A stretch of 64,000 nucleotides of DNA from Thermoanaerobaculia bacterium (GTDB taxonomy: Bacteria; Acidobacteriota; Thermoanaerobaculia; UBA5066). Made by a program: the position numbers and the translations under genes. Below the pieces are notes generated by a model. The model was not told the DNA's origin. It did no database searches and saw nothing but the letters and a program-made list of their open reading frames with translations. The DNA is taken from the NCBI GenBank assembly GCA_038245905.1, contig JBBRRY010000001.1:160001-224000 (forward strand), written 5' to 3'. Below, piece by piece: positions 1 through 64,000 of this stretch. Within the stretch, counting starts at the first letter, position 1; the number at the start of each line of letters is the position of its first letter.

Positions 1-57
1 GCGCCGGCTTGGCGATGCGTTCCTCGGAAGGCGCGGGGACGTACAATCCCGTCTCGC

Positions 58-546
58 GTGAAGCGCACCGCCGTCTATCCGGGCACGTTCGATCCCATGA
101 CGAACGGCCATGTCGACCTGATCCGGAGAGGTTGCCACCTCTTCGACCGGGTTCTGATCGCGGTCCTCATCAACACGGACAAATCCCCGCTCTTCACCGT
201 CGAGGAGCGGCTCCGCATGATTCGCGCGATCTTCCGGCGCGAGCCGAAGATTGAGGTGAAGTCCTTCAAGGGCCTCCTCGTGAAGTTCATGCGAAAGGAA
301 AAGGCCCGCATCGTCGTGCGCGGACTGCGCGTCGTTTCGGACTTCGAGCATGAGTTCCAGATGGCCCTCATGAACCGCCGGCTCGGCCCGGAGATCGAAA
401 CGCTGTTCCTCACGCCCAAGGAGGAGCTCTCCTACACCTCGAGCCGCCTCGTCAAGCAGGTGCACCAGCTCGGGGGAGACGTGACGGGCCTCGTTCCGGC
501 CCTCGTCCAGCGCGCGCTCGCGAGAAAAGTCCCGAACGGCGGCTAG
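58..546 (+). CDS. coaD: phosphopantetheine adenylyltransferase
   Basis: AVYPGTFDPMTNGH, RGLRVVSDFEHEFQMALMNRRL and SSRLVK motifs; 162 aa. Confidence 0.97.
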   Translation: MKRTAVYPGTFDPMTNGHVDLIRRGCHLFDRVLIAVLINTDKSPLFTVEERLRMIRAIFRREPKIEVKSFKGLLVKFMRKEKARIVVRGLRVVSDFEHEFQMALMNRRLGPEIETLFLTPKEELSYTSSRLVKQVHQLGGDVTGLVPALVQRALARKVPNGG

Positions 547-558
547 AGTTACCCCGCG

Positions 559-760
559 CTACGGGACGACCTGGGTCATCAGGTTGAACTGCTGGAAGCG
601 AGATCGGGGCTCCTTGACTGCGTTCTGCAGGTCGGCTTCGACAAACAGCGGAACATAGCTAATGCGGGCACAAGCGGCCCGCCGCCGAGCCGCCCAGCGC
701 CACTATTCACAGGACCTCCGCCGCTACTCGGGAACTCATGCTGTTGACTTCCCTCAGGGT
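559..760 (-). pseudogene. internally deleted paralog of the 770-1405 lipoprotein gene
   Basis: 559-669 (-) encodes RISYVPLFVEADLQNAVKEPRSRFQQFNLMTQVVP*, collinear with the neighbour's C-terminus RLGYTQFQASGSVQNDVKDHRYRYQDFNFLTQIVP*; 661-760 is a diverged copy of 1329-1430. Confidence 0.8.
661..760. repeat. ~100-bp diverged direct repeat, copy A (copy B at 1329-1430)
   Basis: Shared blocks gcggcccgccgccgagccgcccagcgccac, ttcacaggacct, cgccgctactcgggaac, tgttgacttcc. Confidence 0.93.
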
Positions 761-769
761 TCGGCCGCG

Positions 770-1405
770 CTACGGGACGATCTGGGTCAAGAAGTTGAAA
801 TCTTGGTATCGATAGCGGTGGTCCTTCACATCGTTCTGGACGGACCCACTCGCCTGGAATTGGGTGTATCCCAGCCTGGCGCTTGGATCGACGACGATCT
901 CGGCCGTGAAAGAGAGCCGGCTGCCGGTCGTGAAGGTACCGCCCCACAAGACGATGTCCCACCCTCCACCCTCGGCACCCGGTGGTGTCGTGCCGATCCG
1001 CACACCTTGAAAAGACAGAAATCGTACGCTTGTGACGAAGCCGTAGACGAAGCTCCAGGTGAGAGTGCTTTTCTCCCACTCTCCGACGCCAGGTTTGCCG
1101 ACGATCGTAGCCGTGAACGTGACTTCCTGGCCGCGATGAATCACGGGCGGAAAGTCGTGTGTGAGGACGACGATGTCGGAACCGCCTGGGAAGGGAGTTG
1201 GAATGGGCGGGGGCGCTGGTGTGGGCGTGCTGGTGGGCGTCGGCGTCGCCAGCTTAACTTCAGTCGGAGTCTCCTTGCCGCACGAGACGGTGCCGCCGAG
1301 CGACGCCGCGACTAGAAGAAGGACCATGAACGCTGGCACGGGCGGCCCGCCGCCGAGCCGCCCAGCGCCACACTTCACAGGACCTTCGCCGCTACTCGGG
1401 AACAT
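770..1405 (-). CDS. putative secreted lipoprotein with Pro/Thr linker and beta-rich domain (start may be as late as 1327)
   Basis: Hydrophobic MVLLLVAASLGGTVS then Cys; TPTPTSTPTPAPPPIPTP linker; stop overlaps the repeat. Confidence 0.7.
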   Translation of the reverse strand: MFPSSGEGPVKCGAGRLGGGPPVPAFMVLLLVAASLGGTVSCGKETPTEVKLATPTPTSTPTPAPPPIPTPFPGGSDIVVLTHDFPPVIHRGQEVTFTATIVGKPGVGEWEKSTLTWSFVYGFVTSVRFLSFQGVRIGTTPPGAEGGGWDIVLWGGTFTTGSRLSFTAEIVVDPSARLGYTQFQASGSVQNDVKDHRYRYQDFNFLTQIVP

Positions 1406-1430
1406 TCACGTTGTTGACTTCCTTCAAGGC
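1329..1430. repeat. ~100-bp diverged direct repeat, copy B
   Basis: See copy A at 661-760. Confidence 0.93.
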
Positions 1431-3172
1431 AGGCGTAGCTGGGTTTGTCCAGAGCCCCCTCGAGTTGAAGTCGTCATAAAAGGCGTTGAAAGTGAAGTAG
1501 TTCGTCCAGTTATGCAGGAGGCCGAGCGAGTATGTGACGGTGTCGCGACCGGCATCCCGGCCCGAGCCTGCCGTTGGATCGTTCTCTGTGTCGAAGAGAT
1601 CCCAGAAAAAAGCCTGCACGTTTCCTTCTAAACGATAGCCTGGCGCGCAGGTGGTGTAGCACTCAACGTCAGGAAACGACAGGCAAGGGACCAAGTAGTC
1701 ACGGCCATCTGGCTCCCACCATGAGGCGTGCCAGTCGGCGAAGCCCTCGCTGAAGGAGGTCACGTCGCCGGAGCTTATGCAGTACGAGTGAGTGCCACCG
1801 CCAGCGAGCGATCCTCCCTGAAGTTCGTATTGAAAGAAGTGCCCGAATTCGTGGGCCATGAGCCACTTGAACACCCAGCGCCCCGAATCGTTGAATTCGA
1901 CGAGCCCTGGGCTCGTGGGAATGAACGCCGCGTTTGCGTCCTGGAACGTGGGGTCGTATCCAGCCTTGAAAGGCGTGAACGAGGCACCGAAGCCGCTGTC
2001 TGACCACCTTTTCTGGAGGGACTTGATCTCCTCGTTCCAATTGAAGAGGAAGGCGTTCGCGGTGCTGTTCGTATCGAACAGGGGGTACATCATGTATGTC
2101 CCGCCATTCCAGCCACCGAAATAATAGGCGGGCCCGACCTCCTGGGTCACGAGCGTGATTGAGGCGGTACCAGCAGCGCGGCTGCCGGCGTCCGGGGCCG
2201 TTGTCACGAAGGTCACGGCGGGGTTGGGGCCGCCGGGGCCTGTATAGCTGGTCACGTTGATCGTGAAGGTGGCGTTCGGATCTCCCGTCGTCGTCCCGGT
2301 GAAACGCGTAGTCCGGTACTGGTAATAGTCGCAGTAGTTCTCCCAGAGAACCTGGGTGTCCACGCCGACGGCGTACCCCTCCCCAATGCGCTCGATCCCC
2401 TGCTGATAAAGGTTGTAGTAGCTCACAAAGCCCGACACCGGGAAGCTGTAGTTCAGATCGGAAATGTGAAACTTGCCGCAAGGTTCGGGCGGGCTCAGCG
2501 GGCCCACGGATTCCATGCTGGCGAGCCGATCCCACGCCAACTGCGCGGGGCTGTCCGGGACGAACGTGCCAGCGGACGGCTGTTCAGAAGCTGCGATGTC
2601 GCCAGCTGAGGTGGGTACGGGCCTCTTCTTGGCCGCGAGCGTTGCATCCAGCGCTCGCCGCGCGGCCTTCTCTGCTGCGTCAGCGGCGGACCGGCCGGCA
2701 CGGCCTTCGACGATGCCTCGAACTCTTTCGCGGTGACCTGCTTCAACACATTTCCTGGTGTTCGACCGAATTCGAAGACCTCCGCACCAAGCTCCTTTCC
2801 GGCCGGGGAGACCACCTTTACGATAAGCGTCCCAGCCTCGCGGCCACCAACCATCTTCAACGAAATGGGCATGCGAACCACTTGTTCGACGGGAAGGGTA
2901 ACGGACGCCTCCACGGGCAATACCTCGATGTCCCCCAAGGCGTGCGGTACGACACGGGCGGTGGGAATCGCGAAGTGCCGTGCCTCGATCGTCAGAATGA
3001 AGATGCCGTCCGGTCCAGCGGGCGCCGTTTCGAACGAGCCACCGATCGAGATATTCGGCGATACGGTTGCCGACGTGGGCTGACTCCAGGCGATTGCCGT
3101 GGCTGTCGCCAGCAGCGCCAGCCATGAGAAGGACCGCTTTGCACCAAGACGTTTCTTTGCGCTTCTGTCCAT
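1392..3172 (-). pseudogene. secreted zinc metallopeptidase (gluzincin-like), split by a frameshift near 2690-2705
   Basis: ORF from 3172 has AAGGAG RBS and signal peptide; the other frame continues with AHEFGHFF and downstream SFSEGFADW. Confidence 0.75.
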
Positions 3173-3180
3173 CTAAGAAC

Positions 3181-3217
3181 TCCTTGGGGGCTCAGAAGGG
3201 TTCCGCTCCCCCAAGGA
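3181..3217. promoter_or_regulatory. perfect 10-bp inverted repeat covering the peptidase RBS
   Basis: TCCTTGGGGG (3181-3190) / CCCCCAAGGA (3208-3217); minus-strand AAGGAG at 3180-3185. Confidence 0.6.
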
Positions 3218-3244
3218 ACAGGTATCCGCGACGGACACGGAAAG

Positions 3245-4051
3245 ATGCGGGCGCTTCAACTCTCTCGGCATGCAGGTGCATCGTTGTTCGGCTGTGCCTT
3301 CGGTGTTGGGGTTGAGGCCGTGGAAGACGCCGCTCCAGCTGGCCTGACCGAAGACACCGGCGCGTTCTTGCTGAATGAGCTTCGGCGATACTCCCGGATG
3401 GCGCGCGTTCCACGGGAGTCGGAAGACGACGTCGTTGGGGCAGCCACACTGTGGATCGTGAGTCATCGTCAGGCCGGGCGAGCAGTCTCCAAGGGCTGGA
3501 TTCGCGTGGTCCTGTCAAAGTTTCTGGACGCACAAAGGAAATCGGCAGCGCGCGACGCCGTTCGTTTCATACGCATGCCCACGTTCGAGTCAGGGCGGTG
3601 CCGGCCGAGCAGAGCATCTTCTTCCCTGACCTACGACGAAATGACCCGAGCCCTCAGTACGGCGGATAAGGGGGGCGTTGAATCGCTTCTCGCTGGTCAC
3701 ACGTGGAGGGAGACCTTGAACTCGATGGGCGCGACCGCAGGCACCCACACACGATGCAGGGAGCGCCTGCGGCGCCGAATGGCAGAAGCATTGTCAGTGC
3801 TCGGCATCCGAAATGCCCTGGCTCTCGAAGGCGCTGAAACGGGCTATGTGGACAGCCGTCCGAAAGATCGAAACGCGTCCGCGATCGCCTCGGGAACGGT
3901 GCGTGGCTTGCCGGAGCCGTCGAGGAACAGGTGCTGCGTTTCGCCCTCGGCCGCCAGATGGCCGTCCGGCAGGACGACCTCGTATGCGAAAGAGCAGCCG
4001 CGGCTCTTCAGCGAGGTCATCCACGCCCGCACGACGACCGTGTCGCCGTAG
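3245..4051 (+). CDS. divergent ECF-type sigma-70-like factor (start uncertain, perhaps GTG 3320; 3' end overlaps the thioesterase antisense)
   Basis: Region-2-like SEDDVVGAATLW..GWIRVVLSKFLDAQRK and region-4-like ALSTADKGGVESLLAGHTWRETLNSMGATAGTHTRCRERLRRRM. Confidence 0.5.
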   Translation: MRALQLSRHAGASLFGCAFGVGVEAVEDAAPAGLTEDTGAFLLNELRRYSRMARVPRESEDDVVGAATLWIVSHRQAGRAVSKGWIRVVLSKFLDAQRKSAARDAVRFIRMPTFESGRCRPSRASSSLTYDEMTRALSTADKGGVESLLAGHTWRETLNSMGATAGTHTRCRERLRRRMAEALSVLGIRNALALEGAETGYVDSRPKDRNASAIASGTVRGLPEPSRNRCCVSPSAARWPSGRTTSYAKEQPRLFSEVIHARTTTVSP

Positions 4052-4278
4052 CGCACCGAGCGGCGGTACCGGACGCGCACCTCGGTGACGGTAATCAAGG
4101 AGCCTTCGGCCTCCATCTTTGGGTAGGGGTACCCCGCACGTTCGCAGTACGCCGTCCGAGCGACTTCGAACCAGATGACGTAGTTGCCGTGGTAGACGAC
4201 GCGCTGGGCATCGGTCTCGGCGTAGCGCACCTGAATGGACGTCTCGACGGCGGGAGGTGGCGTGCTCACGATCCCCAT
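3844..4278 (-). CDS. acyl-CoA thioesterase, YbgC/4HBT family
   Basis: VRYAETDAQRVVYHGNYVIWFEVAR motif. Confidence 0.92.
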   Translation of the reverse strand: MGIVSTPPPAVETSIQVRYAETDAQRVVYHGNYVIWFEVARTAYCERAGYPYPKMEAEGSLITVTEVRVRYRRSVRYGDTVVVRAWMTSLKSRGCSFAYEVVLPDGHLAAEGETQHLFLDGSGKPRTVPEAIADAFRSFGRLST

Positions 4279-4288
4279 AGACTAGACG

Positions 4289-5515
4289 ATGCCAATGAAC
4301 GCGCTCTTCCGGGGGGATGGCTGGGGATTGCAGGACGGGGGAGGACCGGGGAGAGAACCGCGGAGAGAACCGGGGATTTTCTTTGAGGGTGAAGAGGAGA
4401 ATTTCCGGGCGGAGAGGCCGGAGCAGGTGCCCAGCGTCCTCTCTGCGCTCGACGAGATCGCCGCAAGCGGGGATCCAGGCCTTCTCGCCGCTGGATTCAT
4501 CTCGTACGAAGCGGGAGTCTGGCTCGAAGGCTCGACCGCGCTCGTCAGAGAACATGCATTTCTTCCTTTCGCAGAATTCTCCATCTTCAAATCCCACCAT
4601 TCCACCGTCCGTCGCCCCGCACCGCCGCCCCATGCCGGTTTCCCGCTCTTCACAATCAGAGAATCCGCGAGCGCGGAGCGCTCGCTCTCTCCGGACAATT
4701 GGACCCGCGGCGTCGCCGCGATTCGCGACGGGATCGCCCGGGGCGACGTCTATCAAGTGAACCTCTCGAGCCGCTCCCGCTTTCCGGGAGGTGTAGATCC
4801 CTCCTCCCTCGCGCGTGCTCTCTATGACGACAACCCCGTGCCGTTCGCCGTGACGCTCGCGGGCGACGACTGGTCCGTGGTGTCGAACTCGCCGGAGCTC
4901 TTTCTCGACGTCGACCTCGCGGCGCGACGCGTCGTCACGAAGCCGATCAAGGGCACGATCGCGCGCGCACCGGACGAAGAAGGGGACGCACGGCGCCGCG
5001 CGGCGCTCCTCGCCTCGGCGAAGGACGCCGCGGAGAACGTGATGATCGTGGACCTCCTGAGGAATGACCTGGGGAAGGTCGCGGAACCGGGACGCGTCGA
5101 AACGACAGCGCTCCGGGTGCTCCGATCGTTCCGCCATCTGCACCATCTGGAGTCCGCCGTGCAAGCCCGACTCCGCCCCGGCACGGGGCTCGCCGACGTC
5201 CTCCGCGCGACGCTGCCCGGCGGCTCGATCACGGGCGCGCCGAAGCGCGCGGCTCTCCGCTTCATCCATGACCTCGAGCCCGTCGCGCGCGGCGCCTATT
5301 GCGGCGCGGCAGGGTTCGTGCGCGGCGACGGCCGGGCCGTCTTCAACGTGGCGATCCGCACGGCGCTCGTCGGGCGGGATACAGTCGACTACCACGCCGG
5401 GAGCGGAATCGTGTGGGACTCCCGGCCGGGCGCCGAGTGGCGTGAAATGGAATCGAAGTCGCGGGAATTCGGCGCGGCGATGGTCGCGCTCGTCGCACGG
5501 GCCGGAGGAAGGTGA
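4289..5515 (+). CDS. pabB: aminodeoxychorismate synthase component I / chorismate-binding enzyme
   Basis: GDVYQVNL, SPELF, PIKGT, AENVMIVDLLRNDLG, PGGSITGAPK, NVAIRT; next to an aminotransferase class IV gene. Confidence 0.85.
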   Translation: MPMNALFRGDGWGLQDGGGPGREPRREPGIFFEGEEENFRAERPEQVPSVLSALDEIAASGDPGLLAAGFISYEAGVWLEGSTALVREHAFLPFAEFSIFKSHHSTVRRPAPPPHAGFPLFTIRESASAERSLSPDNWTRGVAAIRDGIARGDVYQVNLSSRSRFPGGVDPSSLARALYDDNPVPFAVTLAGDDWSVVSNSPELFLDVDLAARRVVTKPIKGTIARAPDEEGDARRRAALLASAKDAAENVMIVDLLRNDLGKVAEPGRVETTALRVLRSFRHLHHLESAVQARLRPGTGLADVLRATLPGGSITGAPKRAALRFIHDLEPVARGAYCGAAGFVRGDGRAVFNVAIRTALVGRDTVDYHAGSGIVWDSRPGAEWREMESKSREFGAAMVALVARAGGR

Positions 5516-6313
5516 TTGATGGCCGTTGAATACGCTCCCGTCCCGTTCCTCTCTCCCGCCGTCCAGCGCGGCTTCGGTTTTTTCGAGACGGCGCTCCTCG
5601 TGGGCCGGCGGGCGGTCCTTTGGGAACCGCACCTCGACCGGATGGAGCGGATCCTGACGAGACTCGACCTGCCTAAGCCTTCTCGAGAGCGCCTGAACGC
5701 CGCCGCGAGGGCGGTCCTCGACGCGTCGCCCGCGGCTGGACCGGAAGAGCAGCGCGCGCTCCGTCTCACCTGGTTCGCCGAGGGGGACGACCTAGACGAC
5801 GAGAATTCCTTCCGGCTCGAAGCGCACCTCCTGCCGATTCCCGAGAGCCGACTCGCGCGGCGGAAGGGATCGCACTCCGTCTCGCTCCCGCTGGACATCC
5901 AGCGGGACACGCCGGGCGTGAAGTCGACGAGCTACTTCGCCGCGATCCAGGGCGGGCGCCTCGCGAAGAAAGCCGGAGGCGACGAGGGTCTCCTACGCTC
6001 TCTGGGCGGGCACTACCTCGAAGGCACGACGACGGGCCTCGCCGCCTGGAACGGGGGAGCGCCCGTCCTCGCGCCGAAAGGCGCGCTCCCGAGCGTGACC
6101 GCAGCGGCCTTCTTCGGTGGGTCGTCCGGCTCCGCGCCCCTCACTGCGGAGAAGCTTCGAGAAGGGGCGCTCCTCCTCGGCTCGCTCACGATGGCGACGC
6201 CCATCCTGACGCTGGACGCCGTGCCCTGTGCCCTCCCACCGGAGATGCTCGCGCGCATCGCCGCGTTCAATCGGCGGCTCCTTCAGGATCCTTCCTTTGG
6301 CGCGGAGCTCTAG
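5516..6313 (+). CDS. aminotransferase class IV (PabC-like ADC lyase)
   Basis: RGFGFFET, HLDRM, VKSTSY (PLP Lys), LEGT, LPSVT. Confidence 0.82.
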   Translation: MMAVEYAPVPFLSPAVQRGFGFFETALLVGRRAVLWEPHLDRMERILTRLDLPKPSRERLNAAARAVLDASPAAGPEEQRALRLTWFAEGDDLDDENSFRLEAHLLPIPESRLARRKGSHSVSLPLDIQRDTPGVKSTSYFAAIQGGRLAKKAGGDEGLLRSLGGHYLEGTTTGLAAWNGGAPVLAPKGALPSVTAAAFFGGSSGSAPLTAEKLREGALLLGSLTMATPILTLDAVPCALPPEMLARIAAFNRRLLQDPSFGAEL

Positions 6314-6335
6314 CAGGGACTACACTTTCCCTGTT

Positions 6336-7463
6336 ATGGCCAAAGCTCGCCCCTCCGTCTCTTCCCGCTCCCCCCGCTCGTCCCGCCACGTCCTGTTCAC
6401 GGGGTTTCCCGGCTTCATCGGGGCACGGCTCATCCCCCGGCTCCTGGAGCTCGAGCCCGGCACGACGTTCCATTGCCTCGTGCAGGAGAAGTTTCTCTCC
6501 GCGGCCGACGCTTCGGTCGCGGCTCTCGGGGAAGAGCATCCCGGCACGAAAGGGCGCATCCGTCTCGTCGTCGGCGACATCACGGCGCCCGGTCTCGGGC
6601 TCGCGGCGTCCCAGGCGAAGGCTCTCCTGAAGGGCCTCGCAGGCTGCTACCACCTCGCGGCGGTCTACGACCTCGCCGTCGCAAAGGACGTCGGGATGCG
6701 GATCAACGTCGAGGGCACGAAGAACGTCCTCGAGTTTCTGGCGGGCGCTGAGGCCTTCGAGCGGCTCGACTACGTCTCGACAGCCTACGTGTCCGGCACC
6801 GCTGTCGGGACGTATCGCGAGACCGATCTCGACGTCGGACAGAAGTTCAAGAACTTCTACGAGGAGACGAAGTTCCTGGCCGAAGTCGCCGTGAAGGAGA
6901 GCGGGATTCCCGCCGCGATCTACCGGCCGGGCATCGTGGTCGGAAATTCGAAGACGGGGGAAACGGCGAAGTTCGACGGCCCCTACTACTCCCTGAACGC
7001 GATGGGCGTGCTCCCGTCCCCCGGTGCGTTCATCAAAGTGGGGACGGGCGACGCCGAGGTGAACCTCGTTCCCGTGGACTTCGTGCTCGAGGCGATCGCA
7101 CGCCTCTCGACGTGGCCGGGCGCGATCGGAAAGACCTACCATCTGACGGACCCTGGCCCCGCGACGGCGTTCGAGATCGAGGAGATGTTCGCGAAGGCGC
7201 TCGGCAAGTCCTTCCTCTACGTCCCGGTGCCTCTCCTCGTCGCGAAGCTGCTCTTCACGCCGAAACAGATCCAGAAGGCGTTCGGGATGCCCGTCCAGTC
7301 GCTCGACTACTTCGACCATCCGGTGCACTACGACGCGAAGCAGGCCACGAAGGATCTCGCGCGCTTCGACGTCGCCTGCCCGCCTTTCGCCGACTACGTC
7401 CAGCGGCTGGTGGCGTTCTGGCGCACGAAGAAGGACGCCATCACGCGCGGCGCGATGATCTGA
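6336..7463 (+). CDS. extended SDR oxidoreductase (NAD_binding_4 / fatty acyl reductase-like)
   Basis: TGFPGFIG, HLAAVYD, YVSTAYV, YEETK, RPGIVVG. Confidence 0.9.
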   Translation: MAKARPSVSSRSPRSSRHVLFTGFPGFIGARLIPRLLELEPGTTFHCLVQEKFLSAADASVAALGEEHPGTKGRIRLVVGDITAPGLGLAASQAKALLKGLAGCYHLAAVYDLAVAKDVGMRINVEGTKNVLEFLAGAEAFERLDYVSTAYVSGTAVGTYRETDLDVGQKFKNFYEETKFLAEVAVKESGIPAAIYRPGIVVGNSKTGETAKFDGPYYSLNAMGVLPSPGAFIKVGTGDAEVNLVPVDFVLEAIARLSTWPGAIGKTYHLTDPGPATAFEIEEMFAKALGKSFLYVPVPLLVAKLLFTPKQIQKAFGMPVQSLDYFDHPVHYDAKQATKDLARFDVACPPFADYVQRLVAFWRTKKDAITRGAMI

Positions 7464-7473
7464 GGACGAGGCC

Positions 7474-9120
7474 TTGAAGAAGCGCGCGTTCACGAACAAG
7501 CCGATCATCGACGGGCGGGACGTCGACACCGGGAGGATGTTCAAGGCCGTGAACCCGGCGACGGGCGAGCCCTTCGCGGACGTCTTCCGCGCCGGCCCGC
7601 GCGAGATCGACGCCGCCGTCGCCTCGGCCCGCAAGGCGTTCCTCTCGTGGTCGTCGACGCCCGTCGCCGTGCGCCAGCGCCTCCTCGCGCGTCTCCTCGA
7701 GGAGGTCCGAAAGTCGCACGACGACGTCGCCCGGCTCATCGCGACCGAGCAGGGCAAGCCGGTTGGCGAGGCGCGTGCCGTGGACATCGTCCCGGCCGCG
7801 GACACGCTCCGTTACCTCTCGCGGCATGCGGGCAAGATCCTCGCCGAGCGGTCGGTGGACTACGCGCAGATCCTCTTCTCCCACAAGTCGGGTCTGGTCC
7901 GGTTCGAGCCTCTTGGCGTCGTCGCGATCGTCACGCCCTGGAACTTCCCGTTCGGGATCCCGTTCGTCGAGGTCGCGGCCTGCCTCGCGGCCGGAGACAC
8001 GGTCGTCCTCAAGCCCGCCTCGGCGACCGCGCTCACGGGCCTCGCCGTCGGCGACCTTTGCCGGCGCGCAGGGATCCCGCCCGGCGTCGTCAATGTCGTA
8101 ACGGCGAGCGGTGAGGACACCAATCGCCTCGTGGAGCACGCGGGGATTTCGAAGGTCCTCTTCACAGGCGGCGTGGAGACGGGAATCGGCGTCATGCAAC
8201 GCGCCGCGAAGAACCTCACGAGCGTCGTCCTCGAGCTCGGCGGCAAGGACCCTGCCGTCGTCGCGGCGGACGCGGACCTCGACCGCGCGTCTTCGGGCCT
8301 CGTCTGGGGCGCGTTCGTGAACGCGGGGCAGGCCTGCGGGTCCGTCGAGCGCGTCTACGTCGTGAAGGACGTCGCCGAGGAATTCCTCGGGAAGGTCGTC
8401 GCGAAGGCGAAGGCGCTGAGGCTCGGCGACCCGCTCTCGCCGACGACCGACATGGGCCCGCTCACGACGGAGGCTCAGCGCACCCTCGTCGAAGCCCACG
8501 TGGCGGACGCGAGGGCGAAGGGCGCGAAGATCCTGACGGGTGGCCAGCGGCCGCGCGCGAAGGGCTGGTGGTACCCGCCGACCGTCCTGACGGACGTCGA
8601 CCACTCGATGCGCTGCATGCACGAGGAGACGTTCGGCCCCCTCCTGCCGGTCATGGTCGTCGATTCCCTCGACGAGGCGATCCGCCTCGCGAACGAATCG
8701 GAGTTCGGCCTCACCGCGTCCGGCTGGACGCGCTCGCGGCGGACGGCTCGGCGTCTCGCCGAGGACCTCCACGCGGGCACGGTCACGATCAACGACCACC
8801 TGTTTTCGTTCGGCGAGCCCACGGCGACCTGGGGCGGCATCAAGAAGTCGGGTGTCGGGCGCAGCCACGCGGCCTTCGGCCTCCACGAGCTCGTCAACAT
8901 CAAGCACGTGAGCGTGGACATGGGCAAGGCCGCCGCCATGCCGTGGTGGTATCCGTATGACTCGGCTTTCCACACCTTCACGAAGAGGGCGTTCGGGACC
9001 CTCTACTCGAACGACCCCCGGACGAAAGTCCCCGCCGCGCTCGGCCTCCTTGGCAGCGGCCGCTTCTTCGGTTACGTGAAGGTCTCGACGCTCGCATCGC
9101 GGCTCGGGAAAGTGTTCTAG
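7474..9120 (+). CDS. aldehyde dehydrogenase family protein
   Basis: TPWNFP, KPAS, FTGG, LELGGKDP, NAGQAC, EETFGP. Confidence 0.95.
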   Translation: MKKRAFTNKPIIDGRDVDTGRMFKAVNPATGEPFADVFRAGPREIDAAVASARKAFLSWSSTPVAVRQRLLARLLEEVRKSHDDVARLIATEQGKPVGEARAVDIVPAADTLRYLSRHAGKILAERSVDYAQILFSHKSGLVRFEPLGVVAIVTPWNFPFGIPFVEVAACLAAGDTVVLKPASATALTGLAVGDLCRRAGIPPGVVNVVTASGEDTNRLVEHAGISKVLFTGGVETGIGVMQRAAKNLTSVVLELGGKDPAVVAADADLDRASSGLVWGAFVNAGQACGSVERVYVVKDVAEEFLGKVVAKAKALRLGDPLSPTTDMGPLTTEAQRTLVEAHVADARAKGAKILTGGQRPRAKGWWYPPTVLTDVDHSMRCMHEETFGPLLPVMVVDSLDEAIRLANESEFGLTASGWTRSRRTARRLAEDLHAGTVTINDHLFSFGEPTATWGGIKKSGVGRSHAAFGLHELVNIKHVSVDMGKAAAMPWWYPYDSAFHTFTKRAFGTLYSNDPRTKVPAALGLLGSGRFFGYVKVSTLASRLGKVF

Positions 9121-9129
9121 CCTTCCCTC

Positions 9130-10965
9130 GTGGGCGCGCCTCCGGACCTCTCCCTCTATCCCGACCAACCGGGCATCTACCTCTACAAGGATGCGAAGGG
9201 GAAGATCCTCTATGTCGGGAAGGCGCGGTCGATCCGCAAGAGGCTGGCCTCTTATTTCGGCACGGCGCCGAAGCACCCGAAAACGGAAGCGCTTCTCGCC
9301 GACTTCGTGTCGATCGACACCGTCATCGCGAAGAACGAGAGCGAAGCCCTCGCACTCGAGAACGCCTACATCAAGAAGCACAAGCCGCGGTACAACATCA
9401 TGCTCCGCGACGACAAGACGTATCCGTACATCAAGGTCACGACGGGGGAGGACTGGCCGCGCGCCTTCGTGACCCGGCGCGTCCTCAAGGACGGCCACAG
9501 CTACTTCGGGCCCTTCATTCCCGCACGAACGTGTCGCGGCGCGATGAAGATGGTCCAGCGGATGTTTCAGGTCCGAACCTGCCGCATCGAGATCGACGGC
9601 AGACTCCCGCGCCCCTGCCTCTATTACGACATGCACGCCTGCCTCGGTCCGTGTGTCGCGGGCCTCACGACCAGGGCCGCATACGACGATGCCGTCAGGG
9701 ACGTCGTCCTCTTTCTCTACGGGCGAAACGAGGAGCTGCGCCCGCGCCTCGAGGAGAAGATGCGCGCGGCGGCGGGCGCCGAGAACTTCGAGATGGCGGC
9801 CGCCTATCGCGACTGCCTGCGCACGGTCGAGGAGCTCGCCGAGAAGCAGCGCGTGCAATACGTGTCGGGTGAGGATCTGGACGTGTTCGGTGATTTCTCC
9901 GACGGAGGCAGCGTCGCCGCCTCGGTCCTCTTCGTGCGCGGAGGCGTCGTCCTCGACTCGCGCGAGTACTTCTGGGAGAAGCTCGGCGACGTGCCACCGG
10001 AGGAATTCTGGGTCTCGCTTCTCTCGCAGTTCTACGACGGAACCACGTTCCTGCCGCGCGACGTGCTTCTGCCCGTCGACCTGCCCGACGAGGCGCTCGA
10101 ACCGATCGAGACATGGCTCACGGAGCGGAAAGGATCGCGCGTCACGATCAAGACGCCCCGCCGCGGGGCGGCATTCGAGCGTGTGCAGATCGCCCGCGAC
10201 AACGCGCGCCAGAACCATCTCCGGCGGTTTCGAAGGGCGCTGGAGCAGGGCGAGAAGGCGACGCTCGCGCTCGCCAAGGCGCTCGACCTCGACCGCCGCC
10301 CGTCCCGGATCGAGTGCTTCGACATTTCCCATTTGCAAGGAAACGAGACGTACGCGTCCTGCGTCGTCTTCGTCGACGGAGAGCCCGCGAAGGACGAGTA
10401 CCGCCTCTTCAAGATCGAGAGCCCGGGCATCGACGACTTCGCGTCGATCGCGGAGGCCGTATCGCGCCGCTACACGCGTGCGCGGGACGAAGGCAGGCCT
10501 CTGCCCGACCTGCTCCTGATCGACGGGGGCAAGGGGCAGCTCTCCGCGGCGCTCGCGGCGCTCGACCGCATCGGCATCGGGATGGCGGCAGCCGGGCTCG
10601 CGAAACGCGAAGAGCAGGTCTTCGTGCCCGGCCGTTCGGCCCCGATCGTGCTCGCAAGGACGAACGCGGGCCTCAAGCTCCTCCAGAGAGCGCGCGACGA
10701 AGCGCACCGATTCGGTCTGAAAACGCATCGCCGAGCGCGCGCCAAGCGCGCCCTCGAGAGCCCGCTTCTCGCGATTCCAGGACTCGGGTCCACGCGGGTC
10801 CGGATACTTCTCTCCGCCTTCGGGGGAGCCGAAGCCGTCTTCGCCGCGACGGACGAGGCCCTCGCGGCGGTCGCCGGGAAGTCCGTTGCCGCGACGATCG
10901 CGCGGTTTCGGCAGGGCTCTACCGGCGAAAGATCCACTGTCGCTGCTACACTTTCGAAGGAATGA
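9130..10965 (+). CDS. uvrC: excinuclease ABC subunit C
   Basis: GIY..YVGKA, KPRYNIMLRDDKTYPY, IECFDISH, PDLLLIDGGKGQL, RDEAHRF, HhH. Confidence 0.97.
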   Translation: MGAPPDLSLYPDQPGIYLYKDAKGKILYVGKARSIRKRLASYFGTAPKHPKTEALLADFVSIDTVIAKNESEALALENAYIKKHKPRYNIMLRDDKTYPYIKVTTGEDWPRAFVTRRVLKDGHSYFGPFIPARTCRGAMKMVQRMFQVRTCRIEIDGRLPRPCLYYDMHACLGPCVAGLTTRAAYDDAVRDVVLFLYGRNEELRPRLEEKMRAAAGAENFEMAAAYRDCLRTVEELAEKQRVQYVSGEDLDVFGDFSDGGSVAASVLFVRGGVVLDSREYFWEKLGDVPPEEFWVSLLSQFYDGTTFLPRDVLLPVDLPDEALEPIETWLTERKGSRVTIKTPRRGAAFERVQIARDNARQNHLRRFRRALEQGEKATLALAKALDLDRRPSRIECFDISHLQGNETYASCVVFVDGEPAKDEYRLFKIESPGIDDFASIAEAVSRRYTRARDEGRPLPDLLLIDGGKGQLSAALAALDRIGIGMAAAGLAKREEQVFVPGRSAPIVLARTNAGLKLLQRARDEAHRFGLKTHRRARAKRALESPLLAIPGLGSTRVRILLSAFGGAEAVFAATDEALAAVAGKSVAATIARFRQGSTGERSTVAATLSKE

Positions 10966-12476
10966 CTCGCTCCAACAGCGATAGCCGCGTCAAAAAGATG
11001 TTGACCGGCGGATCCATCGAACGGACCCCGTTTGCCGAGGTCGTGCGAAGTCTCTACCGGGAACGCGCGACGGCGAAACTGCTCGTGTCGAACAAGGGCG
11101 AGGAGCGGACGTGTTTCTTCGACAGGGGCCAGATCCTGTTCGCGAGCTCGAACCGTGAGGCCCAGCTCGTGGGTGAGCTGCTGCGGACGTTCGGTCTCGC
11201 GGAAGAGAACCTCCTCCTGTCGGCATTCGAACAGGCGCTCAACGAGCCCGGGCAGGGCCTGGCCCGAGCTCTGACCGAATCGGGCGCGGTGCCCGGATAT
11301 GTCGCGGAGGCCGCGGTTCGGGCTCTCGCCGAGCGCCTGTTTTTCGACACGTTCAAATGGACCACCGGAATCTTCACCGTCACGCCCCTGGACGAAACCC
11401 CGTTCGTCCCGGCGAAGATGGATCGGCCGACAGGCGGCCTCGTCCTCGAAGCGCTCCGCCGTCTCCCGGCCCCCGCCTCACAACTCAATTCACCCCTCGA
11501 TCCGGGCGCCCGGCCGGTCTTCGCGCCGGACATCCTGTTCCGGTATCAGGCCATTCTCGTCTCGGCCGCGGAGGCGGAAGTGCTCGGGAGAGTCGACGGC
11601 GCGACGACCGTGGAGCAGATTCATCGCGACCAGCGGATCGTCGCCCGGCTCGCGGGAACGGGGCTCCTTCAGCTCGTAGCGCAGGGGCGCCCCATCGAGA
11701 AGAGCGGCGTCGCCGAAGGCCTCCTTTTCCTGAACGTCGAGATCTCTGGCGTGCAGCCTCCAGCGCGCGTGGCCGAACAGAACGAGCTCCAGCGCGAGCT
11801 CGTCTGGAATTCCTATCGCCGGCTGGACTGGGCCTCGCACTACGACCTCCTCGGCGTTGAGCCGCAAGCTCCGGTCGAGGTCGTCGCCAAGGCTCTTCAC
11901 GAGCGCGCGCGCATATTCCATCCGGACCACCACATGAAATCGCACCTGACGGACGCGCGCGAAGCGCTCGAGGCGCTCTTCGCCAGCATCCGCAGCGCCG
12001 AGCGCACGTTCCGGACACCAGAGTCGCGCCAGGCGTACGACCGGACCCTCGAGGTGAGCGCCGATACCATCGCGTTGCCCGGAACGGAACCGACTCTCGA
12101 GGTCCAGAAGGAAATCGCCCGCAAGAACTTCGTGCGCGCGAAGATCCTGTACGAGGAAGAGGATTTCTACCCGGCGTACGAAATGGTCCGGCAGGCCGTC
12201 GAGTTCGACCCAGGCCAGAAGGACTACTGGGTGCTCCTCGCGAGAATTCAGCGGAAGAACCCGAAATGGGTCCGGCACGCGACCGAGACGATGCGGCGAG
12301 CCGTCAAGTTCATCCCCGAGAACGTCGAGTTGTGGTGGGAGCTCTCCGAGGCCTGCCTTGGAGAGCGGAACGAACCGGAGCGCGTGAAAGCCTTGAAGGA
12401 AGTCATGCGGCTCGACCCCGGAAACCGGAGGGCGCAGACCGCGCTTGCGGCCATTACGGCGAAGGCGTCCCGGTGA
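10962..12476 (+). CDS. DUF4388-like / J-domain / TPR protein
   Basis: N-terminal DUF4388-like domain; HYDLLGV..RIFHPD J-domain; C-terminal TPR helices; ATGA overlap with uvrC. Confidence 0.8.
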   Translation: MTRSNSDSRVKKMLTGGSIERTPFAEVVRSLYRERATAKLLVSNKGEERTCFFDRGQILFASSNREAQLVGELLRTFGLAEENLLLSAFEQALNEPGQGLARALTESGAVPGYVAEAAVRALAERLFFDTFKWTTGIFTVTPLDETPFVPAKMDRPTGGLVLEALRRLPAPASQLNSPLDPGARPVFAPDILFRYQAILVSAAEAEVLGRVDGATTVEQIHRDQRIVARLAGTGLLQLVAQGRPIEKSGVAEGLLFLNVEISGVQPPARVAEQNELQRELVWNSYRRLDWASHYDLLGVEPQAPVEVVAKALHERARIFHPDHHMKSHLTDAREALEALFASIRSAERTFRTPESRQAYDRTLEVSADTIALPGTEPTLEVQKEIARKNFVRAKILYEEEDFYPAYEMVRQAVEFDPGQKDYWVLLARIQRKNPKWVRHATETMRRAVKFIPENVELWWELSEACLGERNEPERVKALKEVMRLDPGNRRAQTALAAITAKASR

Positions 12477-13087
12477 CGGGGGGAATACCCCAGCTCTTCG
12501 GCACCGGTCTCGGACTCTCGACGGCGGCGGGCCTCAACTCCTACGCGGTGCTGCTCGTCTACGGGGCGATGGCGCGGCTTTTTCCGGAGGACTACACGGG
12601 CTCGATTGCGCGACTCCTGGCCTCGACGCCGGCCCTCACCGTCGCGGCCGTGCTCTTTCTGCTGGAGTTCTTCGCCGACAAGATCCCCGGGCTCGATCAC
12701 TTCTGGCACTTGCTACATTCGTTCATCCGGCCCGTCGTCGGCGCGGTCGTCGCGATCGCCTGCGTCCAGCCCGAAGGGTCGGCTCTCCTCGACGTCGTCG
12801 CCGGAGGGTCCGGCGGGACGGTCGCCCTCGTCTCCCACCTCGTGAAAAGCGCCACGCGGCTTACGTCGACGGCCCTCACGGCGGGCGTCGCGAACGCGGC
12901 GCTGTCCCTCGCGGAGGATATCGTCGCGTTCCTCCAGAGCCTTGTCTCGATTTTTCTTCCACTCGTCGCGCTCGTCGTCGTGATCGCGATCGGGCTCATC
13001 TTCGTCTTTACGATTCCGCGAATGGCGCGCTTCCACGACCTCTTCGGGAGGCGCCGCCCGGGACGCGAGGCGCCCCCGCCCTCCTGA
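12473..13087 (+). CDS. DUF4126 family membrane protein
   Basis: GLSTAAGLNSY, EFFADKIPGLDH, SLAED; GTGA overlap. Confidence 0.88.
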   Translation: MTGGIPQLFGTGLGLSTAAGLNSYAVLLVYGAMARLFPEDYTGSIARLLASTPALTVAAVLFLLEFFADKIPGLDHFWHLLHSFIRPVVGAVVAIACVQPEGSALLDVVAGGSGGTVALVSHLVKSATRLTSTALTAGVANAALSLAEDIVAFLQSLVSIFLPLVALVVVIAIGLIFVFTIPRMARFHDLFGRRRPGREAPPPS

Positions 13088-13137
13088 CCTGTCAGGATTG
13101 GCATCTTCCGTGCACTTCTTTCCGTCGGAGGCCCCCG

Positions 13138-16100
13138 ATGACGCTGCGCCTGAACCTCCTCCTCGCTGCCGCGGTCGCGGCCCGTCTCCTCGCACATGCA
13201 TCCACGGCTCTGGCCGCCGACGCCGTGATGGGGCCCGATGAGCCGCTGCGCGACGTGGCGCCGGTGCCGCACGTGGCGATCGGGGCGTGGGACATCGCCC
13301 GTCTCGACGGAGATCTGCGCGTCTCGCGCGCCATCCTCGTCCTCCCGCTGCGCGATCGCGATGGCCTCGCGCGCCTCCTCGCGGCGCAACAGGACCCCTC
13401 CTCCTCAGAATTCAGGCGCTGGCTCTCACCCGACGAGTTCGGAAGCCGTTTCGGCGCTCCGGAGGCCGACGTCGCGGCACTGCGCGCGCACCTCGAGGCG
13501 CACGGGCTCGAGGTGGAGGACCCACCGGGGGGCCGGACGGCGCTCGCCTTCTCGGGCCGCGCGGCGGACGTCGAGCGCGCCTTCGACACGGAGTTGCACG
13601 AGGTTTGGGTGAACGGCGTCGTGGGAGTGGCGAACGTGCGTCCCGCGCGGCTGCCCGGGAGCCTGGCCCGCCGGACGGCCGGCCTCCTCTCGCTGAACAG
13701 CCTCGAGCACCGGCGCTCGCTCAGCCGCCGCGCTCCGGAGTTCACGTTCCAGGGTTCGCACTTTCTCGCGCCCGCCGACGTCTCGACCCTCTACGGGATC
13801 GACGCCCTCGCCGCCGCCGGGCTCACGGGTTCGGGCCGAAAGATCGCCATCCCGGCTCAGTCGAATATCGTGCTCGACGACACGCGGTTCTTCCGCCAGT
13901 ACTTCGGCCTGCCCGTGAACGACCCGCAGGTGATCCTGAACGGGCCGGACCCGGGCATCGTGTCGTCGGGAAGCTACGACGACGAGGCCACCCTCGACGT
14001 CCAGTGGTCCGGAGGTGTCGCGCCGGGGGCTCAGATCCTCCTCGTTGTGACCAAATTCGACGACGTTACAGGCGGGGGAGTGGACGCCTCGGCGCTCTAC
14101 GCCGTGAGCAACAACCTCGCGGACATCCTGTCCCTGTCCTACGGATATTGCGAGGCGTTCCTCACCGATGCCGACATCGAATTCTACGCCAACATGTGGG
14201 CGCAGGCGGCGGTGCAGGGAATAACCGTCCTCGTCTCCTCCGGGGACTCGGGGGTAGCCGGGTGCAAGGGCCTCGGCGCGGGAGGCGCCTCGATCGCCTC
14301 CGTGAACGGGCTGGGCTCGTCGCCCTACGCGACTACAGTCGGCGGGACGCAGTTTCTGGACTCGCCCTCCTCGGCATACTGGAATTCGACGAACGACGCC
14401 GTGACGAAAAAGTCCGCCAAGGAGATGATTCCAGAGGCGACGTGGAACGAGTCGTCGAGCGGCGCGTCTGGAGGCGGAGTCAGCACGGTTTTCACCCGCC
14501 CACCCTGGCAGGCGGTGGCCGGCATCCCCGCCGGGTCCATGCGCGCAGTCCCGGACGTTTCCCTCGCGGCGTCGACCAAGAATGCGTACGCTGTGATCAA
14601 GGGCCACACCTCGACGGCGACCGGCCTTGCGTTCTTCGGCGGGACGTCGGTTGCCTCGCCGTCCTTCGCGGGCATCGCAGCGCTCGTCGGGCAGCGCGCG
14701 GGCTCGCGCCTCGGCAACCTGAACCCGCTCCTCTACGCGCTCGGGGCGGCGCAGTACGGCACGTCCGGTGCGGCGTCGGCAGGCGCCGGTCCGTTCCGCG
14801 ACGTCACGACCGGCTCGAACACTGTGCCCGGCGTGACGGGCTACGCCGCGGGTCCCGGCTACGACGCCGCGACCGGCCTCGGGTCAGTCGACGCCTCGGC
14901 CCTGTCGGCGTCGCTTCCGTCGCCTTCCGTCGCCGGCGTGGACCTCGCACTCCTCGCGTCGCCCGCCGTCGTGTCCGTTGCGCCCGGCGGAAGCGTCGCG
15001 GTGTCCTTCGCGCTCACCCAGTCCGCCACCGCAGCCGACGCGGTCGCGACGCTCGCCTTGTCGGGGCTGCCCGGCGGGCTCACGGCGTCTTTCGGTCCTT
15101 CGAAAGTGGACGACGCGACGACCGGCATCGTCTCCCGTGCGGCAAACACCTTCCTGACGCTGACCGCCGCGGCATCCGCTGCGCCCGGCACGTACCGCAT
15201 CGACGCGACCGCGACGTCAGGTGGAGTCTCGCGTCGCGTCGCGCTCTTCGTCACGGTGGGCTCGGTCGCGGCCGCTCCGCCCTCGGGCCCGGGCGTCCAG
15301 GCCCCCGTCGTCCTCGACGTCTTCGGAGCAGGTGGTTCGCACTACACGTCCGACCTGGTCGCCGTGAACCGCGGAGCCGCCGACGTGACACTTCTCCTCC
15401 GCTTCGCTCAGACGCCGGCTCCATCGTCGCCCGGGCCTGTGATCGCCCGCTCTCTCGGCGCGGGCAGGCAGTTCGCCGTCACCGATGTCGTCGCGTTCCT
15501 CGGGGCGAACGGTTACGCGCTTCCGTCGGATGCGTCCTCAAAGCTGGGGACGCTTTTCGCGACGTTCGTCGGAGCAACCGATCCATTGACCATTTACGTC
15601 GGGTCGCGGACCTCCACGCCGAATCCGAACGCGGGCGTCGGAGGCTCCTTCGGCACGTTCTCGGCTGCGGTCACGGTCGGCGCCGCCTCCTCGAGCGACG
15701 CGTGGATTTACGGCCTCCGGGAGAACACGGGCTACCGCTCGAATCTCGCCCTCGTTCACGCGCCCGGTGCTGCGACCGGCGCGACCTCGGGTCCGGTCGA
15801 GGTCGAGGTCCAGCTCTACGACGGCGACAGCGGCGGGCAGGCGGGGGCGCCCCTCAAGCACACGCTCCAGCCGGGGGAGTTCTTCCAGTACGACCGGATC
15901 CTCGACAACACGTCCACGGGCGTCACGAACGGATACGCCCGCGTGCGCCTGACGTCCGGGATTGATCGCTTCATCGCTTACGGGATCGTGAATGACGGTC
16001 CGAGCACGGGCGGCGGGACGTCGGACGGGAGCTTCCTCTCCGCGAACGCGACGGAGGGCCTGGTTCCGATCATCCTCGACGTGCCGGGGCCTCCGCACTT

Positions 16101-16779
16101 CACGACGGACCTGACCCTGACGAACGCAACATCGAGTCCCGTCACCGCGACGCTCACATACACGGCGGCCACGGTGTTCAACTCGAACGGCGAGGGCAGC
16201 GGAACGAAGTCGATAACGCTCGGCAAGCTGGAGCAGCTCGTCGTGCCGAACGCGATCGACTACCTGCGTTCGCTCCTACTCCCGATCCCAGTCGGCGGAA
16301 ACCAGGGTGGCACGCTGCTCGTCACGGGCGCCGTGGCCCAGGCGCGCACGTCGAACCCGAATCCCGACGCGAGCGTCGGCGGCACCTACGGCCTCTCCTA
16401 CCCGGCGGTCGCTTCCCCGGCACGCGCGCGGAGCGAGGCCTGGGTCTACGGCCTTCGCCAGGACGCGAACGTGAGGAGCAATCTCGCGATCGCCGACGCG
16501 CGCATCGGCGGAGGGTCCGTGGACTACGTCCTCGACGTCTTCGACGCCGACACGGGCTCCCCGACGCCCGTCCAGACGCAGACGATTTCGCTGGGCGGCG
16601 GCCAGTGGAATCAGGTGAACGGCATCCTGGCCGGGGCGGGGATCGCGCACGGCTACGTGCGCGTGAGGCCCGCGTCCGGAACGTCGGACTTCGTGGCGTA
16701 CGGCGTCGTCAACGACGGACCCACGGCGGGTTCGCGCACGTCGGACGGCTCGTACATCCCGATGGTCGTCATCAACTGA
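13138..16779 (+). CDS. secreted S53 (sedolisin/kumamolisin) peptidase with propeptide and duplicated C-terminal module
   Basis: Signal peptide; propeptide WLSPDEFGSRFG; EATLD, SSGDSG, GGTSVASP; GYDAATGLGS Ca site. Confidence 0.92.
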   Translation: MTLRLNLLLAAAVAARLLAHASTALAADAVMGPDEPLRDVAPVPHVAIGAWDIARLDGDLRVSRAILVLPLRDRDGLARLLAAQQDPSSSEFRRWLSPDEFGSRFGAPEADVAALRAHLEAHGLEVEDPPGGRTALAFSGRAADVERAFDTELHEVWVNGVVGVANVRPARLPGSLARRTAGLLSLNSLEHRRSLSRRAPEFTFQGSHFLAPADVSTLYGIDALAAAGLTGSGRKIAIPAQSNIVLDDTRFFRQYFGLPVNDPQVILNGPDPGIVSSGSYDDEATLDVQWSGGVAPGAQILLVVTKFDDVTGGGVDASALYAVSNNLADILSLSYGYCEAFLTDADIEFYANMWAQAAVQGITVLVSSGDSGVAGCKGLGAGGASIASVNGLGSSPYATTVGGTQFLDSPSSAYWNSTNDAVTKKSAKEMIPEATWNESSSGASGGGVSTVFTRPPWQAVAGIPAGSMRAVPDVSLAASTKNAYAVIKGHTSTATGLAFFGGTSVASPSFAGIAALVGQRAGSRLGNLNPLLYALGAAQYGTSGAASAGAGPFRDVTTGSNTVPGVTGYAAGPGYDAATGLGSVDASALSASLPSPSVAGVDLALLASPAVVSVAPGGSVAVSFALTQSATAADAVATLALSGLPGGLTASFGPSKVDDATTGIVSRAANTFLTLTAAASAAPGTYRIDATATSGGVSRRVALFVTVGSVAAAPPSGPGVQAPVVLDVFGAGGSHYTSDLVAVNRGAADVTLLLRFAQTPAPSSPGPVIARSLGAGRQFAVTDVVAFLGANGYALPSDASSKLGTLFATFVGATDPLTIYVGSRTSTPNPNAGVGGSFGTFSAAVTVGAASSSDAWIYGLRENTGYRSNLALVHAPGAATGATSGPVEVEVQLYDGDSGGQAGAPLKHTLQPGEFFQYDRILDNTSTGVTNGYARVRLTSGIDRFIAYGIVNDGPSTGGGTSDGSFLSANATEGLVPIILDVPGPPHFTTDLTLTNATSSPVTATLTYTAATVFNSNGEGSGTKSITLGKLEQLVVPNAIDYLRSLLLPIPVGGNQGGTLLVTGAVAQARTSNPNPDASVGGTYGLSYPAVASPARARSEAWVYGLRQDANVRSNLAIADARIGGGSVDYVLDVFDADTGSPTPVQTQTISLGGGQWNQVNGILAGAGIAHGYVRVRPASGTSDFVAYGVVNDGPTAGSRTSDGSYIPMVVIN

Positions 16780-16791
16780 TATCCTCGGGCC

Positions 16792-17193
16792 GACTCGGGC
16801 CGGACAGGCGGTCGCCGCTCTCGACGCTTCGGCGGAAGGAGGGGAGGAAAGTCCGGACTCCCGCGGGCAGCGTGCCGGAGAAATTCCGGTCGGGGTAACC
16901 CGAAGGAAAGTGGCACAGAGAACATACCGCCGACGCGCCGCAAGGCGCAGGTAAGGGTGAAAAGGTGCGGTAAGAGCGCACCGCGGTTCCGGCAACGGGA
17001 CTGGCAGGCGAAACCCCACGCGGAGCAAGGCCAAATAGGGTGATGGAAGGGGCGCCCGCCCTCGCGGCTTCGGCCGACGTCACCGGGTAGGTCGCTCGAG
17101 CCCGTCCGAAAGGCCGGGCCTGGAGGAATGACCGCCGGCCGGAAGGCGCGAGCCGACCGGTTACAGAATCCGGCTTATCGTCCGGCCCGAGTC
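16792..17193 (+). ncRNA. rnpB: RNase P RNA, bacterial type A
   Basis: GAGGAAAGTCCGGACT, GGTAAGGGTGAAAAGGTGCGGTAAGAGCGCAC, ACAGAATCCGGCTTA; P1 helix GACTCGGGCCGGAC/GTCCGGCCCGAGTC. Confidence 0.98.
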
Positions 17194-17224
17194 ATTTTTC
17201 CTCTCAAGCTGCGAGAATTCCCCC

Positions 17225-17662
17225 GTGCCCGAGATCGTCGACGGCAACAATCTGATCGGTCGCCTCGGCGGCGGGTCGCGCGAGGGGCTCGTCACGGAGC
17301 TCTGCGAGATCGCGCGGCGAAAGCGAAAGCGGCTGACGGTCGTCTTCGACGGGCCGCCCGAGCCCGGGCGTGCGAAGGTCCAGACGTTCGGCGACGTCCA
17401 TGTCGTCTACGCGGCGCCGCGCTCGGCCGACGAGGAGATCGTGCGCTGCATCCGCGAGGCGTGACGGTCGTGACGGACGACCGGGCGCTCGCGTCCGCCG
17501 TCGCGGCCGCGGGCGCGCGCACGGCCGGGATCGGAGTCTTTCGGCAGGACGCATCCTCCCGCATGGCAGGACCTCCTCCCGCCGCCCCCCAAGCCCTCCG
17601 TGGGCGGCGGCGCGAAGGATTGGGAGCGCTGGTTCTCGGACCCGAAGAACCGCCTCGGCTGA
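17225..17662 (+). pseudogene. NYN (YacP-like) domain nuclease with two frameshifts (~17460, ~17590)
   Basis: IVDGNNL, VVFDG, SADEEI in one frame; VVTDDRAL in a second; KDWERWF in a third segment. Confidence 0.8.
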
Positions 17663-17721
17663 CCGCGCGCGGCTGCACCTGATACTCTTTCGCGGTCAAT
17701 TCAATCGGGAAAGGAGCATCC

Positions 17722-18777
17722 GTGACCGGACTTCGAAGGGGATCCCTGTATGCCGTTCTCCTTGGCGTCGCATCGTTCGGCGCCGCTCGAAGCGCCGGTG
17801 CCCAGGCGACCGGCATACTCAAACCCGGCAAGGCGATCGCGAAGGCCGCTCCGACCCCGACCCCCGCGAAGAAAGTCCTCGTGAAGCCGACAGTGACCAC
17901 GGGCGGCACCGCAAAGGTGATCTACCCGCCTGGGGCCGCCAAAGCCCGTGAAACGGCCTCGATCCGTGCATCGATTAACGCAGGAGCCGTTTCGACTCAC
18001 ACGAGCCCGGGAACCGTGAGGCTCAACCCGCTCAACAGGGCGCCCGGAATCGAGGGCGTGAACGGACAGGCGGGGGCGTTCACGGTCACGCCCGGGTCTC
18101 ACCTGACGATCAGCGGCTGGGAAATGGGCGACACCCTCGGGCAGGTCAACCTCATCGGCACCTTCCCGGGCGGCGCCGCGCCGCTCACAGTCGTGAACTG
18201 GACGGCCGGCACCATCACCGCAAATCTCCCGAACGGCCCGAACGTGCGTGGCGTCCTCGACCAGGCTGTCACGTTGCAGGTCGTGACGGGGGCGCGCCGT
18301 ACGTACGTCCACGCAGGCAACTTCCTCGCGGCGCGCGAGGAGATCACTGTGACGACGAACATCCCGCGCTTCGTCAGGTTACAGGCCGGAGGAACCTGGG
18401 GGGATTACGTGGGGATGGCCCCGAGTGGAGCCGTCTGGCGCGAGGAGCTCGGTCGGTCAATCACGTGCAAGGCGACTGGCGCGGACACCCTCACGGTCCT
18501 CGATCCCGGACGAGGTTTCGTCGTGACGTCGCTTGCCGCATCCTGGGGCCGCACAGACGCGGGAGACGGTGACCAGGGCGGCCGCGACGGCTCGCGTACG
18601 TACACGCCGGGCTACGATTTTGGAGAATGGCGCGGCGCCAGCATCCCGGTCCGATGGGGGGTTTGGCGAAGCCACAGCTCGCCGACGGCCTCCGGCATGC
18701 CTCCCGATGACGTTTGCCTTTCTTGGTACCAGATCTCCGTCACGGTGAGCGGCCCCGCGGGCGTCTCGCCCTTCTGA
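17722..18777 (+). CDS. secreted hypothetical protein with IPT/TIG-like segment
   Basis: AAAGGAG RBS; signal peptide; TPGSHLTISGWEMG..VNWTAGTITA resembles IPT/TIG. Confidence 0.7.
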   Translation: MTGLRRGSLYAVLLGVASFGAARSAGAQATGILKPGKAIAKAAPTPTPAKKVLVKPTVTTGGTAKVIYPPGAAKARETASIRASINAGAVSTHTSPGTVRLNPLNRAPGIEGVNGQAGAFTVTPGSHLTISGWEMGDTLGQVNLIGTFPGGAAPLTVVNWTAGTITANLPNGPNVRGVLDQAVTLQVVTGARRTYVHAGNFLAAREEITVTTNIPRFVRLQAGGTWGDYVGMAPSGAVWREELGRSITCKATGADTLTVLDPGRGFVVTSLAASWGRTDAGDGDQGGRDGSRTYTPGYDFGEWRGASIPVRWGVWRSHSSPTASGMPPDDVCLSWYQISVTVSGPAGVSPF

Positions 18778-18790
18778 CACAATCGCCGCG

Positions 18791-19511
18791 ATGTCCGACC
18801 TGATCCGCCCGAGACGCCTCTCGCCCGGCGACACGGTCGGCGTCGCGGCGCTGTCCGGGCCTCCCGATCCGGACGCCCTCGCCGCGAGTGTCCGGGCGCT
18901 CGAGGGTTTCGGCTATCGGGTGAAGGTCGCGCCAAACGTTCTCGCGCAGGAGCCGCTCCTCGGCCTCGCGGGCACCGCCGAGGAACGCGCGGCGGGCTAC
19001 CGGGCGCTCCTCATCGAACCGGACGTCAAGGCGATCCTGTTTGCCCGTGGCGGCTACGGCGTCGCCTCCGCGCTCGCGCACCTCGACCCGGCGGAAGCGG
19101 CCGCGCACCCGAAGATCCACTGCGGCTTCTCGGACTTGACCGTCCTTTCCTCGTGGCTCCTGAAGACGGGCGTTCCTTCGTTCCACGGCCCTATGGTCGC
19201 GGCCGATCTCGCGCGCGGCCTCGACCCGCTCTCCGCGTCCTTCTTCCCTTCGATGCTGGAGGGGAGGGGGCCGCGCCCCAGCCGGCGGGGTCATCCTCGT
19301 GGCGGGTGCCGCGTCGGGCAGGCTCGTCGGGGGTTGTCTGTCGCTCCTTGCCGCTTCGTTCGGTACGCCCTGGGAATACGACTACGCCGACGGCCTTCTG
19401 CTCTTCGAGGACATCGCCGAGGAAGCCTACCGAATCGACCGGATGCTCGGGACCCTGATCGATTCCGGCCGATTCGCTAAACTATCCAGCATCTTGATCG
19501 GGTGCGCATGA
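18791..19511 (+). pseudogene. LD-carboxypeptidase (S66), frameshifted ~19280 and C-terminally truncated
   Basis: RGGYG, GFSDLT, FHGPM; second frame GRLVGGCLS, LFEDIAE..RIDRML, ending at ILIGCA*. Confidence 0.85.
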
Positions 19512-20293
19512 AAGTCGTCGTCAAATCGGGAGCGCCGGGCGGGTTCACGGACTACGTCGCGCGATTTTCCGCTGGCCAGCCCATCTTCGAAGAGGGCGAG
19601 GTCGGCAACGAGATGTACGTCATCCAGTCCGGCACGGTCGAGATCTTCAAGCGCGCCAGGCGCGGCGAGGAAAAGCTTCTCGCGACGCTCGAGAAGGGTG
19701 ATTTCTTCGGGGAGATGTCGATTCTCGAGGACGTAGCCCGCACGGCCTCGGCCCGCGCGAAGGCGGACGTCGAGCTCGTCCGGATCAACCAGTCGACGTT
19801 CGACGAGATGCTCCGTCACAACGCGGAGATTGCCGTGCGCATGCTCCGCAAGCTGTCCCGAAGGCTGCGCGAGACGACGAAGCTCCTCGAGCAGTCCACC
19901 GGCGCGGCTCCCGCGCTCGACGAGAGCTCGTCCGACATCTTCGCGAAGGTCTCGGAGCGCCATGACATCTTCCGGCTCGTCGCCGCCGCCGGCGGCGAGG
20001 AGTTCTTCCTGAACCGCGACGGGGAGACCACCGTGGGGCGTGTCGACCCCGTCACGGGAATCAAGCCGGACGTGGACCTCGCAAACCTCGACACGCAGCG
20101 GTCGGTCTCGCGCCGGCACTCGAAGATCGTCCACGAGAAGGGCGAGTTCAGGGTCGTCGAGGAGATCGGCACGATGAACGGCACGTTCGTGAACGGCACG
20201 CGTATCGTCACGGGCCAGCCCGTGACGATCAAGGACGGGGACCGCACGCGCTTCGGGCTCGTGGACCTCACGTTCCGGGTCAGCAAGGCGTAG
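19508..20293 (+). CDS. cyclic nucleotide-binding + FHA domain protein
   Basis: GDFFGEMSIL..RTASA (cNMP); VGR, VSRRH, TMNGTFVNG (FHA). Confidence 0.92.
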   Translation: MKVVVKSGAPGGFTDYVARFSAGQPIFEEGEVGNEMYVIQSGTVEIFKRARRGEEKLLATLEKGDFFGEMSILEDVARTASARAKADVELVRINQSTFDEMLRHNAEIAVRMLRKLSRRLRETTKLLEQSTGAAPALDESSSDIFAKVSERHDIFRLVAAAGGEEFFLNRDGETTVGRVDPVTGIKPDVDLANLDTQRSVSRRHSKIVHEKGEFRVVEEIGTMNGTFVNGTRIVTGQPVTIKDGDRTRFGLVDLTFRVSKA

Positions 20294-20306
20294 GGGGCCC
20301 GTCCCG

Positions 20307-22412
20307 CTGCTCCCTTCTCTTCCATCGCTTGCCAGCCTGCCCGGCATCGGCCCCGCGCGGGCGAAGGAGCTGGCCGAAGCCGGGGTCGAGACGGCGCTCG
20401 ATCTCCTCCTTCACCTCCCGTTCCGCTACGAGGACCGCACCCGGATCGGGCGCATCGCCGATCTCGTTCCCGAGGGCCCCGCCACGACGGTAAAGGGCGA
20501 GGTTCTCTCCGCGAAACTCATCCGCACCCGTCGCCGCGGCTTCACGATCTTCGAGGCGATCCTCGACGACGGCTCGGGTCCTCTCAGAATCATCTTCTTC
20601 AACCAGCCCTACCTTCAGCGGTGGATGCTGCCGAAGAAGGTCTTCTGGGTTTACGGGGCTCCGACGCAGGCGGCGCGCTATCGGCGCGGGCTCGTCATGG
20701 AGAACCCGCAGATAGAAGAGTTCCTAGAAGGTGAAGAGGGGCGGGACCCCCTCAGCGTCGGCCGGGTCGTTCCCATTTACCGCAAGCTGCCGGGCCTGAC
20801 GCCCCGTGCACGCCGCACGGTCGTCTTCCACCTTATAAGAGACTTTGCAGACCACCTCCCCGAGCGTATGCCTCCGTCGAAGCGGGAGGGTCCGAAGCTG
20901 CCCGCTCTTTCCGAATCCCTCCAAGAAGCCCACTTCCCGGGCAGCAGCGGCGGGCCCGCCGACGCCTCGCCCTGGACCGAACGCACCTCGCCCTACCTCC
21001 ACCGCCTCGTGTACGAGGAGTTCCTCGAGTTCCAGGTAGGCCTTCAGCGGCGGCGCCGGGCGCGTGCGGCCGACCCGGCGCCCGTGCTCGCCGCGGACGA
21101 CGCCATTCGCGCGCGGCTCAAGGCGCTCCTCCCGTTCGCGCTCACCGGGGCGCAGAAGCGGGTGATCCGGGAGATCGGCGAGGACTTCCGGCGCGGCAGG
21201 CCGATGCGGCGGCTTCTCCAGGGCGACGTCGGGAGCGGCAAGACGATCGTCGCGGTGCTCTCGGCCGTGCTCGCCGCCGCGTGCGGGTACCAGACCGCGC
21301 TCATGGCACCAACCGAAATCCTCGCCGAGCAGCACGCGGCGACGATCTTCCGCCTGCTCGCGCAGTCGGGGCTCGTGCCCGCGCTCCTCACGGGTCGCGT
21401 CAAGGGAAAGGCCCGCGTCGCGCTTCTGGACCAGCTCGCGGGCGGGCGCGTCAACCTCCTCATCGGGACACACGCGCTCCTGGAAGATCCCGTGGCGTTT
21501 CTGCGGCTCGGACTCGTCGTCATCGACGAGCAGCATCGGTTCGGGGTGGCCCAGCGCACGGCGCTCGCGGCGAAAGCCGTCACGTCAGGCCGAAAGCCGC
21601 ACCTCCTCGTGATGTCCGCGACGCCGATCCCGCGCTCCCTGGCGCTCACGCTGTACGGCGATCTCGACGTGTCGACGCTCGACGAGAAGCCGCCCGGGCG
21701 GACTCCGGTGGCGACGCGCATTCTCCCGGAGTCCGAGCGTGGCGTCGTGTTCCGTGAGATCGAGGCCGAGATCCGGGCCGGGGGCCAGGCCTACGTCGTC
21801 GTTCCCCTCATCGAGGAGTCGGACAAGATCGAGGCGCGCGCGGTCGAAAAGCACGTCGAGGAGATCCGCCGGGCGCTGCGAGGGAGACGCGTCGGGGTCG
21901 TGCATGGCCGCATCCCGCCCGACGAGCGCGAACGAACGATGGGGGAGTTCGCGGCCGGCCGGCTCGATGTCCTCGCGGCGACCACCGTGATCGAGGTCGG
22001 CGTCGACGTGCCGAACGCCTCCTACATGCTGATCGAGAACGCCGAACGCTTCGGTCTCGCCCAGCTCCACCAGCTGCGCGGCCGCGTCGGGCGGGGACGA
22101 CGCGCCTCGCGCTGCGTGCTGCTGTTCGGCCCGGGGATCTCGCCGGAGTCGCGCGAGCGGCTCGCCGTTCTCGAGAGGACGGACGACGGATTCGTCGTGG
22201 CCGAAGAGGACCTGAAGCGCCGCGGCCCAGGCGACGCGCTCGGGACCCGCCAGAGCGGTATCCCGCTTTTCCGGGTCGGCGACCTGATCCGGGACCTGAA
22301 GTGGATGAAACTGGCGCGCGACGAAGCGAGTCGAATGCTCGCGGACGGCACGGACGCGCCGTTCCGCAACGCGCTCTTTCTCCGGGCGGCCGACCTGCCG
22401 GCAGGCGACTGA
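20307..22412 (+). CDS. recG: ATP-dependent DNA helicase RecG (inferred CTG start at 20307)
   Basis: LPGIGPARA, LPFRYEDR upstream and in frame; QGDVGSGKT, DEQHRFG, SATPIPR, QLRGRVGRG. Confidence 0.95.
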   Translation: MLPSLPSLASLPGIGPARAKELAEAGVETALDLLLHLPFRYEDRTRIGRIADLVPEGPATTVKGEVLSAKLIRTRRRGFTIFEAILDDGSGPLRIIFFNQPYLQRWMLPKKVFWVYGAPTQAARYRRGLVMENPQIEEFLEGEEGRDPLSVGRVVPIYRKLPGLTPRARRTVVFHLIRDFADHLPERMPPSKREGPKLPALSESLQEAHFPGSSGGPADASPWTERTSPYLHRLVYEEFLEFQVGLQRRRRARAADPAPVLAADDAIRARLKALLPFALTGAQKRVIREIGEDFRRGRPMRRLLQGDVGSGKTIVAVLSAVLAAACGYQTALMAPTEILAEQHAATIFRLLAQSGLVPALLTGRVKGKARVALLDQLAGGRVNLLIGTHALLEDPVAFLRLGLVVIDEQHRFGVAQRTALAAKAVTSGRKPHLLVMSATPIPRSLALTLYGDLDVSTLDEKPPGRTPVATRILPESERGVVFREIEAEIRAGGQAYVVVPLIEESDKIEARAVEKHVEEIRRALRGRRVGVVHGRIPPDERERTMGEFAAGRLDVLAATTVIEVGVDVPNASYMLIENAERFGLAQLHQLRGRVGRGRRASRCVLLFGPGISPESRERLAVLERTDDGFVVAEEDLKRRGPGDALGTRQSGIPLFRVGDLIRDLKWMKLARDEASRMLADGTDAPFRNALFLRAADLPAGD

Positions 22413-22452
22413 TGCCCCTCTCGTTCCGGGTTAACATCTCGGGCCGCGCGGT

Positions 22453-23115
22453 GTGACCGCGCTCGAAGGCGCCGTGGACCCGCAAAAAACCCTCGAAATC
22501 GTCATCCAGATCGTCGTGCTTCTGTTCGCCGTCTCGTTCCACGAGTCGGCCCACGGTTACGTGGCGATGAAGTGCGGCGACAACACGGCGCGCGACCTGG
22601 GGCGGATCACCATGAACCCGCTGAAGCACCTGGACCCGATCGGCAGCCTCTTATTCCCGGCGATGCTCGCGTTCTCGGGCCTGCCCGTCTTCGGCTGGGC
22701 GCGCCCCGTTCCGGTCTCGCTCAGGGGCGTCCCGAATCCGCGGCGGGCCAACCTCCTCGTCTCGGCCGCGGGGCCGCTCTCGAACCTCCTCCTGGCCATC
22801 GTGTTCGCGGCGGGCTTCGCGCTCATCAAGGGCATCGAGGTGCCTTCGAAGGCGAGCCCCCTCTACCCGCTGTCGCTGATTTTCGCGCTCTCGGTCCTCG
22901 TGAACGTCTCGCTGGCGATCTTCAATCTCCTGCCGATCCCGCCGCTGGACGGGTTCGGCGTCGTCGAGAGCCTCGCGCCGGCGTCCGCGCTGCCCGCCAT
23001 CATCTGGATGAGGCGATTCGGCTTCATCATCCTCGTCGTCGCGATGTTCACGGGCGCCCTCGGTTTCATCATGCGGCCCGTGCAGAACCTCGTGATCACC
23101 TGGCTGAGATCCTGA
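22453..23115 (+). CDS. site-2 protease family (M50)
   Basis: HESAH, AGPLSN, FNLLPIPPLDG. Confidence 0.93.
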   Translation: MTALEGAVDPQKTLEIVIQIVVLLFAVSFHESAHGYVAMKCGDNTARDLGRITMNPLKHLDPIGSLLFPAMLAFSGLPVFGWARPVPVSLRGVPNPRRANLLVSAAGPLSNLLLAIVFAAGFALIKGIEVPSKASPLYPLSLIFALSVLVNVSLAIFNLLPIPPLDGFGVVESLAPASALPAIIWMRRFGFIILVVAMFTGALGFIMRPVQNLVITWLRS

Positions 23116-24110
23116 TGTCTTCCTCTTCGAGGCAAATCGTTCTTTCCGGCCTGCGTCCCACGGGTCGCGTCCACCTCGGCAACTACTGGGGCGCCGTCAA
23201 GAACTGGGTCGACCTCCAGGAGACCTACGACTGCCGCTACTTCGTCGCCGATCTGCACGCGCTCACGACCGACTACGCCGACGCCTCCCAGATTCGGCAG
23301 GCCTCGCTGGATGCCGCGACGGACTGGCTGTCGGTCGGCCTCGATCCGGAGAAATCCGTCATCTTCGTGCAGTCGCGCGTCCCGCAGACGGCGGAGCTGG
23401 CGCTCGTCTTCGGGATGATCACGCCCCTCGGCTGGCTCGAGCGCGTGCCGACTTACAAGGAGCAGATCGAGCAGCTCCGGGAGCGCGACCTCGGGACTTT
23501 CGGGTTTCTCGGATATCCAGTTCTCATGACCGCCGATATCGCGCTCTATCGCGCGCACTTCGTGCCTGTCGGCAAGGACCAGGAGAGCCATCTCGAGATC
23601 TGCCGCGAGATCGTCCGGCGCTTCAACGGCTTCTACGGCGACGTCTTCCCCGAGCCGCGGGCGCTCTTCACCCAGACCCCGAAGGTGCCGGGCCTCGACG
23701 GCCGGAAGATGTCGAAGAGCTACGGAAACACGATCGCCCTCTCCGACCCGGCGGCCGACGTCGAGAAGAAGGTCATGGGCATGGTCACGGACCCGGGCCG
23801 CGCGCGCCGGTCCGACCCGGGGAATCCCGACGTCTGCAATCTCTATCCGTTCCACATCCTCTACTCGCCGCCCGAAGAGCAGAAGCAGGTGGATCTCGAG
23901 TGCCGTACGGCGGCGCGCGGCTGCGTGGACTGCAAGAAGCACCTCATCCGCAACATGAATGCCGCGTTGGAGCCGATCCGCCAGAAGCGCGCCGAGATCC
24001 TGGCGAAACCGGGCTATGTGAGGGACGTGCTCGAAACGGGAAACGAAAGAGCGAGAAATATTGCTTCGGAAACGATGGAGACAGTCTCCGACGCAATGGG
24101 GTTGCTGTGA
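23115..24110 (+). CDS. trpS: tryptophan--tRNA ligase
   Basis: SGLRPTGRVHLGNY, YPVLMTADI, VPVGKDQ, KMSKS. Confidence 0.97.
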   Translation: MSSSSRQIVLSGLRPTGRVHLGNYWGAVKNWVDLQETYDCRYFVADLHALTTDYADASQIRQASLDAATDWLSVGLDPEKSVIFVQSRVPQTAELALVFGMITPLGWLERVPTYKEQIEQLRERDLGTFGFLGYPVLMTADIALYRAHFVPVGKDQESHLEICREIVRRFNGFYGDVFPEPRALFTQTPKVPGLDGRKMSKSYGNTIALSDPAADVEKKVMGMVTDPGRARRSDPGNPDVCNLYPFHILYSPPEEQKQVDLECRTAARGCVDCKKHLIRNMNAALEPIRQKRAEILAKPGYVRDVLETGNERARNIASETMETVSDAMGLL

Positions 24111-24155
24111 GAGCCGTCGTTCTTCACCTTCTAAGAAATCTTCGGTCGTTCTTCC

Positions 24156-24968
24156 ATGGCTGAAGGCATTCGCATCCCAGTCCCCGCCGGCGCGGACCTC
24201 ATGCAGCCCTACCCGGTGAAGCTGCCGATGTTCGAGGGGCCGCTCGATCTCCTCCTCCATCTCATCCGCAAGAACGAGGTGGACCTCCGAAACCTCCCGG
24301 TGGCCGATATCTGCCGGCAGTACCACGAGTACATCGTCCTCATGGTCGAGCTCGACCTCGAGGTCGCGGCCGAGTTCCTGTACGTCGAAGCGATGCTTCT
24401 CCACATCAAGTCGCAGCTCGTGCTCCCACGGGCGGCCGCCGTGGAGGGCGAGCCCCTCGAGGATCCGCGCGACGAGCTCGTGAGGCGTCTCCTCGAGTAC
24501 CGCAAGTACAAAGGCGTCGCCGAGTCGCTGCACGAGATGGAGGCCGTCCGCCTTGGCCTCTGGAGCCGGCCGCCGACGAGGGTCGAGGTAGGGGGAGGGG
24601 AAGCCGAGGAGACCGACCTCTCAGAGGTCTCCCTTTTCGATCTCCTGGCCTTCTTCAAGGGTGCCGTCGACCGATACCGCGCCCAGCATCCGCCATCGAT
24701 GGAGATCGCCCACCAGAAGTTCTCCATCAAGGAGAAGATGGAGCAGATGCTCGCGCGCATCAAGGCCGGGACCGGCAACGTACCGCTTTCGGAAGTGTTC
24801 CGCGGCCTCTCGGGACGCGGCGAGGCGATTGCCATCTTCCTCGCCGTCCTCGAGCTCCTGAGGCTCCGCGTCGTCCGCGCGCGCCAGGACGGCGAATTCA
24901 ACGAGATTTATCTGGACCCGACGGGTGAGTCGGCATCGCTCGAGGGCTACGAGGAGGCCTACCGGTGA
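24156..24968 (+). CDS. scpA: segregation and condensation protein A
   Basis: FEGPLDLLLHLI, FLAVLEL. Confidence 0.95.
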   Translation: MAEGIRIPVPAGADLMQPYPVKLPMFEGPLDLLLHLIRKNEVDLRNLPVADICRQYHEYIVLMVELDLEVAAEFLYVEAMLLHIKSQLVLPRAAAVEGEPLEDPRDELVRRLLEYRKYKGVAESLHEMEAVRLGLWSRPPTRVEVGGGEAEETDLSEVSLFDLLAFFKGAVDRYRAQHPPSMEIAHQKFSIKEKMEQMLARIKAGTGNVPLSEVFRGLSGRGEAIAIFLAVLELLRLRVVRARQDGEFNEIYLDPTGESASLEGYEEAYR

Positions 24969-25585
24969 CCACGCATGTGGCGCTCCTCGAGGCCCTCCTC
25001 TTCGCGTCCGGGAAGTCCGCGACCGTCGAGCGTCTCGCCGAGGCCGCGGAAATCACGAAGGAAGAGGTCGAAGCCGCCCTCGACGCGCTCGAGAGCGCCT
25101 GCGAGGCCGAAGGGCGGGGCGTACGCGTGGACCGCGTCGCCGGTGGCGCGCGCCTCGTGTCGCGCAACGAGTACGACCTGCCCGTCCGAAGCCTCCTCGG
25201 GCTCGAGGGCAAGAACAAGCTCTCGATCCCGAGCCTCGAGGTGCTGTCGATCGTGGCGTACCGGCAGCCGGTCACGGCGCCCGAGATCGCGGAGCTTCGC
25301 GGCGTGAGCTCGGCGTCCTCGCTGCGCACCCTCCTCGACAAGAAGCTCATCACGACGGCCGGCCGCAAGGAAGTCGTCGGGACCCCGTTCCTGTACAAGA
25401 CGACGAAAGAGTTCCTCGTGCACTTCGGCCTGGCCGACCTGAAGGACCTCCCGCGCCCGGAGGACCTCGACGCGCTTTATGGGGTCGAGACGAATACGGC
25501 GCAGACCGAGCTGTTTCCGGAGCAGAATTCTGCTGAAGAAGAGAAGGAAACAGGAATAGATAGAGAGAAAGAGGAAGATTCTTAG
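24965..25585 (+). CDS. scpB: segregation and condensation protein B
   Basis: LEALLF, LEVLSIVAYRQPVT, LYKTTKEFLVHFGL. Confidence 0.95.
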   Translation: MTTHVALLEALLFASGKSATVERLAEAAEITKEEVEAALDALESACEAEGRGVRVDRVAGGARLVSRNEYDLPVRSLLGLEGKNKLSIPSLEVLSIVAYRQPVTAPEIAELRGVSSASSLRTLLDKKLITTAGRKEVVGTPFLYKTTKEFLVHFGLADLKDLPRPEDLDALYGVETNTAQTELFPEQNSAEEEKETGIDREKEEDS

Positions 25586-25640
25586 AATGGTTAATTCCCT
25601 TCCCTCTTCTAAGCAAATCTTTCTTTCTCTTTTCCTATTT
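25536..25640. repeat. inverted pair of the dispersed TTCTWAGAA motif with purine-rich left and pyrimidine-rich right flanks
   Basis: GAAGATTCTTAGAA (25574) ... TTCTAAGCAAATCTTTC (25608). Confidence 0.8.
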
Positions 25641-25651
25641 GGACGTGTGCC

Positions 25652-26479
25652 ATGACCGCTGAGCGTCTCCAGAAGATTCTTTCCGCCGCCGGCATCGCCT
25701 CGCGGCGTGCGGCCGAACAGATCATCCTCGAGGGCCGCGTCACGGTGAACGGCCACAAGGTGAAGGAGCTCGGCGTCAAGGCCGACATCACGAAGGATCA
25801 CGTCAAGGTGGATGGAAAGCTCGTGCGCATCGCGGTCGCGCGGCGCTACATCCTCATGAACAAGCCCAGGGGTCTCATCGTCACGCGCGAAGACCCGGGC
25901 GGCATTCCGACCGTCTTCGAGCTCCTGAAAGGCCGCGTGGGGGAGCGTGTCGTGGCCGTGGGACGGCTCGACGTGGAATCCGAAGGGCTCCTTATCCTCA
26001 CGGATGACGGCCCGCTCGTGCACAAGCTGACGCATCCGTCCGGCGGCTGCCGCAAGGAATACGAGGTCAAGGTTTCCGGCGTGCCGACGCCCGCGCAGCT
26101 GGAAAGGCTTCGGCGAGGCGTCACGCTTCCCGACGACGGCGCGCGGACGTCGCCCGCCGACATCGAGCTCGAGAAGACGACTCCGGAGAAGAACGGAGCC
26201 GGCGGAAACGCGTGGCTCAAGGTGACTCTTGGCGAGGGACGCTCGCGGCAGGTGCGTCGCATGTTCGACCTCGTCGGGCATCCCGTGACGAAGCTCCGCC
26301 GGGTCGCGATCGGCCCGATCCGCGATGCGAAACTCCCGCCCGGCGCCTTCCGCGACCTGTCGCCCGAAGAAATAATGGCGCTGCGCGCGATCCGGCCGGC
26401 GCCGCCGCGCCCGCGGATTGCACGTCATCGGACACACGGAGCGCGGGGGTCCGCTACGCCGACGAGAACCGGGGCTTGA
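25652..26479 (+). CDS. rluB: RsuA/RluB-family pseudouridine synthase
   Basis: ERLQKILSAAGIASRR (S4), VGRLD, EGRSRQVRRM; follows scpAB. Confidence 0.88.
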   Translation: MTAERLQKILSAAGIASRRAAEQIILEGRVTVNGHKVKELGVKADITKDHVKVDGKLVRIAVARRYILMNKPRGLIVTREDPGGIPTVFELLKGRVGERVVAVGRLDVESEGLLILTDDGPLVHKLTHPSGGCRKEYEVKVSGVPTPAQLERLRRGVTLPDDGARTSPADIELEKTTPEKNGAGGNAWLKVTLGEGRSRQVRRMFDLVGHPVTKLRRVAIGPIRDAKLPPGAFRDLSPEEIMALRAIRPAPPRPRIARHRTHGARGSATPTRTGA

Positions 26480-27162
26480 AGGCGCTCGTCGTCGCGATCG
26501 ACGGGCCCTCCGGAGTGGGGAAGTCCACGGTCGGCAAGGCGCTCGCCGCCCGCCTCGGCGTGCCCTACCTGGACACGGGTGCGATGTACCGTGCGGTCGG
26601 ACTCGCCGTGAAACGAAAGGGGATCGCCCTTCCTCTCGAGGACCCCGCCGCCGTCGTCGGCATCGCCTCGGGTGTGGACGTCCGCGTGACCGGGAGCGCG
26701 GAAGACGCGCGGACGTGGCTGAACGGGGAGGACGTCTCGAAGGAGATCCGGACGCCCGAGATCTCGAAGTACGCGTCGGCCGTTTCCGCCCTGCCGGGAG
26801 TCCGGCGCCGGCTCGCTGGCATGCAGCGCAGCCTCGCGCTGGAAGGGGGCGGCGTGCTCGAGGGCCGGGACATCGGCACGAAGGTCGTTCCCGAAACGCC
26901 GCACAAGTTCTTTCTCACAGCTTCCCCTGCCGTGCGGGCCCACCGCCGCTTCGCGGAGCTGTCGGCGAAGAACTCGCTCGAGACATACGAGCAGGTCCTC
27001 GCGGACATGGAAGCGCGGGACCATGCGGACGCGACGCGAGCCGACTCGCCCCTCACGGACGACGGGACGTACGCCCGGCTGGACACGTCGGAGCTCTCGG
27101 TAGCGGAAGTCGTGGAGCGAGTGCTTTTGGCCGTCGAACGACCGGTTACGCCGGCCGGTTGA
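26476..27162 (+). CDS. cmk: cytidylate kinase
   Basis: IDGPSGVGKST, DTGAMYR, EGRDIGT; TTGA overlap. Confidence 0.96.
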   Translation: MKALVVAIDGPSGVGKSTVGKALAARLGVPYLDTGAMYRAVGLAVKRKGIALPLEDPAAVVGIASGVDVRVTGSAEDARTWLNGEDVSKEIRTPEISKYASAVSALPGVRRRLAGMQRSLALEGGGVLEGRDIGTKVVPETPHKFFLTASPAVRAHRRFAELSAKNSLETYEQVLADMEARDHADATRADSPLTDDGTYARLDTSELSVAEVVERVLLAVERPVTPAG

Positions 27163-27268
27163 CCGGCCTCCCCCCGCCCGTCTAACATCAAGGGTTCCGG
27201 TCGCTTATGCGTTTGCCACGAGGCGATCCAGGCGATCCAATATCAAGCCCGCGAAGGAGCACGCGTAC

Positions 27269-29014
27269 ATGTCGCCAAGGGACCCGAAGAACGACGGTGG
27301 CCAGATGGCCGATGAGGGCGCGCAGGACGGAGAGTTTGCGCGTCTTCTCGCCGAGAGCGAGCGCTCGCTCAAGGAGGGAGAGCTCATCCGGGGCCGTGTG
27401 CTTCAGGTGACTGCCGACGAGATCCTCGTCGACATCGGCTACAAGTCGGAAGGGATGATTCCCCGCTCCGAGTTCCAGCACATGCCGGCCGACCGCCTTC
27501 CCCATCCGGGACAGGAGATCGAGGCCGTGCTCGAGCGCACCGAGGGGCCCAACGGCTACGTCGTTCTCTCCTACGAGAAGGCCCGCCGCGGGAAGGCGTG
27601 GGATGTGGTCGAACAGGCGTTCGCCACGAATTCGTCCGTCAAGGGGCGCGTCCTCGAGCGCGTGAAGGGGGGCCTTTCCGTCGACATCGGCGTCCGCGCT
27701 TTCCTGCCGGGCTCGATCGCCGACTCGCGCCCTCTCAAGAACCTGGACGTCCTCAAGGGGCGCGAGCTCGAGTTTCGGGTCGTCTCGCTCGACAAGAAGC
27801 GCGGCAACATCGTGTTGTCGCGCAAGGCGATCCTCGACGAGGTCGCCGAGGTCAAGAAGAAGGAAGCCTCCGAGGCCCTCGCGGACGGCCGCGTTCTCAA
27901 GGGTGTCGTCAAGAATCTCACCGACTACGGGGCATTCGTGGACCTGGGCGGAATCGACGGCCTCCTCCATGTGACCGACATGACGTGGGGCCGCCTCGCG
28001 CACCCCTCGGACGCCGTGCACGTGGGACAGGAAGTCGACGTGAGGGTCCTTCGCTTCGAGGAAGCGACGGGCCGTATTTCCCTCGGTATGAAGCAGCTGA
28101 AGCCCGACCCGTGGCACGACCTGCCGGCCCACTATCCGGTGGGAGCCCGCGTCCGCGGCAAGGTCGTCTCCCTGACCGACTACGGCGCCTTCGTCGAGCT
28201 CGAGGAGGGCGTCGAGGGCCTCATCCACGTCTCCGAGATGTCGTGGACGAAACGAGTCAAGAACCCCTCGAAGCTCCTGAACGTGGGCGACACGATCGAG
28301 GCCGTCATCGCGGACGTGAATCCCGAGACGCGCCGACTGTCCCTCTCGCTCCGCGCGACGGAACCGAACCCGTGGGAGCAGCTCGCCGAGAAGTTCCACA
28401 TCGGCGACCGCATCACGGGCACGGTCCGCAATCTCACGGACTTCGGCGCCTTCGTCGAGATCGAGGAGGGGATCGACGGTCTCATCCACGTCTCCGACAT
28501 GTCCTGGGGCCGCCGCGTGAAGCACCCGTCCGAGGTCCTGAAGAAGGGCGACGAGGTGCAGGCCGTGCTCACGGCGATCGACGTCGAGAACCGCCGAATC
28601 AGCCTGTCGATCAAGGAATTCCGCCCGAACGAGTGGGAGGAATTCTCCGCGAAGCACCAGCCCGGAGACGTCGTCGACGGCACCGTGGCGAAGGTGGCCG
28701 AGTTCGGCGTCTTCGTGCGGCTGCCCGAAGGCCTCGAGGGCCTGATGCACGTCTCCGAAACGCCGCTCGCGCGTGGAGAGAAGCCGGCATCGCACTATGA
28801 GGAAGGCGACGCCGTTCGCGTCCGCGTCCTCCGGATCGAGCCGGCCGAGCAGCGCATCGGTCTTTCGTCCCGCGACGTGGAGCAGCCCGCGAGAAACGAG
28901 ACCCATGCGCCGGACGAGGACGTGGCGACCGAGCCCAAGGAAAGCATGGCGGAACACACGACGGCGGAGGCGGCCGAAAAAGCCGTTCCGGCCGGAACCG
29001 ATCCGCACGAGTAA
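27269..29014 (+). CDS. rpsA: 30S ribosomal protein S1
   Basis: Repeated S1 domains (DYGAFV..GLIHVS); AAGGAG RBS; follows cmk. Confidence 0.97.
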   Translation: MSPRDPKNDGGQMADEGAQDGEFARLLAESERSLKEGELIRGRVLQVTADEILVDIGYKSEGMIPRSEFQHMPADRLPHPGQEIEAVLERTEGPNGYVVLSYEKARRGKAWDVVEQAFATNSSVKGRVLERVKGGLSVDIGVRAFLPGSIADSRPLKNLDVLKGRELEFRVVSLDKKRGNIVLSRKAILDEVAEVKKKEASEALADGRVLKGVVKNLTDYGAFVDLGGIDGLLHVTDMTWGRLAHPSDAVHVGQEVDVRVLRFEEATGRISLGMKQLKPDPWHDLPAHYPVGARVRGKVVSLTDYGAFVELEEGVEGLIHVSEMSWTKRVKNPSKLLNVGDTIEAVIADVNPETRRLSLSLRATEPNPWEQLAEKFHIGDRITGTVRNLTDFGAFVEIEEGIDGLIHVSDMSWGRRVKHPSEVLKKGDEVQAVLTAIDVENRRISLSIKEFRPNEWEEFSAKHQPGDVVDGTVAKVAEFGVFVRLPEGLEGLMHVSETPLARGEKPASHYEEGDAVRVRVLRIEPAEQRIGLSSRDVEQPARNETHAPDEDVATEPKESMAEHTTAEAAEKAVPAGTDPHE

Positions 29015-29053
29015 CCAGGAGCGGATCATGACCGGCGTCCGGGGATTGACCGC

Positions 29054-29959
29054 GTGAAGCGCTCCACCGTCGCTTGGATCGTCGCGGCCGTCGGTTTCGC
29101 GTTCCTGCTCCTGCTCGTCTCGGCGGTGGCTCTTGTGTTTTCACCGCGTGGCGGCCCACCGTCCTTCGCCCTCTCCGGGCGCGTGGGGGTCGTCGATATC
29201 GAGGGAATCATCCTGTCCGCCGATCGCTTTCGCGAAACGCTCGCCAAGTTCAAGTCCGCGCCCGGCGTCAAGGCCGTGGTCGTGCGCATCAACTCGCCTG
29301 GCGGCGGCGTGGCCGCGTCCCAGGAGCTCTTCAGCGAGATCCGCCGCTTCCGGAAGGAGACCGGCAAGCCGGTCGTCGTCTCGATGGAATCGGTCGCGGC
29401 GTCCGGCGGTTACTACGCCGCCGTGGCGGCCGACCGAATCGTCGCGAACCCCGGCACGATCACCGGGTCGATCGGCGTGATCATGCAATGGATGAACTAC
29501 GGGGACCTCCTCGAATGGGCGAAAGTGCGTACGGTGACGCTCAAGAGCGGCGCGCTGAAGGACGCGGGCAATCCGTCCCGGCCCCTCACAGACGAGGAAC
29601 GGAAGTATTTCGAAGACCTCATCCAGGCGCTGCGCCTGCAGTTCCAGGCGGCCGTGGCTGAAGGCCGCAAAGGACGACTGAAGCCCGAGGCGCTCGCCCA
29701 CATGTCGGATGGGCGCGTCGTAACAGGAGAAGAGGCGGTCGCGTTGGGACTCGTCGACGAGATCGGCGACTACCGCGATGCGGTCGACCGCGCCGCGCGC
29801 CTCGCAAACCTCGCGGTGCCCGCGGAGGTCTGGCATCCGCGGCCCACGAGACCAGGACTCATCGAGCTCTTGACGGGACCTTCGGAATCGACGTGGACGG
29901 GGCGCCTACTTTCGGGCGCACCGGTGGGGGGCGGATGGAACGTCTTCTTTCTGTGGTAG
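29054..29959 (+). CDS. sppA: signal peptide peptidase SppA (S49)
   Basis: RINSPGG, AASGGYY, TGSIGV. Confidence 0.94.
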   Translation: MKRSTVAWIVAAVGFAFLLLLVSAVALVFSPRGGPPSFALSGRVGVVDIEGIILSADRFRETLAKFKSAPGVKAVVVRINSPGGGVAASQELFSEIRRFRKETGKPVVVSMESVAASGGYYAAVAADRIVANPGTITGSIGVIMQWMNYGDLLEWAKVRTVTLKSGALKDAGNPSRPLTDEERKYFEDLIQALRLQFQAAVAEGRKGRLKPEALAHMSDGRVVTGEEAVALGLVDEIGDYRDAVDRAARLANLAVPAEVWHPRPTRPGLIELLTGPSESTWTGRLLSGAPVGGGWNVFFLW

Positions 29960-30330
29960 GCCGCGCGGAAGGCACGACGACGAAGGCGGACCTCGTCGAA
30001 CAGGTCGCCCACGCCACCGATCTGACAAAAAAGCAGGCGGAGATCATCGTCGACTCGGTGTTCGACGGCATCATCGCCTCGCTCCGGTCGGGCGAGAAGA
30101 TCGAGCTCCGGGGATTCGGCAGCTTCCGGCTGCGCCAGAGGGGCGCGCGCATCGCGCGAAACCCCAAACGCAGCGGCGTGAAGGTCATGGTGCCCCCGAA
30201 GCGAGTGCCGTACTTCAAGCCGGGCAAGAAGCTGAAAGAGCTGATCAATCAGACGACACCCGAGGCGCCCGCTTCGTCCGCCGCACCCGGTGTGCCGGGA
30301 ACACGGACTCCGGGAGCCGGCCCGGGCTGA
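29953..30330 (+). CDS. ihfB: integration host factor beta / HU family protein (start GTG 29953 or ACG 29977)
   Basis: TKADLV, IELRGFGSF, ARNPK, PYFKPGK. Confidence 0.88.
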   Translation: MVGRAEGTTTKADLVEQVAHATDLTKKQAEIIVDSVFDGIIASLRSGEKIELRGFGSFRLRQRGARIARNPKRSGVKVMVPPKRVPYFKPGKKLKELINQTTPEAPASSAAPGVPGTRTPGAGPG

Positions 30331-30818
30331 TGGAGGCGCTTTTCACGCCGTGGCGCGCGGCGTACCTTACGGGTGACGGGGAGCCCGTGACCGGGTGCCT
30401 GTTCTGCGTCCTTCCGGGCCGAACAGACGAGGACGGCCTCATCGTTCACCGGGGCCAGGCGGTGTACGCCGCTCTGAACCGGTACCCGTACACAAACGGG
30501 CACCTGATGCTCGCACCCTTCGCGCACCGCGCGTCGCTATCGGCGATGACCTCGAAAGAGCGTCACGAGCTCGTGGATCTCGCCGCGGCCGCCGAGGAGA
30601 TCCTCGCCGAGGCGTACCGTCCGGACGGCTTCAACGAGGGAATCAATATCGGCCGCAGCGCGGGCGCGGGAGTCGCGGACCACGCGCATTTGCACGTCGT
30701 CCCTCGCTGGGACGGCGACACCAACTTCCTGACGGTCCTCGGCGCCACGCGCACGATTCCCGAGGAGCTCGGGGCGACTCGAACGAAGCTCGCTGCCGCG
30801 TTCGCCCGCCGCCCGTGA
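30330..30818 (+). CDS. HIT family hydrolase
   Basis: PWR..Y, CLFC, NRYPYTNGH, HAHLHVVPRW. Confidence 0.93.
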   Translation: MEALFTPWRAAYLTGDGEPVTGCLFCVLPGRTDEDGLIVHRGQAVYAALNRYPYTNGHLMLAPFAHRASLSAMTSKERHELVDLAAAAEEILAEAYRPDGFNEGINIGRSAGAGVADHAHLHVVPRWDGDTNFLTVLGATRTIPEELGATRTKLAAAFARRP

Positions 30819-31084
30819 AGCGCCCGGATGGAGAGATCGTCCTCCTGGTGCTCGCGTCGGCCGTCCTTCCGGGACTCGGCCACGCCCTTCTCGGCCGGAG
30901 AGCCAGGGGCAGCGCCTTTTTCGCCGTCGTCCTCGCGACCCTCTTCGTGGGACTCCTCCTCGAGCCCCGGAATCCGACCGCGGCCACGTACGAGTACGGT
31001 CGCACGTATCTTCTCGTCGCCGCGATCATGCAGCTCCTCCTCGTCCTCGACGTGCTGGAGCGCGCATCCGGGAGGCGCGGATGA
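30815..31084 (+). CDS. small membrane protein (DUF6677-like)
   Basis: LPGLGH..LGR, YEYG; three hydrophobic segments; coupled overlaps. Confidence 0.65.
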   Translation: MKRPDGEIVLLVLASAVLPGLGHALLGRRARGSAFFAVVLATLFVGLLLEPRNPTAATYEYGRTYLLVAAIMQLLLVLDVLERASGRRG

Positions 31085-31263
31085 GTCTCGCCTCCGACCA
31101 TTTTCCGCTTCTCGTCCTCCTCGCGGCGCTCATGGCCTCGTTCGCGGCGCTGCTCTGGAAGGATGACCCGAATGACGTGCGCCGCTTCTTCCTGAAGGCG
31201 CTTCTCGGTCTGGTGGGCTCGGCGGTCGCTCTCGGATTCCTCTTTCAGGCGGTGTCACGTTGA
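31081..31263 (+). CDS. small two-helix membrane protein
   Basis: 60 aa, two hydrophobic segments, overlaps at both ends. Confidence 0.65.
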   Translation: MSLASDHFPLLVLLAALMASFAALLWKDDPNDVRRFFLKALLGLVGSAVALGFLFQAVSR

Positions 31264-32429
31264 AGCTCCTCGTCGTGGCCGGAGAGGTCTCCGGCGACCA
31301 GCACGCGAGCGCGCTCCTCGCCGCCCTCAGGGACCGAGTGCCGTCTCTCGTTGTATTTGGAGTCGGAGGCGAAAACTGCCGGGGACAGGGCATGCGCCTC
31401 GTCGCGCACCAGAAGGACCTCGCCGTCGTCGGCCTCGTCGAGGCGCTTTCGAAGCTGCGCTTCGCGCGAAGGCTCATCCGGACGCTCGTCAAGGAAGCCG
31501 TTGCGGAGAAGGCCGACGTCGCGGTTCTCGTCGATTCCCCGGACTTCAATCTCCCGCTCGCTCGTCGGTTGACGAAGGCAGGAATCCCGGTCGTCTTCTA
31601 TGTGTCGCCCCAGGTGTGGGCGTGGCGGAGCTCCCGCGCCACGACGATCGCCCGCCTCGGCCGCGCGGTCCTCGTCCTGTTTCGCTTCGAAAAGCGGTGG
31701 TGGGACGCCCGCGGGCTTGGCGAACGGGTCACCTGGGTGGGCCACCCGCTCGTGGATCGGGCGGCCTTGGAGCTTGCCATCCCGGCGGCGCCGCCGGTCT
31801 CGGGGCCTTCAGCGGCGCCGCGGCGTATCGTCCTGATGCCCGGCTCGCGCACGGGGGAGATCCGGCGCAACCTGCCCGTCCTGCAGGGCGCGGTGAGAAT
31901 TCTCAGGCAGAGTCATCCAAACCTCGAGGTTGTCCTCGTGCAGGCCGACTCGATTCCGGCAGACCTCTTGAAGGATGTGGCCGGCTCGGACTTTGCCTCG
32001 TGGAAAATCGCGAAGGGCCCGCACCTCGCGCTGCTCGCTGCGGCGGACGTCGTTCTGGTGGCGTCCGGGACCGCGACCGTGGAGGGACTTCTCGCGCGCG
32101 CTCCCATGGTCGTCGTCTACCGCGTGCACCCCCTGACATTCTGGCTCGCGCGCCGGATCGTGAAGGTCCCGTTCGTGGCGATGGCGAATCTCGTGAGTGA
32201 CGACCGCTCGGGGATCGGAGCGGTGCCGGAGCTGCTACAGGGTGACGCTACCCCCGAGCGAATCGCGTTCGAAGCCGCCCGGTTTCTGGACGATCCCGGC
32301 CTCTCCGCACGGACACGCGCGCGCCTGGCGCGCGGTCTGGAGGAACTGGGGCCTCCCGGGGCGCCGGGCCGGACGGCCGATGCGGTTCTCGCCGCACTCC
32401 GGCCGGCCGGCACGGGGAGTCTCGCGTGA
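31260..32429 (+). CDS. lpxB: lipid-A-disaccharide synthase
   Basis: AGEVSGD, DSPDFN, SPQVWAWR, VGHPL, PGSR, SGTAT. Confidence 0.96.
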   Translation: MKLLVVAGEVSGDQHASALLAALRDRVPSLVVFGVGGENCRGQGMRLVAHQKDLAVVGLVEALSKLRFARRLIRTLVKEAVAEKADVAVLVDSPDFNLPLARRLTKAGIPVVFYVSPQVWAWRSSRATTIARLGRAVLVLFRFEKRWWDARGLGERVTWVGHPLVDRAALELAIPAAPPVSGPSAAPRRIVLMPGSRTGEIRRNLPVLQGAVRILRQSHPNLEVVLVQADSIPADLLKDVAGSDFASWKIAKGPHLALLAAADVVLVASGTATVEGLLARAPMVVVYRVHPLTFWLARRIVKVPFVAMANLVSDDRSGIGAVPELLQGDATPERIAFEAARFLDDPGLSARTRARLARGLEELGPPGAPGRTADAVLAALRPAGTGSLA

Positions 32430-34342
32430 AGGATTTCCGGCGGCTCCTCGTGCTTTTCCGCCCGCACGGCGCCGCAGCGTTGGCGGCGGTGCTCGCGATG
32501 GTCGGCGTCGCCGTCTTCACGGGCCTCGTGACGTATCTTTTCGGCCCGCTGTTCGATCAGGTCCTCACCCCGGAGGCACGTACCGCCGTGATGGTCCACG
32601 CTGGCGAAACGCCCGGCCTCGGATCCGTCGTGGGCGAGAAGTCCGTCGTGCGGCGCACCGCGATCGCCAAAGGCTTCGATGCCGGTCTCGCGTCGTTCAC
32701 CTCCTTTCTCGAGTCTTTTCTCGGCGTCAAGCCGGGGGCGCGCGTCTTCGTCCTGCCGCTCCTTCTTTTCGCCGCTTTCGTCCTCAAGAACCTCTGCGCA
32801 TTTGTCGCAGAGTACCGGTTCAACGCCGTCGGGCTCGCGTTCGTCCGGGACCTTCGGAAGACCCTCTACGAGAAAATCCTCGGCCAATCAGGGGCGTTCC
32901 TCGCCCAGAACCCTTCCGGGGACCTCATCGCACGCGTCACCGGCGACGTCGACCGCATCCAGAGCCTCTTCGGAACCGATCTCGCGGACCTCGTCCAGTC
33001 CCTCGCGACCCTCGCGGTTCTCGTCGTCGTCGTCGTCTCGCTCTCGCCGCAGCTGACGCTCGTCGCGCTCCTCATCACCCCCGCCATCGTCGTCCCGGTG
33101 ATCCTCATCGCGAAGCGGCTGCGCGTCCTCTCGCGCGCAGCGCGCGAACGGATGGGCGACCTCACGGGCGTCCTGTCGGAGACGATCCGCGGGGCGCGCG
33201 TCGTCCAAGCGTATGGAGCCGAAAAGTGGGAAAGCGAGCGCTTCTCGGACGTGAACGACCGGACGTTCCGTCTTGCGCGCAAGGGGGCACGCGTCATGGC
33301 GTTTGCCTCGCCTCTCGTCGAAACGGCCTCCGTCCTCGCGTTCCTGCTTCTCCTCGCATATGCGACGACGCGCATCGCGGCCGGGAAAATGACGCTCGGC
33401 ACGTTCATCTCCTACGGCGTCGGCCTCGCGATGATGTATCAGCCCTTCAAGCGGGCGACCCGGACGAACCTGGCTCTCCAGCAGGCGCTTGCATCCGCCC
33501 GCCGCCTCTTCGAGGTTCTCGACGCTCCGAACGACGTCGCGGACGCGCCCGGAGCGCGGCCGCTCGCGCCATTTGGACGGGAGATTCGTTTCGAGAACGT
33601 GTCGTTCTCTTATGGAGGCGATATCCGCGTCCTCGCGGACGTCGATCTCGTCCTCCCGCACGGTTCGGTCACGGCGCTGGTCGGGCCGTCCGGCGGCGGC
33701 AAGTCGACGCTCGTGAGCCTCCTGCCGCGCTTCATGGACCCCACGGCAGGCCGCGTGCTCGTGGACGGGACCGACGTGAGAGGGGCGACGCTCGCGTCGC
33801 TGCGCGCCCAGATCGGCCTCGTGACGCAGGAGACGATCCTCTTCGACGAGAGCATCCGGCGAAACGTGGCTTACGGGCGTCCCGACGCCTCGGACGGCGA
33901 CGTCTGCGCAGCCCTCGCGGCGGCGAACGCGCTCGCCTTCGTGGACGCGCTTCCCGCCGGGATCGACACGCGGGTGGGCGAGGCCGGCGCCCGCCTTTCG
34001 GGCGGACAGCGTCAGCGGCTCGCGATCGCGCGCGCACTCCTGAAGAACGCCCCGATCCTCGTCCTCGACGAGGCGACGTCGGCGCTCGACGCCGAAAGCG
34101 AGCGGGCCGTCCAGGAGGCCCTCGAGCGGCTGATGGCGGGACGAACCGTCCTCGTCATCGCGCACCGGCTTTCTACCGTTCGAAGAGCCGACCAGCTCGT
34201 CGTCCTCGACGCCGGGCGGATCGTGGAGCGCGGGAGGCACGCGGAGCTGCTCGCGGCCGAGGGGATGTATCGTCGCCTTCACGACCTGCAGGTTTTCGAA
34301 GCGTCGGGCAGCGCGCCGGGGGCGGGGAGCAACGCACCATGA
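32426..34342 (+). CDS. msbA: lipid A export ABC transporter (MsbA-like)
   Basis: TM domain plus GPSGGGKST, LSGGQRQR, LDEATSALD; next to lpxB. Confidence 0.85.
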   Translation: MKDFRRLLVLFRPHGAAALAAVLAMVGVAVFTGLVTYLFGPLFDQVLTPEARTAVMVHAGETPGLGSVVGEKSVVRRTAIAKGFDAGLASFTSFLESFLGVKPGARVFVLPLLLFAAFVLKNLCAFVAEYRFNAVGLAFVRDLRKTLYEKILGQSGAFLAQNPSGDLIARVTGDVDRIQSLFGTDLADLVQSLATLAVLVVVVVSLSPQLTLVALLITPAIVVPVILIAKRLRVLSRAARERMGDLTGVLSETIRGARVVQAYGAEKWESERFSDVNDRTFRLARKGARVMAFASPLVETASVLAFLLLLAYATTRIAAGKMTLGTFISYGVGLAMMYQPFKRATRTNLALQQALASARRLFEVLDAPNDVADAPGARPLAPFGREIRFENVSFSYGGDIRVLADVDLVLPHGSVTALVGPSGGGKSTLVSLLPRFMDPTAGRVLVDGTDVRGATLASLRAQIGLVTQETILFDESIRRNVAYGRPDASDGDVCAALAAANALAFVDALPAGIDTRVGEAGARLSGGQRQRLAIARALLKNAPILVLDEATSALDAESERAVQEALERLMAGRTVLVIAHRLSTVRRADQLVVLDAGRIVERGRHAELLAAEGMYRRLHDLQVFEASGSAPGAGSNAP

Positions 34343-35229
34343 AATCCATGACCGGATTCGGCCGCGCGGCGGGAACGCTTCCCGACGGGACGGAGGTCTC
34401 AGTCGTCATCCGAGGCGTAAACCACCGTTTTCTCGATCTCTCGATCAAGCTGCGAGACGAGTACACCTCCGCCGAGCCGGCGATCCGGAAGGCTGTCGGT
34501 GCCATCACGGCCCGCGGTCACATCGACGTCATGATCCGGACGACGCGGCCTCCGGGCGTCGCGGGCGCGGCGCCCGCGGCGCGTCTCGACATGGACGCGG
34601 CGGAGCGTTATGCGAGGTTCTGGAAGGAAGATGCTTCGAAAAGGGGTTTGCCGGCGGATCTCTCACCGAGAGACCTTCTCGCGCTGCCCGGCGTCGTGCG
34701 CTCGGACGATGCGGCGGCCGAGCCGGATTCCTCCTTCGAAGAATCTCTCGTTTCCGTGGTCGAAAAGGCTCTTCGCGATTTCGACGGGACCCGCTCACGG
34801 GAAGGCGCGTCTCTTTCTCTTACCTTCAAAGAGATTCTTGGACGAATCGAATCTGGCGTGGCGCTCCTCGACGCAGCACGGGCGGGGATCTGCGAGCGCA
34901 TCGCGGCGACCCTTCGCGAGCGCATCGCGAAGCTTGCCGCGGGCGTGGCGCTCGACGAGTCCCGGCTCGTCCAGGAGGTGGCCCTTCTCGCCGACCGCGC
35001 CGACATCACGGAGGAGATCGACCGCCTCAAGACCCACCTCGTCGAGCTGCGGCGTCTTCTCGCCGCGGGGGGGGCCGTCGGCCGCCGCCTCGACCATCTC
35101 GTGCAGGAGATTCACCGCGAGGTGAACACCTCCGGATCCAAGGTACGGGAGACGGGCGCCACGCGGCTCGTCCTCGACCTCAAGACCGATCTCGAAGCCT
35201 TCAAGGAACAGGTCCAGAACGTCGAATGA
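34339..35229 (+). CDS. yicC: YicC/YloC family endoribonuclease
   Basis: MKSMTGFG, NHRFLD, DITEEIDRL, REVNT, EQVQNVE. Confidence 0.95.
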   Translation: MKSMTGFGRAAGTLPDGTEVSVVIRGVNHRFLDLSIKLRDEYTSAEPAIRKAVGAITARGHIDVMIRTTRPPGVAGAAPAARLDMDAAERYARFWKEDASKRGLPADLSPRDLLALPGVVRSDDAAAEPDSSFEESLVSVVEKALRDFDGTRSREGASLSLTFKEILGRIESGVALLDAARAGICERIAATLRERIAKLAAGVALDESRLVQEVALLADRADITEEIDRLKTHLVELRRLLAAGGAVGRRLDHLVQEIHREVNTSGSKVRETGATRLVLDLKTDLEAFKEQVQNVE

Positions 35230-35239
35230 GAGGATTGCA

Positions 35240-35863
35240 ATGAGCCGAGGCGACCTCTTCATCGTTTCCTCGCCTTCGGGGGCGGGAAAGACGACCTTGA
35301 TCCACCGCGTTCTCCAGGACCCGCGGATCGGGGGCTCCCTCTACTTCTCGGTTTCTCACACGACGCGGCTTCCGCGGGCCGGAGAGCGCACGGGAGTGGA
35401 ATACCACTTCGTCGACGAGAATGCGTTCCGCGCGATCGAGGCACGCGGCGGGTTTCTGGAGTGGGCGGCCGTCCACGGCAACCTCTACGGCACCTCCCGC
35501 GAAGAGGTCGAGCCGCGCCTCGAGAGCGGAATCGACGTCCTGCTCGACATCGACGTCCAGGGAGCGCGCCAGGTGCGTTCTCACGTGCCGGATGCCGTCA
35601 AGGTGATCGTCTTCCCGCCGTCGCGCGAGGTCCTCGAGAAACGGCTCAAGGCTCGGGGGTCCGACGCCCCGGACGTCGTTCTCCGCCGGCTCGCCGCGGC
35701 CCGGAAAGAGATGGAGGAATGGGGCGAATTCGACTATGCGATAATCAACGAGGATCTGGAGGCTGCGGTGGACGAGCTTCGCTCGATCCTCGTGGCGCGG
35801 CGGGCGGGCAAGGGCCGCCGGCGCGAACGCCTCGAATCGATCCTCAGAACATTCGCGCCCTGA
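35240..35863 (+). CDS. gmk: guanylate kinase
   Basis: SPSGAGKTT, SHTTR, NLYGT, DIDVQG. Confidence 0.97.
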   Translation: MSRGDLFIVSSPSGAGKTTLIHRVLQDPRIGGSLYFSVSHTTRLPRAGERTGVEYHFVDENAFRAIEARGGFLEWAAVHGNLYGTSREEVEPRLESGIDVLLDIDVQGARQVRSHVPDAVKVIVFPPSREVLEKRLKARGSDAPDVVLRRLAAARKEMEEWGEFDYAIINEDLEAAVDELRSILVARRAGKGRRRERLESILRTFAP

Positions 35864-35887
35864 ATTTTCACGGAGGACAACCTCTTC

Positions 35888-36118
35888 ATGTCGCAGCTAC
35901 CTCCTAACGTCGAGTCGAAGTTTCGCCTCGTTCACATCGCCGCCCGCCGGGCCGAGCAGCTCGTTCAGGGCGCGCGTCCCAAGATCGACAGCAAACATGC
36001 GAAGGTCACGCGCGTCGCGCTCGAAGAGGTGAACCTCGACCTCGTGCGCTGGCAGCTTTCGTCCCCAGAACCGGCCGCCGAAGAGATCCCGGCCGTCGAC
36101 CTGCTCCCGACCGAGTGA
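35888..36118 (+). CDS. rpoZ: RNA polymerase omega subunit
   Basis: SKFRLVHIAARRAEQL, VALEEV; follows gmk. Confidence 0.93.
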   Translation: MSQLPPNVESKFRLVHIAARRAEQLVQGARPKIDSKHAKVTRVALEEVNLDLVRWQLSSPEPAAEEIPAVDLLPTE

Positions 36119-36125
36119 TCTTCGG

Positions 36126-36863
36126 GTGACCCCCGCGCGGCCCCCCGGCTCCGACGCGCTCCGGGAAACCCTCGCCTACTATCTCGACCTCGGCGTGGCG
36201 GAGCTGTACCTCGACGCAGGGTCCGAAGAGCACCGGGAGGAAGAGATTCCTTTGGTAGTGAATAGCGGAGGGGAGGAAGCCGCAGCGCTCCTGGGGCCCC
36301 TCGCTCTTGAAGTCTCCACCTGCGTCACGTGCCGGCTGTGCAAAACCCGCAAGCAGACCGTGTTCGCCGATGGTTCGCCCGCCGCCCGGATCATGTTCAT
36401 CGGCGAGGCGCCGGGGGCCGACGAGGACGCGCAAGGCGTGCCGTTCGTGGGGCGCGCGGGCCAGCTTCTCACGCGGATGATCGAGGACGGCATGGGGCTG
36501 CCTCGCTCGTCCGTCTACATCGCGAACGTCCTGAAGTGCCGTCCGCCCGAGAACCGGAACCCGGAGCCCGACGAGATCGCCGCATGCCGCGGCTACCTCG
36601 AGCGACAGATCGACCTCGTGAAGCCAGAGGTGCTCGTCGCCCTCGGCAAGTTCGCCGCGCACTTCCTGCTGGAAACCGAGGAGGGCATCACGCGCCTTCG
36701 CGGTAAGTGGGGGAGCTATCGCGGCATTCCGGTGATGCCAACTCTCCATCCGTCCTACCTCCTCCGCCAACCGGCCCAGAAGAAGGAGTCGTGGGAGGAT
36801 CTGCTTGCGGTGCTCGCAAGGCTCGGGATCGACGCACCTGCACGCAGGGAGAAGCAGCCGTGA
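36126..36863 (+). CDS. uracil-DNA glycosylase family 4
   Basis: CVTCRLC, GEAPG, PFVGRAG, KCRPP, HPSY. Confidence 0.95.
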
Positions 36864-37519
36864 CCGCTCGCATTCGCTACGTCCTCTTCGTCCTCGCCGT
36901 CGCCGTCGCGACCGCCTCCGCCGCCTTCTTCCTGACGAGGCGGGTCCCGAAGCCCGTGAAGCCCCTCGCGAAGGCGCCGAATGCCGAAGAGCGTGGCCTC
37001 GACGCGTCGGGCCGGACGAAGGCCGAACGGCTCGCCATCGAACAGTCGCTCGAGACCTTCAAGAAAGACGGGCTCCTCGTGAGGGCGGCCGAGGACGCCG
37101 ATTCGGCGGGATCGGACGAACACCGCGATCTCGAGGAGGTCTACGGGGGTTATCACCCGTTCTTCGTCCGCGGAGATCTCGACGGCGATGGCCGGCTGGA
37201 CTTCGCGCAGGCGTTCGTCGAAAAGGGATCCGGCGGCCCCTGGTTCCACGTGGCAGTCTTCTTCGGCGCGGGGAACGGCACGTTCCAGCAGCCGATCTGG
37301 GCCGAGCGCGCGATCTCGCTCAGTGCCGGCGACCTCACGATCGAGCGCTCACTCCTGATCGTCACGCCCGACCTCGGGCTGGATTCGACGCGCCGCTGGC
37401 GCTGGGAGCGAGGGGAAAAGCGATTCGTCGACGCCGACGAAGCGTCCCGGCGGAGCGGCGCGACGGAGGACGACGTGCCCGACGAAACTCCCGAACAGAA
37501 GCCGAGGGCGCGCGTCTGA
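36860..37519 (+). CDS. hypothetical membrane-anchored protein with FG-GAP-like motif
   Basis: N-terminal TM segment; GDLDGDGRLD; GTGA overlap. Confidence 0.7.
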   Translation: MTARIRYVLFVLAVAVATASAAFFLTRRVPKPVKPLAKAPNAEERGLDASGRTKAERLAIEQSLETFKKDGLLVRAAEDADSAGSDEHRDLEEVYGGYHPFFVRGDLDGDGRLDFAQAFVEKGSGGPWFHVAVFFGAGNGTFQQPIWAERAISLSAGDLTIERSLLIVTPDLGLDSTRRWRWERGEKRFVDADEASRRSGATEDDVPDETPEQKPRARV

Positions 37520-39918
37520 CGCGCGTCGCGCTTCTCCTTCCCAACCACTTTCCCGGACTGCCGACTTACCGGGTACCGGAGGATGTCGGGCCGCTGATCC
37601 CGGGCGCGCGGGTCGCCGCGCCGTTCGGGAGCGCTCTCGCAACCGGCCTCGTCGCATCGCTGGACCCGCCGCCCGCCCCCGAGGGCACGGTGGAGCGCGA
37701 CGTAGTGGCCGCGCTCGACGACGCGCCGTTTCTCCCGGAGTCTCTCGTCGCGGTTCTCGTCCGGGCGGCCTCCTACTATCTCGTCCCGCCAGGCGAGCTC
37801 CTCCGCGCGGCAGTCCCCGCCCGCCTCCTCGCGGCGGGCGAAGCGGTTTACGTGCCGGCGTCCGGCGCCGTCGGCGCGGAAACCGAAGGCCTTGCCGGAG
37901 AGATTCTCGCCGTGCTTCTCGAGAAGGGAGAGGCCCGCCTTCGCGATCTCGTGGAACGCGTCGGGCGAAAGGGCCTCACGACGGCGCTCAAGCAGCTCGT
38001 CGCCGGGGGGCTCGCGAGGATCCGCTCCGAGAGCCTCCGCGCGGGCGCGGCTCCGTCCGACCGGGCCTGGGTCGCGCGCCCCGCCCCGTCCGATCACCCC
38101 GCCTTCTCGCGCGCGCCGAAGCGCCGCGCCCTCCATGCCAGGCTCCTCGCGCTCGGCCGGCCCGCCTCGATCGCGGAACTGCGTGAATCCGGCGGCACCG
38201 CTGCCGTGCTCTCCGCGCTCGCGAAAGCGGGACTCGTCTCTCTCGTCGAGACCGAGCGCCGCGCGGACATCTCGCGGCACGTCGGAAGCGCCGGCCAGGA
38301 CCGCAGGCCCGTCCCCACCGAAGCTCAGCGGGCTGCGATCGACGCGATCTCCGGGAGCGTTCTTGCGCGGGCGTCGAGGGAGTTTCTCCTCGACGGTGTG
38401 ACGGGCAGCGGCAAGACGGAGGTCTACCTCGCGGCGCTCGAGTCCGCGCGGGACGCGGGCAGGCGCGGGATCCTTCTCGTGCCGGAGATCGCGCTCGCTC
38501 CGGCCCTCGTGAGACGGCTCGTGGCGCGCTTCGGGGACCGGATCTCGCTCCTCCACAGCGGCCTCTCGGACGGCGAGCGCGCCGCCGAATGGGAGCGCGC
38601 GCGCCGGGGAGACGTCGACGCCGTCGTGGGCCCCCGCTCCGCCGTCTTCGCGCCTCTGCCCGATCTCGGCCTCATCGTCGTCGACGAGGCGCACGACGCC
38701 GCCTACAAACAGGGAGACTCGCCACGCTACGACGCCCGCGCCGTGGCCCGCGTCCGCGCTCACGAGGAAAAGGCCACGCTCGTCCTCGGCTCGGCAACGC
38801 CTTCGATGGAGCAGGAACGTTCCGCGCGCGAGGGACGTCTGCCGCGCCTCGCGCTCCCGGACCGTCCCGGAGCGCGCCCCCGGGCGAGAGTCGAGGTCGT
38901 CGATCTGCGGGAGGAGAAGGCTCAGGAAGGCGACCACGGACGCATTCTGCTGGCCGTTCGCACCGCGGAAATTCTCACGCAGTGCTTCGAACGAGGCGAG
39001 CAGGCCATTCTCCTCCTCAATCGCCGGGGGTTCTCGCCCAGCCTGCTCTGCCGGGCGTGCGGCGAGGATTTTCGCTGCGCGAACTGCTCGGTCGCCCGCA
39101 CCTACCATCGCCGTCACGAGCGCCTTTTGTGCCACTACTGCGGCGACGACATTCGCCGCCCTCCCGCCTGTCCGAAGTGCGGCGCGGACGCGCTCCAACC
39201 GATCGGCTTCGGGACGGAACGCCTGGCCGACAGGTTCCAGGAGCGCTTCCCGGGAATCTCCTATGCCGTCCTCGACCGCGACGCGGCTGCGCGGCGCGGC
39301 GGCGCCGCGGGAGTGCTGCAGGATTTCGAGGAGGGGCGCGCGCAGGCGCTTCTCGGGACGCAGATGGTCGCGAAAGGGCACGACTTTCCGAACGCGACGG
39401 CTCTGGCGGTCCTCGACGCCGACGCACTCCTTTCGTTTCCGGACTTCCGCTCGGCCGAGCGGACCTTTCAGCTCGTGACGCAGGCCGCGGGGCGCGTCGG
39501 GCGCGGGGAGAAGCCGGGTCTCGTCGCCGTCCAGACGTCCCGGCCCGATCACGAGGCGATTCGCGCCGCGGTCAGGCAGGATCATCCCGCGTTCGCCGAA
39601 GCCGAGCTGCGCTTTCGGAAAGCGTTCCGCTATCCGCCCTACACGCATCTCCTCCTCGCGCTCTTCGTGGACGTCGAGCTGTCGAAGGCTCATCACGCGG
39701 CGGGCGCCGCTTTCGCGGCCCTCGCGTCGGCGGAGGTGGCGCGGGAGATCCGCATGCTCGGGCCCGCGCCGGCGCCGCTCGAACGCCTGAAGGGCCTCTG
39801 GCGCTATCACCTGTTGATCAAAGCCGAGCGCCGCGAGGCGATCGCAGAGGCCGGCCACCTCCTCGCGGCGCTTCCGGATCCGCCGCGCCTCGACGTCGAC
39901 CCGCAGAACCTGCTTTAG
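37516..39918 (+). CDS. priA: primosomal protein N' (inferred CTG start)
   Basis: GVTGSGKTEVY, VPEI, DEAH, GSATP, NRRG, 4xCxxC, GTQMVAKG, DVDP. Confidence 0.96.
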   Translation: MTRVALLLPNHFPGLPTYRVPEDVGPLIPGARVAAPFGSALATGLVASLDPPPAPEGTVERDVVAALDDAPFLPESLVAVLVRAASYYLVPPGELLRAAVPARLLAAGEAVYVPASGAVGAETEGLAGEILAVLLEKGEARLRDLVERVGRKGLTTALKQLVAGGLARIRSESLRAGAAPSDRAWVARPAPSDHPAFSRAPKRRALHARLLALGRPASIAELRESGGTAAVLSALAKAGLVSLVETERRADISRHVGSAGQDRRPVPTEAQRAAIDAISGSVLARASREFLLDGVTGSGKTEVYLAALESARDAGRRGILLVPEIALAPALVRRLVARFGDRISLLHSGLSDGERAAEWERARRGDVDAVVGPRSAVFAPLPDLGLIVVDEAHDAAYKQGDSPRYDARAVARVRAHEEKATLVLGSATPSMEQERSAREGRLPRLALPDRPGARPRARVEVVDLREEKAQEGDHGRILLAVRTAEILTQCFERGEQAILLLNRRGFSPSLLCRACGEDFRCANCSVARTYHRRHERLLCHYCGDDIRRPPACPKCGADALQPIGFGTERLADRFQERFPGISYAVLDRDAAARRGGAAGVLQDFEEGRAQALLGTQMVAKGHDFPNATALAVLDADALLSFPDFRSAERTFQLVTQAAGRVGRGEKPGLVAVQTSRPDHEAIRAAVRQDHPAFAEAELRFRKAFRYPPYTHLLLALFVDVELSKAHHAAGAAFAALASAEVAREIRMLGPAPAPLERLKGLWRYHLLIKAERREAIAEAGHLLAALPDPPRLDVDPQNLL

Positions 39919-40877
39919 GGTCGGCGGAGCTCGAGGACGAGATAAGGATTCAAGGGAGTGCCGGCGAGCCACGTGAAGCCCGGCACGGACGTGAGCGCGT
40001 AGAAGGCCGCCATCGGCGCGCGAAACACCCGTCCGTACCAGTGCGCGCCCACCTGGTTGAAACGCAGACGGTGATGCGGCGAGCGGGCGGAGACGTGGAG
40101 AAAGGGATCCAGGCGCGCCGCGAGCCGGCGGATCTCTCTCACGTTTGGAAGAAATCCTTCGAAGGGGGAATGCCAACGGGCGCCGCCTGCCGTCGGTCCG
40201 TGCCAGAAGTCGACCGGAAAGGCCCCGTTCGGAAAGTCGAGGTAGAGCGCGCCCCCCGGCCTGATCACTCGCGCGAGGCCCGCGAGGAACGCCTCGCGCC
40301 GCGCGTCACGATCCGGGAGCGGCGAGACTTCATAGACCCCGGGCCCGCCACGCTCGTCGACACCGACGTGTTCGAGGACGCCGGACGAGATCACGGCGTC
40401 GAAAAACGCGTCCGGAAAGGGGAGCCTGAGCCCGTCCGCCACAACGAGTCGCTCACGGTGAGCGCGTGCCCGCCACTGCCACTTGCGAAACGACGACAGG
40501 TCATGCCCCCAAGCGTCGAACCCCGCCTCCGAGAGCGTGTCGACCGCCTCGCCGTTCCCGCACCCAGAGTCGAGGACGCGTCGCGCGCCCGTCGAGCGCA
40601 GGAGTGGCAGGTAGTAGTCCTCGATGCGGCGGCCCGCGGTCTCGTTCTCGTATCCGCGGAGCGCCTCTTCGGAAAGGCAGGTGGGGTCCGGGTGGTCGTC
40701 GAAGTACTGCCGTTCGGAAAAATCGGCGATCCCGTCGTCGACGGGGTAGACCTTTCCGCACGCACGGCAGGAGAGAGACGAGGAGCCGGAGAAAGGAGAA
40801 GATTCTTCGAATGTTCCTAAGCAACGGGGGCAGACGAGCGCTTCGGGCGAACGAGCCTCTTCCTCTTCTCTTTCCAC
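39915..40877 (-). CDS. class I SAM-dependent methyltransferase with Trm112-like zinc ribbon
   Basis: LVCPRC..CRACGKVYPVDDGI; VLDSGCGNG; LPFPDAFFD; VIRPGG. Confidence 0.88.
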   Translation of the reverse strand: MEREEEEARSPEALVCPRCLGTFEESSPFSGSSSLSCRACGKVYPVDDGIADFSERQYFDDHPDPTCLSEEALRGYENETAGRRIEDYYLPLLRSTGARRVLDSGCGNGEAVDTLSEAGFDAWGHDLSSFRKWQWRARAHRERLVVADGLRLPFPDAFFDAVISSGVLEHVGVDERGGPGVYEVSPLPDRDARREAFLAGLARVIRPGGALYLDFPNGAFPVDFWHGPTAGGARWHSPFEGFLPNVREIRRLAARLDPFLHVSARSPHHRLRFNQVGAHWYGRVFRAPMAAFYALTSVPGFTWLAGTPLNPYLVLELRRP

Positions 40878-40958
40878 TCGAAGAAATCTCTCTTCGAAGC
40901 TTGCCTCGGACGCGCCTCGCTGTCGAGAGACTCGCGGGAGGTCTGCTACAGTCTCTTC

Positions 40959-41909
40959 ATGGCGAACGAGGCGAGATTCGAGGAGCCAATCCAGCGTGTC
41001 CGGAGGCGTCTGGACGAGCTGAAGGGCTTCGCGGAGTCCCCGGCCAGGGATCGGGAGGTCGAGAAGCTCGAAGGAAAGCTCAAGAAGCTTTCCCGCGAGG
41101 TCTACGAGAACCTGACGCCCTGGCAGAAGACGCTGGTCGCGCGGCATCCGAACCGTCCGTTCACGCTCGACTACGTGCGGGTCCTGGTTCGCGATTTCGT
41201 GGAGTGGCACGGCGACCGCGCCTTCGCCGACGACCCGGCGATCGTGGCGGGCTTCGGATTTCTGGGCGCGCGCGCCGTGGCCGTGATCGGTCACCAGAAG
41301 GGCCGCGACACCAAGGAGAAGATCCGGCGTAATTTCGGGATGCCGCGCCCGGAGGGTTATCGCAAGGCGCTTCGGGTCATGAAGCTGGCCGAGAAATTCC
41401 GCCGGCCCGTCCTCACGTTCATCGACACCCCAGGGGCGTTTCCGGGCCTCGAGAGCGAGGAGCGGGGCGTCTCGGAGGCCATCGCGCGGAATCTCCTCGA
41501 GATGTCCGCTCTCGCAACCCCGATCGTCACGACGGTCATCGGCGAGGGCGGCTCCGGTGGCGCGCTTGGGATCGGAATCGCCGACGCCGTTCTCATGCTC
41601 GAGCACTCCGTGTACTCGGTGATCTCGCCCGAGGGGTGCGCCGCGATTCTCTGGAAGGATCAGTCGCGCGCCCAGGAGGCCGCGGAGGCCCTTCGTCTGA
41701 CGGCCGCGGACTGCAAGGCGCTGGGCGTCATCGACGAGATCCTGCCCGAGCCGTCGGGTGGCGCCCATGCCGACCCGGTCGCGGTCATCGACACGGTCGG
41801 GCGCGCGCTCGAAGAACGCCTCGAACGCCTCGCGCAGGTCTCTCTCGAAATGCTCCTTGAGGCGCGCTACGCGAAATTCCGCGCGATGGGGGCCTGGGAG
41901 AACGCGTGA
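40959..41909 (+). CDS. accA: acetyl-CoA carboxylase carboxyltransferase alpha
   Basis: ARHPNRP, NFGMPRPEGYRKA, GEGGSGGA, ISPEG. Confidence 0.98.
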   Translation: MANEARFEEPIQRVRRRLDELKGFAESPARDREVEKLEGKLKKLSREVYENLTPWQKTLVARHPNRPFTLDYVRVLVRDFVEWHGDRAFADDPAIVAGFGFLGARAVAVIGHQKGRDTKEKIRRNFGMPRPEGYRKALRVMKLAEKFRRPVLTFIDTPGAFPGLESEERGVSEAIARNLLEMSALATPIVTTVIGEGGSGGALGIGIADAVLMLEHSVYSVISPEGCAAILWKDQSRAQEAAEALRLTAADCKALGVIDEILPEPSGGAHADPVAVIDTVGRALEERLERLAQVSLEMLLEARYAKFRAMGAWENA

Positions 41910-43666
41910 ACGCCCGGGCGCGCGCGCCGCGCCTCGTGCGGCGTCACCTTCGGCCCCAGCACCCGGACGCGGCGGACCGCCTCTCCCGGGAGCTCGGCCT
42001 GCCCGCACCCGCGGCCCGCATTCTCGCGGCGCGGGGCTTCGGAGACGTCGACGCGGCGCGCACGCATCTTGCGCCCGCTCCCGACGCGCTCCACGATCCG
42101 TTCTCGATGGCGGGCCTGCCTGCCGCCGTCGAGATGCTCGCGGCCACCGCCCGGCGCGGCGGCCGCATCGTCGTCTTCGGCGACTACGACTGCGACGGTG
42201 TGGGCGCGCTCGCGATTCTCACGACGGCGCTCCGGAAGCTGGGTGCCGATGCCCGGCCTTTCATCCCGCACCGGCTTCAGGACGGCTACGGCCTCCGGGC
42301 CCCGACTCTCCGGCGCGCGCTCGAAGAGCACGAGCCGGAGGGGATCGTGACCGTCGACTGCGGCATCACCGCGGTCGAGACCGTGGCGGAGGCCACGAGC
42401 CGCGGTGTCTACGTCATCGTCACGGATCATCACCTGCCTCCCGCGGCGCTGCCCGATGGCGCGGTGCTCGTGGATCCGAAGCTTCCTGGCTGCCGTTATC
42501 CCTTCAAGGAGCTTTGCGGCGCCGGTATCGCGTGGAAGCTGGCCGAGGCGCTCTTCGTCCACTCCGGGGAGCGCGTGGGCGTGGATGCCGCGGGCCGCCG
42601 AAGGTGGATGGCTTCGTTCGCGAAGATCGCGGCGCTCTCGACCGTCGCCGACATGGTGCCTCTCACCGGTGAGAACAGGGTGCTCGTCGCGTGGGGGCTC
42701 GCGGGACTCGCGGACCCGCGTGCTCCCGGCCTCGCGGCTCTCCTCCGGCGTTCGGGCGTTCCCGCCGGCCGTGCGCCCTCCACGCGTGAGGTCGCGTTCC
42801 GCATCGCGCCCCGCCTGAACGCCATGGGTCGCCTCGACCACGCGGCGCGCGCCTTCGAGCTGCTGACGACGGCCGACGCCGCGCGGGCGGAGGTCCTCGC
42901 CGGCGAGATCGAGGCCGCGAACGACGAGCGCCGCGCCGTCCAGGAGCGCGTCGTCGACCTCGTCCTCGCGCGGCTCGCCGTCGGATTCGACGCGGCACGC
43001 GACGCGATCGTCGTCGAAGCGGGGGAGGCCGCGGACGGCTGGCACCGCGGCGTCCTAGGAATCGCCGCGTCCCGTGTTGCGAAGGAGCTGGCGCGGCCCG
43101 TACTGCTCCTCGCCCGCGAGGGAGACGTCGTGTCGGGCAGCGGCCGGAGCTACGGGAAGACACCGCTCTTCGAGCGCCTCGCGCCCGTCGCGCGCCGCTA
43201 CACGAAAGAGTTCGGAGGGCATGCCGCCGCGCTCGGCCTCACCCTGCCGGCGTCGTCCTTCGAGGCCTTTCGCGACGATCTACGCGCCGCGTTCGCGGAA
43301 GCGCGAGACGAAGGGGAATGGGCCGAGGAGCTCTTCGTCGACACCGAAGTCGAGGCCCCCGAGGCGGACGATGCGCTCGCGCGCGCCCTCGAGCGCTTCG
43401 AGCCGCACGGCCAGGAAAATCCGAAGCCGCTTCTCGGATTCCGCGGCCTCGACTGGGACGGTCGCGGCCGCGCCGTCGGCGAGCGTGGCCTTCGCATCGC
43501 GCTCGCGTCCAACGGGCGGCGCCTCGAGGCCGTGGGCTGGACGCTTGCCGACGTCCCGCCCGCCGCCCGCGCCGGACGCGTGGATGTGGCCGCGAACCTC
43601 GCGATCGACTCCTATACGGGCCGCCCCTCGCTCACCGTCGTCGATCTCGCGCCGGCGGCGGCATGA
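41906..43666 (+). CDS. recJ: single-stranded DNA exonuclease RecJ
   Basis: GDYDCDG, TVDCG, TDHH, APRLNAMGR, GGHAAA. Confidence 0.94.
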   Translation: MNARARAPRLVRRHLRPQHPDAADRLSRELGLPAPAARILAARGFGDVDAARTHLAPAPDALHDPFSMAGLPAAVEMLAATARRGGRIVVFGDYDCDGVGALAILTTALRKLGADARPFIPHRLQDGYGLRAPTLRRALEEHEPEGIVTVDCGITAVETVAEATSRGVYVIVTDHHLPPAALPDGAVLVDPKLPGCRYPFKELCGAGIAWKLAEALFVHSGERVGVDAAGRRRWMASFAKIAALSTVADMVPLTGENRVLVAWGLAGLADPRAPGLAALLRRSGVPAGRAPSTREVAFRIAPRLNAMGRLDHAARAFELLTTADAARAEVLAGEIEAANDERRAVQERVVDLVLARLAVGFDAARDAIVVEAGEAADGWHRGVLGIAASRVAKELARPVLLLAREGDVVSGSGRSYGKTPLFERLAPVARRYTKEFGGHAAALGLTLPASSFEAFRDDLRAAFAEARDEGEWAEELFVDTEVEAPEADDALARALERFEPHGQENPKPLLGFRGLDWDGRGRAVGERGLRIALASNGRRLEAVGWTLADVPPAARAGRVDVAANLAIDSYTGRPSLTVVDLAPAAA

Positions 43667-45705
43667 CGCGCTTCCGGCGAATCGCCCGGCCGGCGGTCCT
43701 CGCTCTCGGGGCCAGCTTCGCGCTCCTCGTCGTCTTCTCCTACCGCAAGCCCGGAGCGCGGACAGAAGGCGCCCGAGATCCGGTCGCCGAAACGCTGCTG
43801 AAGGAAGCCGGCGGGAAACGCGACACGATGCGCTTTCGGGACTTTCAGTACGACGAAACGCGGGAATCCGAAGGCCGGTATCGCCTGCGCGCCACGGAGG
43901 CCGTCAAGTTCGAGGAAAAGGGGGAGAAGCTCTTCCGCCTCAAGGACGTCGTCTTCGAGTCACGGGAGGGTGCGCGCGAACCGGTGATCTCGGTGCGCGC
44001 GCCGCGCGCAGAGATGATCGAAGGCTCGAAGGCCTTCCGGATTTTCGACGGCGTGAGGATCGAGGGCGAGGAGACGAGCCTCTCGGCCGCCTCGTTTCGC
44101 TACGACCCGTTGTTCCGCGTCCTCGCGTCGGAAGGTCCGGTCGCGGCGCTCCGGGGCGCGCTCGTAGCCCACGCCGCCTCCGGGAAACTCGGCGTCGGCG
44201 ACGGAAATCTCGTGCTCGACGGCGACGCGCACCTCAGCGGGCGCGCCGAGGGTGGGCGCGCCATGGATCTGGCCGCGCCGCACGTCGTCATCTCCCGCGA
44301 CGGAAAGCTCGAGGCCACGGGCGGCGCCACCCTGAAGACGGACCGAATGATCCTTCGCAGCAAAAGCATCTCCCGGCTCGCCGAGCCCGAGGGAAGCCGC
44401 CTCAGGGCGACCACGGATGCCTTCCTGCTCGTGCTGCCGGACGGAGACCAGCCGCCCGCCGCGCTCACGGCGCAGGGCGATGAGCTCGAGCTGCGCCTCG
44501 ACGCGTCCGGACAGCCAGCCGCCCTCGAAGCGAATGGGGGCGCTCCGGGCCTCGCCCGCCTCGACCTCGGTCCCGCCGGGTCTTCCGGGGCTTCCGGCAC
44601 CTCCGGAGCTCGCCGCGCGCGTGCCCCGCACTTCTCGGGGCGGTTCGAAAACGGGCGCTTCCGCGAACTCACCGTGCCCGATCGGCTGGACGCCGCCGAA
44701 TCCGGACGAACCGGCGGCCCCGTTGGCTCGGGGCTTCGCACGCTCACCGCCGGCTTCGCCCGGGTTCTCTTCCTGCCGGACGGACGCTCGATCGAGACGG
44801 CCGTTTTCGAGAACGGAGTCGAGCTGACAGACGGAAAGAGGGCAACCCTGAAGGCCCCGCACGGCACGCTGCGCGGGTGGGACGACACCGCCGTCTTCTC
44901 GGGCGAGCCCGACGTCCCGGCGCGCTACCGCGACGAGCGCGGCACGATCGCGGCCCGATCACTCTCTTGGAATGCGCGGGAGGAGCGCCTCGACGCCGCC
45001 GGAACGGTGAAAGCCTCGTACGCGCCCGGAGCCGGGCCTGGGCGGGGCGGCTTTCTCGGCGGAGACGGCAAGAGCCCGTTTTTCTCCGAGTCCGACACGT
45101 TGAAGCTCGAGTCCCGAACGTCGAAGCTCGTTCTCACGGGCTCGGTCCGTGCCTGGCAGAACGAGAACGTCATCCGGTGCGGCACGCTCGAGCTCGACGA
45201 CTCCCTGAAAACCATGCGGGCCGAGCAGAAGGTCCAGGCGTTCTTCCGGCGCGAGACGACTCCCGCAAAGGGAATGCGGTTGCCGCCTAGCAGTCGTCCG
45301 AGCGAAACCATCAACGCCGCGGGAGACGTCCTCGTCCATCGGGAAGAGGAGCGCTTCGTTCGCCTCGAGGGCCATGCGACGATGACGTCCGGGATCTTCA
45401 CGATGACCTCCGACGTGACGGACATTCGCCTCGCCCAGGACCGGACCGTCGAGTACACGGAGGCGCGAGGCACCGTCGTCGTCGAAGATCGCGCCCAGCA
45501 CCGCCGGGGCGAGGGCACGAAGGCAATCTGGCGCCCCGAGACCGAGGCGGTCACTCTAGAGGGCGCGCCCGCGACCGCACTCGACGGGAAGGGCAACCGC
45601 TCGACCGGTGCGATCCTCACGTTTCGGCAGAAGAGCTCTCAAGTAGACGTGGAGACGGGCGGGACCGTGCGAACCGAGACGATCCTCAAGCCGGAGGGTT
45701 CGTGA
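43663..45705 (+). CDS. long LptC/LptA-like periplasmic LPS transport protein
   Basis: N-terminal anchor, beta-rich OstA-like repeats, 680 aa, directly before lptB. Confidence 0.75.
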
Positions 45706-46439
45706 GCAGTTCCAAGCCGGTCCTGGAGGCCCGCGACCTCGTGAAGGCCTACGGCGGCCGCACGGTGGTCGACGGGGTGTCGGTCCTCGTCTCCGGGGGA
45801 GAGGTCGTGGGACTTCTGGGCCCGAACGGAGCGGGGAAGACGACGACATTCTCGATCGTCGTCGGGCTCGTGGCGCCCGACGCCGGCTCGGTGCTTCTGG
45901 ACGGGGAGGACATCACGACGCTCCCGATGTACCGCCGCGCGCGGCGGGGCCTCGGGTACCTGCCGCAGGAGGCGTCCATCTTCCGGAAGATGACCGCCAT
46001 CGAGAATCTTCTCGCGATTCTCGAGACGCTTCCGGGGAATCGGGCGGCGCGCGAAGCGGCCGCACACGGCCTCCTCGACCGTTTCAAGCTCTCGCACCTC
46101 GCCCACGCCGTCGCGGACACGCTCTCGGGAGGCGAACGGCGCCGTCTCGAGATTGCCCGCGCCATCACGCTGTCACCCCGGTTCATCCTGCTCGACGAGC
46201 CGTTCGCGGGGATCGACCCGATTACCGTGCTCAACCTCCAACAGGTGATCCGGGATCTCTCGGCGGCGGGAATCGGCGTCCTCATCACGGACCACAACGT
46301 GCGCGACACGCTCGCGATCGTGGACCGCGGTTACATCATCCACGCGGGCGCTATTTTCAGAGCGGGATCACCCGCCGAGCTCTCCGGCGATCCCGAGGTG
46401 CGCCGCGTCTATCTCGGCGAGCGATTCCGTCTCGACTGA
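45702..46439 (+). CDS. lptB: LPS export ABC ATPase
   Basis: [41 protein letters not shown]. Confidence 0.97.
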
Positions 46440-46502
46440 ATCCGGGGCTTGCGGCGGTAGAATCGGCGCGGCCTCCGCCTGAGCGGGGCTTCGGACAACA
46501 CA

Positions 46503-48143
46503 TTGGGACTCGAACAGAAACTCTCGCTGAGGCTCTCCCAGCGGCTCGTCATGACGCCGACGCTGCAGCAGGCCATCAAGCTGCTCCAGATGACGCGCCT
46601 CGAGCTGCAGGACGTCGTGAACCAGGAGCTCGTCTCGAACCCGGTGCTCGAGGAACAGGATCCTGAGAGCGCGGCAACGCCCGACGAGGACTCGGGTGCC
46701 GCCGAGACGCGCGAGCGCGAGCTCGCCGAAACGCCGGGGACCGGAGCCGAAGGTGCCGGCGCCCTTTCCGACGATGCAGAAGGGGGCTCGGAGCCCGCCG
46801 CCACCATGGCCGACGCGCCCGCCCCCGAACCGGTCGTCGACGCGCCACCGTCCGAAACCATGGAAGACGCCCTCGGCGACATCGACCTCGAGGCCTACTT
46901 CGGCGACTACATGGACGGTACGGCGACGGCTCCACGGATGAGCGAGCAAGCCGAGGAGTTCTCGCTGGAAAACCGGGCCGACGCGCCACCCGGCCTCGAG
47001 CCACACCTCACGGAGCAGCTCGGGGTCTCGGATGCCCCTCCGGGCCTCCGTGAGGCCTGCGGGTTCATGATCGGAAACGTCGATCCGGACGGCTGCCTAC
47101 GGCTGACGCTCGACGAGGTTTGTGCGGCCATGCCGTGTTCGATCGAAACGGCGGAGAAGGCGCTTGCACTCCTTCAATCGTTCGACCCGTGCGGGGTCGG
47201 CGGGCGCAACCTCGCCGAGATCCTCCTCCTCCAGGCGAGGGCCGCGAACATCGCGACCCCGCTTCTCGTCGAGCTCGTGACCCACCGCTTCGCGGAGCTG
47301 GGCTCGAAGCCTGCCGCCCTGCTTGCGCGCCAGATGAACGTGCCGCTCGAAGACATCCAGCAGGCGCTCGAGTGGATCCGGAGACTCGACCCGAAGCCCG
47401 GGCGCGCCTATGACTCGTCCCGGACGATCTACGTGGAACCCGACGTGGCCGTCGTGAAGGTCGAAGAGGAATACGTCGTCCTGTTCAACGACGACGGCCT
47501 GCCGCGCCTTCGCGTGTCGGCGCTCTATCGCCGAATGCTCCTCGCCCGGGATGGCGCCCTCGACGGGGAGGGCAAGAGCTACCTGAGGGAGAAAATGCGC
47601 GCCGCTCAGTGGCTGCTGAAGAGCCTCGACCAGAGAAAGCGCACCATCGTTCGTGTCGCCGAGTCGATCGTCAAGAAACAGCACGACTTCTTCGACTACG
47701 GGGTGGCGCAACTGAGGCCCCTCGTCCTTCGCGACGTCGCCGAGGACATCGGCATGCACGAATCCACCGTCTCGCGGGTCGTCTCGAACAAGTGGATGGC
47801 GACCCCACGCGGCCTCGTTCCGATGAAGTTCTTCTTCCATTCGGCGATCGCGTCGTCGGTGGGGGAGGACGTCTCCTCGCTCGCCGTGAAAGGCAAGATC
47901 CGCAGTCTCGTCGAGGCGGAGGACCCCGCGCATCCCGTCTCGGACGCCCGCCTCGCCGAATTGCTTCTTCGCGACGGGATTCGCATCGCGCGCCGAACCG
48001 TCGCGAAGTATCGCGAGGAGCTCCGCATTCCGGCTAGCTCGATTCGCCGCGTCGGAGAGACCGTTGCCGGGGCCGGCCCCGGCGAGGCGGAACCCGAGCA
48101 GATCGGCGAGACGGATCCGGCCGTTCCCAAGGAGGAAGCATGA
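46503..48143 (+). CDS. rpoN: RNA polymerase sigma-54
   Basis: LQQAIKLLQM, HESTVSR, RpoN box ARRTVAKYRE. Confidence 0.97.
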   Translation: MGLEQKLSLRLSQRLVMTPTLQQAIKLLQMTRLELQDVVNQELVSNPVLEEQDPESAATPDEDSGAAETRERELAETPGTGAEGAGALSDDAEGGSEPAATMADAPAPEPVVDAPPSETMEDALGDIDLEAYFGDYMDGTATAPRMSEQAEEFSLENRADAPPGLEPHLTEQLGVSDAPPGLREACGFMIGNVDPDGCLRLTLDEVCAAMPCSIETAEKALALLQSFDPCGVGGRNLAEILLLQARAANIATPLLVELVTHRFAELGSKPAALLARQMNVPLEDIQQALEWIRRLDPKPGRAYDSSRTIYVEPDVAVVKVEEEYVVLFNDDGLPRLRVSALYRRMLLARDGALDGEGKSYLREKMRAAQWLLKSLDQRKRTIVRVAESIVKKQHDFFDYGVAQLRPLVLRDVAEDIGMHESTVSRVVSNKWMATPRGLVPMKFFFHSAIASSVGEDVSSLAVKGKIRSLVEAEDPAHPVSDARLAELLLRDGIRIARRTVAKYREELRIPASSIRRVGETVAGAGPGEAEPEQIGETDPAVPKEEA

Positions 48144-48676
48144 AGGTCACCTTCACCGCCCGGCACGTTCGGCTCCATCCGCGGCTGCGCAGCATCGTCG
48201 AGACGAAGCTCGCGAAGCTCGGGCGCACTCTTCCCGGTGACGCGGAGGCGCATGTCGTCGTGACGGCGGGAAAGAAGGACCTGGAAGTCGAGGTCTCGGT
48301 GGCCGGCCGCCACGGCACGCTCACCGCCGTGGCGCGCGCGGGCGACCAGACAACCGCGGCGCAGGAAGTCATGGACCGGGTTTTCGCGCAAGCGGTCAAG
48401 GCGAAGACGAAGGCGACGGGCGTCAAGAAGCGCGCGGCCTCACCGGTCCGGAACCCCCGGACCTGGCCGGCCGAACCGCCGGCCGAGCCGGCGCGGCACG
48501 TCGGGCCCAGGCGCGAAAGCCAGTCGCCGCGTGCGATGTTCGAGGAGGACGCCCTCACAGCGTTCGCCGCCTCACGGCGGGAGGTCTTCGTCTTCCGCGA
48601 TCCGGCCTCCCACCACGCTCTGCGCTTCTTGTACCGGCGTAAAGACGGGACGCTCGGCCTCGTCGTCCCCGAGTAG
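48140..48676 (+). CDS. hpf: ribosome hibernation factor (long HPF/RaiA), divergent
   Basis: MKVTFTARH; C-terminal VFVFRD..LYRRKDGTLGL; follows rpoN. Confidence 0.8.
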   Translation: MKVTFTARHVRLHPRLRSIVETKLAKLGRTLPGDAEAHVVVTAGKKDLEVEVSVAGRHGTLTAVARAGDQTTAAQEVMDRVFAQAVKAKTKATGVKKRAASPVRNPRTWPAEPPAEPARHVGPRRESQSPRAMFEEDALTAFAASRREVFVFRDPASHHALRFLYRRKDGTLGLVVPE

Positions 48677-48681
48677 ACGCG

Positions 48682-49704
48682 ATGCGAGATCCGGCCGAAA
48701 CGAAGCCTCTGGTGCGCGCCGGCGACCTGCGCTCTCCCGCCCTCGCCTCGCTCGGCCTCGAGCTCGTCGTCGGGCACAAAGGGCTCGAGCGGCCCGTCGA
48801 CTGGCCACGCGTGCAGAAGCCCGGCCTCGCCATCGCGGGCTTCATGGACTACGTGAAGCCGAATCGCGTCCAGATCCTCGGAAAGAGCGAGTTCGACTTC
48901 CTGAGGACGCTGTCTCCGAGCGTGGCCAAGGAACGCCTCGACGCCTTCACCCAGCTGCCTCTGGCCTGCGTCGTCGTCACGAAGGGAATCGAACCAGGCT
49001 CGGTGCTGACGAACATGTGCCGCCGACGAGGCATCCCGCTCTTCACGACCTCGCGTATGACGAGCGTCGTCATCGAGGGGCTCACCGCGTTTCTCGAGGA
49101 ATCGCTCGCACCGCGCGCGACCCTTCACGGCGTCCTCCTCGAGGTCGGCGGCCTCGGCACCCTCCTGCTCGGCGATTCCGGCGTCGGAAAGAGCGAATGC
49201 GCTCTCTCCCTCGTCCAGCGCGGGCACCGGCTCGTCGCGGACGACCTCGTCGTCGTGCAGCGCTTTCCGAACGACGTCCTCATCGGGTCCTCGTCCGGAC
49301 TCATTCGACATCATATGGAGCTGCGCGGCCTCGGAATCGTGAACGTCCCGATGCTCTTCGGGGTCGCCGCCGTCCTCGAACGTCACACGGTCGAGTTCGT
49401 CATCCAGCTGACCGACTGGGACGCGCAGCAGACGGTCGACCGCCTTGGGCTCGACGAGGAATTCGAAGACATCCTCGGTGTTGCCGTGCCGCGCGTGCGG
49501 ATGCCGGTTGCGACCGGCCGCGACGTCGCCCTGCTCGTCGAGATCGCCGCGCGCAACCAGCTCCTGAAGAGGCGCGGATTCAACGCGGCGCGCGAGATCG
49601 CGGCGAAGGTCCATGACGAGATCGCCCGGAAGGCGGCACTCGATCGATTCACGATCGGGCGGCGGGCCCGACGCAAGCTCAACGCCCGCGAGAGGGCGCG
49701 GTGA
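48682..49704 (+). CDS. hprK: HPr kinase/phosphorylase
   Basis: LHGV, GDSGVGKSE, LVADD, ELRGLGI. Confidence 0.96.
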   Translation: MRDPAETKPLVRAGDLRSPALASLGLELVVGHKGLERPVDWPRVQKPGLAIAGFMDYVKPNRVQILGKSEFDFLRTLSPSVAKERLDAFTQLPLACVVVTKGIEPGSVLTNMCRRRGIPLFTTSRMTSVVIEGLTAFLEESLAPRATLHGVLLEVGGLGTLLLGDSGVGKSECALSLVQRGHRLVADDLVVVQRFPNDVLIGSSSGLIRHHMELRGLGIVNVPMLFGVAAVLERHTVEFVIQLTDWDAQQTVDRLGLDEEFEDILGVAVPRVRMPVATGRDVALLVEIAARNQLLKRRGFNAAREIAAKVHDEIARKAALDRFTIGRRARRKLNARERAR

Positions 49705-50570
49705 CGGGGGACGGCACGCGCCTCGTCGTCGCCACAGGACTGTCCGGCTCCGGAAAGTCCTATGTCGCCCACGCGCTCGAGGACATCGGCTTCACGACGG
49801 TCGACAACCTGCCTCTCTCCCTCCTTGAGGAGTTCGCCGGCGAGGTGGCCGCGGGCCGGATGCCGCGCCGGAGGAACGCCGTCGTGCTCGACGTCCGCAA
49901 TCCCGACTTCGCCGAGCACTTTCCGGGTCTTCTCGACAAGCTTCGCCAGCGGCTTCCCATTACGGTCGTCTTCCTCGATTGCGAAGACCGGGAGCTCCTG
50001 AACAGGTTTTCGGCGACACGGAGGCCGCATCCGCTCGCGGACGGGCGTTCTCTCGGCGAGGCTGTCGCGTTCGAGAGGCGGCTCCTGGCCGAGGTGAAGG
50101 AGAAGGCCGATCTCGTGATCGACACGACGGCGATGACGGTCCACGAGCTGCGGGCCGCCGTCGCGCAGAGCTTCCGGGAGCCGGGAGACCCGGGCGTCCT
50201 CGCGGTCTCGCTGATCTCTTTCGGGTTCAAGCACGGGCATCCTTCCGCGCTCGACCTCTGCTTCGATGTCAGGTTTCTCGCGAATCCGCACTTTGACGCG
50301 CGCCTCAGGGCCCGGACGGGACGCGATCCTGAGGTGGCGCGGTTCATCGAGGCTGGGGACCAGACCGAGCCTTTCTATACCCGCCTGAGGGATTTCCTCG
50401 CATTCTGTCTTCCGAACTACCGGCGCGAGAACCGCGCGTACCTCACGATCGGCATCGGATGCACGGGAGGCCGGCACCGGTCCGTGTACGTCGCCGAGCG
50501 CCTCGCGCGCGACTTCGCGACCATGGGCTATCCGGTGCGCGTCTCGCACCGGGACGAGGCGCTCGACTGA
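49701..50570 (+). CDS. rapZ: RNase adapter RapZ
   Basis: GLSGSGKS, DNLP, TRRPHP, SFGFKHG, GCTGGRHRSV. Confidence 0.96.
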   Translation: MTGDGTRLVVATGLSGSGKSYVAHALEDIGFTTVDNLPLSLLEEFAGEVAAGRMPRRRNAVVLDVRNPDFAEHFPGLLDKLRQRLPITVVFLDCEDRELLNRFSATRRPHPLADGRSLGEAVAFERRLLAEVKEKADLVIDTTAMTVHELRAAVAQSFREPGDPGVLAVSLISFGFKHGHPSALDLCFDVRFLANPHFDARLRARTGRDPEVARFIEAGDQTEPFYTRLRDFLAFCLPNYRRENRAYLTIGIGCTGGRHRSVYVAERLARDFATMGYPVRVSHRDEALD

Positions 50571-50572
50571 AT

Positions 50573-51019
50573 ATGACGACGTCCACCGGTCCCTTCGTGG
50601 GTCTCCTCCTCTTGTCGCACGGGCCTCTCGCGAACGCGATGCGCGAGACCGTCCATATGCTCGAGCCCGACGAGCCCGATGACCTCGGCGCCCTGTCGCT
50701 CGCGTGGGACGAGTCTCCCGAGGCCGCGAGCCGACGGCTCGAGAGGGCGATTTCCGAGGTGAACCGCGGGAAGGGCGTTGTGCTCCTGACCGACATGTTC
50801 GGGGGCACTCCGTCGAACCTCGCGCTCGCGTTCCTCGAGCCGGGGACGATCGAGATCGTTTCGGGCATCAACCTTCCGATGGTCGTGAAGGCGCGCTCCC
50901 TCGCGCGAGAGGGCAGGAGCCCTCGCGCCATCGCCCACACGCTCGTGGAGCGAGGGCGCCGGGCGATCGTGGCGGCGGCCGAGCTCGTCGACGGCCCTCC
51001 GGGGAGCCCTCGGCGATGA
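50573..51019 (+). CDS. PTS EIIA, mannose/fructose family
   Basis: LSHG, LTDMFGGTPSN, GINLPM. Confidence 0.93.
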   Translation: MTTSTGPFVGLLLLSHGPLANAMRETVHMLEPDEPDDLGALSLAWDESPEAASRRLERAISEVNRGKGVVLLTDMFGGTPSNLALAFLEPGTIEIVSGINLPMVVKARSLAREGRSPRAIAHTLVERGRRAIVAAAELVDGPPGSPRR

Positions 51020-51285
51020 AGGAGCAGACCCTCACGCTCAAGAACCGTCTCGGCCTGCACGCGCGCGCCGCCGCGAAGCTCGTGCACACGGCATCCTCGT
51101 TCGACGCGAAGATCACGCTTGCGCGCGACGGCGACGAAGTGGACGGCAAGAGCATCCTGGGCCTCCTGCTGCTGGCGGCGGGGAAGGGCACGCCGCTCGT
51201 CGTGCGCGCCGAGGGGAGCGACGAAGAGCAAGCGCTCGCCGCCCTCCAAGACCTCGTGGATCGCAAGTTCGACGAGGCCGACTGA
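51016..51285 (+). CDS. ptsH: phosphocarrier HPr
   Basis: GLHARAAA (His15), GKSILG (Ser46). Confidence 0.95.
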   Translation: MKEQTLTLKNRLGLHARAAAKLVHTASSFDAKITLARDGDEVDGKSILGLLLLAAGKGTPLVVRAEGSDEEQALAALQDLVDRKFDEAD

Positions 51286-51305
51286 GCCGCGGTTAAGATA
51301 TCCGG

Positions 51306-53084
51306 GTGAAGCGCCCCCTTTCGCTCACCGGCATTCCCGTTTCCCCCGGCGTCGCCGTCGGCCGGGCGGTCCTGTGGGTCTCGCGGGAAGGCTCCTCGCC
51401 GAAGCGAACGCTCGAGCCCGAGGAGATCGAATCCGAGATCGAGCGGTTCCGCCGGGCCTCGGAAGCCGCGGCCGAAGAGATCGAGTCGACGGCCCGCCAC
51501 GTGAAAGAGCGTCTCGGCTCGGAATACGCGGGAATCTTCCACGCGCACGCCCTTTTTCTGAAAGACCGGACTTTTCTCGGCCCGATCGAGCGGCGAATCG
51601 CGCATGAAAAGGTCAACGCCGAGTGGGCCGTTTCGGAGACAAGCGCCGACCTCATGGCGCGTTTCCGGAGCCTGCCGGACGAGGACTTCGCGAACCGTGC
51701 CGTCGACATCGACGATGTCGCTCGCGCGCTGAAAAGGCACCTCGGGGGCGATGAGAATTCGCGCCTTCGGATGGAGGACCTCGTGGGCGAGGCGATCGTC
51801 CTCGTGGCGGACGAGCTCACGCCCTCCGACGCCGTGCGCATTCCTCGCGACCGGGTCGTGGGGTTCGTGACCGAGCGGGGCGGGCGCACGTCCCATGCGG
51901 CGATCCTCGCGCGCTCCTTCGGCATTCCCGCCGTGGTCGGGATCCCGCAACTCCTCGCCGAGGTCGGAGAGGGCGATCGGGTCGTGGTGGACGGCCGCGA
52001 CGGAATCATGTGGCGGGAGCCGTCCGAGGACGTCATCGCATTCTTCCGGGAACGGCGCGATCAGGAAGCGCGCCACGAGCGGTCGCTCAAGGAGCGCAGC
52101 CACGGCGGAGTCACCCGCACGCGCGACGGCGCCGAAGTGATCGTGCGAGCGAACATCGAGCTCGCGAGCGAAATCGGCGACGTCCTGGAATACGGCGCGG
52201 ACGGTGTCGGTCTGTTCCGGTCGGAGTTCCTGTATCTCTCGAAGGAGGGGATTGAGTTCCCGTCAGAGGAGGAGCAGGCGGCCGCCTACCGCGAGGTCAT
52301 CCAGCGGCTCGCGCCGCGCCCGGTCGTGATCCGCACGTACGACCTCGGCGGGAAGAAGGGGGCCCGTCACCTGATCGGCTCCGACGAGTCGAACCCCGTC
52401 CTGGGTCTTCGGGGCGTGAGGCTCTGCTTCGCCCGGCCGGAGATGTTTTCGACGCAGCTGCGCGCGCTGCTCGCCGCCGCAGCGGGGGGCAACCTCCGCA
52501 TCCTCGTCCCGATGGTCTCGGGAGTCGAAGAGATCCGACGGGTGCGGATTCTCCTCAAGAAAGCGCGCGAAGACGTCCTCGAGCGGGGAATGCCGGTGCC
52601 TGACGACATCCCTCTCGGCGCCATGATTGAAGTTCCATCGGCGGCAATGACCGCGGACTTGCTCGCGCCCGAGGTCGATTTTCTCGCTCTCGGGACGAAC
52701 GACCTCATCCAGTACACCCTCGCCGTCGATCGCGCGAACGAAACCGTCGCGGATCTCTTCCGGCCGACACACCCAGCGGTGCTTCGCCTCGTCGCGCGCG
52801 TCGCCGAAGCCGCCCGCAACGCGAAAAAGCCCCTCTCCGTATGCGGCGAGATGGCCGCGGACCCCGCTCTCGTCGTCTTGTTCCTCGGGCTCGGAATCCG
52901 GGAGTTCTCGATGGGGCCGCGCACGGTCCCCGTGGTGAAGGAGTTCCTGCGCGGCATCTCGATCCTGGAGGCCGAGCGTGTCGCGCGTGCAGCGTTCTCG
53001 CTCTCCACCGCCGACGAGGTCTCGTCGTTCCTCGCGCAGGAGCTGCGCGATCTCGCGAGAAACGGCGCCGAGGTGCGCGCATGA
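51306..53084 (+). CDS. ptsI: PEP-protein phosphotransferase (enzyme I, no GAF domain)
   Basis: GGRTSHAAI, GVGLFRSE, NPVLGLRG, GTNDLIQY, CGEMA. Confidence 0.95.
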   Translation: MKRPLSLTGIPVSPGVAVGRAVLWVSREGSSPKRTLEPEEIESEIERFRRASEAAAEEIESTARHVKERLGSEYAGIFHAHALFLKDRTFLGPIERRIAHEKVNAEWAVSETSADLMARFRSLPDEDFANRAVDIDDVARALKRHLGGDENSRLRMEDLVGEAIVLVADELTPSDAVRIPRDRVVGFVTERGGRTSHAAILARSFGIPAVVGIPQLLAEVGEGDRVVVDGRDGIMWREPSEDVIAFFRERRDQEARHERSLKERSHGGVTRTRDGAEVIVRANIELASEIGDVLEYGADGVGLFRSEFLYLSKEGIEFPSEEEQAAAYREVIQRLAPRPVVIRTYDLGGKKGARHLIGSDESNPVLGLRGVRLCFARPEMFSTQLRALLAAAAGGNLRILVPMVSGVEEIRRVRILLKKAREDVLERGMPVPDDIPLGAMIEVPSAAMTADLLAPEVDFLALGTNDLIQYTLAVDRANETVADLFRPTHPAVLRLVARVAEAARNAKKPLSVCGEMAADPALVVLFLGLGIREFSMGPRTVPVVKEFLRGISILEAERVARAAFSLSTADEVSSFLAQELRDLARNGAEVRA

Positions 53085-53464
53085 GCGAACAACTCACCGC
53101 CCGCCGTCCGCGCGTCGTACCAAAGCCCTGGGGCGAGGAGCGGATCTTCGCGGAAACCAGGCGTTACGCCGGGAAATTGATCCTGATCCGCGCGGGCGAA
53201 TCGCTCTCGTTCCAGTATCACAACCGCAAGGAAGAGACGATCCATGTGCTCGAGGGAACGCTCGGGCTCGAGGTCGAGAGAGAAGGCGAAAGGGCGGACC
53301 TTCGTCTGGCCCCGGGAGAGAACTTTCACGTGTCGCCGGGCACGCGCCACCGGATGTATGCGGAAGGCGCCGATTGCCTCCTGGTTGAAGTCTCGACGCC
53401 GGAACTCGACGACGTCGTCCGGCTCTCCGACCGCTACGGGCGGGAAGGGACCTCCAAGCCATGA
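53081..53464 (+). CDS. cupin domain protein (mannose-6-phosphate isomerase type II-like)
   Basis: KPWG, LSFQYH..KEE, HR, EVSTPELDDVVRL. Confidence 0.88.
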   Translation: MSEQLTARRPRVVPKPWGEERIFAETRRYAGKLILIRAGESLSFQYHNRKEETIHVLEGTLGLEVEREGERADLRLAPGENFHVSPGTRHRMYAEGADCLLVEVSTPELDDVVRLSDRYGREGTSKP

Positions 53465-54195
53465 AGATCCAGATCGCAGCCTCTCTCCTCGCCCTCGCCG
53501 CTCTTGCCGTGCTCGCCGGTCCTCGGGAGGGGAACGCGCAAGAGCCCGCACTGTCAGGCCTGACCGTTGAACCGACTCCGGCGTCAGCAACCTCGCTCAC
53601 GCCCTCGCCAAGCCCGGCTCCCTCCACCCTATCCGGAGGAAAAGCCCAGATTCCGGGCGCCGGACGCGGCAGTTCCCTCGCGGACGTCGTCAAGCTGTCG
53701 AAGGAAAATCGCAAGGATAGGGATCAGCCCCCGAAGAAATCCCTTGGAACGATTACGAACGACACTCTTCGGAAGGGCGCAACGCCGAAACCCACCGCAG
53801 CCGCAGCAAAAGGGACACCCGTCAAGACGGTGCCGGGCAAGGTCGCGCGGGGTGCGGCCTTGCCGACTCCCACGCCGGGCGCTCCCGAAGTCGCCCGCGA
53901 CGACAAGGGCCGGAGCGAGGACGACTGGAAGGCTCTCGTCGGCCAACAGAGGGCCCTCGTCACAGATGGGGAGGCCCGCGTACGCGACCTCGAAACTCGG
54001 ACGAAGCAGCTCGAGAACGACTTCTACGCGATGAGCGACGGGAACCGCCGGGATGCGGTCGTCAAGCCCGCCTGGGACCGCGCCCGCGAGGAGCTCACGA
54101 AGGCCCGGCAGGAGCTCGAAGACGCGAGGCGGACCGTCGACGGGCTTTCCGAGGACGCCCGCAAGTCGAACACGCCGCCCGGTTGGCTGCGGTAG
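53461..54195 (+). CDS. secreted hypothetical protein with C-terminal coiled coil
   Basis: Signal peptide, P/T/A linker, heptad repeats, ends PPGWLR. Confidence 0.75.
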   Translation: MKIQIAASLLALAALAVLAGPREGNAQEPALSGLTVEPTPASATSLTPSPSPAPSTLSGGKAQIPGAGRGSSLADVVKLSKENRKDRDQPPKKSLGTITNDTLRKGATPKPTAAAAKGTPVKTVPGKVARGAALPTPTPGAPEVARDDKGRSEDDWKALVGQQRALVTDGEARVRDLETRTKQLENDFYAMSDGNRRDAVVKPAWDRAREELTKARQELEDARRTVDGLSEDARKSNTPPGWLR

Positions 54196-54225
54196 CCGCC
54201 CGGACGGCCCTGCTAAGCTCGCGCG

Positions 54226-55668
54226 GTGAGAGAGCCCGCGCTTCCCCGCAAGGCCCGCAGCGTCTTCGTCGAGACGTGGGGCTGTCAGATGAATGTGCTC
54301 GATGGGCGGCGATTCATAGGGCTTCTGGAGCGAGAGGGGATCGTCGAGGCCGGGACGCCGGAGGAAGCCGACGTTGTTCTGCTCAACACATGCTCGGTGC
54401 GCGACAAGGCTGAGCAGAAGGTCTACGACCGGATCGGACGACTCGCGAAACTGAAGCGTGAACGCGCGGGGATGGTCATCGGGGTTTGTGGCTGCGTGGC
54501 GCAGCAAGAAGGGGAGGACCTCCTGGAGCGCCTCCCACAAGTGGATTTCATCCTCGGGACCGGGCGCATCGAGGCTCTCCCGTCGGTGCTGCGGCGGGTC
54601 GACGAAGAAGGCGACCGACCCTGCGAGACGGGATTCGACCTGGATGAAGTCGTCTATACGCCCGGCGCCGTCGCTCACGCGGTTCCGCACCGTGCCGGGA
54701 TCACGGTGATCGAGGGCTGCAACAAGAACTGCACGTTCTGCGTCGTTCCGAGAACGCGCGGGCGCGAGCGCAATCGCCGCCTGCGTGACGTCGTGGACGA
54801 GGCGCGTTCCCTGGTAGAGGCCGGTGCCCTCGAAATCGAGCTCCTGGGGCAGACCGTGAACGCCTTCCGCGACCCAGAAACGGGCGAGGATCTCGCGGAC
54901 CTCCTGCGCGCCGTCGGCGCCCTGGCAGGAATCCGGCGCCTACGCTTCGTCACGTCCCATCCCGCTAGTTTCTCGGACCGGCTCATCGCCGCGATGAGCG
55001 AGACGCCGGCAGTCGTTCCCGCGCTCCACCTGCCCGTGCAGTCAGGCTCCGACACGGTCCTTCGGCGCATGAAACGTCAGTACACCCGGGCGGAGTACCT
55101 CGACCTCGTCGCGCGGCTCCGCGCCGCAGTTCCAGGCCTCGCACTCTCGACCGACGTCATCGTGGGGTTCCCGGGTGAGACGGAGACTGATTTCCTGGAG
55201 ACGCTTTCGCTCTTTGAAGAGGTCCGGTTTGCCGGCGTCTTCTCCTTCACGTATTCGCCGCGCCCACAGACGGCGGCGCTCAGGTGGGAGCACGACGTCA
55301 CACCGCAGGAAGCATCCGCTCGCCTGGTGCGGCTCGAGGCGCTGCAGCAGGGAGTCCAGAGGGGCCTGAACCGCGCACTTGAGGGGAGCACCCTGGAGGT
55401 GCTCGTCGAAGGCCTCGACCGCAAGCGGCGCAACTGCTCGGGCCGATCGCGCTGTGGACGCGTCGTGAACATCGCTGGCGAGCTGAACCTCGCGCCCGGC
55501 ACGCTCGTGGACGTCCGGATCGAGCGAGGATTTCCGAATTCTCTGCTCGGACGAAGACAGGAAAAGACCCGGGAAAGCGCCCAGGAAAAGATCGAAGAGG
55601 AGATTTCTTCGAAAGTGATTGGGGGCGGAGTCACGGGTGCGACGCAAGTGCTCGACTTGCTCTTGTGA
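54226..55668 (+). CDS. miaB: tRNA-2-methylthio-N6-dimethylallyladenosine synthase
   Basis: TWGCQMN, NTCSVR, CNKNCTFC, LPVQSG, TRAM domain. Confidence 0.96.
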   Translation: MREPALPRKARSVFVETWGCQMNVLDGRRFIGLLEREGIVEAGTPEEADVVLLNTCSVRDKAEQKVYDRIGRLAKLKRERAGMVIGVCGCVAQQEGEDLLERLPQVDFILGTGRIEALPSVLRRVDEEGDRPCETGFDLDEVVYTPGAVAHAVPHRAGITVIEGCNKNCTFCVVPRTRGRERNRRLRDVVDEARSLVEAGALEIELLGQTVNAFRDPETGEDLADLLRAVGALAGIRRLRFVTSHPASFSDRLIAAMSETPAVVPALHLPVQSGSDTVLRRMKRQYTRAEYLDLVARLRAAVPGLALSTDVIVGFPGETETDFLETLSLFEEVRFAGVFSFTYSPRPQTAALRWEHDVTPQEASARLVRLEALQQGVQRGLNRALEGSTLEVLVEGLDRKRRNCSGRSRCGRVVNIAGELNLAPGTLVDVRIERGFPNSLLGRRQEKTRESAQEKIEEEISSKVIGGGVTGATQVLDLLL

Positions 55669-55788
55669 ATTCTTTCCTAACTCATTCTAAGAAAATAAGT
55701 TAGATGCAGAAACGTTGCTGCTCGTTTGCGGGCTGACCTTGCTTTATCCCTTATCTCTCCCTAGATTGAGTCCGGGAGAACCCCCATT

Positions 55789-56274
55789 TTGAGCGTCCGG
55801 ATGGAAGTGAAGGCACTGATTGTGGATCCAATAGCGAACATGCCTGTCGTGATCCTGCGCGACGCGGAGGAGAAGAACTTCCTGCCGATCTGGGTCGGCG
55901 TCTTCGAAGCAAATGCGATCGCCCTCCAGATGGAAGGCATTACGACCCCCAGGCCGATGACGCACGATCTTCTGAAGAACCTCATCACACAGATAGAGGG
56001 CGACGTCCTCAGGGTCGTCATCAACAACCTCAAGGAAAATACGTTCTACGCCCAGATCCATCTTCGTGTCGCGAACCGAGACGTGCTCGTGGACAGCCGT
56101 CCCTCGGACGCGATCGCACTCGCGCTCCGGCTCGCCGCTCCCGTGTTCGTAGAAGAATCGGTTCTCGAAAAAAGCCGTAGCGGGCAAGACACCTCGGAGT
56201 CCCAGAATTCCGAGCGCCTCCGGAAGTGGTTCGAGGAAGCCGATCCGGACACGCTCGGCAAGTACCGGATGTAG
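55789..56274 (+). CDS. bifunctional nuclease family protein (DUF151)
   Basis: LPIWVG..EANAI, RPMTHDL, DSRPSDAIALA. Confidence 0.94.
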   Translation: MSVRMEVKALIVDPIANMPVVILRDAEEKNFLPIWVGVFEANAIALQMEGITTPRPMTHDLLKNLITQIEGDVLRVVINNLKENTFYAQIHLRVANRDVLVDSRPSDAIALALRLAAPVFVEESVLEKSRSGQDTSESQNSERLRKWFEEADPDTLGKYRM

Positions 56275-56346
56275 TTTTCGGAGCCGGGGAGCGAATTCGT
56301 CCTTGATGCGCTCTCGGACCCTCCGTATCATCTGCGGCTCGAGCGC

Positions 56347-57108
56347 ATGATCATCACAGTTGCGAACCAGAAAGGCGGCGTGGGAAAGACCACGACGGCG
56401 ATTAACCTCGCTGCCGCACTTGCCCAGAAGGGCCTTCGCACGCTCCTCGTCGATCTGGACCCGCAGGGGAATTCCACCATGTCCTTCCTCGACCGCAAGG
56501 ACGTGGAGAAGTCGATGTACGACGTCCTGACGGATTCGAACGTCTCGGTCTTCGACATCGTCAAGCCCACTAAGGTACCGAAGCTCACCGTCGCCCCGGC
56601 CCGCATCTCGCTCGCGAAGGTCGAGTCCAAGCTCCTCGGGGAAATCGACGGTCACTTCAGGCTGAAGGACAAGTTCCAGGTCGTGCGGGAGTCAGGGGAG
56701 TACGACGCCATCCTCATCGACACGCCACCCACTCTCGGCATGATCACGGTAAATGCGCTCGTCGCGTCCACGCACATTCTGATTCCAATCCAGTCGTCCT
56801 ACTTCGCCCTGGAGGGCACCGACGACCTGCTCGAGACGATCGAAAAAATCAAGAGCCGTCCGAACCCGAATCTCCAGATCCTCGGGGTCGTCATCACGCT
56901 TCACGACAAGCGCACGACGCTTGGAAGAGACATCCAGGGCCAGATCGACCAGGTCTTCAAAGGGAAGCTTTTCAAGACGACGATTTCGAAATCCATCCGC
57001 CTCGAGGAATCGCCCGCTTACCGAGAATCCATTTTCACTTTCGCTCCGCGTTCGTCAGGCGCGCTCGAGTATTACAGCCTGACTGAGGAGATTCTTTCCC
57101 GTGTCTAA
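56347..57108 (+). CDS. parA: ParA/Soj family ATPase
   Basis: NQKGGVGKTTT, DLDPQGN, IDTPP, RLEESP. Confidence 0.94.
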   Translation: MIITVANQKGGVGKTTTAINLAAALAQKGLRTLLVDLDPQGNSTMSFLDRKDVEKSMYDVLTDSNVSVFDIVKPTKVPKLTVAPARISLAKVESKLLGEIDGHFRLKDKFQVVRESGEYDAILIDTPPTLGMITVNALVASTHILIPIQSSYFALEGTDDLLETIEKIKSRPNPNLQILGVVITLHDKRTTLGRDIQGQIDQVFKGKLFKTTISKSIRLEESPAYRESIFTFAPRSSGALEYYSLTEEILSRV

Positions 57109-58009
57109 GCGTCGCGGTCTCCCCGAATCCTCTCGCATGCGCCACGACTCTCACTTCGTCGATCAGCTCGTCCGCGCGGACGAACTTCCCGTCGGTCGCC
57201 GAATCGCCATTCACCTCATCGAGGCGAATCCCGATCAACCCCGAAGCGTGATGGGAGATCTGGCAGAGCTCACGAAGTCAATCGTCGACAAGGGCGTCCT
57301 CGAGCCGATCCTGGTCCGCCCACGCGGCGACGGTCGCTTCACGATCATCTCCGGCGAGCGCCGGTTCCGGGCTTCGCTGGAAGCGGGACTTGCCGAGGTT
57401 CCCTGCATCGAGATGGACGTCCCTGACAACGAGCTCCTCGAGATCGCGCTCGTCGAGAATCTTCAACGCAGGGATCTCAGTCCGTTTGAAGAGGCCGAGG
57501 GCTATCGGGCACTCAAGGAACGCCATGGATATACGCACGAGCAGATTGCGGATGCCGTGGGGAAGTCGCGCGTCACGGTCACCGAGGCGCTGTCGATCGC
57601 GAGGCTTCCTGATCGCGTCCAGGCCGAATGTCGGCGCGCCGACATCGGCTCGCGTTCCTTCCTCCTGGAGCTAGGCCGCCTTAAGGATGAGGACCTCATG
57701 CTTGCCGCCGTCGCTGCGATGACGAGCGGTGACTCCATGAGCCGCGACGTTCTCCGTGAGGCAAAGAGGGACACGCGGCGAGGAGCTGTTTCGAAGAAGC
57801 TCGGAGGCCTCAAGAAAGCCTATTCACTGGACTTCACTCCTGAAGATCGGAACTACAGAGTCAGCCTCGTACTCAAGGGACGGCTCCACAAGAAGGACGA
57901 GATTCTCGAGGCGATCAGGGACCTCGCGCGCCGAATCGAGGCAGGGGACATCGATCTCGAGACGCAGGGGAAATTCGTCAGGACAAAGGCAAAGAAGAAG
58001 ACCTCATAG
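57101..58009 (+). CDS. parB: ParB/Spo0J family protein
   Basis: NPDQPR, GVLEPILV, GERRFRA, ALVENLQR, HTH THEQIADAVGKSR. Confidence 0.93.
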   Translation: MSKRRGLPESSRMRHDSHFVDQLVRADELPVGRRIAIHLIEANPDQPRSVMGDLAELTKSIVDKGVLEPILVRPRGDGRFTIISGERRFRASLEAGLAEVPCIEMDVPDNELLEIALVENLQRRDLSPFEEAEGYRALKERHGYTHEQIADAVGKSRVTVTEALSIARLPDRVQAECRRADIGSRSFLLELGRLKDEDLMLAAVAAMTSGDSMSRDVLREAKRDTRRGAVSKKLGGLKKAYSLDFTPEDRNYRVSLVLKGRLHKKDEILEAIRDLARRIEAGDIDLETQGKFVRTKAKKKTS

Positions 58010-58170
58010 GAAGACAGAACAGAGGCACCAGGCCAGCTCGCCGCCCGCCGCGCCCTCTCAGTCAAATCGCCGTGCGCTTTCATTAACGCCTTCAAATTCC
58101 CTTTCTAAGAAAACCCCTAATGCCCTTTTCCTTCCGCGCGCCTAATGATTTCATGTCTTGTAATTCTGAT

Positions 58171-58198
58171 ATTTAACATAATAAATCTTATCGGACCT
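58171..58198 (-). other. dif: dif site (XerC/XerD chromosome dimer resolution site)
   Basis: Minus strand AGGTCCGATAA-GATTTA-TTATGTTAAAT: exact E. coli XerD arm, 6-bp spacer, XerC-like arm; intergenic. Confidence 0.92.
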
Positions 58199-58242
58199 TG
58201 TGTTCTGGCCTCGGAATGAGAGCGCTTCGGCTACGATCTGCC

Positions 58243-60555
58243 GTGCTCTCGCGCTTGAATCGCTACGTCTTCCTGGAAGTAGCCGGTCCCACGGTCATAG
58301 GCTTCCTCGCGTACACCGGCTTCATGGCGGTACGAGGGCTGGTGCAGTTTTCCGAGCTCCTCGTCCAGAGCGAGCGCCCGTTCGCCGAAGCAGGTCTCGT
58401 GGTAGCGCTCTCGCTCCCGCACATCGTGGTTCTCACGCTGCCCGTCGCGTTCCTTCTCGGACTCCTCATCGGCATCGGCCGCCTCTCGGCTGACTCCGAG
58501 CTGACTGCCCTTCGAGCCTCGGGCGTCGATCTTCTCGTGCTCTATCGCCCGATCGGGGTGCTCGCGACCGTCACTGCCGGCGTGACCCTCGTCCTGATGC
58601 TCACCGTCGTCCCCCGCACGAATCACCTTCTGTATGCCATGAAGCTTCGCCTCTCGAGCTTTGCATTCGCCCAGAGAATCCAGCCGGGCGTGTTCAGCCC
58701 GGAGATCGCCGGCTTGCGCGTCTACGCCGAAGGGGCGTCTCCGGACCGGCGCGAGCTCACCGGGCTCATTATCTCGGACCGTTCCAATCCCGAAGGGGCT
58801 GAGTTGACGCTCGCGCGGCGCGGCTGGCTCGAGCTCGAGGAGGAGCAGGGCCGCTTGTGGCTCCGGGTAGAGGACGCGGAGCGGCACCACCTCTCGGAGG
58901 ACGGGCGGCGATACGACGTCACCTCGTTCTCCCGGCAGCGCATGGTCCTGCAAGACAACGGACCGACCCTTGGCGTCTCCGAAAAGCAGATCCGGGAGCA
59001 GACCCTCCGCGAGCTGCTGGACCGAGCCTCCGCCCGGGCGCGCCGCCCCGAGGACCGGCGACTCGCCCTCACCGAGGTCCACAAGAAGTTCGCGCTCCCG
59101 GCAGCCTGCCTCGTCTTCGGTCTGATCGGGCTCCCCCTCGGAATCGTCAACCGGCGAGGCGGCCGCGCGGCCGGGTTTGCGGTGTCGATCGGGATCGTGC
59201 TCTTCTACTACGCTCTCCTCGCCACGGGCGAGGCCCGCGCCATCGAAGGCCGCATGTCGCCCGCTCTCGCCATGTGGTTGCCAAACCTCCTGCTTCTCGG
59301 CTTCGGCGCATACGCCCTGGCTCGCGTGCGGCGCGACAAGAGCATCGTCGCCCTCCCCTTCAGGACGTCGCTCGTCGCCACCCGTGCCGAGATCTTGGGC
59401 CCCGGCTCGATCGCCGCCTCCGCTCCGATCGAACGCCCAGTCGCGACGCCCGGCCGCCGCGCTTCCCTGCCGGGCCTCCTTCTCGTTGACCGTTACATCG
59501 CAAGGCGATTTCTCGGCGTCTTCGTTCTCGTCGTGGCCTCGATCGCGACTCTGTACATGCTGATCGACTACCTCGAGATTTCAGACGACATCGCGCGCCA
59601 TCGGCCACCGACGTCCTTGATCCTCCGTTACGTCCAGGCTTCGCTCTCCCCCATCGTTCTGGCCATCGTGCCGTTCGCCTTCCTCGTCGCGGCCCTCGTC
59701 ACGGTTGCGAGCCTCGTGCGCTCGGCCGAGACGACCGCTCTCCTGGCGCACGGCGTTTCTCTCTACCGGACGACGGCCCCGATTCTCGTCCTCGCCGTGA
59801 TCGCAGGAGGCCTCCTCTTCCTCTTCGCCGAGCGCATCGTCCCGACGGCCGCCTCCGAAGCCGATCGACTCAGGTTCCTGTTGAAGGGACAGACGCCACC
59901 TGCAAGCAACGCCGGCGGTGTCTGGTTCCGCGGCGACGCGGGGCGTTTCTATTCCGCGGACGCCTACGACCCCGCGTCGCGCATCGCCGTCGGCGTGACG
60001 GTCTTTCAGATCGATCCGTCGACCTGGAGGCTTGTCTCCCGTCACGACGCGGCACGGGCACGCCTCGCCCCTGGGAAAGGCCTCCTCGCGGAGGACGGGT
60101 GGATCCGTACGTTCACCGAGGGCCATACTCTCGCCATCCGGCGCGACGGCCCGTTCTTCATCGATTCTCCCGAATCCGCGGCCGGATTCGTCTCTGGCCG
60201 GGCGGACCCACGCCAGATGACCTACCGCGAGCTGGCGCGCTTCATCGAGGTGCGGCGCCGGGCGGGTGCCGACACGGCGATGCTCGCGACCGGGCTGCAC
60301 CAGAAGACCGCTGGGGCGGCTTCCGCACTTCTCCTGACACTCGTCGGGCTTCCCTTCGCGTTCGCGTACGGAAAGCGAGGCGCCGTCGCGGGCGTCGGCA
60401 TCGCGCTGTTCCTTGGCCTGACCTACCTGTTCCTGTCCGCGCTCCTCGTTTCGTTCGGCGAGCAGGGAGCCATTCCACCCCTCATCGCGGCATGGGCGCC
60501 GAACGTGTTCTTCGGGCTCGGGGCGGCGTGGGGGCTTTTGGGGGTCAGGACGTAA
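58243..60555 (+). CDS. fused LptF-LptG LPS export permease (start 58216 or 58243)
   Basis: Two YjgP/YjgQ halves: GRLSADSELTALRASG..MWLPN and DRYI..SAETTALLAHG..AWAPN. Confidence 0.9.
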   Translation: MLSRLNRYVFLEVAGPTVIGFLAYTGFMAVRGLVQFSELLVQSERPFAEAGLVVALSLPHIVVLTLPVAFLLGLLIGIGRLSADSELTALRASGVDLLVLYRPIGVLATVTAGVTLVLMLTVVPRTNHLLYAMKLRLSSFAFAQRIQPGVFSPEIAGLRVYAEGASPDRRELTGLIISDRSNPEGAELTLARRGWLELEEEQGRLWLRVEDAERHHLSEDGRRYDVTSFSRQRMVLQDNGPTLGVSEKQIREQTLRELLDRASARARRPEDRRLALTEVHKKFALPAACLVFGLIGLPLGIVNRRGGRAAGFAVSIGIVLFYYALLATGEARAIEGRMSPALAMWLPNLLLLGFGAYALARVRRDKSIVALPFRTSLVATRAEILGPGSIAASAPIERPVATPGRRASLPGLLLVDRYIARRFLGVFVLVVASIATLYMLIDYLEISDDIARHRPPTSLILRYVQASLSPIVLAIVPFAFLVAALVTVASLVRSAETTALLAHGVSLYRTTAPILVLAVIAGGLLFLFAERIVPTAASEADRLRFLLKGQTPPASNAGGVWFRGDAGRFYSADAYDPASRIAVGVTVFQIDPSTWRLVSRHDAARARLAPGKGLLAEDGWIRTFTEGHTLAIRRDGPFFIDSPESAAGFVSGRADPRQMTYRELARFIEVRRRAGADTAMLATGLHQKTAGAASALLLTLVGLPFAFAYGKRGAVAGVGIALFLGLTYLFLSALLVSFGEQGAIPPLIAAWAPNVFFGLGAAWGLLGVRT

Positions 60556-60620
60556 AGAGGATTTTCTTAGAAGGTGCCCGTGCTCCCGACCACTCTTCCC
60601 TTCTAAGAAATCCTCCTCTT
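60555..60620. repeat. inverted pair of the dispersed TTCTWAGAA motif between convergent genes
   Basis: GGATTTTCTTAGAAGG (60559) ... CCTTCTAAGAAATCC (60599). Confidence 0.85.
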
Positions 60621-60630
60621 CGTCTTCGTC

Positions 60631-64000
<3,370 letters not shown>

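Follow-up and report, generated by a model that had tools for sequence, protein, structure and literature searches.

Convergent pairs of a 26-nt word as putative recognition sites in Thermoanaerobaculia genomes

Motif copies in the window and in related genomes

The window, that is the whole stretch of 64,000 nucleotides from a Thermoanaerobaculia bacterium analysed here, carries parA-parB together with genes such as pabB, uvrC, recG, scpA, scpB, yicC, accA, lptFG and ahcY, in and between which copies of an AT-rich word are dispersed. These copies, called arms, lie on the plus strand (forward, F) or the minus strand (reverse, R) and are given below with the bit scores of a second weight matrix, the first having been used for counting.

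3163..3185, minus: lone weak R; 17.1 bits
4373..4395, plus: F arm in frame in the N-terminal region of pabB, which has a Chorismate_bind domain; 27.2 bits
4560..4582, minus: R arm inside pabB, partner of 4373F with centres 189 nt apart; 18.2 bits
10945..10967, minus: lone weak R over the uvrC stop and the start of the next gene; 16.1 bits
20715..20737, plus: F arm in the recG wedge domain, read as EEFLEGEE; 24.9 bits
20825..20847, minus: R arm in recG, paired with 20715F at 112 nt and conserved in related locus L024; 24.1 bits
23118..23140, minus: lone weak R at the start of a tRNA-synthetase gene; 16.8 bits
24056F, plus: weak copy, only candidate partner of 24121R; 10.0 bits
24121..24143, minus: R arm with the perfect 23-mer, between the tRNA-synthetase gene and scpA, which lie 45 nt apart; 31.6 bits
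25573..25595, plus: F arm overlapping the scpB stop codon; 26.0 bits
25599..25621, minus: R arm paired closely with 25573F (28 nt), upstream of a pseudouridine synthase gene; 24.5 bits
34626..34648, plus: weak F arm inside yicC; 14.4 bits
34727..34749, minus: R arm inside yicC; 25.3 bits
34817..34839, minus: second R arm inside yicC; 25.7 bits
36242..36264, plus: lone weak F inside a UDG gene; 15.9 bits
40137..40171, both strands: overlapping R (40137) and F (40149) inside a methyltransferase gene; 16.8 and 24.1 bits
40797..40819, plus: F arm where the minus-strand methyltransferase gene encodes its N-terminal zinc ribbon; 21.7 bits
40869..40891, minus: R arm covering the only in-frame start of the methyltransferase (GTG at 40877), 67 nt upstream of accA; 24.2 bits
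55599..55621, plus: F arm in coding sequence for the C-terminal part of a MiaB-like protein; 25.8 bits
55677..55699, minus: R arm, intergenic, upstream of a BFN-domain gene; 23.8 bits
56021..56043, minus: lone weak R inside the BFN-domain gene; 17.0 bits
58095..58117, minus: R arm between parB and lptFG, with no scoring F partner; 26.8 bits
60558..60580, plus: F arm directly after the lptFG stop codon; 24.7 bits
60593..60615, minus: R arm paired closely with 60558F, between lptFG and ahcY, which converge; 26.7 bits

The counting matrix was built from the six window copies of the core TTCTTAGAA (0.05 expected) and applied at a threshold of at least 16 bits, with these seeds counted among its matches. 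It finds 17 sites in the window, against means of 0.42, 0.32 and 0.20 in composition-preserving local shuffles (largest value 4 in 200 shuffles). The dispersed motif claimed by the sequence-only reading is thus real, and it is more widespread than had been noted. Eight of the sites fall inside coding sequences, where codon-preserving shuffles give 0.10-0.33 and none of 100 reaches the observed count; the copies in pabB, recG and yicC, already placed inside these genes at first, are in-frame coding sequence. The 23-mer originally reported occurs exactly only once, at 24121-24143 on the minus strand, and with two mismatches at 20715-20737 on the plus strand (0.00 copies expected, 100 shuffles of the window), while TTCTTCGAA has four window copies against 0.67 expected. 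Two weaker copies placed near 3169R and 36240F correspond to 3163R and 36242F, whereas the one placed at 57997F scores below 8 bits; 10945R, 23118R, 40137R, 40149F, 56021R and the weak 24056F are additions to the original set.

The site is an asymmetric word of about 26 nt, made of the 23-mer and three G on its inner side; outward, it is bordered by a loose purine tract. Conservation follows a gradient, the outer edge fading into the purine tract without a sharp terminus. One strand is purine-rich, and the sole palindrome within the arm is the 9-nt core. The information content of about 28 bits per site is inflated by ascertainment.

Both in this GC-rich genome and in related ones, the motif recurs about every 4 kb. 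In 160,004 nt of unselected flanks from 50 related loci, 36 sites were found where 0.3 were expected, and this density (0.225 per kb) is the same as in the window (0.27 per kb). Public genomes searched with the 17-base core gave at least 116 loci; among the matches listed, at least 83 are labelled Acidobacteriota/Thermoanaerobaculia, from at least 25 assemblies. Exact copies lie, among the matches listed, at 0.76, 1.23, 1.82 and 2.13 Mb of one 3.67-Mb contig, and other contigs are alike. In 28 orthologous locus pairs, an exact copy is kept at the same site in several species whose flanks are 72-89% identical; the site orthologous to recG 20715F, in L024, is an exact core copy. Between species, the unselected partner arms are barely more conserved than their surroundings (367/468 positions, 78.4%, versus 76.9% in spacers and 75.7% outside). 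Rfam scans returned no match and a literature search found no published description of the motif, in line with its having been presented as unrecognised. The element appears to be undescribed and to fit no described repeat family.

Pairing, independence and placement of the arms

The arms are nearly always organised in convergent pairs, in which the purine-rich strands point at each other. A reverse partner is found 40-260 nt away on the inner side of 68 of the 81 exact copies, versus on the outer side of two, and neighbouring sites within 400 nt are F-then-R in 91 cases, R-then-F in seven, FF in six and RR in 14. In the window, F had been said to precede R in every pair; this holds for 8/8 pairs, but the overlapping 40137R/40149F is reversed, the sole R-before-F case there. 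Centre-to-centre spacing starts sharply at 66 bp, with 86 pairs at 66-253 bp (38 of them at 66-94 bp) and only two tighter pairs, both in the window. The spacers, about 36 to 220 bp long, are unrelated to each other, as originally observed. No 10.5-bp helical phasing was detected in the pair spacing (best period 8.9 bp, p 0.001 uncorrected for some 270 periods tried), which counts against a rigid looping protein, since such a protein would predict phasing.

Partner arms do not covary. In the 24 pairs in which neither arm had been ascertained, 14.17 of 26 positions are common to both arms, compared with 14.14 for shuffled partners (p 0.50), and no covariation was seen across all 88 pairs either. 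Each arm therefore matches the consensus by itself. Among the five window pairs tested for folding, only 60558/60593 is significant relative to shuffles (z -5.54 and -4.37 on the plus and minus strands, with none of 200 shuffles as good). The tight pair 25573/25599 (inverted repeat I1) folds weakly (z -1.45), and a sixth region, around the lone 24121R, folds no better than shuffles. The spacers are slightly GC-richer than controls (0.729 versus 0.693) and fold better (MFE per nt -0.418 versus -0.363; p 6e-5), leaving room for an RNA or DNA structural component.

Many arms lie inside protein-coding genes. Hosts include recG, mutL, dnaE, dnaX, ligD, nuoG and the genes for RNase R, alanine racemase, HIUase, protein kinases and ribosomal protein L29, the latter within a ribosomal-protein operon (five assemblies, among the loci listed), as well as other housekeeping genes. 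In long loci, 20 of 56 exact copies fall either in a Pfam domain or between domains belonging to a single open frame. The coding copies occur in various reading frames and on both strands, fitted into permissive frames and loops with rare codons; in the window, the 40797/40869 pair even spans the N-terminus of the methyltransferase and its start codon. Within genes, arms are in-situ recodings or small loop insertions, some of 10-23 residues, and they enclose native protein sequence. HIUase has native sequence flanked by two arms that are both inserted in loops, while of the four nested arms in alanine racemase one is a 10-residue insertion and three formed in situ. One arm in L024 is a 35-nt insertion relative to the window's ortholog. 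None of 150 predicted neighbouring genes (loci L001-L062, with 51 further genes set aside) is a transposase, integrase, recombinase or Y1 transposase.

Candidate explanations for the paired arms

Our tentative reading, to which we give a probability of about 0.4, is that the arms are paired recognition sites on duplex DNA for a putative lineage-specific factor engaging two inverted sites. Each arm would be an independently maintained site for a sequence-specific factor confined to this lineage (the class Thermoanaerobaculia, going by the labels of the matches), and two facing arms would be engaged together by a symmetric complex, which would require no less than about 36 bp of intervening DNA to bridge or loop them. 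About a thousand sites per 4 Mb would be placed wherever they are tolerated, in intergenic DNA, protein linkers and surface loops. As sites seem to be written into any tolerant sequence, the role would be genome-wide rather than the control of particular genes, and might be chromosome architecture or the marking of self DNA. The motif, its pairing rule and spacing floor, the independence of the arms, their occurrence in coding sequence and their spread across species are observed; that the reader is a protein on DNA, that it brings two sites into synapsis and what the system serves are parts of this reading that we infer. The general idea of a protein-binding site, already put forward from the sequence, fits the absence of arm-to-arm covariation. 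Its Ter-specific, matS-like version is not supported, given exact copies spread, among the matches listed, over Mb-scale contigs, a flank density equal to that of the parA-parB-bearing window and a 26-nt asymmetric word instead of a short palindrome. Several observations count against paired recognition sites: about 28 bits per site far exceeds the need of about 1000 sites per genome, the unselected partner arms show barely raised conservation, the spacing lacks helical phasing, and the spacers fold better than controls. Moreover, arms forced into essential proteins with rare codons suggest a strong drive rather than a benefit to the host at each site, which favours the uptake or selfish alternatives.

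The first of these alternatives, which we regard as unlikely, is a drive similar to that of uptake signals. A DNA-uptake or recombination machinery would use the arm as its recognition word; preferential acquisition of motif-bearing alleles would let copies build up where tolerated, and pairs would result from the machinery engaging two inverted copies on a folded duplex. Over-representation genome-wide in coding and non-coding DNA, the same word across at least 25 assemblies, conservation at orthologous positions and the squeezing of copies into permissive frames by rare codons all agree with such a drive, which accounts for the intrusion into essential genes better than per-site benefit does. 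The genome-maintenance genes recG, mutL, dnaE, dnaX and ligD are among the hosts here, which resembles what is reported for known uptake sequences, although the apparent bias toward such genes is confounded by gene length. However, known uptake sequences work as single copies and occur about once per kb, whereas most exact copies here are paired with a 66-bp floor and the density is 0.23-0.28 per kb.

Alternatively, the pairs may act in RNA, the purine-rich arm pairing with the later pyrimidine-rich arm in any transcript across the pair to form a long stem. This stem would serve as a bidirectional terminator or be cut by a double-strand RNase, and translating ribosomes would mask it in the direction they read. 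The strong fold of 60558/60593 between convergent genes, the general layout of purine tract, GC-rich core and pyrimidine tract, which resembles a two-way terminator, and the somewhat better folding of spacers speak for this possibility. It nevertheless seems distinctly unlikely, considering that the arms do not covary, that four of the five window pairs tested fold no better than shuffles, that structure alone requires no conserved 26-nt sequence, that no Rfam family matches and that pairs lie inside the L29 gene of a ribosomal-protein operon and within many long genes. There is no enrichment of terminator-like sites (14 versus 12.9, and 7 versus 11.6), and the terminator layout, a GC-rich hairpin and U tract after a gene, is seen only at 60558/60593. 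Intrinsic terminators were rejected on this lack of enrichment and on the pairs located inside genes and operons.

Remnants of mobile elements are, in our opinion, very unlikely, be they a MITE sharing only its terminal repeats, a REPIN-like doublet with a decayed interior or a tiny single-arm inserter. The anatomy is that of inverted terminal repeats, the minimum span resembles that of small MITEs, and both the 35-nt insertion in L024 and the loop-insertion arms are compatible with insertion. Yet recG, a kinase, HIUase and alanine racemase keep native, homologous protein sequence between their arms, indicating that no whole unit was inserted; spacers share no sequence and vary in length, the outer edge is a diffuse purine tract without a defined terminus, the same sites persist across species, no transposase or recombinase gene was found among the 150 neighbours and the 9-nt palindrome cannot form a REP-like hairpin. 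The proposal of decayed MITE or REP ends is not supported, given the native interiors, the single entry of arms and the absence of transposase and recombinase genes among those 150 neighbours. An ordinary MITE is likewise unsupported, its interior not being shared among copies and its arms arising singly.

It is even harder to see the pairs as invertons, in which the stretch bounded by the arms would be turned round by a site-specific recombinase, recoding or truncating the protein when inside a gene. Inverted repeats do bracket short segments here, within genes included, and intragenic invertons of other bacteria are outlined in a preprint (bioRxiv 10.1101/2023.03.11.532203). We nonetheless consider this highly improbable: spacer orientation is constant in 19/19 orthologous comparisons (65-92% identity), spacing shows no mod-3 bias (33, 27 and 26), flipping would be harmful in dnaE, dnaX, recG, nuoG and L29, about a thousand sites per genome is far above known inverton numbers, no recombinase occurs among the 150 neighbouring genes and the arm is not built of two half-sites as recombinase core sites are. 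Finally, chance or a by-product of codon usage, in which AT-rich patches built mostly of Phe, Glu and Lys codons would look alike by eye, is refuted in spite of several weak coding copies and of the TTC and GAA codons in the core, by the window and codon shuffles, the use of different frames and both strands, the pairing and orientation rule, the exact 17-mers recurring in at least 25 assemblies and the enrichment in unselected flanks.

Comparison with known systems

Among described repeats, the USS/DUS of Pasteurellaceae and Neisseriaceae are similar in being short, highly over-represented words common to related species; their copies run both ways, inside and outside coding sequence, fit permissive frames and loops, and show orthologous conservation and some tight inverted pairs at gene ends. 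They differ from the present motif, whose pairing is near-obligatory and convergent, whose spacing starts at 66 bp, whose arms enclose native sequence and whose density is about a quarter of that of USS/DUS. REP, BIME and REPIN elements are also dispersed (about one pair per 8 kb), with inverted arms, vertical inheritance and enrichment between genes. The REP unit is, however, an extragenic, hairpin-forming palindrome with family-specific spacing and a RAYT partner, whereas the arm here has only a 9-nt palindrome, many intragenic copies and free spacing, with no RAYT seen. We rejected a REP/REPIN identity as the arms lack the self-folding palindrome, the extragenic location and the family-specific hairpin spacing. 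MITEs, including Correia and Rickettsia palindromic elements, share inverted terminal repeats of about 26 nt and a minimum unit of about 90-120 bp, and the Rickettsia elements are a precedent for palindromic repeats in frame inside protein genes. MITEs insert whole with a common interior, in contrast to the native interiors seen here and to arms produced by small insertion or in-situ change.

Invertons likewise have inverted repeats bracketing tens to hundreds of bp, also within genes (as outlined in bioRxiv 10.1101/2023.03.11.532203), but here one 26-nt arm is common to about a thousand sites, is conserved across the class and resides in essential-gene hosts. Finally, matS, Noc- and SlmA-binding sites and parS resemble the arms as sequence-specific protein sites (putatively so in our case) that are chromosome-wide rather than gene-specific. 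They are short palindromes, present in tens per genome and regionally restricted. A short palindromic dimer site of the matS/Noc/SlmA type was rejected for the arms, the conserved region being 26 nt and asymmetric; unlike those systems, the word described here is paired, occurs at about 0.25 per kb and, among the matches listed, is spread over Mb-scale contigs.

Enrichment and anatomy of the AT-rich word

The exact 23-mer described by the sequence-only reading occurs once in the window (G+C of about 67%), together with one copy bearing two mismatches, where shuffles predict neither. Its 9-nt core TTCTTAGAA is present six times against 0.05 expected, and the core variant TTCTTCGAA four times against 0.67. 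A first weight matrix derived from the six core copies recovered 17 sites scoring at least 16 bits, compared with 0.42, 0.32 and 0.20 in local-composition shuffles of 30-, 60- and 200-nt blocks, and a second matrix was built from these 17 sites. Nearly all the coordinates listed by the sequence-only reading were retrieved by the first matrix; its copy at 57997F was not supported by second-matrix scoring.

Copies of the word in the window (F, forward; R, reverse)
24121-24143, minus strand: exact 23-mer
20715: 23-mer with two mismatches
10945R, 23118R, 40137R/40149F, 56021R: sites absent from the earlier list
40797/40869: pair in a minus-strand methyltransferase gene, spanning its zinc-ribbon N-terminus and sole in-frame start codon
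40137-40171: R and F copies in the methyltransferase gene, overlapping by 11 nt and divergent, the only exception in the window to the F-then-R order

Within the 54,822 nt of coding sequence of the window, eight sites reach 16 bits against 0.33, 0.16 and 0.10 in codon shuffles, and none of 100 shuffles contained as many. The repeated word noticed by the sequence-only reading is upheld, and the coding copies are not explained as a codon artefact. When second-matrix scores are set against the gene map, site density per base is about twenty-fold higher between genes than inside them. In pabB, recG and yicC the copies form part of the coding sequence, in frame; the F arm of recG is translated as EEFLEGEE in the wedge domain.

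Genes and other features of the window, a series of housekeeping genes nearly all on the plus strand (Pfam annotation)
pabB, uvrC, recG, scpA/scpB, S1 protein
lpxB, msbA-like, yicC, gmk, priA, accA, recJ
46503-53084: conserved cluster of rpoN, hpf, hprK, rapZ, mannose-type EIIA, HPr and ptsI (PTS)
parA/parB, fused lptF/lptG, ahcY, metK
58198-60555: single gene for an LptF-LptG fusion (about 785 residues)
43663-45705: LptC-like and LptA-like parts in a single 680-residue frame
16796-17193, plus strand: gene for a bacterial class A RNase P RNA (264 bits), whose 3' part overlaps a stop-to-stop frame (from 17132) containing a short NYN gene of YacP-like type, predicted at 17225-17464 by a crude home-made gene finder
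547-3843: segment of lower GC (62%)
773-1378 minus, 1395-3125 minus, 3245-4048 plus: open frames of that lower-GC segment, with no Pfam or NCBIfam match

Many genes of the window display a TAnnnT-type -10 box placed 6-12 nt ahead of the start and no Shine-Dalgarno stretch (for example at start codons 6336, 10962, 40959, 51306, 54226 and 58243), a pattern suggesting that leaderless or very short-leader mRNAs may be widespread here. Clear purine-rich ribosome-binding sites precede rpsA, hpf and ahcY.

The alignment of 236 sites delimits a conserved block from 10 nt before the core centre to 15 nt after it, corresponding to the 23-mer plus three G on its inner side. The position following the core centre is A in 59% and C in 31% of cases. 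Conservation peaks across the core and the T-rich block and declines toward the inner end, past which the DNA is GC-rich. The outer side is bordered by a loose tract of purines, about 15 nt long. Between positions -5 and +15, all sites taken together show the T-rich block followed by about 17 nt of steadily distance-decaying conservation, which we liken, as a resemblance only, to the adjacent-motif-plus-seed gradient of RNA-guided DNA binders. The arm also includes a purine stretch that we take to resemble a Shine-Dalgarno sequence. The next start codon lies anywhere between 0 and about 125 nt from the arm, so a promoter or ribosome-binding element of fixed geometry is ruled out. Terminator and promoter scans revealed no enrichment, and a canonical parS-type palindrome had no match at up to three mismatches.

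Spread through the lineage and persistence between species

Searching one-genome-per-species contigs for the 17-letter core GARGATTTCTTAGAAGG produced at least 116 loci. Among the matches listed, at least 83 loci from at least 25 assemblies belong to Acidobacteriota or Thermoanaerobaculia MAGs (counted from titles), and the other 33 are single copies in AT-rich genomes of unrelated taxa, a number of about the chance expectation; no locus of the window's own genome figures among them. In the flanks of 50 long loci, counted far from each ascertaining match, 36 sites reached 16 bits over 160,004 nt (0.225 per kb; 0.3 sites in shuffles). The window itself holds 0.27 per kb, and the two densities suggest about a thousand sites per 4-Mb genome. 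Exact copies are scattered along Mb-scale contigs among the matches listed. This scatter, along with the similar densities in the window and in unselected flanks, gives no support to the Ter-specific role initially proposed.

Individual sites persist between species. Motif-masked comparison of the matches listed gave 28 orthologous locus pairs between assemblies (72-89% identity), and many more exact sites seem to be common to different species than independent occurrence would produce. In L024, a related locus 80% identical to window 18941-22709, recG carries the exact core at the position orthologous to the window copy, and its R partner is conserved too. At least five assemblies (L012, L035, L071, L083 and L101) possess an exact copy in ribosomal protein L29, encoded in a ribosomal-protein operon. 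The protein is lengthened at its C-terminus by about 80-100 residues, with a high content of Lys, Ala and Pro, and this extension hosts a motif pair. Unselected partner arms are 78.4% identical between species versus 76.9% and 75.7% for their surroundings; this represents essentially no extra conservation, and no purifying selection on these arms is therefore claimed.

Convergent pairs and their accommodation in proteins

Among the matches listed, 68 of the 81 exact copies with sufficient flank have an R partner on their inner side (at least 12 bits, 40-260 nt), and only two have a reverse partner on the outer side. Neighbouring sites at most 400 nt apart are arranged F-then-R in 91 cases versus R-then-F in 7, FF in 6 and RR in 14, corroborating the convergent rule previously noticed by eye. 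The FF and RR neighbours come from triple or nested groups, for example those of yicC in the window and the F-F-R-R series in alanine racemase. Centre-to-centre spacing shows an abrupt floor at 66 bp and a tail up to 253 bp, with 38 of 86 pairs lying between 66 and 94 bp; the only two tighter pairs (28 and 37 bp) are both in the window, at gene ends. Neither a helical periodicity nor a mod-3 bias of spacing was convincing. The spacers have no common sequence, just modestly enriched GC-rich words (CGCCGCA, for instance, in 21% of spacers versus 2% of control segments; 86 pairs, window and loci). Across the same pairs, they exceed controls by about 3.6 points of GC and fold slightly better.

For 56 exact copies in long loci, open frames across the motif were translated and scanned with Pfam. 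Coding assignments rest on Pfam because the home-made gene finder wrongly placed several coding copies between genes. An open frame is shared with a domain for 38 of the 56, of which 20 lie within or between domains; the remaining 18 have no domain-bearing frame.

Proteins hosting exact copies within or between domains
recG, MutL linker, DnaE, RNase R (two species), alanine racemase, HIUase
beta-lactamase-NamZ protein (three species), alpha-2-macroglobulin, NuoG, LigD, DUF1015
cyclase (two species), Ser/Thr kinases (two species), ComEA-like protein (two species)

In the ComEA-like protein, which has two helix-hairpin-helix domains, the exact copy occupies the serine-rich linker separating these domains (L002, L008 and L104, three assemblies). 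Read forward, the arm offers a single open frame, EDFLEGEE, the other two being closed by stop codons; in reverse it encodes PSKKSS, or FEEI where the C variant is present. How the proteins accommodate the arms varies, as alignments to solved structures indicate. In HIUase, loop-insertion arms of 13 and about 23 residues flank about 35 residues of native sequence. Alanine racemase contains four nested arms: one is a 10-residue insertion, one is accompanied by a 4-residue insertion, and the other two are written into conserved native segments. Both arms of the kinases recode ordinary kinase segments with zero insertion. Finally, when the window is compared with L024, the LD-carboxypeptidase gene has an R arm in L024 alone, as an insertion of 35 nt. 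Together with the protein alignments, this insertion implies that arms arise singly, by small insertion or change in situ, and that the unit is not inserted whole.

Candidate readings and comparison with known systems

The conserved, asymmetric 26-nt word, whose copies match the consensus independently, points to a sequence-specific reader rather than a fold. Likewise, the strictly convergent layout, the twofold symmetry of the pair and a spacing that is free above a floor argue for two sites engaged together on duplex DNA. A putative sequence-specific factor would read each arm on the duplex and would engage two convergent arms jointly, a reading to which we give a probability of about 0.4. 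Transposase paired-end complexes and looping repressors behave in the same way. Such a two-site reader does not explain the intrusion of arms into essential proteins or their very high information content. Both points are better accounted for by a drive of the uptake-sequence type, which does not predict pairs and which we consider unlikely.

Hairpins acting at the RNA level are a weaker candidate still. Partner arms agree at 14.17 of 26 positions versus 14.14 with shuffled partners (p = 0.50; 24 pairs in which neither arm was pattern-picked), and a covariation test on all 88 pairs had the same outcome. Six regions of the window were folded, covering five pairs and the surroundings of the lone 24121R. 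Only 60545-60630 outperformed its shuffles (z = -5.5; opposite strand, -4.4), the remaining five giving z of -1.45 to +1.1. A selected base-paired stem between partner arms was consequently rejected, with no covariation and one significant fold in six regions; the pair at 60545-60630, between convergent genes, may well be a two-way terminator as an exception among pairs. Rfam searches at gathering and E-value thresholds yielded the RNase P RNA alone, plus one sub-threshold sRNA match elsewhere, and a tRNA search yielded zero.

Decayed or single-arm mobile elements appear improbable. Arms do arise singly, but around native sequence and not as a whole unit, and an ordinary MITE or REP is not supported. 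A mobile-element context was also discarded, as none of the 150 neighbouring genes scanned (of 201 predicted) encodes a transposase, integrase or recombinase; the genes around copies include ribosomal-protein operons, rpoA, dnaB, ftsA, murC and NADH dehydrogenase. Invertons, in which the spacer would flip, are very improbable, spacer orientation being identical in 19 of 19 orthologous comparisons.

Returning to the two-site factor, we tentatively propose an unrecognised, class-wide genome punctuation. It would consist of about a thousand asymmetric 26-nt words per genome, arranged convergently in pairs with 36-220 bp of ordinary sequence between them and entering even essential proteins by loop insertions and rare-codon recoding. 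Candidates for the putative synapsing factor are a transposase-like protein that has been domesticated, a novel nucleoid protein and an RNA-guided binder, the last of these suggested by the T-rich block preceding the 17-nt conservation gradient. If a dedicated factor reads the pairs, they would represent a new mechanism of chromosome marking or folding in a bacterial lineage, strong enough to reshape essential proteins throughout a class of Acidobacteriota that is largely uncultured. If drive is responsible, this would be a third, structurally different case of uptake-signal-like accumulation, beyond the two known families. Under either reading, the word is a sharp signature by which metagenomic Thermoanaerobaculia DNA can be recognised, a defined-sequence bait for factor discovery and a natural experiment on the nucleotide-level constraint that coding sequences can absorb.

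Literature searches by motif string and keywords found no description of the motif. Uptake sequences, REP/REPIN, in-frame MITEs in genes and invertons each have features in common with the element, which nevertheless lacks at least one testable defining feature of each. The element takes its place among dispersed genomic repeat motifs, and the probability that it represents an entirely new type of system is substantial.

Follow-up and report, generated by a model that had tools for sequence, protein, structure and literature searches.

An AT-rich DNA word in facing pairs within conserved genes of a GC-rich acidobacterial genus

Introduction

REPINs lie outside genes; every single REP folds into a hairpin of its own, spacers are common to recent copies, and a RAYT gene accompanies them. 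Rickettsia palindromic elements enter as complete units, and their interior is conserved. The uptake signals USS and DUS occur in hundreds of copies, many of them in coding sequence at poorly conserved amino acids, according to those parts of Findlay and Redfield (PMC2817400) drawn on here. In cyanobacteria, the word HIP1 (GCGATCGC) is hyper-abundant within genes, and selection at the DNA level is indicated for it in the portion of the source used (PMC5861425). Regarding enzymes that read repeats, the Ssn nucleases and their NTS/SRM repeats, as presented in part of Chenal et al. 2025 (PMC11893778), provide a case in which a sequence-specific enzyme reads hundreds of copies and affects transformation.

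Here we describe a repeated word in a Thermoanaerobaculia bacterium, starting from a contiguous stretch of 64,000 nucleotides (hereafter the window) and extending to the whole genome and its relatives. A sequence-only reading of the window had proposed that an AT-rich motif overrides codon bias inside conserved genes, being written into existing reading frames through codon choice. Searches of the literature for the core letters and for Thermoanaerobaculia repeats found no description of this element.

Results

Number and distribution of the word

The genome has a size of 3.8 Mb and a GC content of 68%. Using a profile trained on the genome's own copies of the word (each copy is called an arm), we identified 504 arms scoring at least 8 bits, compared to 27 in a reversed-genome decoy, while at 10 bits or more the same profile gave 399 sites against 10. 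Arms are about 25–30 bases long with the core TTCTAAGAA, and the 14-letter form TCACCTTCNAAGAA occurs in 54 copies versus 0 for its backwards control. The density is approximately one arm per 7.5 kb and one pair per 15 kb. Called genes contain 385 of the 504 arms (76%), in all reading frames and with a flat distribution along the genes; as the gene caller shortens some starts, such as those of recG and the pabB-like gene, a few 5′ arms may be tallied as intergenic. Among the gaps between genes, convergent ones carry 0.81 arms per kb, tandem ones 0.59, and divergent ones 0.25. Counted per 20 kb, site clusters had a variance-to-mean ratio of 1.5; contig C14 carries the densest stretch, with 15 arms over 15 kb, and the genome-wide clustering check revealed no centromere-like pile of arms. 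Some weak profile hits were species-specific, and those mapping to window positions 9900, 26989, and 38988 were apparent chance matches on inspection.

When neighbouring arms less than 400 bases apart were considered, 139 were head-to-head (−+), whereas 10 were +−, 15 were ++, and 17 were −−; this is not the pattern of a word for which a single copy suffices, as in USS and DUS. No orientation bias was found beyond 400 bases. At the strict threshold, 278 of the 504 arms belong to −+ pairs, whose arms lie 30–250 bases apart and enclose ordinary DNA of 70% GC. Similarity between spacers was found in only 3 of the 139, where it resembled paralogy. An intergenic pair common to genomes G003 and G011 has similar arms around a spacer that can no longer be recognized as related. 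Variation in one arm of a pair is independent of that in the other: 1779 matching positions were counted compared to 1761 ± 19 with shuffled partners, a value reached by 361 of 2000 shuffles in a test that has little power where both arms are at consensus. Spacing showed no phasing at 10–11 bases. Spacing peaked at period 9 (p about 4e-4, uncorrected for the 15 periods tried), and one intergenic spacer, on contig C19, contains a terminator-like hairpin.

The recG pair and other arms in the window

The recG gene (20352–22409, forward strand, within a frame open from 20226, the start position being approximate) was identified as RecG by NF008168 (774 bits; cut-off, 718). Its AT-rich patches at 20712–20735 and 20829–20849, where the codon runs quoted in the sequence-only reading stand in frame letter for letter, were confirmed as the two facing arms of one copy of the word. 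Arm 1 (20711–20740, reverse strand) has the plus-strand core TTCCTAGAA and a profile match of 11.5 bits at 20716–20737. It is followed by a spacer of native recG coding sequence (20741–20822, forward) that aligns without gaps to the recG of motif-free genera, and then by arm 2 (20823–20849, forward), which is degenerate in this genome (CTA to ATA, core CTTATAAGA) and was missed by the profile. Within the genus, arm 1 reads exactly TTCTTAGAA in 12 of 22 recG segments; compared to motif-free genera, it has three to four extra codons and adjoins an indel hot spot. The codons of arm 2 read exactly CTTCTAAGA in 19 of the 22 segments and show 0 gaps in 36 cells against four motif-free genera, and the motif is kept at synonymous positions, with the rare codon CTA in 21 of 22 segments and AGA in 22 of 22. 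The loss of this core in our genome indicates that the constraint on the word is not absolute. These codon displays are without L023 and L024, which are frameshifted or poorly aligned pieces, the partial matches L025 and L027–L029 were left out of the alignment, and the outgroup alignment comprised four of the 22 genus rows and seven outgroup rows.

Patches that the same reading had pointed to in yicC, pabB, and the 3′ end of trpS also proved, by profile and inspection, to be arms or degenerate arms. The YicC and TrpS proteins score above curated cut-offs; the pabB gene falls under the equivalog cut-offs and is referred to as PabB-like. The latter bears a reverse arm at 4373–4395 (13.5 bits), found in five of five same-genus genomes, degenerate in the sister-genus genome G171 and with 0 gaps in 36 outgroup cells, and a forward arm at 4559–4588 that is conserved at the DNA level in five of five same-genus genomes, has 1 gap in 40 outgroup cells and carries the variant core TTCGCAGAA at the site of a would-be in-frame TAA. 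The trpS 3′ end has a degenerate reverse arm (24047–24075), AT-richer than the matching codons of four motif-free genera and without indel. It pairs with a strong forward arm in the gap downstream, TCTTCACCTTCTAAGAAATCTTC at 24121–24143, which is the top-scoring copy of the window (19.8 bits). In yicC, a weak reverse arm recognized by eye (34628–34652, under the profile threshold) precedes two forward arms, one at 34730–34749 (10.2 bits; free of indels, with 1 gap in 36 cells) that is kept across the genus, and the other at 34820–34838 (12.1 bits; 0 gaps in 36 cells).

Other pairs were situated wholly or partly between genes. An intergenic pair spans 25575–25621 (reverse 25575–25590, forward 25603–25621), and the RNA of 25556–25640 folds with a z of −2.74, with 2 of 200 shuffles as good; a pair in a convergent gap spans 60556–60616 (reverse 60556–60576, forward 60596–60616), with a z of −3.85 for 60548–60622 and none of 200 shuffles as good. 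The profile also detected a pair at 40796–40892, upstream of the gene at 40959 (reverse 40796–40814, forward 40870–40892). The MiaB pair (55598–55695) comprises a reverse arm at 55598–55618 in a C-terminal tail that is missing from the outgroups (30 gaps in 30 cells) and a forward arm at 55683–55695 in the gap. A forward intergenic arm of 16.4 bits is located at 58097–58117, in a gap whose arm pairs vary among species. In the uracil-DNA glycosylase gene, the spacer and the right arm have been lost here, and the pair is kept in four relatives. Some contig pieces matched to positions 20001–40000 terminate close to arms, which is the behaviour expected of repeats.

Codon usage and origin of the arms

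The codons of the arms have a GC3 of 0.458 (n = 3737) compared to 0.869 elsewhere (n = 1,177,265). Severe dips, defined as at most two G/C-ending codons in eight, overlapped arms in 181 of 560 cases, with arms making up 0.35% of such windows, so that the predicted enrichment of GC3 dips at motif sites was borne out. Since the word is AT-rich in a GC-rich genome, its frames need the rarest codons, such as CTA (0.9% of Leu), TTA (0.3% of Leu), AGA (2.9% of Arg), and ATA (1.6% of Ile). In the two frames prone to stop codons, 78 of 80 arms and 52 of 52 arms, respectively, have G or A in place of the core T, and none has T. Given the same amino acid, codons were identical in 167 of 224 cases in arms (0.746) versus 3871 of 6365 elsewhere (0.608), as determined for five arm-bearing window genes in five same-genus genomes; this higher identity, despite the use of the rarest codons of the genome, agrees with the constraint at the nucleic acid level that had been suggested from the window.

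Amino acids were affected as well. Identity to motif-free genera was 51 of 212 (0.24) in arms and 3902 of 6105 (0.64) over the remainder of these genes, so the idea that sites were written through codon choice describes only part of the change: rare codons were indeed introduced into the frames, but residues were replaced too. When compared to four motif-free sister genera that are syntenic with the window, five of the seven in-gene arms of the window (recG arm 2, both PabB-like arms, and both yicC arms) had 0–1 gap cells in 36–40 outgroup cells, and at indel-free arm columns GC3 was 0.482 in the genus against 0.915 in the outgroups. The in-gene arms of the window therefore arose mostly by substitution, altering both amino acids and codons, and, with the DNA between the recG arms being native, they are not simple insertions. 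The expectation that orthologs would be free of indels at these segments held for those five arms and failed for recG arm 1, with its added codons, and for the MiaB arm, which lies in an added tail.

Distribution in the clade and candidate readers

All 12 genomes of the genus contained the 14-letter form, in 36–153 copies, as did all 8 of the sister genus, in 1–22 copies. Beyond these two, eight further genera of the family, represented by 21 genomes, yielded a single match in total; the control gave 0 in all 41 genomes, and no other genome in the class sample had more than 4 copies. The word is thus confined to one genus of GC-rich, uncultured acidobacteria from sediment and soil and, thinly, to its sister genus, and is not class-wide. 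A genome of a distant genus, G182, with 132 copies of the 10-letter core, was rejected as a carrier, these copies belonging, as its contig ends show, to another repeat family with a different context, and the genome having 0 copies of the 14-letter form. When sister genera were inspected for dialects of the word, the syntenic 38–64 kb of G075, G130, and G210 showed only two to three AT-rich patches each, and the syntenic stretch of G123 contained 21 AT-rich patches with no recurrent word.

Regarding proteins that might read the word, no match to the Y1/RAYT transposase family PF01797 was found in our genome (G000, 96.4% complete), while the control search matched 6 of 14 known genomes. Of the 41 family genomes, 37 have ComEC, with or without the word, and it does not distinguish carriers. 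The N6/N4 methyltransferases do not track the word, matches being absent from this genome and from all 8 genomes of the sister genus. The GIY-YIG domain PF01541 gave one match, at window positions 9169–9396, within a 611-residue UvrC frame (9130–10962), and therefore no Ssn-type nuclease was identified. At the gathering score, Rfam 15 matched the whole window only at an RNase P RNA (16796–17193).

Discussion

Several explanations may account for this arrangement. The word could be the preferred DNA-uptake substrate of a transformable lineage, accumulated by molecular drive as for USS and DUS with no benefit to the carrier gene, and we consider this unlikely. Point-substitution origin, the graded density between the sister genera, the presence of ComEC, and the concentration of arms where identity to motif-free genera is low are all consistent with it, and agree with the many coding copies at poorly conserved amino acids in the passages of PMC2817400 cited above. 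However, pairing is near-obligatory even within genes, a feature not needed by USS or DUS, and ComEC is found in non-carriers too. Arm density is also about ten times under that of USS/DUS (1,471 USS in H. influenzae), and USS occupy frames with preferred codons, both according to the same passages, whereas the arms use the rarest. Alternatively, arms might be the terminal inverted repeats of MITE, REPIN, or Rickettsia-palindromic-element relics that were inserted in frame and tolerated. Hundreds of inverted doublets of one word would be expected of such relics, as would the whole arm-spacer-arm units that some species have and others lack, both in the linker of uracil-DNA glycosylase and in the intergenic stretch leading up to the gene at 58243, and the added codons at recG arm 1 and the MiaB arm point in the same direction. 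Nevertheless, the recG, PabB-like, and yicC arms flank native, alignable sequence without indels, spacers of the 139 pairs are unrelated except for the three paralogue-like cases, and arms occur at the same codons across the genus. Moreover, there is no −+ excess at 400–6000 bases bracketing a transposase gene, nor a Y1/RAYT transposase or an Ssn-type nuclease in this nearly complete genome, which makes such an origin improbable.

It is likewise improbable that the element acts in the transcript, where the arms, purine-rich first and pyrimidine-rich second on either strand, would pair to form a stem that terminates, stabilises, or directs cleavage. The enrichment of arms in convergent and tandem over divergent gaps and the folding of the two short intergenic pairs speak for this idea, since convergent-gap density and short-pair folding are both expected of a transcript-level element, and the terminator-like hairpin on contig C19 has also been counted in its favour. 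In-gene pairs, by comparison, fold no better than shuffles (recG, z −1.73, 12 of 200 shuffles; trpS, z −0.20), most arms lie within genes and are evenly spread along them, no Rfam 15 family matched the arms, and the +− order, 14 times less common, would permit a stem just as well. Reading as sequence rather than as a hairpin is favoured by the absence of arm covariation and by the poor folding of in-gene pairs. Finally, facing arms could be recombination sites of intragenic invertons, whose segment flips to recode the protein, given that inverted repeats flank in-gene segments of 30–250 bases. An in-silico flip was stop-free in 46 of 100 in-gene pairs, against 0.587 of 3000 length-matched random segments, and we regard this explanation as very improbable. 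In assembled contigs from four of 22 sequencing runs (X1, X2, X4, and X6), compared with positions 20001–40000, none of the best-supported joints listed changed strand at an arm; a further 245 joints lay outside that listing.

The reading that we put forward, and that we hold with even confidence for and against, is that of a recognition word acting at the DNA level, in which the arms are putative sites for one sequence-specific factor that works best with a head-to-head pair. Each arm would be an asymmetric site read as double-stranded sequence, and the factor would need, or prefer, two head-to-head copies loosely 30–250 bases apart, with the CACC ends pointing inward and the pyrimidine tails outward. 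Such a distance rule would be similar to that of enzymes needing two inversely oriented sites. Because the word would matter at the DNA level, the lineage may have accumulated it wherever proteins tolerate it, in intergenic gaps, loops, linkers, and tails, mainly by point substitution, and then kept it against the strong GC3 bias, the T being swapped for G or A where an in-frame TAA or TAG would otherwise arise. We infer a protein reader, cooperation between the two arms, and a gain to the cell; candidates for this gain are the marking of its own DNA or signalling for uptake, or the organisation of the chromosome. A more specific and rather doubtful possibility is a hitherto undescribed genome-wide system in which an asymmetric word would be readable only when two copies face each other head-to-head, with some latitude in their distance. 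Examples could be a self-recognising enzyme that slides or translocates between inverse sites, or an uptake or recombination machine that requires the pair; the need for such a site-pair signal would have to be strong enough to rewrite amino acids in several hundred housekeeping proteins across the whole genus.

If this recognition word is indeed what it appears to be, it would represent a clear case of a DNA signal overriding both codon bias and protein sequence in the conserved genes of an uncultured acidobacterial genus. The clade also provides a natural experiment, with sister genera that share the gene order and lack arms, a sister genus with few and a genus with hundreds, and the reader, once found, could reveal a new kind of site-pair recognition. 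From a practical point of view, arms account for a third of the sharp in-gene GC3 dips, break short-read assemblies, and can be mistaken for insertions or horizontal transfer when composition is scanned.

When compared to known systems, the word resembles USS of Pasteurellaceae and DUS of Neisseriaceae, as far as the cited passages of PMC2817400 describe them, in being a lineage-specific short word on both strands, in hundreds of copies and of point-change origin, with a density that differs among related lineages and with inverted intergenic pairs. Unlike in those systems, head-to-head pairs are the rule here, even within genes, and the word is longer, AT-rich in a GC-rich genome, and about ten times less dense. 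REPINs are similar in that a short word forms inverted doublets, of which a genome has hundreds, and passes vertically within a lineage; in contrast, 385 of our 504 arms are located in genes, the spacers are unrelated, and the genome has no Y1 transposase. Rickettsia palindromic elements share the reading of repeat DNA through as protein inside conserved genes, but in the present case the DNA between the arms belongs to the host gene itself, and most arms came without an indel. Likeness to the Ssn/NTS system, in the part of PMC11893778 considered, lies in the hundreds of copies of one repeat, and the difference is that no Ssn-type GIY-YIG gene is present in this genome. Finally, the in-gene position of the word and an excess that suggests selection at the DNA level are shared with HIP1, to the extent covered in the cited portion of PMC5861425. 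Whereas HIP1 is a perfect 8-base palindrome, unpaired and on average more than one per gene in some cyanobacteria, the word described here is asymmetric, has a length of about 27 bases and occurs in oriented pairs, approximately one every 15 kb.

The recG site and the genome-wide word

The assembly containing the window comprises 113 contigs totaling 3.80 Mb with a GC content of 67.8%, and the window lies within contig C1 (JBBRRY010000001.1). The segment 20711-20850 falls inside a reading frame named RecG (NCBIfam NF008168, 774 bits against a cut-off of 718), where the two AT-rich codon runs quoted in the sequence-only reading were both found in frame, at 20712-20735 and 20829-20849. These runs are two copies ("arms") of one word on opposite strands; because the first is the reverse complement and the second the forward form, the pair is an inverted repeat with its CACC ends inward, approximately 110 bases apart. 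The 82 bases separating the arms are native recG sequence, alignable across the family.

The 9-letter sequence TTCTAAGAA, counted together with its complement, occurred 149 times in the genome. Alignment of the copies extended it to an asymmetric consensus of some 27-30 bases, composed in order of a left flank rich in pyrimidines with CACC at its end, a near-palindromic core, a short A run of variable length, and a pyrimidine-rich tail; the best window copy is located at 24121-24143 (TCTTCACCTTCTAAGAAATCTTC). A profile made from these copies in two iterations identified 504 arms at a score of at least 8 bits, compared to 27 in a decoy made by reversing the genome, and 399 compared to 10 at a score of at least 10 bits. 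The first recG arm scored 11.5 bits, and the second, whose core is lost in this genome (CTA to ATA), was not detected by the profile.

When neighboring arms within 400 bases were classed by orientation, 139 were head-to-head (-+, CACC ends inward), 10 were +-, 15 were ++, and 17 were --, so that 278 of the 504 arms belonged to head-to-head pairs at this threshold. Beyond 400 bases, the four arrangements were equally frequent, and therefore arm-gene-arm composites do not exist. The median core-to-core distance was 103 bases (quartiles 80 and 138), and the genome-wide pairs exhibited no 10-11 base phasing. Separately, these distances peaked at a period of 9 (p about 4e-4, uncorrected, with 15 periods tested), possibly a codon effect.

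Arms within coding sequences

Genes were called with our own codon-usage caller, which predicted 3205 genes covering 93% of the DNA and placed 385 of the 504 arms within genes and 119 between them. Arm density was 0.109 per kb within genes and, in intergenic DNA, 0.81 (convergent), 0.59 (tandem), and 0.25 per kb (divergent). GC3 was 0.458 in arm codons (n = 3737) versus 0.869 in other codons (n = 1,177,265), and severe GC3 dips, defined as 8-codon windows with no more than 2 codons ending in G or C, numbered 560, of which 181 overlapped arms, although arms occupy 0.35% of such windows. The proposal that the motif overrides codon bias therefore stands, and the alternative that dips are no commoner at motif sites fails. 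The codons used in the arms are the genome's rarest: CTA (0.9%) and TTA (0.3%) for Leu, AGA (2.9%) for Arg, ATA (1.6%) for Ile, and GCA (5.1%) for Ala. Arms were found in all three frames of either strand. Two of these frames would turn the word into an in-frame TAA or TAG; there, G or A stands in place of the T in 78/80 and 52/52 arms, and the position is never T; in the other frames and in intergenic arms, T is the commonest letter at this position.

Conservation was followed in 22 same-genus recG segments, namely this genome and 21 relatives with 80-90% protein identity. In the second arm, CTA was present in 21/22 and AGA in 22/22, with the exact CTTCTAAGA in 19/22; the exact TTCTTAGAA was present in 12/22 first arms. 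In the same alignment, the adjacent codons for Arg, Thr, and Val are freely variable. Across five genes, codon identity at the same amino acid was 167/224 in arms versus 3871/6365 elsewhere, which supports a constraint at the nucleic-acid level.

Comparison with motif-free genera

The gene order of the 64 kb is preserved throughout the family. The syntenic stretch carries 14-21 profile arms in each of five same-genus genomes, three weak arms in sister-genus G171, and none in G075, G123, G130, and G210, which represent four motif-free genera of the family. In codon alignments against these four outgroups, gap cells amounted to 0/36 for the second recG arm, 0/36 and 1/40 for the two arms of the pabB-like gene, and 1/36 and 0/36 for the yicC arms at 34730-34749 and 34820-34838. 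The prediction of indel-free sites thus holds for these five arms and not for the first recG arm (6/36, with 3-4 added codons and an adjoining indel hot spot) or the MiaB arm (30/30), which lies in a C-terminal tail absent from the outgroups. Arm-column GC3 was 0.482 in the genus versus 0.915 in the outgroups, compared to 0.862 and 0.910 in the remainder of the five arm-carrying genes. Amino acids identical to those of the outgroups made up 51/212 in arms versus 3902/6105 elsewhere; for example, A-G-L-L-D-S-L-A of G210 corresponds to F-H-L-L-R-D-F-A in the second recG arm. The suggestion that the sites were written through codon choice is thus only partly right, since amino acids were replaced as well.

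Near the first recG arm, relatives have tandemly duplicated purine-tail segments of 12 bases, second arm copies, and low-complexity insertions; therefore, this site is a tolerant loop. The hot spot itself was observed in loci L003, L013, L016, and L018-L022 of the relatives, at codons matching window 20712-20745, and contains a second arm copy 30 bases off, Gly/Lys/Glu-rich insertions, and 12-base purine-tail duplications. The gene for the family-4 uracil-DNA glycosylase (36126-36860) looks unlike the other arm-carrying genes: in its linker (window 36215-36370), four relatives have a complete arm-spacer-arm unit, a deletion in this genome removed the spacer and right arm, the left arm and the spacer are missing from the relative G003, and the linker is short in most outgroups. 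In the gap upstream of the gene at 58243, arm pairs vary by species, and a pair common to the relatives G003 and G011 has similar arms and dissimilar spacers.

Other features of the window include an AT-rich box at 58170-58200 in this gap (TTTAACATAATAAAT, then A or C, then TTATCGGAC), near letter-perfect in 9/9 aligned relatives, motif-free genera included. It also forms the principal AT-rich patch in the regions examined from the outgroups, and probably represents an operator or promoter that has no relation to the arms. The AT-rich stretch at 35725-35751, which lies within the gene spanning 35240-35860, appears again in reverse-complement form in G171, G075, and G123; it is a conserved patch, coding or regulatory, and not an arm. 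A complete bacterial class A RNase P RNA was located at 16796-17193 (264 bits). Three called genes (773-2516 and 17722-18774), which contain no arms, were unmatched in the syntenic regions of all 10 relatives and are possibly strain-specific insertions.

Taxonomic distribution

Among 201 genomes of the class, the 10-letter core occurred in 56-206 copies in 11/11 genomes of the genus (backwards control 8-28), in 31 copies in G171, in 132 in the distant genus G182, and in 0-3 in most others; G025, G030, and G197 had near-zero counts in the word tallies. The 14-letter form TCACCTTCNAAGAA gave 36-153 copies in 11/11 genus members, 22 and 3 in two sister-genus genomes, 0 in G182, and no more than 4 in any other genome of the class sample. 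Across 41 family genomes, it was present in 12/12 genomes of the genus and 8/8 of the sister genus (1-22 copies each), with a single match in 21 genomes of eight other genera and a control of 0 throughout. Within the set of genomes searched, the word therefore characterizes a single genus and extends, thinly, to its sister genus. In G171, the first arm of the pabB-like gene is present in degenerate form, and the codon alignments revealed no recG or yicC arms, a pattern that fits gradual accumulation.

G182 was rejected as a carrier, since its copies belong to another repeat family. There, the same 10 letters occur in another context, beside GTCATCC(C/T)GAGC-type repeats and at many contig ends; loci L031-L046, from contig ends of G182, G062, G162, and G115, represent this longer, different repeat family, which is found in a separate family of the class.

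Possible reading of the word

Our preferred interpretation, which we rate as an even call, is that the word matters as DNA sequence, with each arm recognized separately and two arms acting together head-to-head at a loose distance. The arms would have built up through point changes at sites that the proteins can tolerate, and would afterwards have been retained; recognition by a reader and benefit to the cell are steps that we infer. That the pair instead acts as a stem in the transcript appears rather improbable. Two short intergenic pairs did fold better than shuffles (z -3.85 and -2.74), and in-gene pairs did not (recG z -1.73, trpS z -0.20). Arm-to-arm covariation was absent (1779 matching positions versus 1761 ± 19 with partners shuffled; 361/2000 shuffles as high), the +- arrangement is 14 times rarer though a stem would be equally able to form there, and no Rfam family matched the arms. 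Comparably doubtful is a decayed mobile element: the genome lacks a Y1/RAYT transposase, and the spacers are ordinary (70% GC) and unrelated among copies, with mutual resemblance in only 3/139, whose genes look paralogous. Invertons are the most remote option; with the spacer flipped in silico, 46/100 in-gene pairs were stop-free versus 0.587 of random segments.

Regarding candidate readers of the preferred DNA-level word, an Ssn-type GIY-YIG nuclease is absent from the genome, ComEC is present in 37/41 family genomes irrespective of the word, and the presence of N6/N4 methyltransferases does not track it. Literature searches on Thermoanaerobaculia repeats, inverted repeats, uptake, MITEs, or the core letters retrieved nothing on the element from the collection searched. 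That the word is a DNA-uptake sequence seems unlikely, although less so than the stem or mobile-element explanations. Uptake sequences represent the closest evolutionary pattern (PMC2817400), from which the arms described here differ in their pairing, low density, and use of rare codons.

Follow-up and report, generated by a model that had tools for sequence, protein, structure and literature searches.

The window, that is, the whole stretch of 64,000 nucleotides analyzed here, lies on contig C1 of the genome of a Thermoanaerobaculia bacterium and carries a BFN/DUF151-domain gene, a pair of partition genes called parA2 and parB2, a dif site and a fused lptF-lptG gene in this order (Table 1). 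The block order DUF151-parA-parB and a parB stop at 58009 had been given in a first-pass annotation of the DNA; Pfam matches back the former and parB2 does end there. The BFN gene, whose product has a conserved C-terminal tail (RLRKW.EE..P..LGKY.M), is single-copy and linked to dif phylum-wide, including genomes without ParB2. The parA2 stop and the parB2 start overlap by 8 nt and the two genes are translationally coupled, and the end of the pair (56347-58009) is 162 nt away from dif.

Table 1. Features of the parA2-parB2 region, in window positions.
Feature	Position	Strand	Remarks
One-mismatch copy of the dispersed repeat, TTCTTCGAA	55605..55613		In the miaB 3' end
Exact TTCTAAGAA copy	55685..55693		miaB-BFN spacer; member of a genome-wide repeat, not system-specific
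BFN/DUF151-domain gene	55789..56274	+	161 aa; true start possibly ATG at 55801; Pfam
Sigma-70-like promoter match, TTGATG-17-TATCAT	56303..56331	+	5' of parA2; consensus match only
parA2	56347..57108	+	Soj-type deviant Walker A ATPase, 253 aa; Pfam
parB2	57101..58009	+	ParB_N and partial HTH_ParB; Pfam
Candidate parS2 palindrome, TGTCGGCGCGCCGACA	57629..57644		Perfect 16-bp palindrome inside parB2
Exact TTCTAAGAA copy	58103..58111		parB2-dif spacer; genome-wide repeat
dif	58171..58198	-	28-nt 11-6-11 Xer site, non-coding, 25% G + C
Fused LptF-LptG LPS-export permease gene	58198..60555	+	785 aa; conserved downstream neighbour of dif
Inverted repeat	60549..60624		Between convergent lptFG and ahcY; holds the repeat copies at 60564 and 60601

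dif and the Replication Terminus

Following PMC2731167, a dif site was taken to be a 28-nt sequence of 11-6-11 structure with a conserved XerD arm, non-coding, low in G + C, unique and located at the skew terminus of a genome that encodes XerC/XerD and FtsK gamma. All of these features are seen with the predicted minus-strand site, which is exactly where dif had been annotated. It is intergenic (spacer 58010-58197), 7 of its 28 nucleotides are G or C, its 11-nt XerD arm has no second occurrence in the 3.8-Mb assembly even when one mismatch is allowed, and the genome encodes an XerD that passes its cut-off, an XerC-like protein and an FtsK gamma domain. In addition, no second dif-like site was found in the assembly: the core pattern occurs once, and every other 28-mer differs from dif by more than 9 mismatches.

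The skew evidence comes from C1, one 347-kb contig of a 113-contig assembly, on which the strand-corrected GC skew changes from plus to minus at 216-218 kb (window 56-58 kb). The KOPS-like sequence GGGNAGGG is counted 31:7 on the left of dif and 8:18 on the right, the cumulative polarity of GGGNAGGG and CGGGGGAG peaks at 213.4-222.0 kb and so brackets dif, and gene orientation changes from the + to the - strand at 220.6 kb. As to whether oriC might lie here, the polarity is of the terminus type and not of the origin type. Furthermore, the distance from ParB2 to the origin ParB is 0.45-0.50 of the circle in the closed or nearly closed relatives G022, G027, G122, G102 and G073. The parA2-parB2 pair sits at the replication terminus, beside the only dif of the genome.

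ParB_N matches occur at two places in this genome, on C1 (in the window) and at C3:52507-53370. The C3 gene belongs to a second, oriC-linked parAB beside dnaA (C3:43604-44917) and rsmG, in the order gyrA-gyrB-recF-dnaN-dnaA followed by rnpA-yidD-yidC-mnmE-mnmG-rsmG-parA-parB, and the sole canonical parS of the genome (two mismatches at most) is at the start of this origin-linked parA. The window contains no canonical parS, as the first reading of the DNA had stated, even within 3 mismatches. The origin set on C3, the terminus-type skew and the dif linkage kept in relatives (see below) thus uphold the view that the pair beside dif is a second, terminal ParAB; the origin-proximal location, which is a trait of chromosomal type Ib ParABS, is lacking in parA2-parB2.

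ParA2 and ParB2 Proteins

ParA2 has a deviant Walker A motif (NQKGGVGKTT), matches Pfam AAA_31 at 9.8e-57 and, like the ParA of ParABS systems, is a Soj-type KGGxGK[ST] ATPase without an N-terminal HTH. It is 40% identical to the origin-linked ParA, and its best relatives of solved structure are 8ray and Thermus thermophilus Soj 1wcv (E 5e-53 and 1e-50, respectively), while the match to MipZ is only 2e-6. Orthologs from other families (n = 14) are 64-83% identical to the window protein, and ParA2 is under strong constraint.

ParB2 matches ParB_N at 6.6e-26, and its sequence has the CTP motifs of ParABS ParBs (QPR, GERRxRA and ENLQR) intact as NPDQPR, GERRFRA (residues 85-91, as annotated before) and ENLQRRDL, which are invariant in 8 orthologs and at least 90% conserved over 37 phylum-wide sequences. 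An HTH is also present, the HTH_ParB match being 9.9e-15 and partial (positions 2-63 of 102), and its recognition helix, SRVTVTEALSI, does depart from the usual one as had been pointed out. ParB2 can be aligned to T. thermophilus Spo0J (1vz0) over residues 34-213, its profile-profile alignment with canonical ParB ends at residue 215, and neither its N-terminal nor its C-terminal part is alignable with canonical ParB. Pfam ParB_C has no match in ParB2, although the origin ParB has one; as the last ~85 residues fit neither ParB_C nor the profile of canonical ParB, dimerization and clamp behavior are assumed for ParB2.

According to PMC7383237, Arg173 and Gly201 (Caulobacter numbering) specify canonical parS and are absolutely conserved in ParB orthologs. 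ParB2 retains the Arg (GKSR) that reads guanine 1 in the residue code of that source, and this G is also present in the candidate palindrome described below, but ParB2 has Glu in place of the conserved helix Asn178, and where canonical ParB has G-H-A-R it has an S-(K/R)-S segment of different length, so that the Arg173 plus Gly201 pair is not found, with the reservation that residue equivalence near position 201 is tentative because the alignment has an indel there.

Distribution in Acidobacteriota

A ParB2 ortholog and a canonical ParB are found together in all 31 genomes of the order, and dif is downstream of parB2 in 29 of 30 order-level loci. Of 80 loci at class level 77 have it there, and the other 3 are cut by contig ends. 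ParB2-type matches were obtained from 89 of 151 sampled Acidobacteriota genomes, and the cassette occurs with conserved flanks in 40 of 60 sampled families. The synteny of parAB and dif is kept across much of the phylum: of the 32 genomes with both on one contig, 28 have dif no more than 1 kb from parB2. In 8 ParB2-positive genomes the best dif-like match is on a contig other than that of parB2. In a ParB phylogeny, ParB2 (37 rows) and ParB1 (15 rows) are split with 100% SH-aLRT, and ParB2 forms a separate old clade.

The Dispersed Repeat and the Candidate parS2

The first-pass annotation reported inverted pairs of TTCTWAGAA on both sides of the block and beyond dif, and proposed that ParB2 may load on these copies bracketing the operon and dif. 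The motif is real and far above chance: there are 6 exact copies in the window (24129, 25579, 55685, 58103, 60564 and 60601) against 0.09 expected, 0 of 100 shuffles reach 6, and 4 of the copies are in the 5 kb around the operon and dif. As for the pairs, 60564/60601 is a true one inside a 26-nt inverted repeat (60549-60574/60599-60624), which is a REP-like or terminator-like hairpin, and 55685 has a one-mismatch partner at 55605, but at 57997 there is only a purine-rich stretch with no TTCTWAGAA copy within 2 mismatches. Moreover, the bracketing is not specific to the locus: 149 copies were counted in this genome, on many contigs, and 273 in a congener, all along its chromosome. Four genomes that belong to other genera or classes and keep ParB2, the helix and dif have only 2, 1, 1 and 0 copies. 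No copy occurs in any of the 12 loci L025-L036, 11 of which come from other genera, or in 62 of the 80 loci at class level. The motif has asymmetric flanks, and the two copies of a close pair are convergent in 18 of 19 cases, the sequence between them being unrelated. TTCTWAGAA is a genus-specific dispersed repeat with REP-like behavior, and the loading of ParB2 on it, which has to be given up as proposed, has next to no chance of being correct.

A better candidate for the centromere is the palindrome inside parB2, TGTCGGC-NN-GCCGACA, which shows the comparative signature expected of a cognate site. It encodes C-R-R-A-D, is 527 nt from dif and is unique in the genome at 0-1 mismatches. The exact 16-mer is found in 75 of 80 class-level loci, and over 80 relatives its codons are frozen (TGT, CGG, GCC and GAC, 1.00; CGC, 0.97), whereas other conserved Arg/Ala columns reach 0.34-0.72 and another conserved Cys is TGC at 0.97. 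In other lineages the palindrome is intergenic near the operon, and the in-gene codons then drift. Sixty-three of 89 ParB2-positive and 1 of 62 ParB2-negative genomes contain it (by family, 33/40 and 1/20, respectively), counts that overstate significance because related genomes are not independent; the reversed pattern, used as a control, has matches in 4 of 151 genomes. Among 61 genomes with listed positions, 53 have the site inside or within 1 kb of parB2, and in the closed 6.5-Mb genome G138, 7 of 9 matches (one mismatch at most) fall in a 130-kb stretch with parB2 and dif at its center. The exact palindrome is absent from 26 of the 89 ParB2-positive genomes, some of which have one-mismatch copies near the operon; it is 44-51 kb from parB2 in one family (f5) and on a contig other than that of parB2 in 2 genomes. 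A single copy, as in the present genome, is explained equally well by an autoregulatory operator.

Proposed Function of ParAB2

ParABS is the textbook machine of origin segregation, and what is known of terminus handling comes mainly from enterobacterial MatP/matS and from FtsK-KOPS. Across a large part of the phylum Acidobacteriota, a distinct ParB2 clade is encoded in a cassette linked to dif, with which a palindrome conserved at the DNA level travels. From these sequences, parA2-parB2 and the palindrome probably constitute a paralogous ParABS-type system, the second of the genome, devoted to the replication terminus. We infer that positioning or segregating the dif region would be its function; terminus positioning or coordination with division by ParAB2 is plausible. 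In the proposed mechanism, ParB2, its three CTP-binding motifs kept and its DNA-reading surface presumably remodelled, would nucleate on the 16-bp palindrome and neither on TTCTWAGAA nor on canonical parS, close as a CTP clamp and spread over the dif region. Soj-type, nucleoid-binding ParA2 would then act on the ParB2-DNA complex as on a plasmid-like cargo, the single unreplicated terminus would be held at mid-nucleoid, the place of FtsK and XerCD action on dif, and after replication the sister termini would be moved apart. That the Acidobacteriota have a true "terminus centromere" of this kind, in which ParA2-ParB2-TGTCGGC-NN-GCCGACA places dif at mid-cell and separates sister termini, perhaps a plasmid partition cassette captured at dif long ago, is given about an even chance. 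No description of a terminus-linked second ParAB was found in print.

The likeness to chromosomal ParABS (Soj/Spo0J-parS) lies in the ParA, a deviant Walker A ATPase of Soj type; in the ParB, which has a basic peptide at its N terminus, the CTP motifs of ParB_N and an HTH; and in the 16-bp palindrome, which shares the outer TGT...ACA of parS, is in or beside the par genes and forms multi-site clusters in some genomes. ParAB2 differs, however, in being at the terminus beside dif and not at oriC, in coexisting with a canonical origin system, in the GC-rich inner half-site CGGC where parS has TTCA, in the helix Thr-Glu where canonical ParB has Ala-Asn, and in the remodelled G-H-A-R segment and the unalignable terminal parts.

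ParB2 bound to the palindrome might instead mark ter as a landmark for division or the cell cycle, ParA2 working on FtsZ or the divisome like MipZ/PomZ, or ParB2 like Noc, without moving DNA. A search for MinC_C found none in this genome (96% complete) and none in the 151 sampled Acidobacteriota, MinD had no match above the cut-off and MatP (PF06303) had none in the assembly although the E. coli control matched, so that the way in which the phylum chooses its division site and handles ter is unexplained; nevertheless, Min is also missing in ParB2-negative lineages, and the distributions of Min and ParB2 are therefore not complementary. Noc/NBS of Firmicutes resembles ParB2 as a ParB paralog that has a new palindromic specificity and keeps the CTP motifs. 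The Noc model and a generic ParB model give ParB2 equally good scores (143 vs 141 bits), but its score on the former (TIGR04285, NCBIfam; 143.3 bits) is far under the cut-off of 315, the origin ParB having 223. Noc, moreover, has no dedicated ParA, and its sites occur all over the chromosome and rarely near ter, whereas ParB2 has a ParA and 1-7 ter sites, the palindrome being single or clustered at ter and not genome-spread as a Noc-type factor needs. The specificity change of Noc maps to the same helix and adjacent segment as are altered in ParB2 (PMC7383237). MipZ-ParB of Caulobacter and PomXYZ of Myxococcus likewise use a ParA-family ATPase with ParB or a nucleoid landmark for division, but ParA2 is far nearer to Soj than to MipZ, and those systems use the origin ParB or none. 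A division landmark is accordingly judged unlikely. MatP/matS is similar as a sequence-specific protein with palindromic sites clustered around dif that ties the terminus to the division plane; the MatP family is unrelated to ParB2, however, and has no ATPase or CTPase motor.

A dedicated terminal ParABS, if true, would be the first known case of a ParABS serving ter instead of ori, and this in a phylum without a MinC match (0/151 genomes) and, in the present genome, without a MatP match. A conserved paralog at dif with its own predicted site would show the motor re-used for the opposite pole of the chromosome, and ParB2 would be a natural second example, after Noc, of rewritten ParB specificity. 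ParAB2 would also give a handle on division-terminus coordination in a large and poorly studied soil phylum, the dif-side arrangement may show how Acidobacteriota handle the chromosome end at division, and the predicted site and ParB2 are directly testable in a heterologous host.

It is also conceivable that ParB2 acts on dif transactions, gating or stimulating XerCD-FtsK recombination or loading or unloading SMC-type condensins at the terminus. The closeness of the palindrome and of parB2 to dif means that a spreading clamp would cover dif, and XerD, the XerC-like protein and FtsK gamma are all encoded. Such a role is very improbable all the same: a dedicated and conserved Soj-type ParA2 is not needed for it, and the palindromes of some lineages are tens of kilobases away from parB2.

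Origin of the Cassette

In genomes without ParB2 (G140, G104, G048 and G108) the BFN gene directly adjoins dif, and in those with ParB2 the parA2-parB2 genes are exactly between BFN and dif. This is the junction where a Xer-integrated element would land, and par genes adjoining dif, present or absent at precisely that point, are reminiscent of IMEX, the Xer-integrated, par-bearing elements. The cassette could then be the domesticated relic of a plasmid-like element whose palindrome is mainly an autoregulatory operator and which has no chromosome-level function today. IMEX, however, have two dif-like sites and vary among close relatives, whereas here there is one dif, the cassette is present in all 31 genomes of the order and in many families it is fixed between housekeeping flanks that are conserved. 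The 12 matches listed include no close plasmid relative; the nearest plasmid ParB among them is 30-41% identical to ParB2 (best E 2e-27), a weaker match than that to the cell's own origin ParB. The strong constraint on ParA2 and the 130-kb palindrome cluster of G138, which is not what an operator looks like, also speak against a relic, which is rated as very unlikely. An ancient integration event would be compatible with the presence or absence of the cassette, throughout the phylum, at the BFN-dif junction, and a Xer-integrated, plasmid-like element may explain where the cassette came from and still leave room for a present function of ParAB2.

Gene organization around dif

The source genome is a fragmented assembly (113 contigs, 3.80 Mb, 67% G + C, 96% complete) with two ParB_N genes, one in the window and the other on contig C3. 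The window gene, parB2, forms with parA2 a second partition pair which is placed between a BFN/DUF151-domain gene (BFN gene) and an Xer site, dif (see the table), and both coordinates of the first-pass annotation, the parB stop at 58009 and dif at 58171-58198, are borne out. In the whole window the RNase P RNA was the sole Rfam match at the gathering score, a terminator scan gave a result no better than chance, and a repeat search around the operon gave nothing beyond a 60549/60599 hairpin. LptF and LptG are encoded as a single 785-aa permease, each half of which beats its NCBIfam equivalog cut-off, and this lptFG fusion is a conserved neighbor of dif.

Features of the window and BFN-dif loci of ParB2-negative genomes
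Feature	Coordinates	Remarks	Basis
RNase P RNA, bacterial class A	16796-17193		264 bits, Rfam
TTCTWAGAA copies	24129, 25579, 55685, 58103, 60564, 60601		
miaB	54226-55668		ORF and family match
BFN/DUF151-domain gene	55789-56274		ORF and family match
parA2	56347-57108		ORF and family match
parB2	57101-58009	GTG start, 8 nt within parA2	ORF and family match
TGTCGGCGCGCCGACA palindrome	57629-57644	in parB2, 527 nt from dif	
parB2-lptFG spacer		188 nt, holds Xer site	
dif	58171-58198	minus strand; 28-nt 11-6-11 Xer site in spacer	
lptF-lptG fused gene	58198-60555		ORF and family match
ahcY		other strand, convergent with lptF-lptG	ORF and family match
BFN-dif, ParB2-negative	G140:C1:1265983-1266516		
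BFN-dif, ParB2-negative	G104:C18:51223-52094		
BFN-dif, ParB2-negative	G048:C11:47418-49170		
BFN-dif, ParB2-negative	G108:C8:55792-57579		

In the table of PMC2731167, the row for E. coli K12 dif ends in an 11-mer identical to the XerD arm found here, as do many more proteobacterial rows. As for the criteria given in that paper, the site is non-coding, has a low G + C content (7/28) and palindromic inner arms and lies at the skew terminus. The XerD arm occurs only once in the assembly, even when one mismatch is allowed, and no other 28-mer of the assembly lies within 9 mismatches of the full site. Elsewhere the genome encodes XerD (above cut-off), an XerC-like gene and FtsK with a gamma domain. 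A reading in which ParB2 of parA2-parB2 (the cassette) would be a modulator of Xer/FtsK, or of SMC, at dif is considered very improbable.

Location at the replication terminus

The first-pass annotation proposed that this is a second ParAB pair dedicated to the terminus, and suggested a search for an oriC-linked pair with canonical parS. Such a pair was found on C3, where gyrA-gyrB-recF-dnaN-dnaA is followed by the divergent array rnpA-yidD-yidC-mnmE-mnmG-rsmG-parA-parB-bactofilin. Canonical parS at up to 2 mismatches has one perfect copy in the whole assembly, which constitutes the first codons of this origin parA, and, as seen before near parA2-parB2, none occurs in the window within 3 mismatches. 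At the origin locus (L006, C3:51692-53744) the bactofilin gene overlaps the origin parB stop by 4 nt, which recalls the link between bactofilin and ParABS reportedly described in Myxococcus.

The raw GC skew on C1, the contig from which the window (160,001-224,000) is taken, has its maximum near 150 kb and tracks the gene strand. Because raw skew is thus confounded, that maximum was discarded as a switch point and a strand-corrected model, that is, a weighted regression including strand with the best change-point, was used instead. The change-point was placed at 216-218 kb (56-58 kb of the window), with positive skew to its left and negative skew to its right, so that the check for oriC at the window gave a terminus-type polarity instead. 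The called genes lie on the plus strand to 220.6 kb and on the minus strand beyond. In addition, the KOPS-type word GGGNAGGG has plus-to-minus counts of 31:7 on the left of dif and 8:18 on the right, and CGGGGGAG, which ranked first for polarity in a de novo search of 8-mers, has 25:2 and 0:13, respectively. The cumulative polarity of both words peaks at 213,442-221,954 of C1 and brackets dif (218,171-218,198), and word polarity therefore agrees independently with the strand-corrected skew on the position of the terminus. CGGGGGAG is G-rich and strongly polar towards dif on either side of 218.2 kb, and is a candidate for the FtsK-orienting word of this lineage. Five relatives with a closed or almost closed chromosome have parB2 at close to half a circle from the origin-type parB, the fractions being 0.498 (G022), 0.490 (G027), 0.472 (G122), 0.469 (G102) and 0.453 (G073). 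The placement of a second ParAB beside dif at the terminus is upheld, since the origin set is located elsewhere and skew, word polarity and gene orientation all switch here.

Conservation and phylogeny of ParB2

In an order-level sample (31 genomes of 3 families and 8 genera, the source genome counted), a ParB2 ortholog (48-92% identity) is present in every genome alongside a canonical ParB (about E 1e-30). The order BFN-parA2-parB2-dif-lptFG is retained across these loci, and dif is found 3' of parB2 in 29 of 30, the remaining locus stopping at a contig edge. A scan with ParB2-specific peptide patterns, one genome per species, gave at least 559 confirmed matches; the best 80 of these are all from Acidobacteriota MAGs, one of them carrying another label, and dif is downstream in 77, the other three being truncated loci. 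Public genomes nearest to the source genome bear the label Acidobacteriota / Thermoanaerobaculia. Among 151 genomes sampled evenly across the phylum, ParB2-type matches, with E-values to the ParB2 profile of at most 1e-68, are present in 89 genomes and in 40 of 60 families, while the others gave 1e-22 to 1e-46 or no match, with one ambiguous partial match. In 32 genomes parB2 and a dif-type match are located on one contig, 28 of them with at most 1 kb and four with 1.5-6 kb between the two; in eight further ParB2-positive genomes the best dif-like match sits on another contig than parB2. The synteny of parAB with dif, which the first-pass annotation suggested testing across Acidobacteriota, is thus conserved in relatives. 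Moreover, a maximum-likelihood tree of sequences from within the phylum, from which unpublished genomes were left out, separates ParB2 (37 sequences) from origin-type ParB (15 sequences) by a long branch with 100% SH-aLRT. G019, G024 or G078, which are unpublished, are counted in several tallies of conservation, sites, BFN and dif linkage, and no claim depends solely on them.

The TTCTWAGAA repeat

The first-pass annotation regarded TTCTWAGAA as a motif bracketing the operon on which ParB2 may load. The copies in the window are real and far above expectation (6 versus 0.09), but nothing about them is specific to the locus, 149 copies being dispersed genome-wide over many contigs. The copies fit a directional consensus, about 30 nt long, which consists of a purine-rich run, then TTTCTTAGAAGG and then K-R-AAGAGG, and 18 of the 19 pairs less than 300 nt apart are convergent, with unrelated, GC-rich inner sequence; the 60564/60601 copies make up one hairpin of this kind, located between convergent genes. 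In a congener 273 copies are spread along the chromosome, against 2 and 1 in two further genera of the order and 1 and 0 in two genomes from other families. Near the operon the repeat was found in same-genus loci only, at variable offsets and orientations. ParB2, its recognition helix, the operon and dif are kept far beyond the genus, and therefore TTCTWAGAA cannot be the conserved ParB2 site and was ruled out as such. It looks like a REP-like intergenic element, or possibly an uptake-sequence-like one. Since the gene caller over-calls (92% coding), the label "inside a gene" given to 95 of the 149 copies can be trusted in clear cases only; one of these is alaS, which holds three copies that encode Leu-Arg via rare codons.

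A candidate palindromic site

When 80 class-level loci were screened for shared palindromes, the perfect 16-bp palindrome TGTCGGCGCGCCGACA was found as an exact 16-mer in 75, at the same position within parB2. It is unique in the genome at 0-1 mismatch, and two 2-mismatch matches elsewhere look like chance. The palindrome encodes C-R-R-A-D, and over the 80 loci its codons are nearly invariant (TGT 1.00, CGG 1.00, CGC 0.97, GCC 1.00, GAC 1.00), whereas the commonest codon at other conserved Arg/Ala columns of parB2 reaches only 0.34-0.72 and the other conserved Cys uses TGC (0.97). In some loci the palindrome lies outside the gene, namely, 3' of parB2 (L131, L132), in the BFN-parA2 spacer (L138, L141 and, in two copies, L146) or 5' of BFN (L145), and in such families the in-gene codons drift, Cys changing to TGC and Asp to Gly, Asn or Glu. 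Its two central bases vary (CG, CC/GG, CA/TG, AT) while the 7-nt arms are fixed. Furthermore, TGTCGGCNNGCCGACA occurs in 64 of 151 genomes, that is, in 63/89 with ParB2 and 1/62 without, or by family in 33/40 and 1/20, respectively, counts in which related genomes are not independent; a reversed-pattern control was found in 4 of the 151. The frozen codons, the relocation with codon drift, the fixed arms and the co-occurrence with ParB2 show that the palindrome DNA itself is under selection, beyond the encoded peptide.

Site positions were listed for 61 ParB2-positive genomes, and in 53 a site lies inside parB2 or at most 1 kb away. Otherwise it is found 44-51 kb from parB2 on the same contig (one family), at 5-10 kb (two genomes) or on a different contig (two genomes). 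The closed genome G138 (6.5 Mb) has five perfect and two one-mismatch copies in 875,554-1,005,002, centred on parB2/dif, and only two one-mismatch copies elsewhere, an arrangement which, judged from sequence, is that of a cluster of centromere sites and not of an operator. TGTCGGCGCGCCGACA is thus a better candidate than TTCTWAGAA for the ParB2 site.

ParA2 and ParB2

The 253-aa ParA2, an ATPase of the Soj type, shares 40% identity with the origin ParA and 64-83% with 14 orthologs found in other families of the phylum. Among solved structures, a ParA (8ray) and T. thermophilus Soj are the best matches, MipZ being far off. ParA2 retains Arg189 and Arg218, presumably the arginines with which B. 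subtilis Soj binds DNA non-specifically.

ParB2 (302 aa) has a ParB_N domain with NPDQPR, GERRFRA and ENLQRRDL, and all three, among them the CTPase motif GERRFRA noticed before, proved to be conserved in the orthologs as well. A basic N-terminal peptide, MSKRRGLP..RMRHDSHFV, occupies the place of the ParA-activating peptide of canonical ParB. The Pfam HTH match is partial only, ParB_C of Pfam gave no match in ParB2, and a profile-profile alignment with origin ParBs covers residues 31-215 only. According to PMC7383237, Arg173 of Caulobacter ParB (G-K-S-R) reads guanine 1 of the half-site, Asn178 is conserved in ParB and Noc, and a non-Gly residue in G201-H-A-R204 lets Noc read cytosine 6. ParB2 retains G-K-S-R, and the palindrome retains guanine 1 (TGT...). 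The equivalent of Asn178 is Glu, invariant in 8 orthologs and present in at least 90% of 37 sequences, which confirms that the recognition helix departs from the usual one. In place of G201-H-A-R204 there is S-(K/R)-S, with a change in length, and cytosine occupies position 6 of the new half-site. The fit between these residue changes and the palindrome bases is suggestive, although the alignment has an indel at G201-H-A-R204.

Possible function and origin of the cassette

The most economical reading would be a ParABS system with the terminus as cargo, its mechanism being taken from the behavior of the family. ParB2, nucleating on the palindrome, would form a CTP clamp that spreads over dif and its surroundings, and nucleoid-bound ParA2 would position the ParB2-DNA complex; one cargo would then move to the middle and bring dif to the septum, and a pair of cargos would be driven apart, which separates the sister termini. 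In the main texts of openly accessible papers, no description of a terminus-linked ParABS or of the 16-bp palindrome and nothing on a DUF151-ParAB association was found.

The source genome gave no MatP match and no MinD match above cut-off, and MinC_C (PF03775) was found in none of the 151 sampled Acidobacteriota genomes; this is a permissive context for a terminus system. Complementary distribution of Min and ParB2 in the 151 genomes gave no signal, because MinC is missing everywhere. A landmark-based division regulator is unlikely, and since Min is missing without ParB2 too, its absence does not discriminate between that reading and the terminus-cargo one.

The BFN gene is single-copy in 136 of 151 genomes, ParB2-negative ones among them, and was therefore dropped as a dedicated third component. 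In four ParB2-negative genomes BFN is directly beside dif (0.2-1.5 kb), so the BFN-dif linkage is conserved independently of the cassette, and the cassette, where present, falls precisely on the BFN|dif junction, the place at which an Xer-integrated element would land. This position would suit an integrated element, now a domesticated relic, but no second dif-like site is left and no close plasmid relative was found, the best identity being 30-41% among the matches listed, and a relic is accordingly held to be improbable. A plasmid origin via close homology was likewise rejected, with nothing above 41% identity among those matches. The C-terminal tail of BFN, RLRKWLEE..P..LGKY.M, is conserved phylum-wide.
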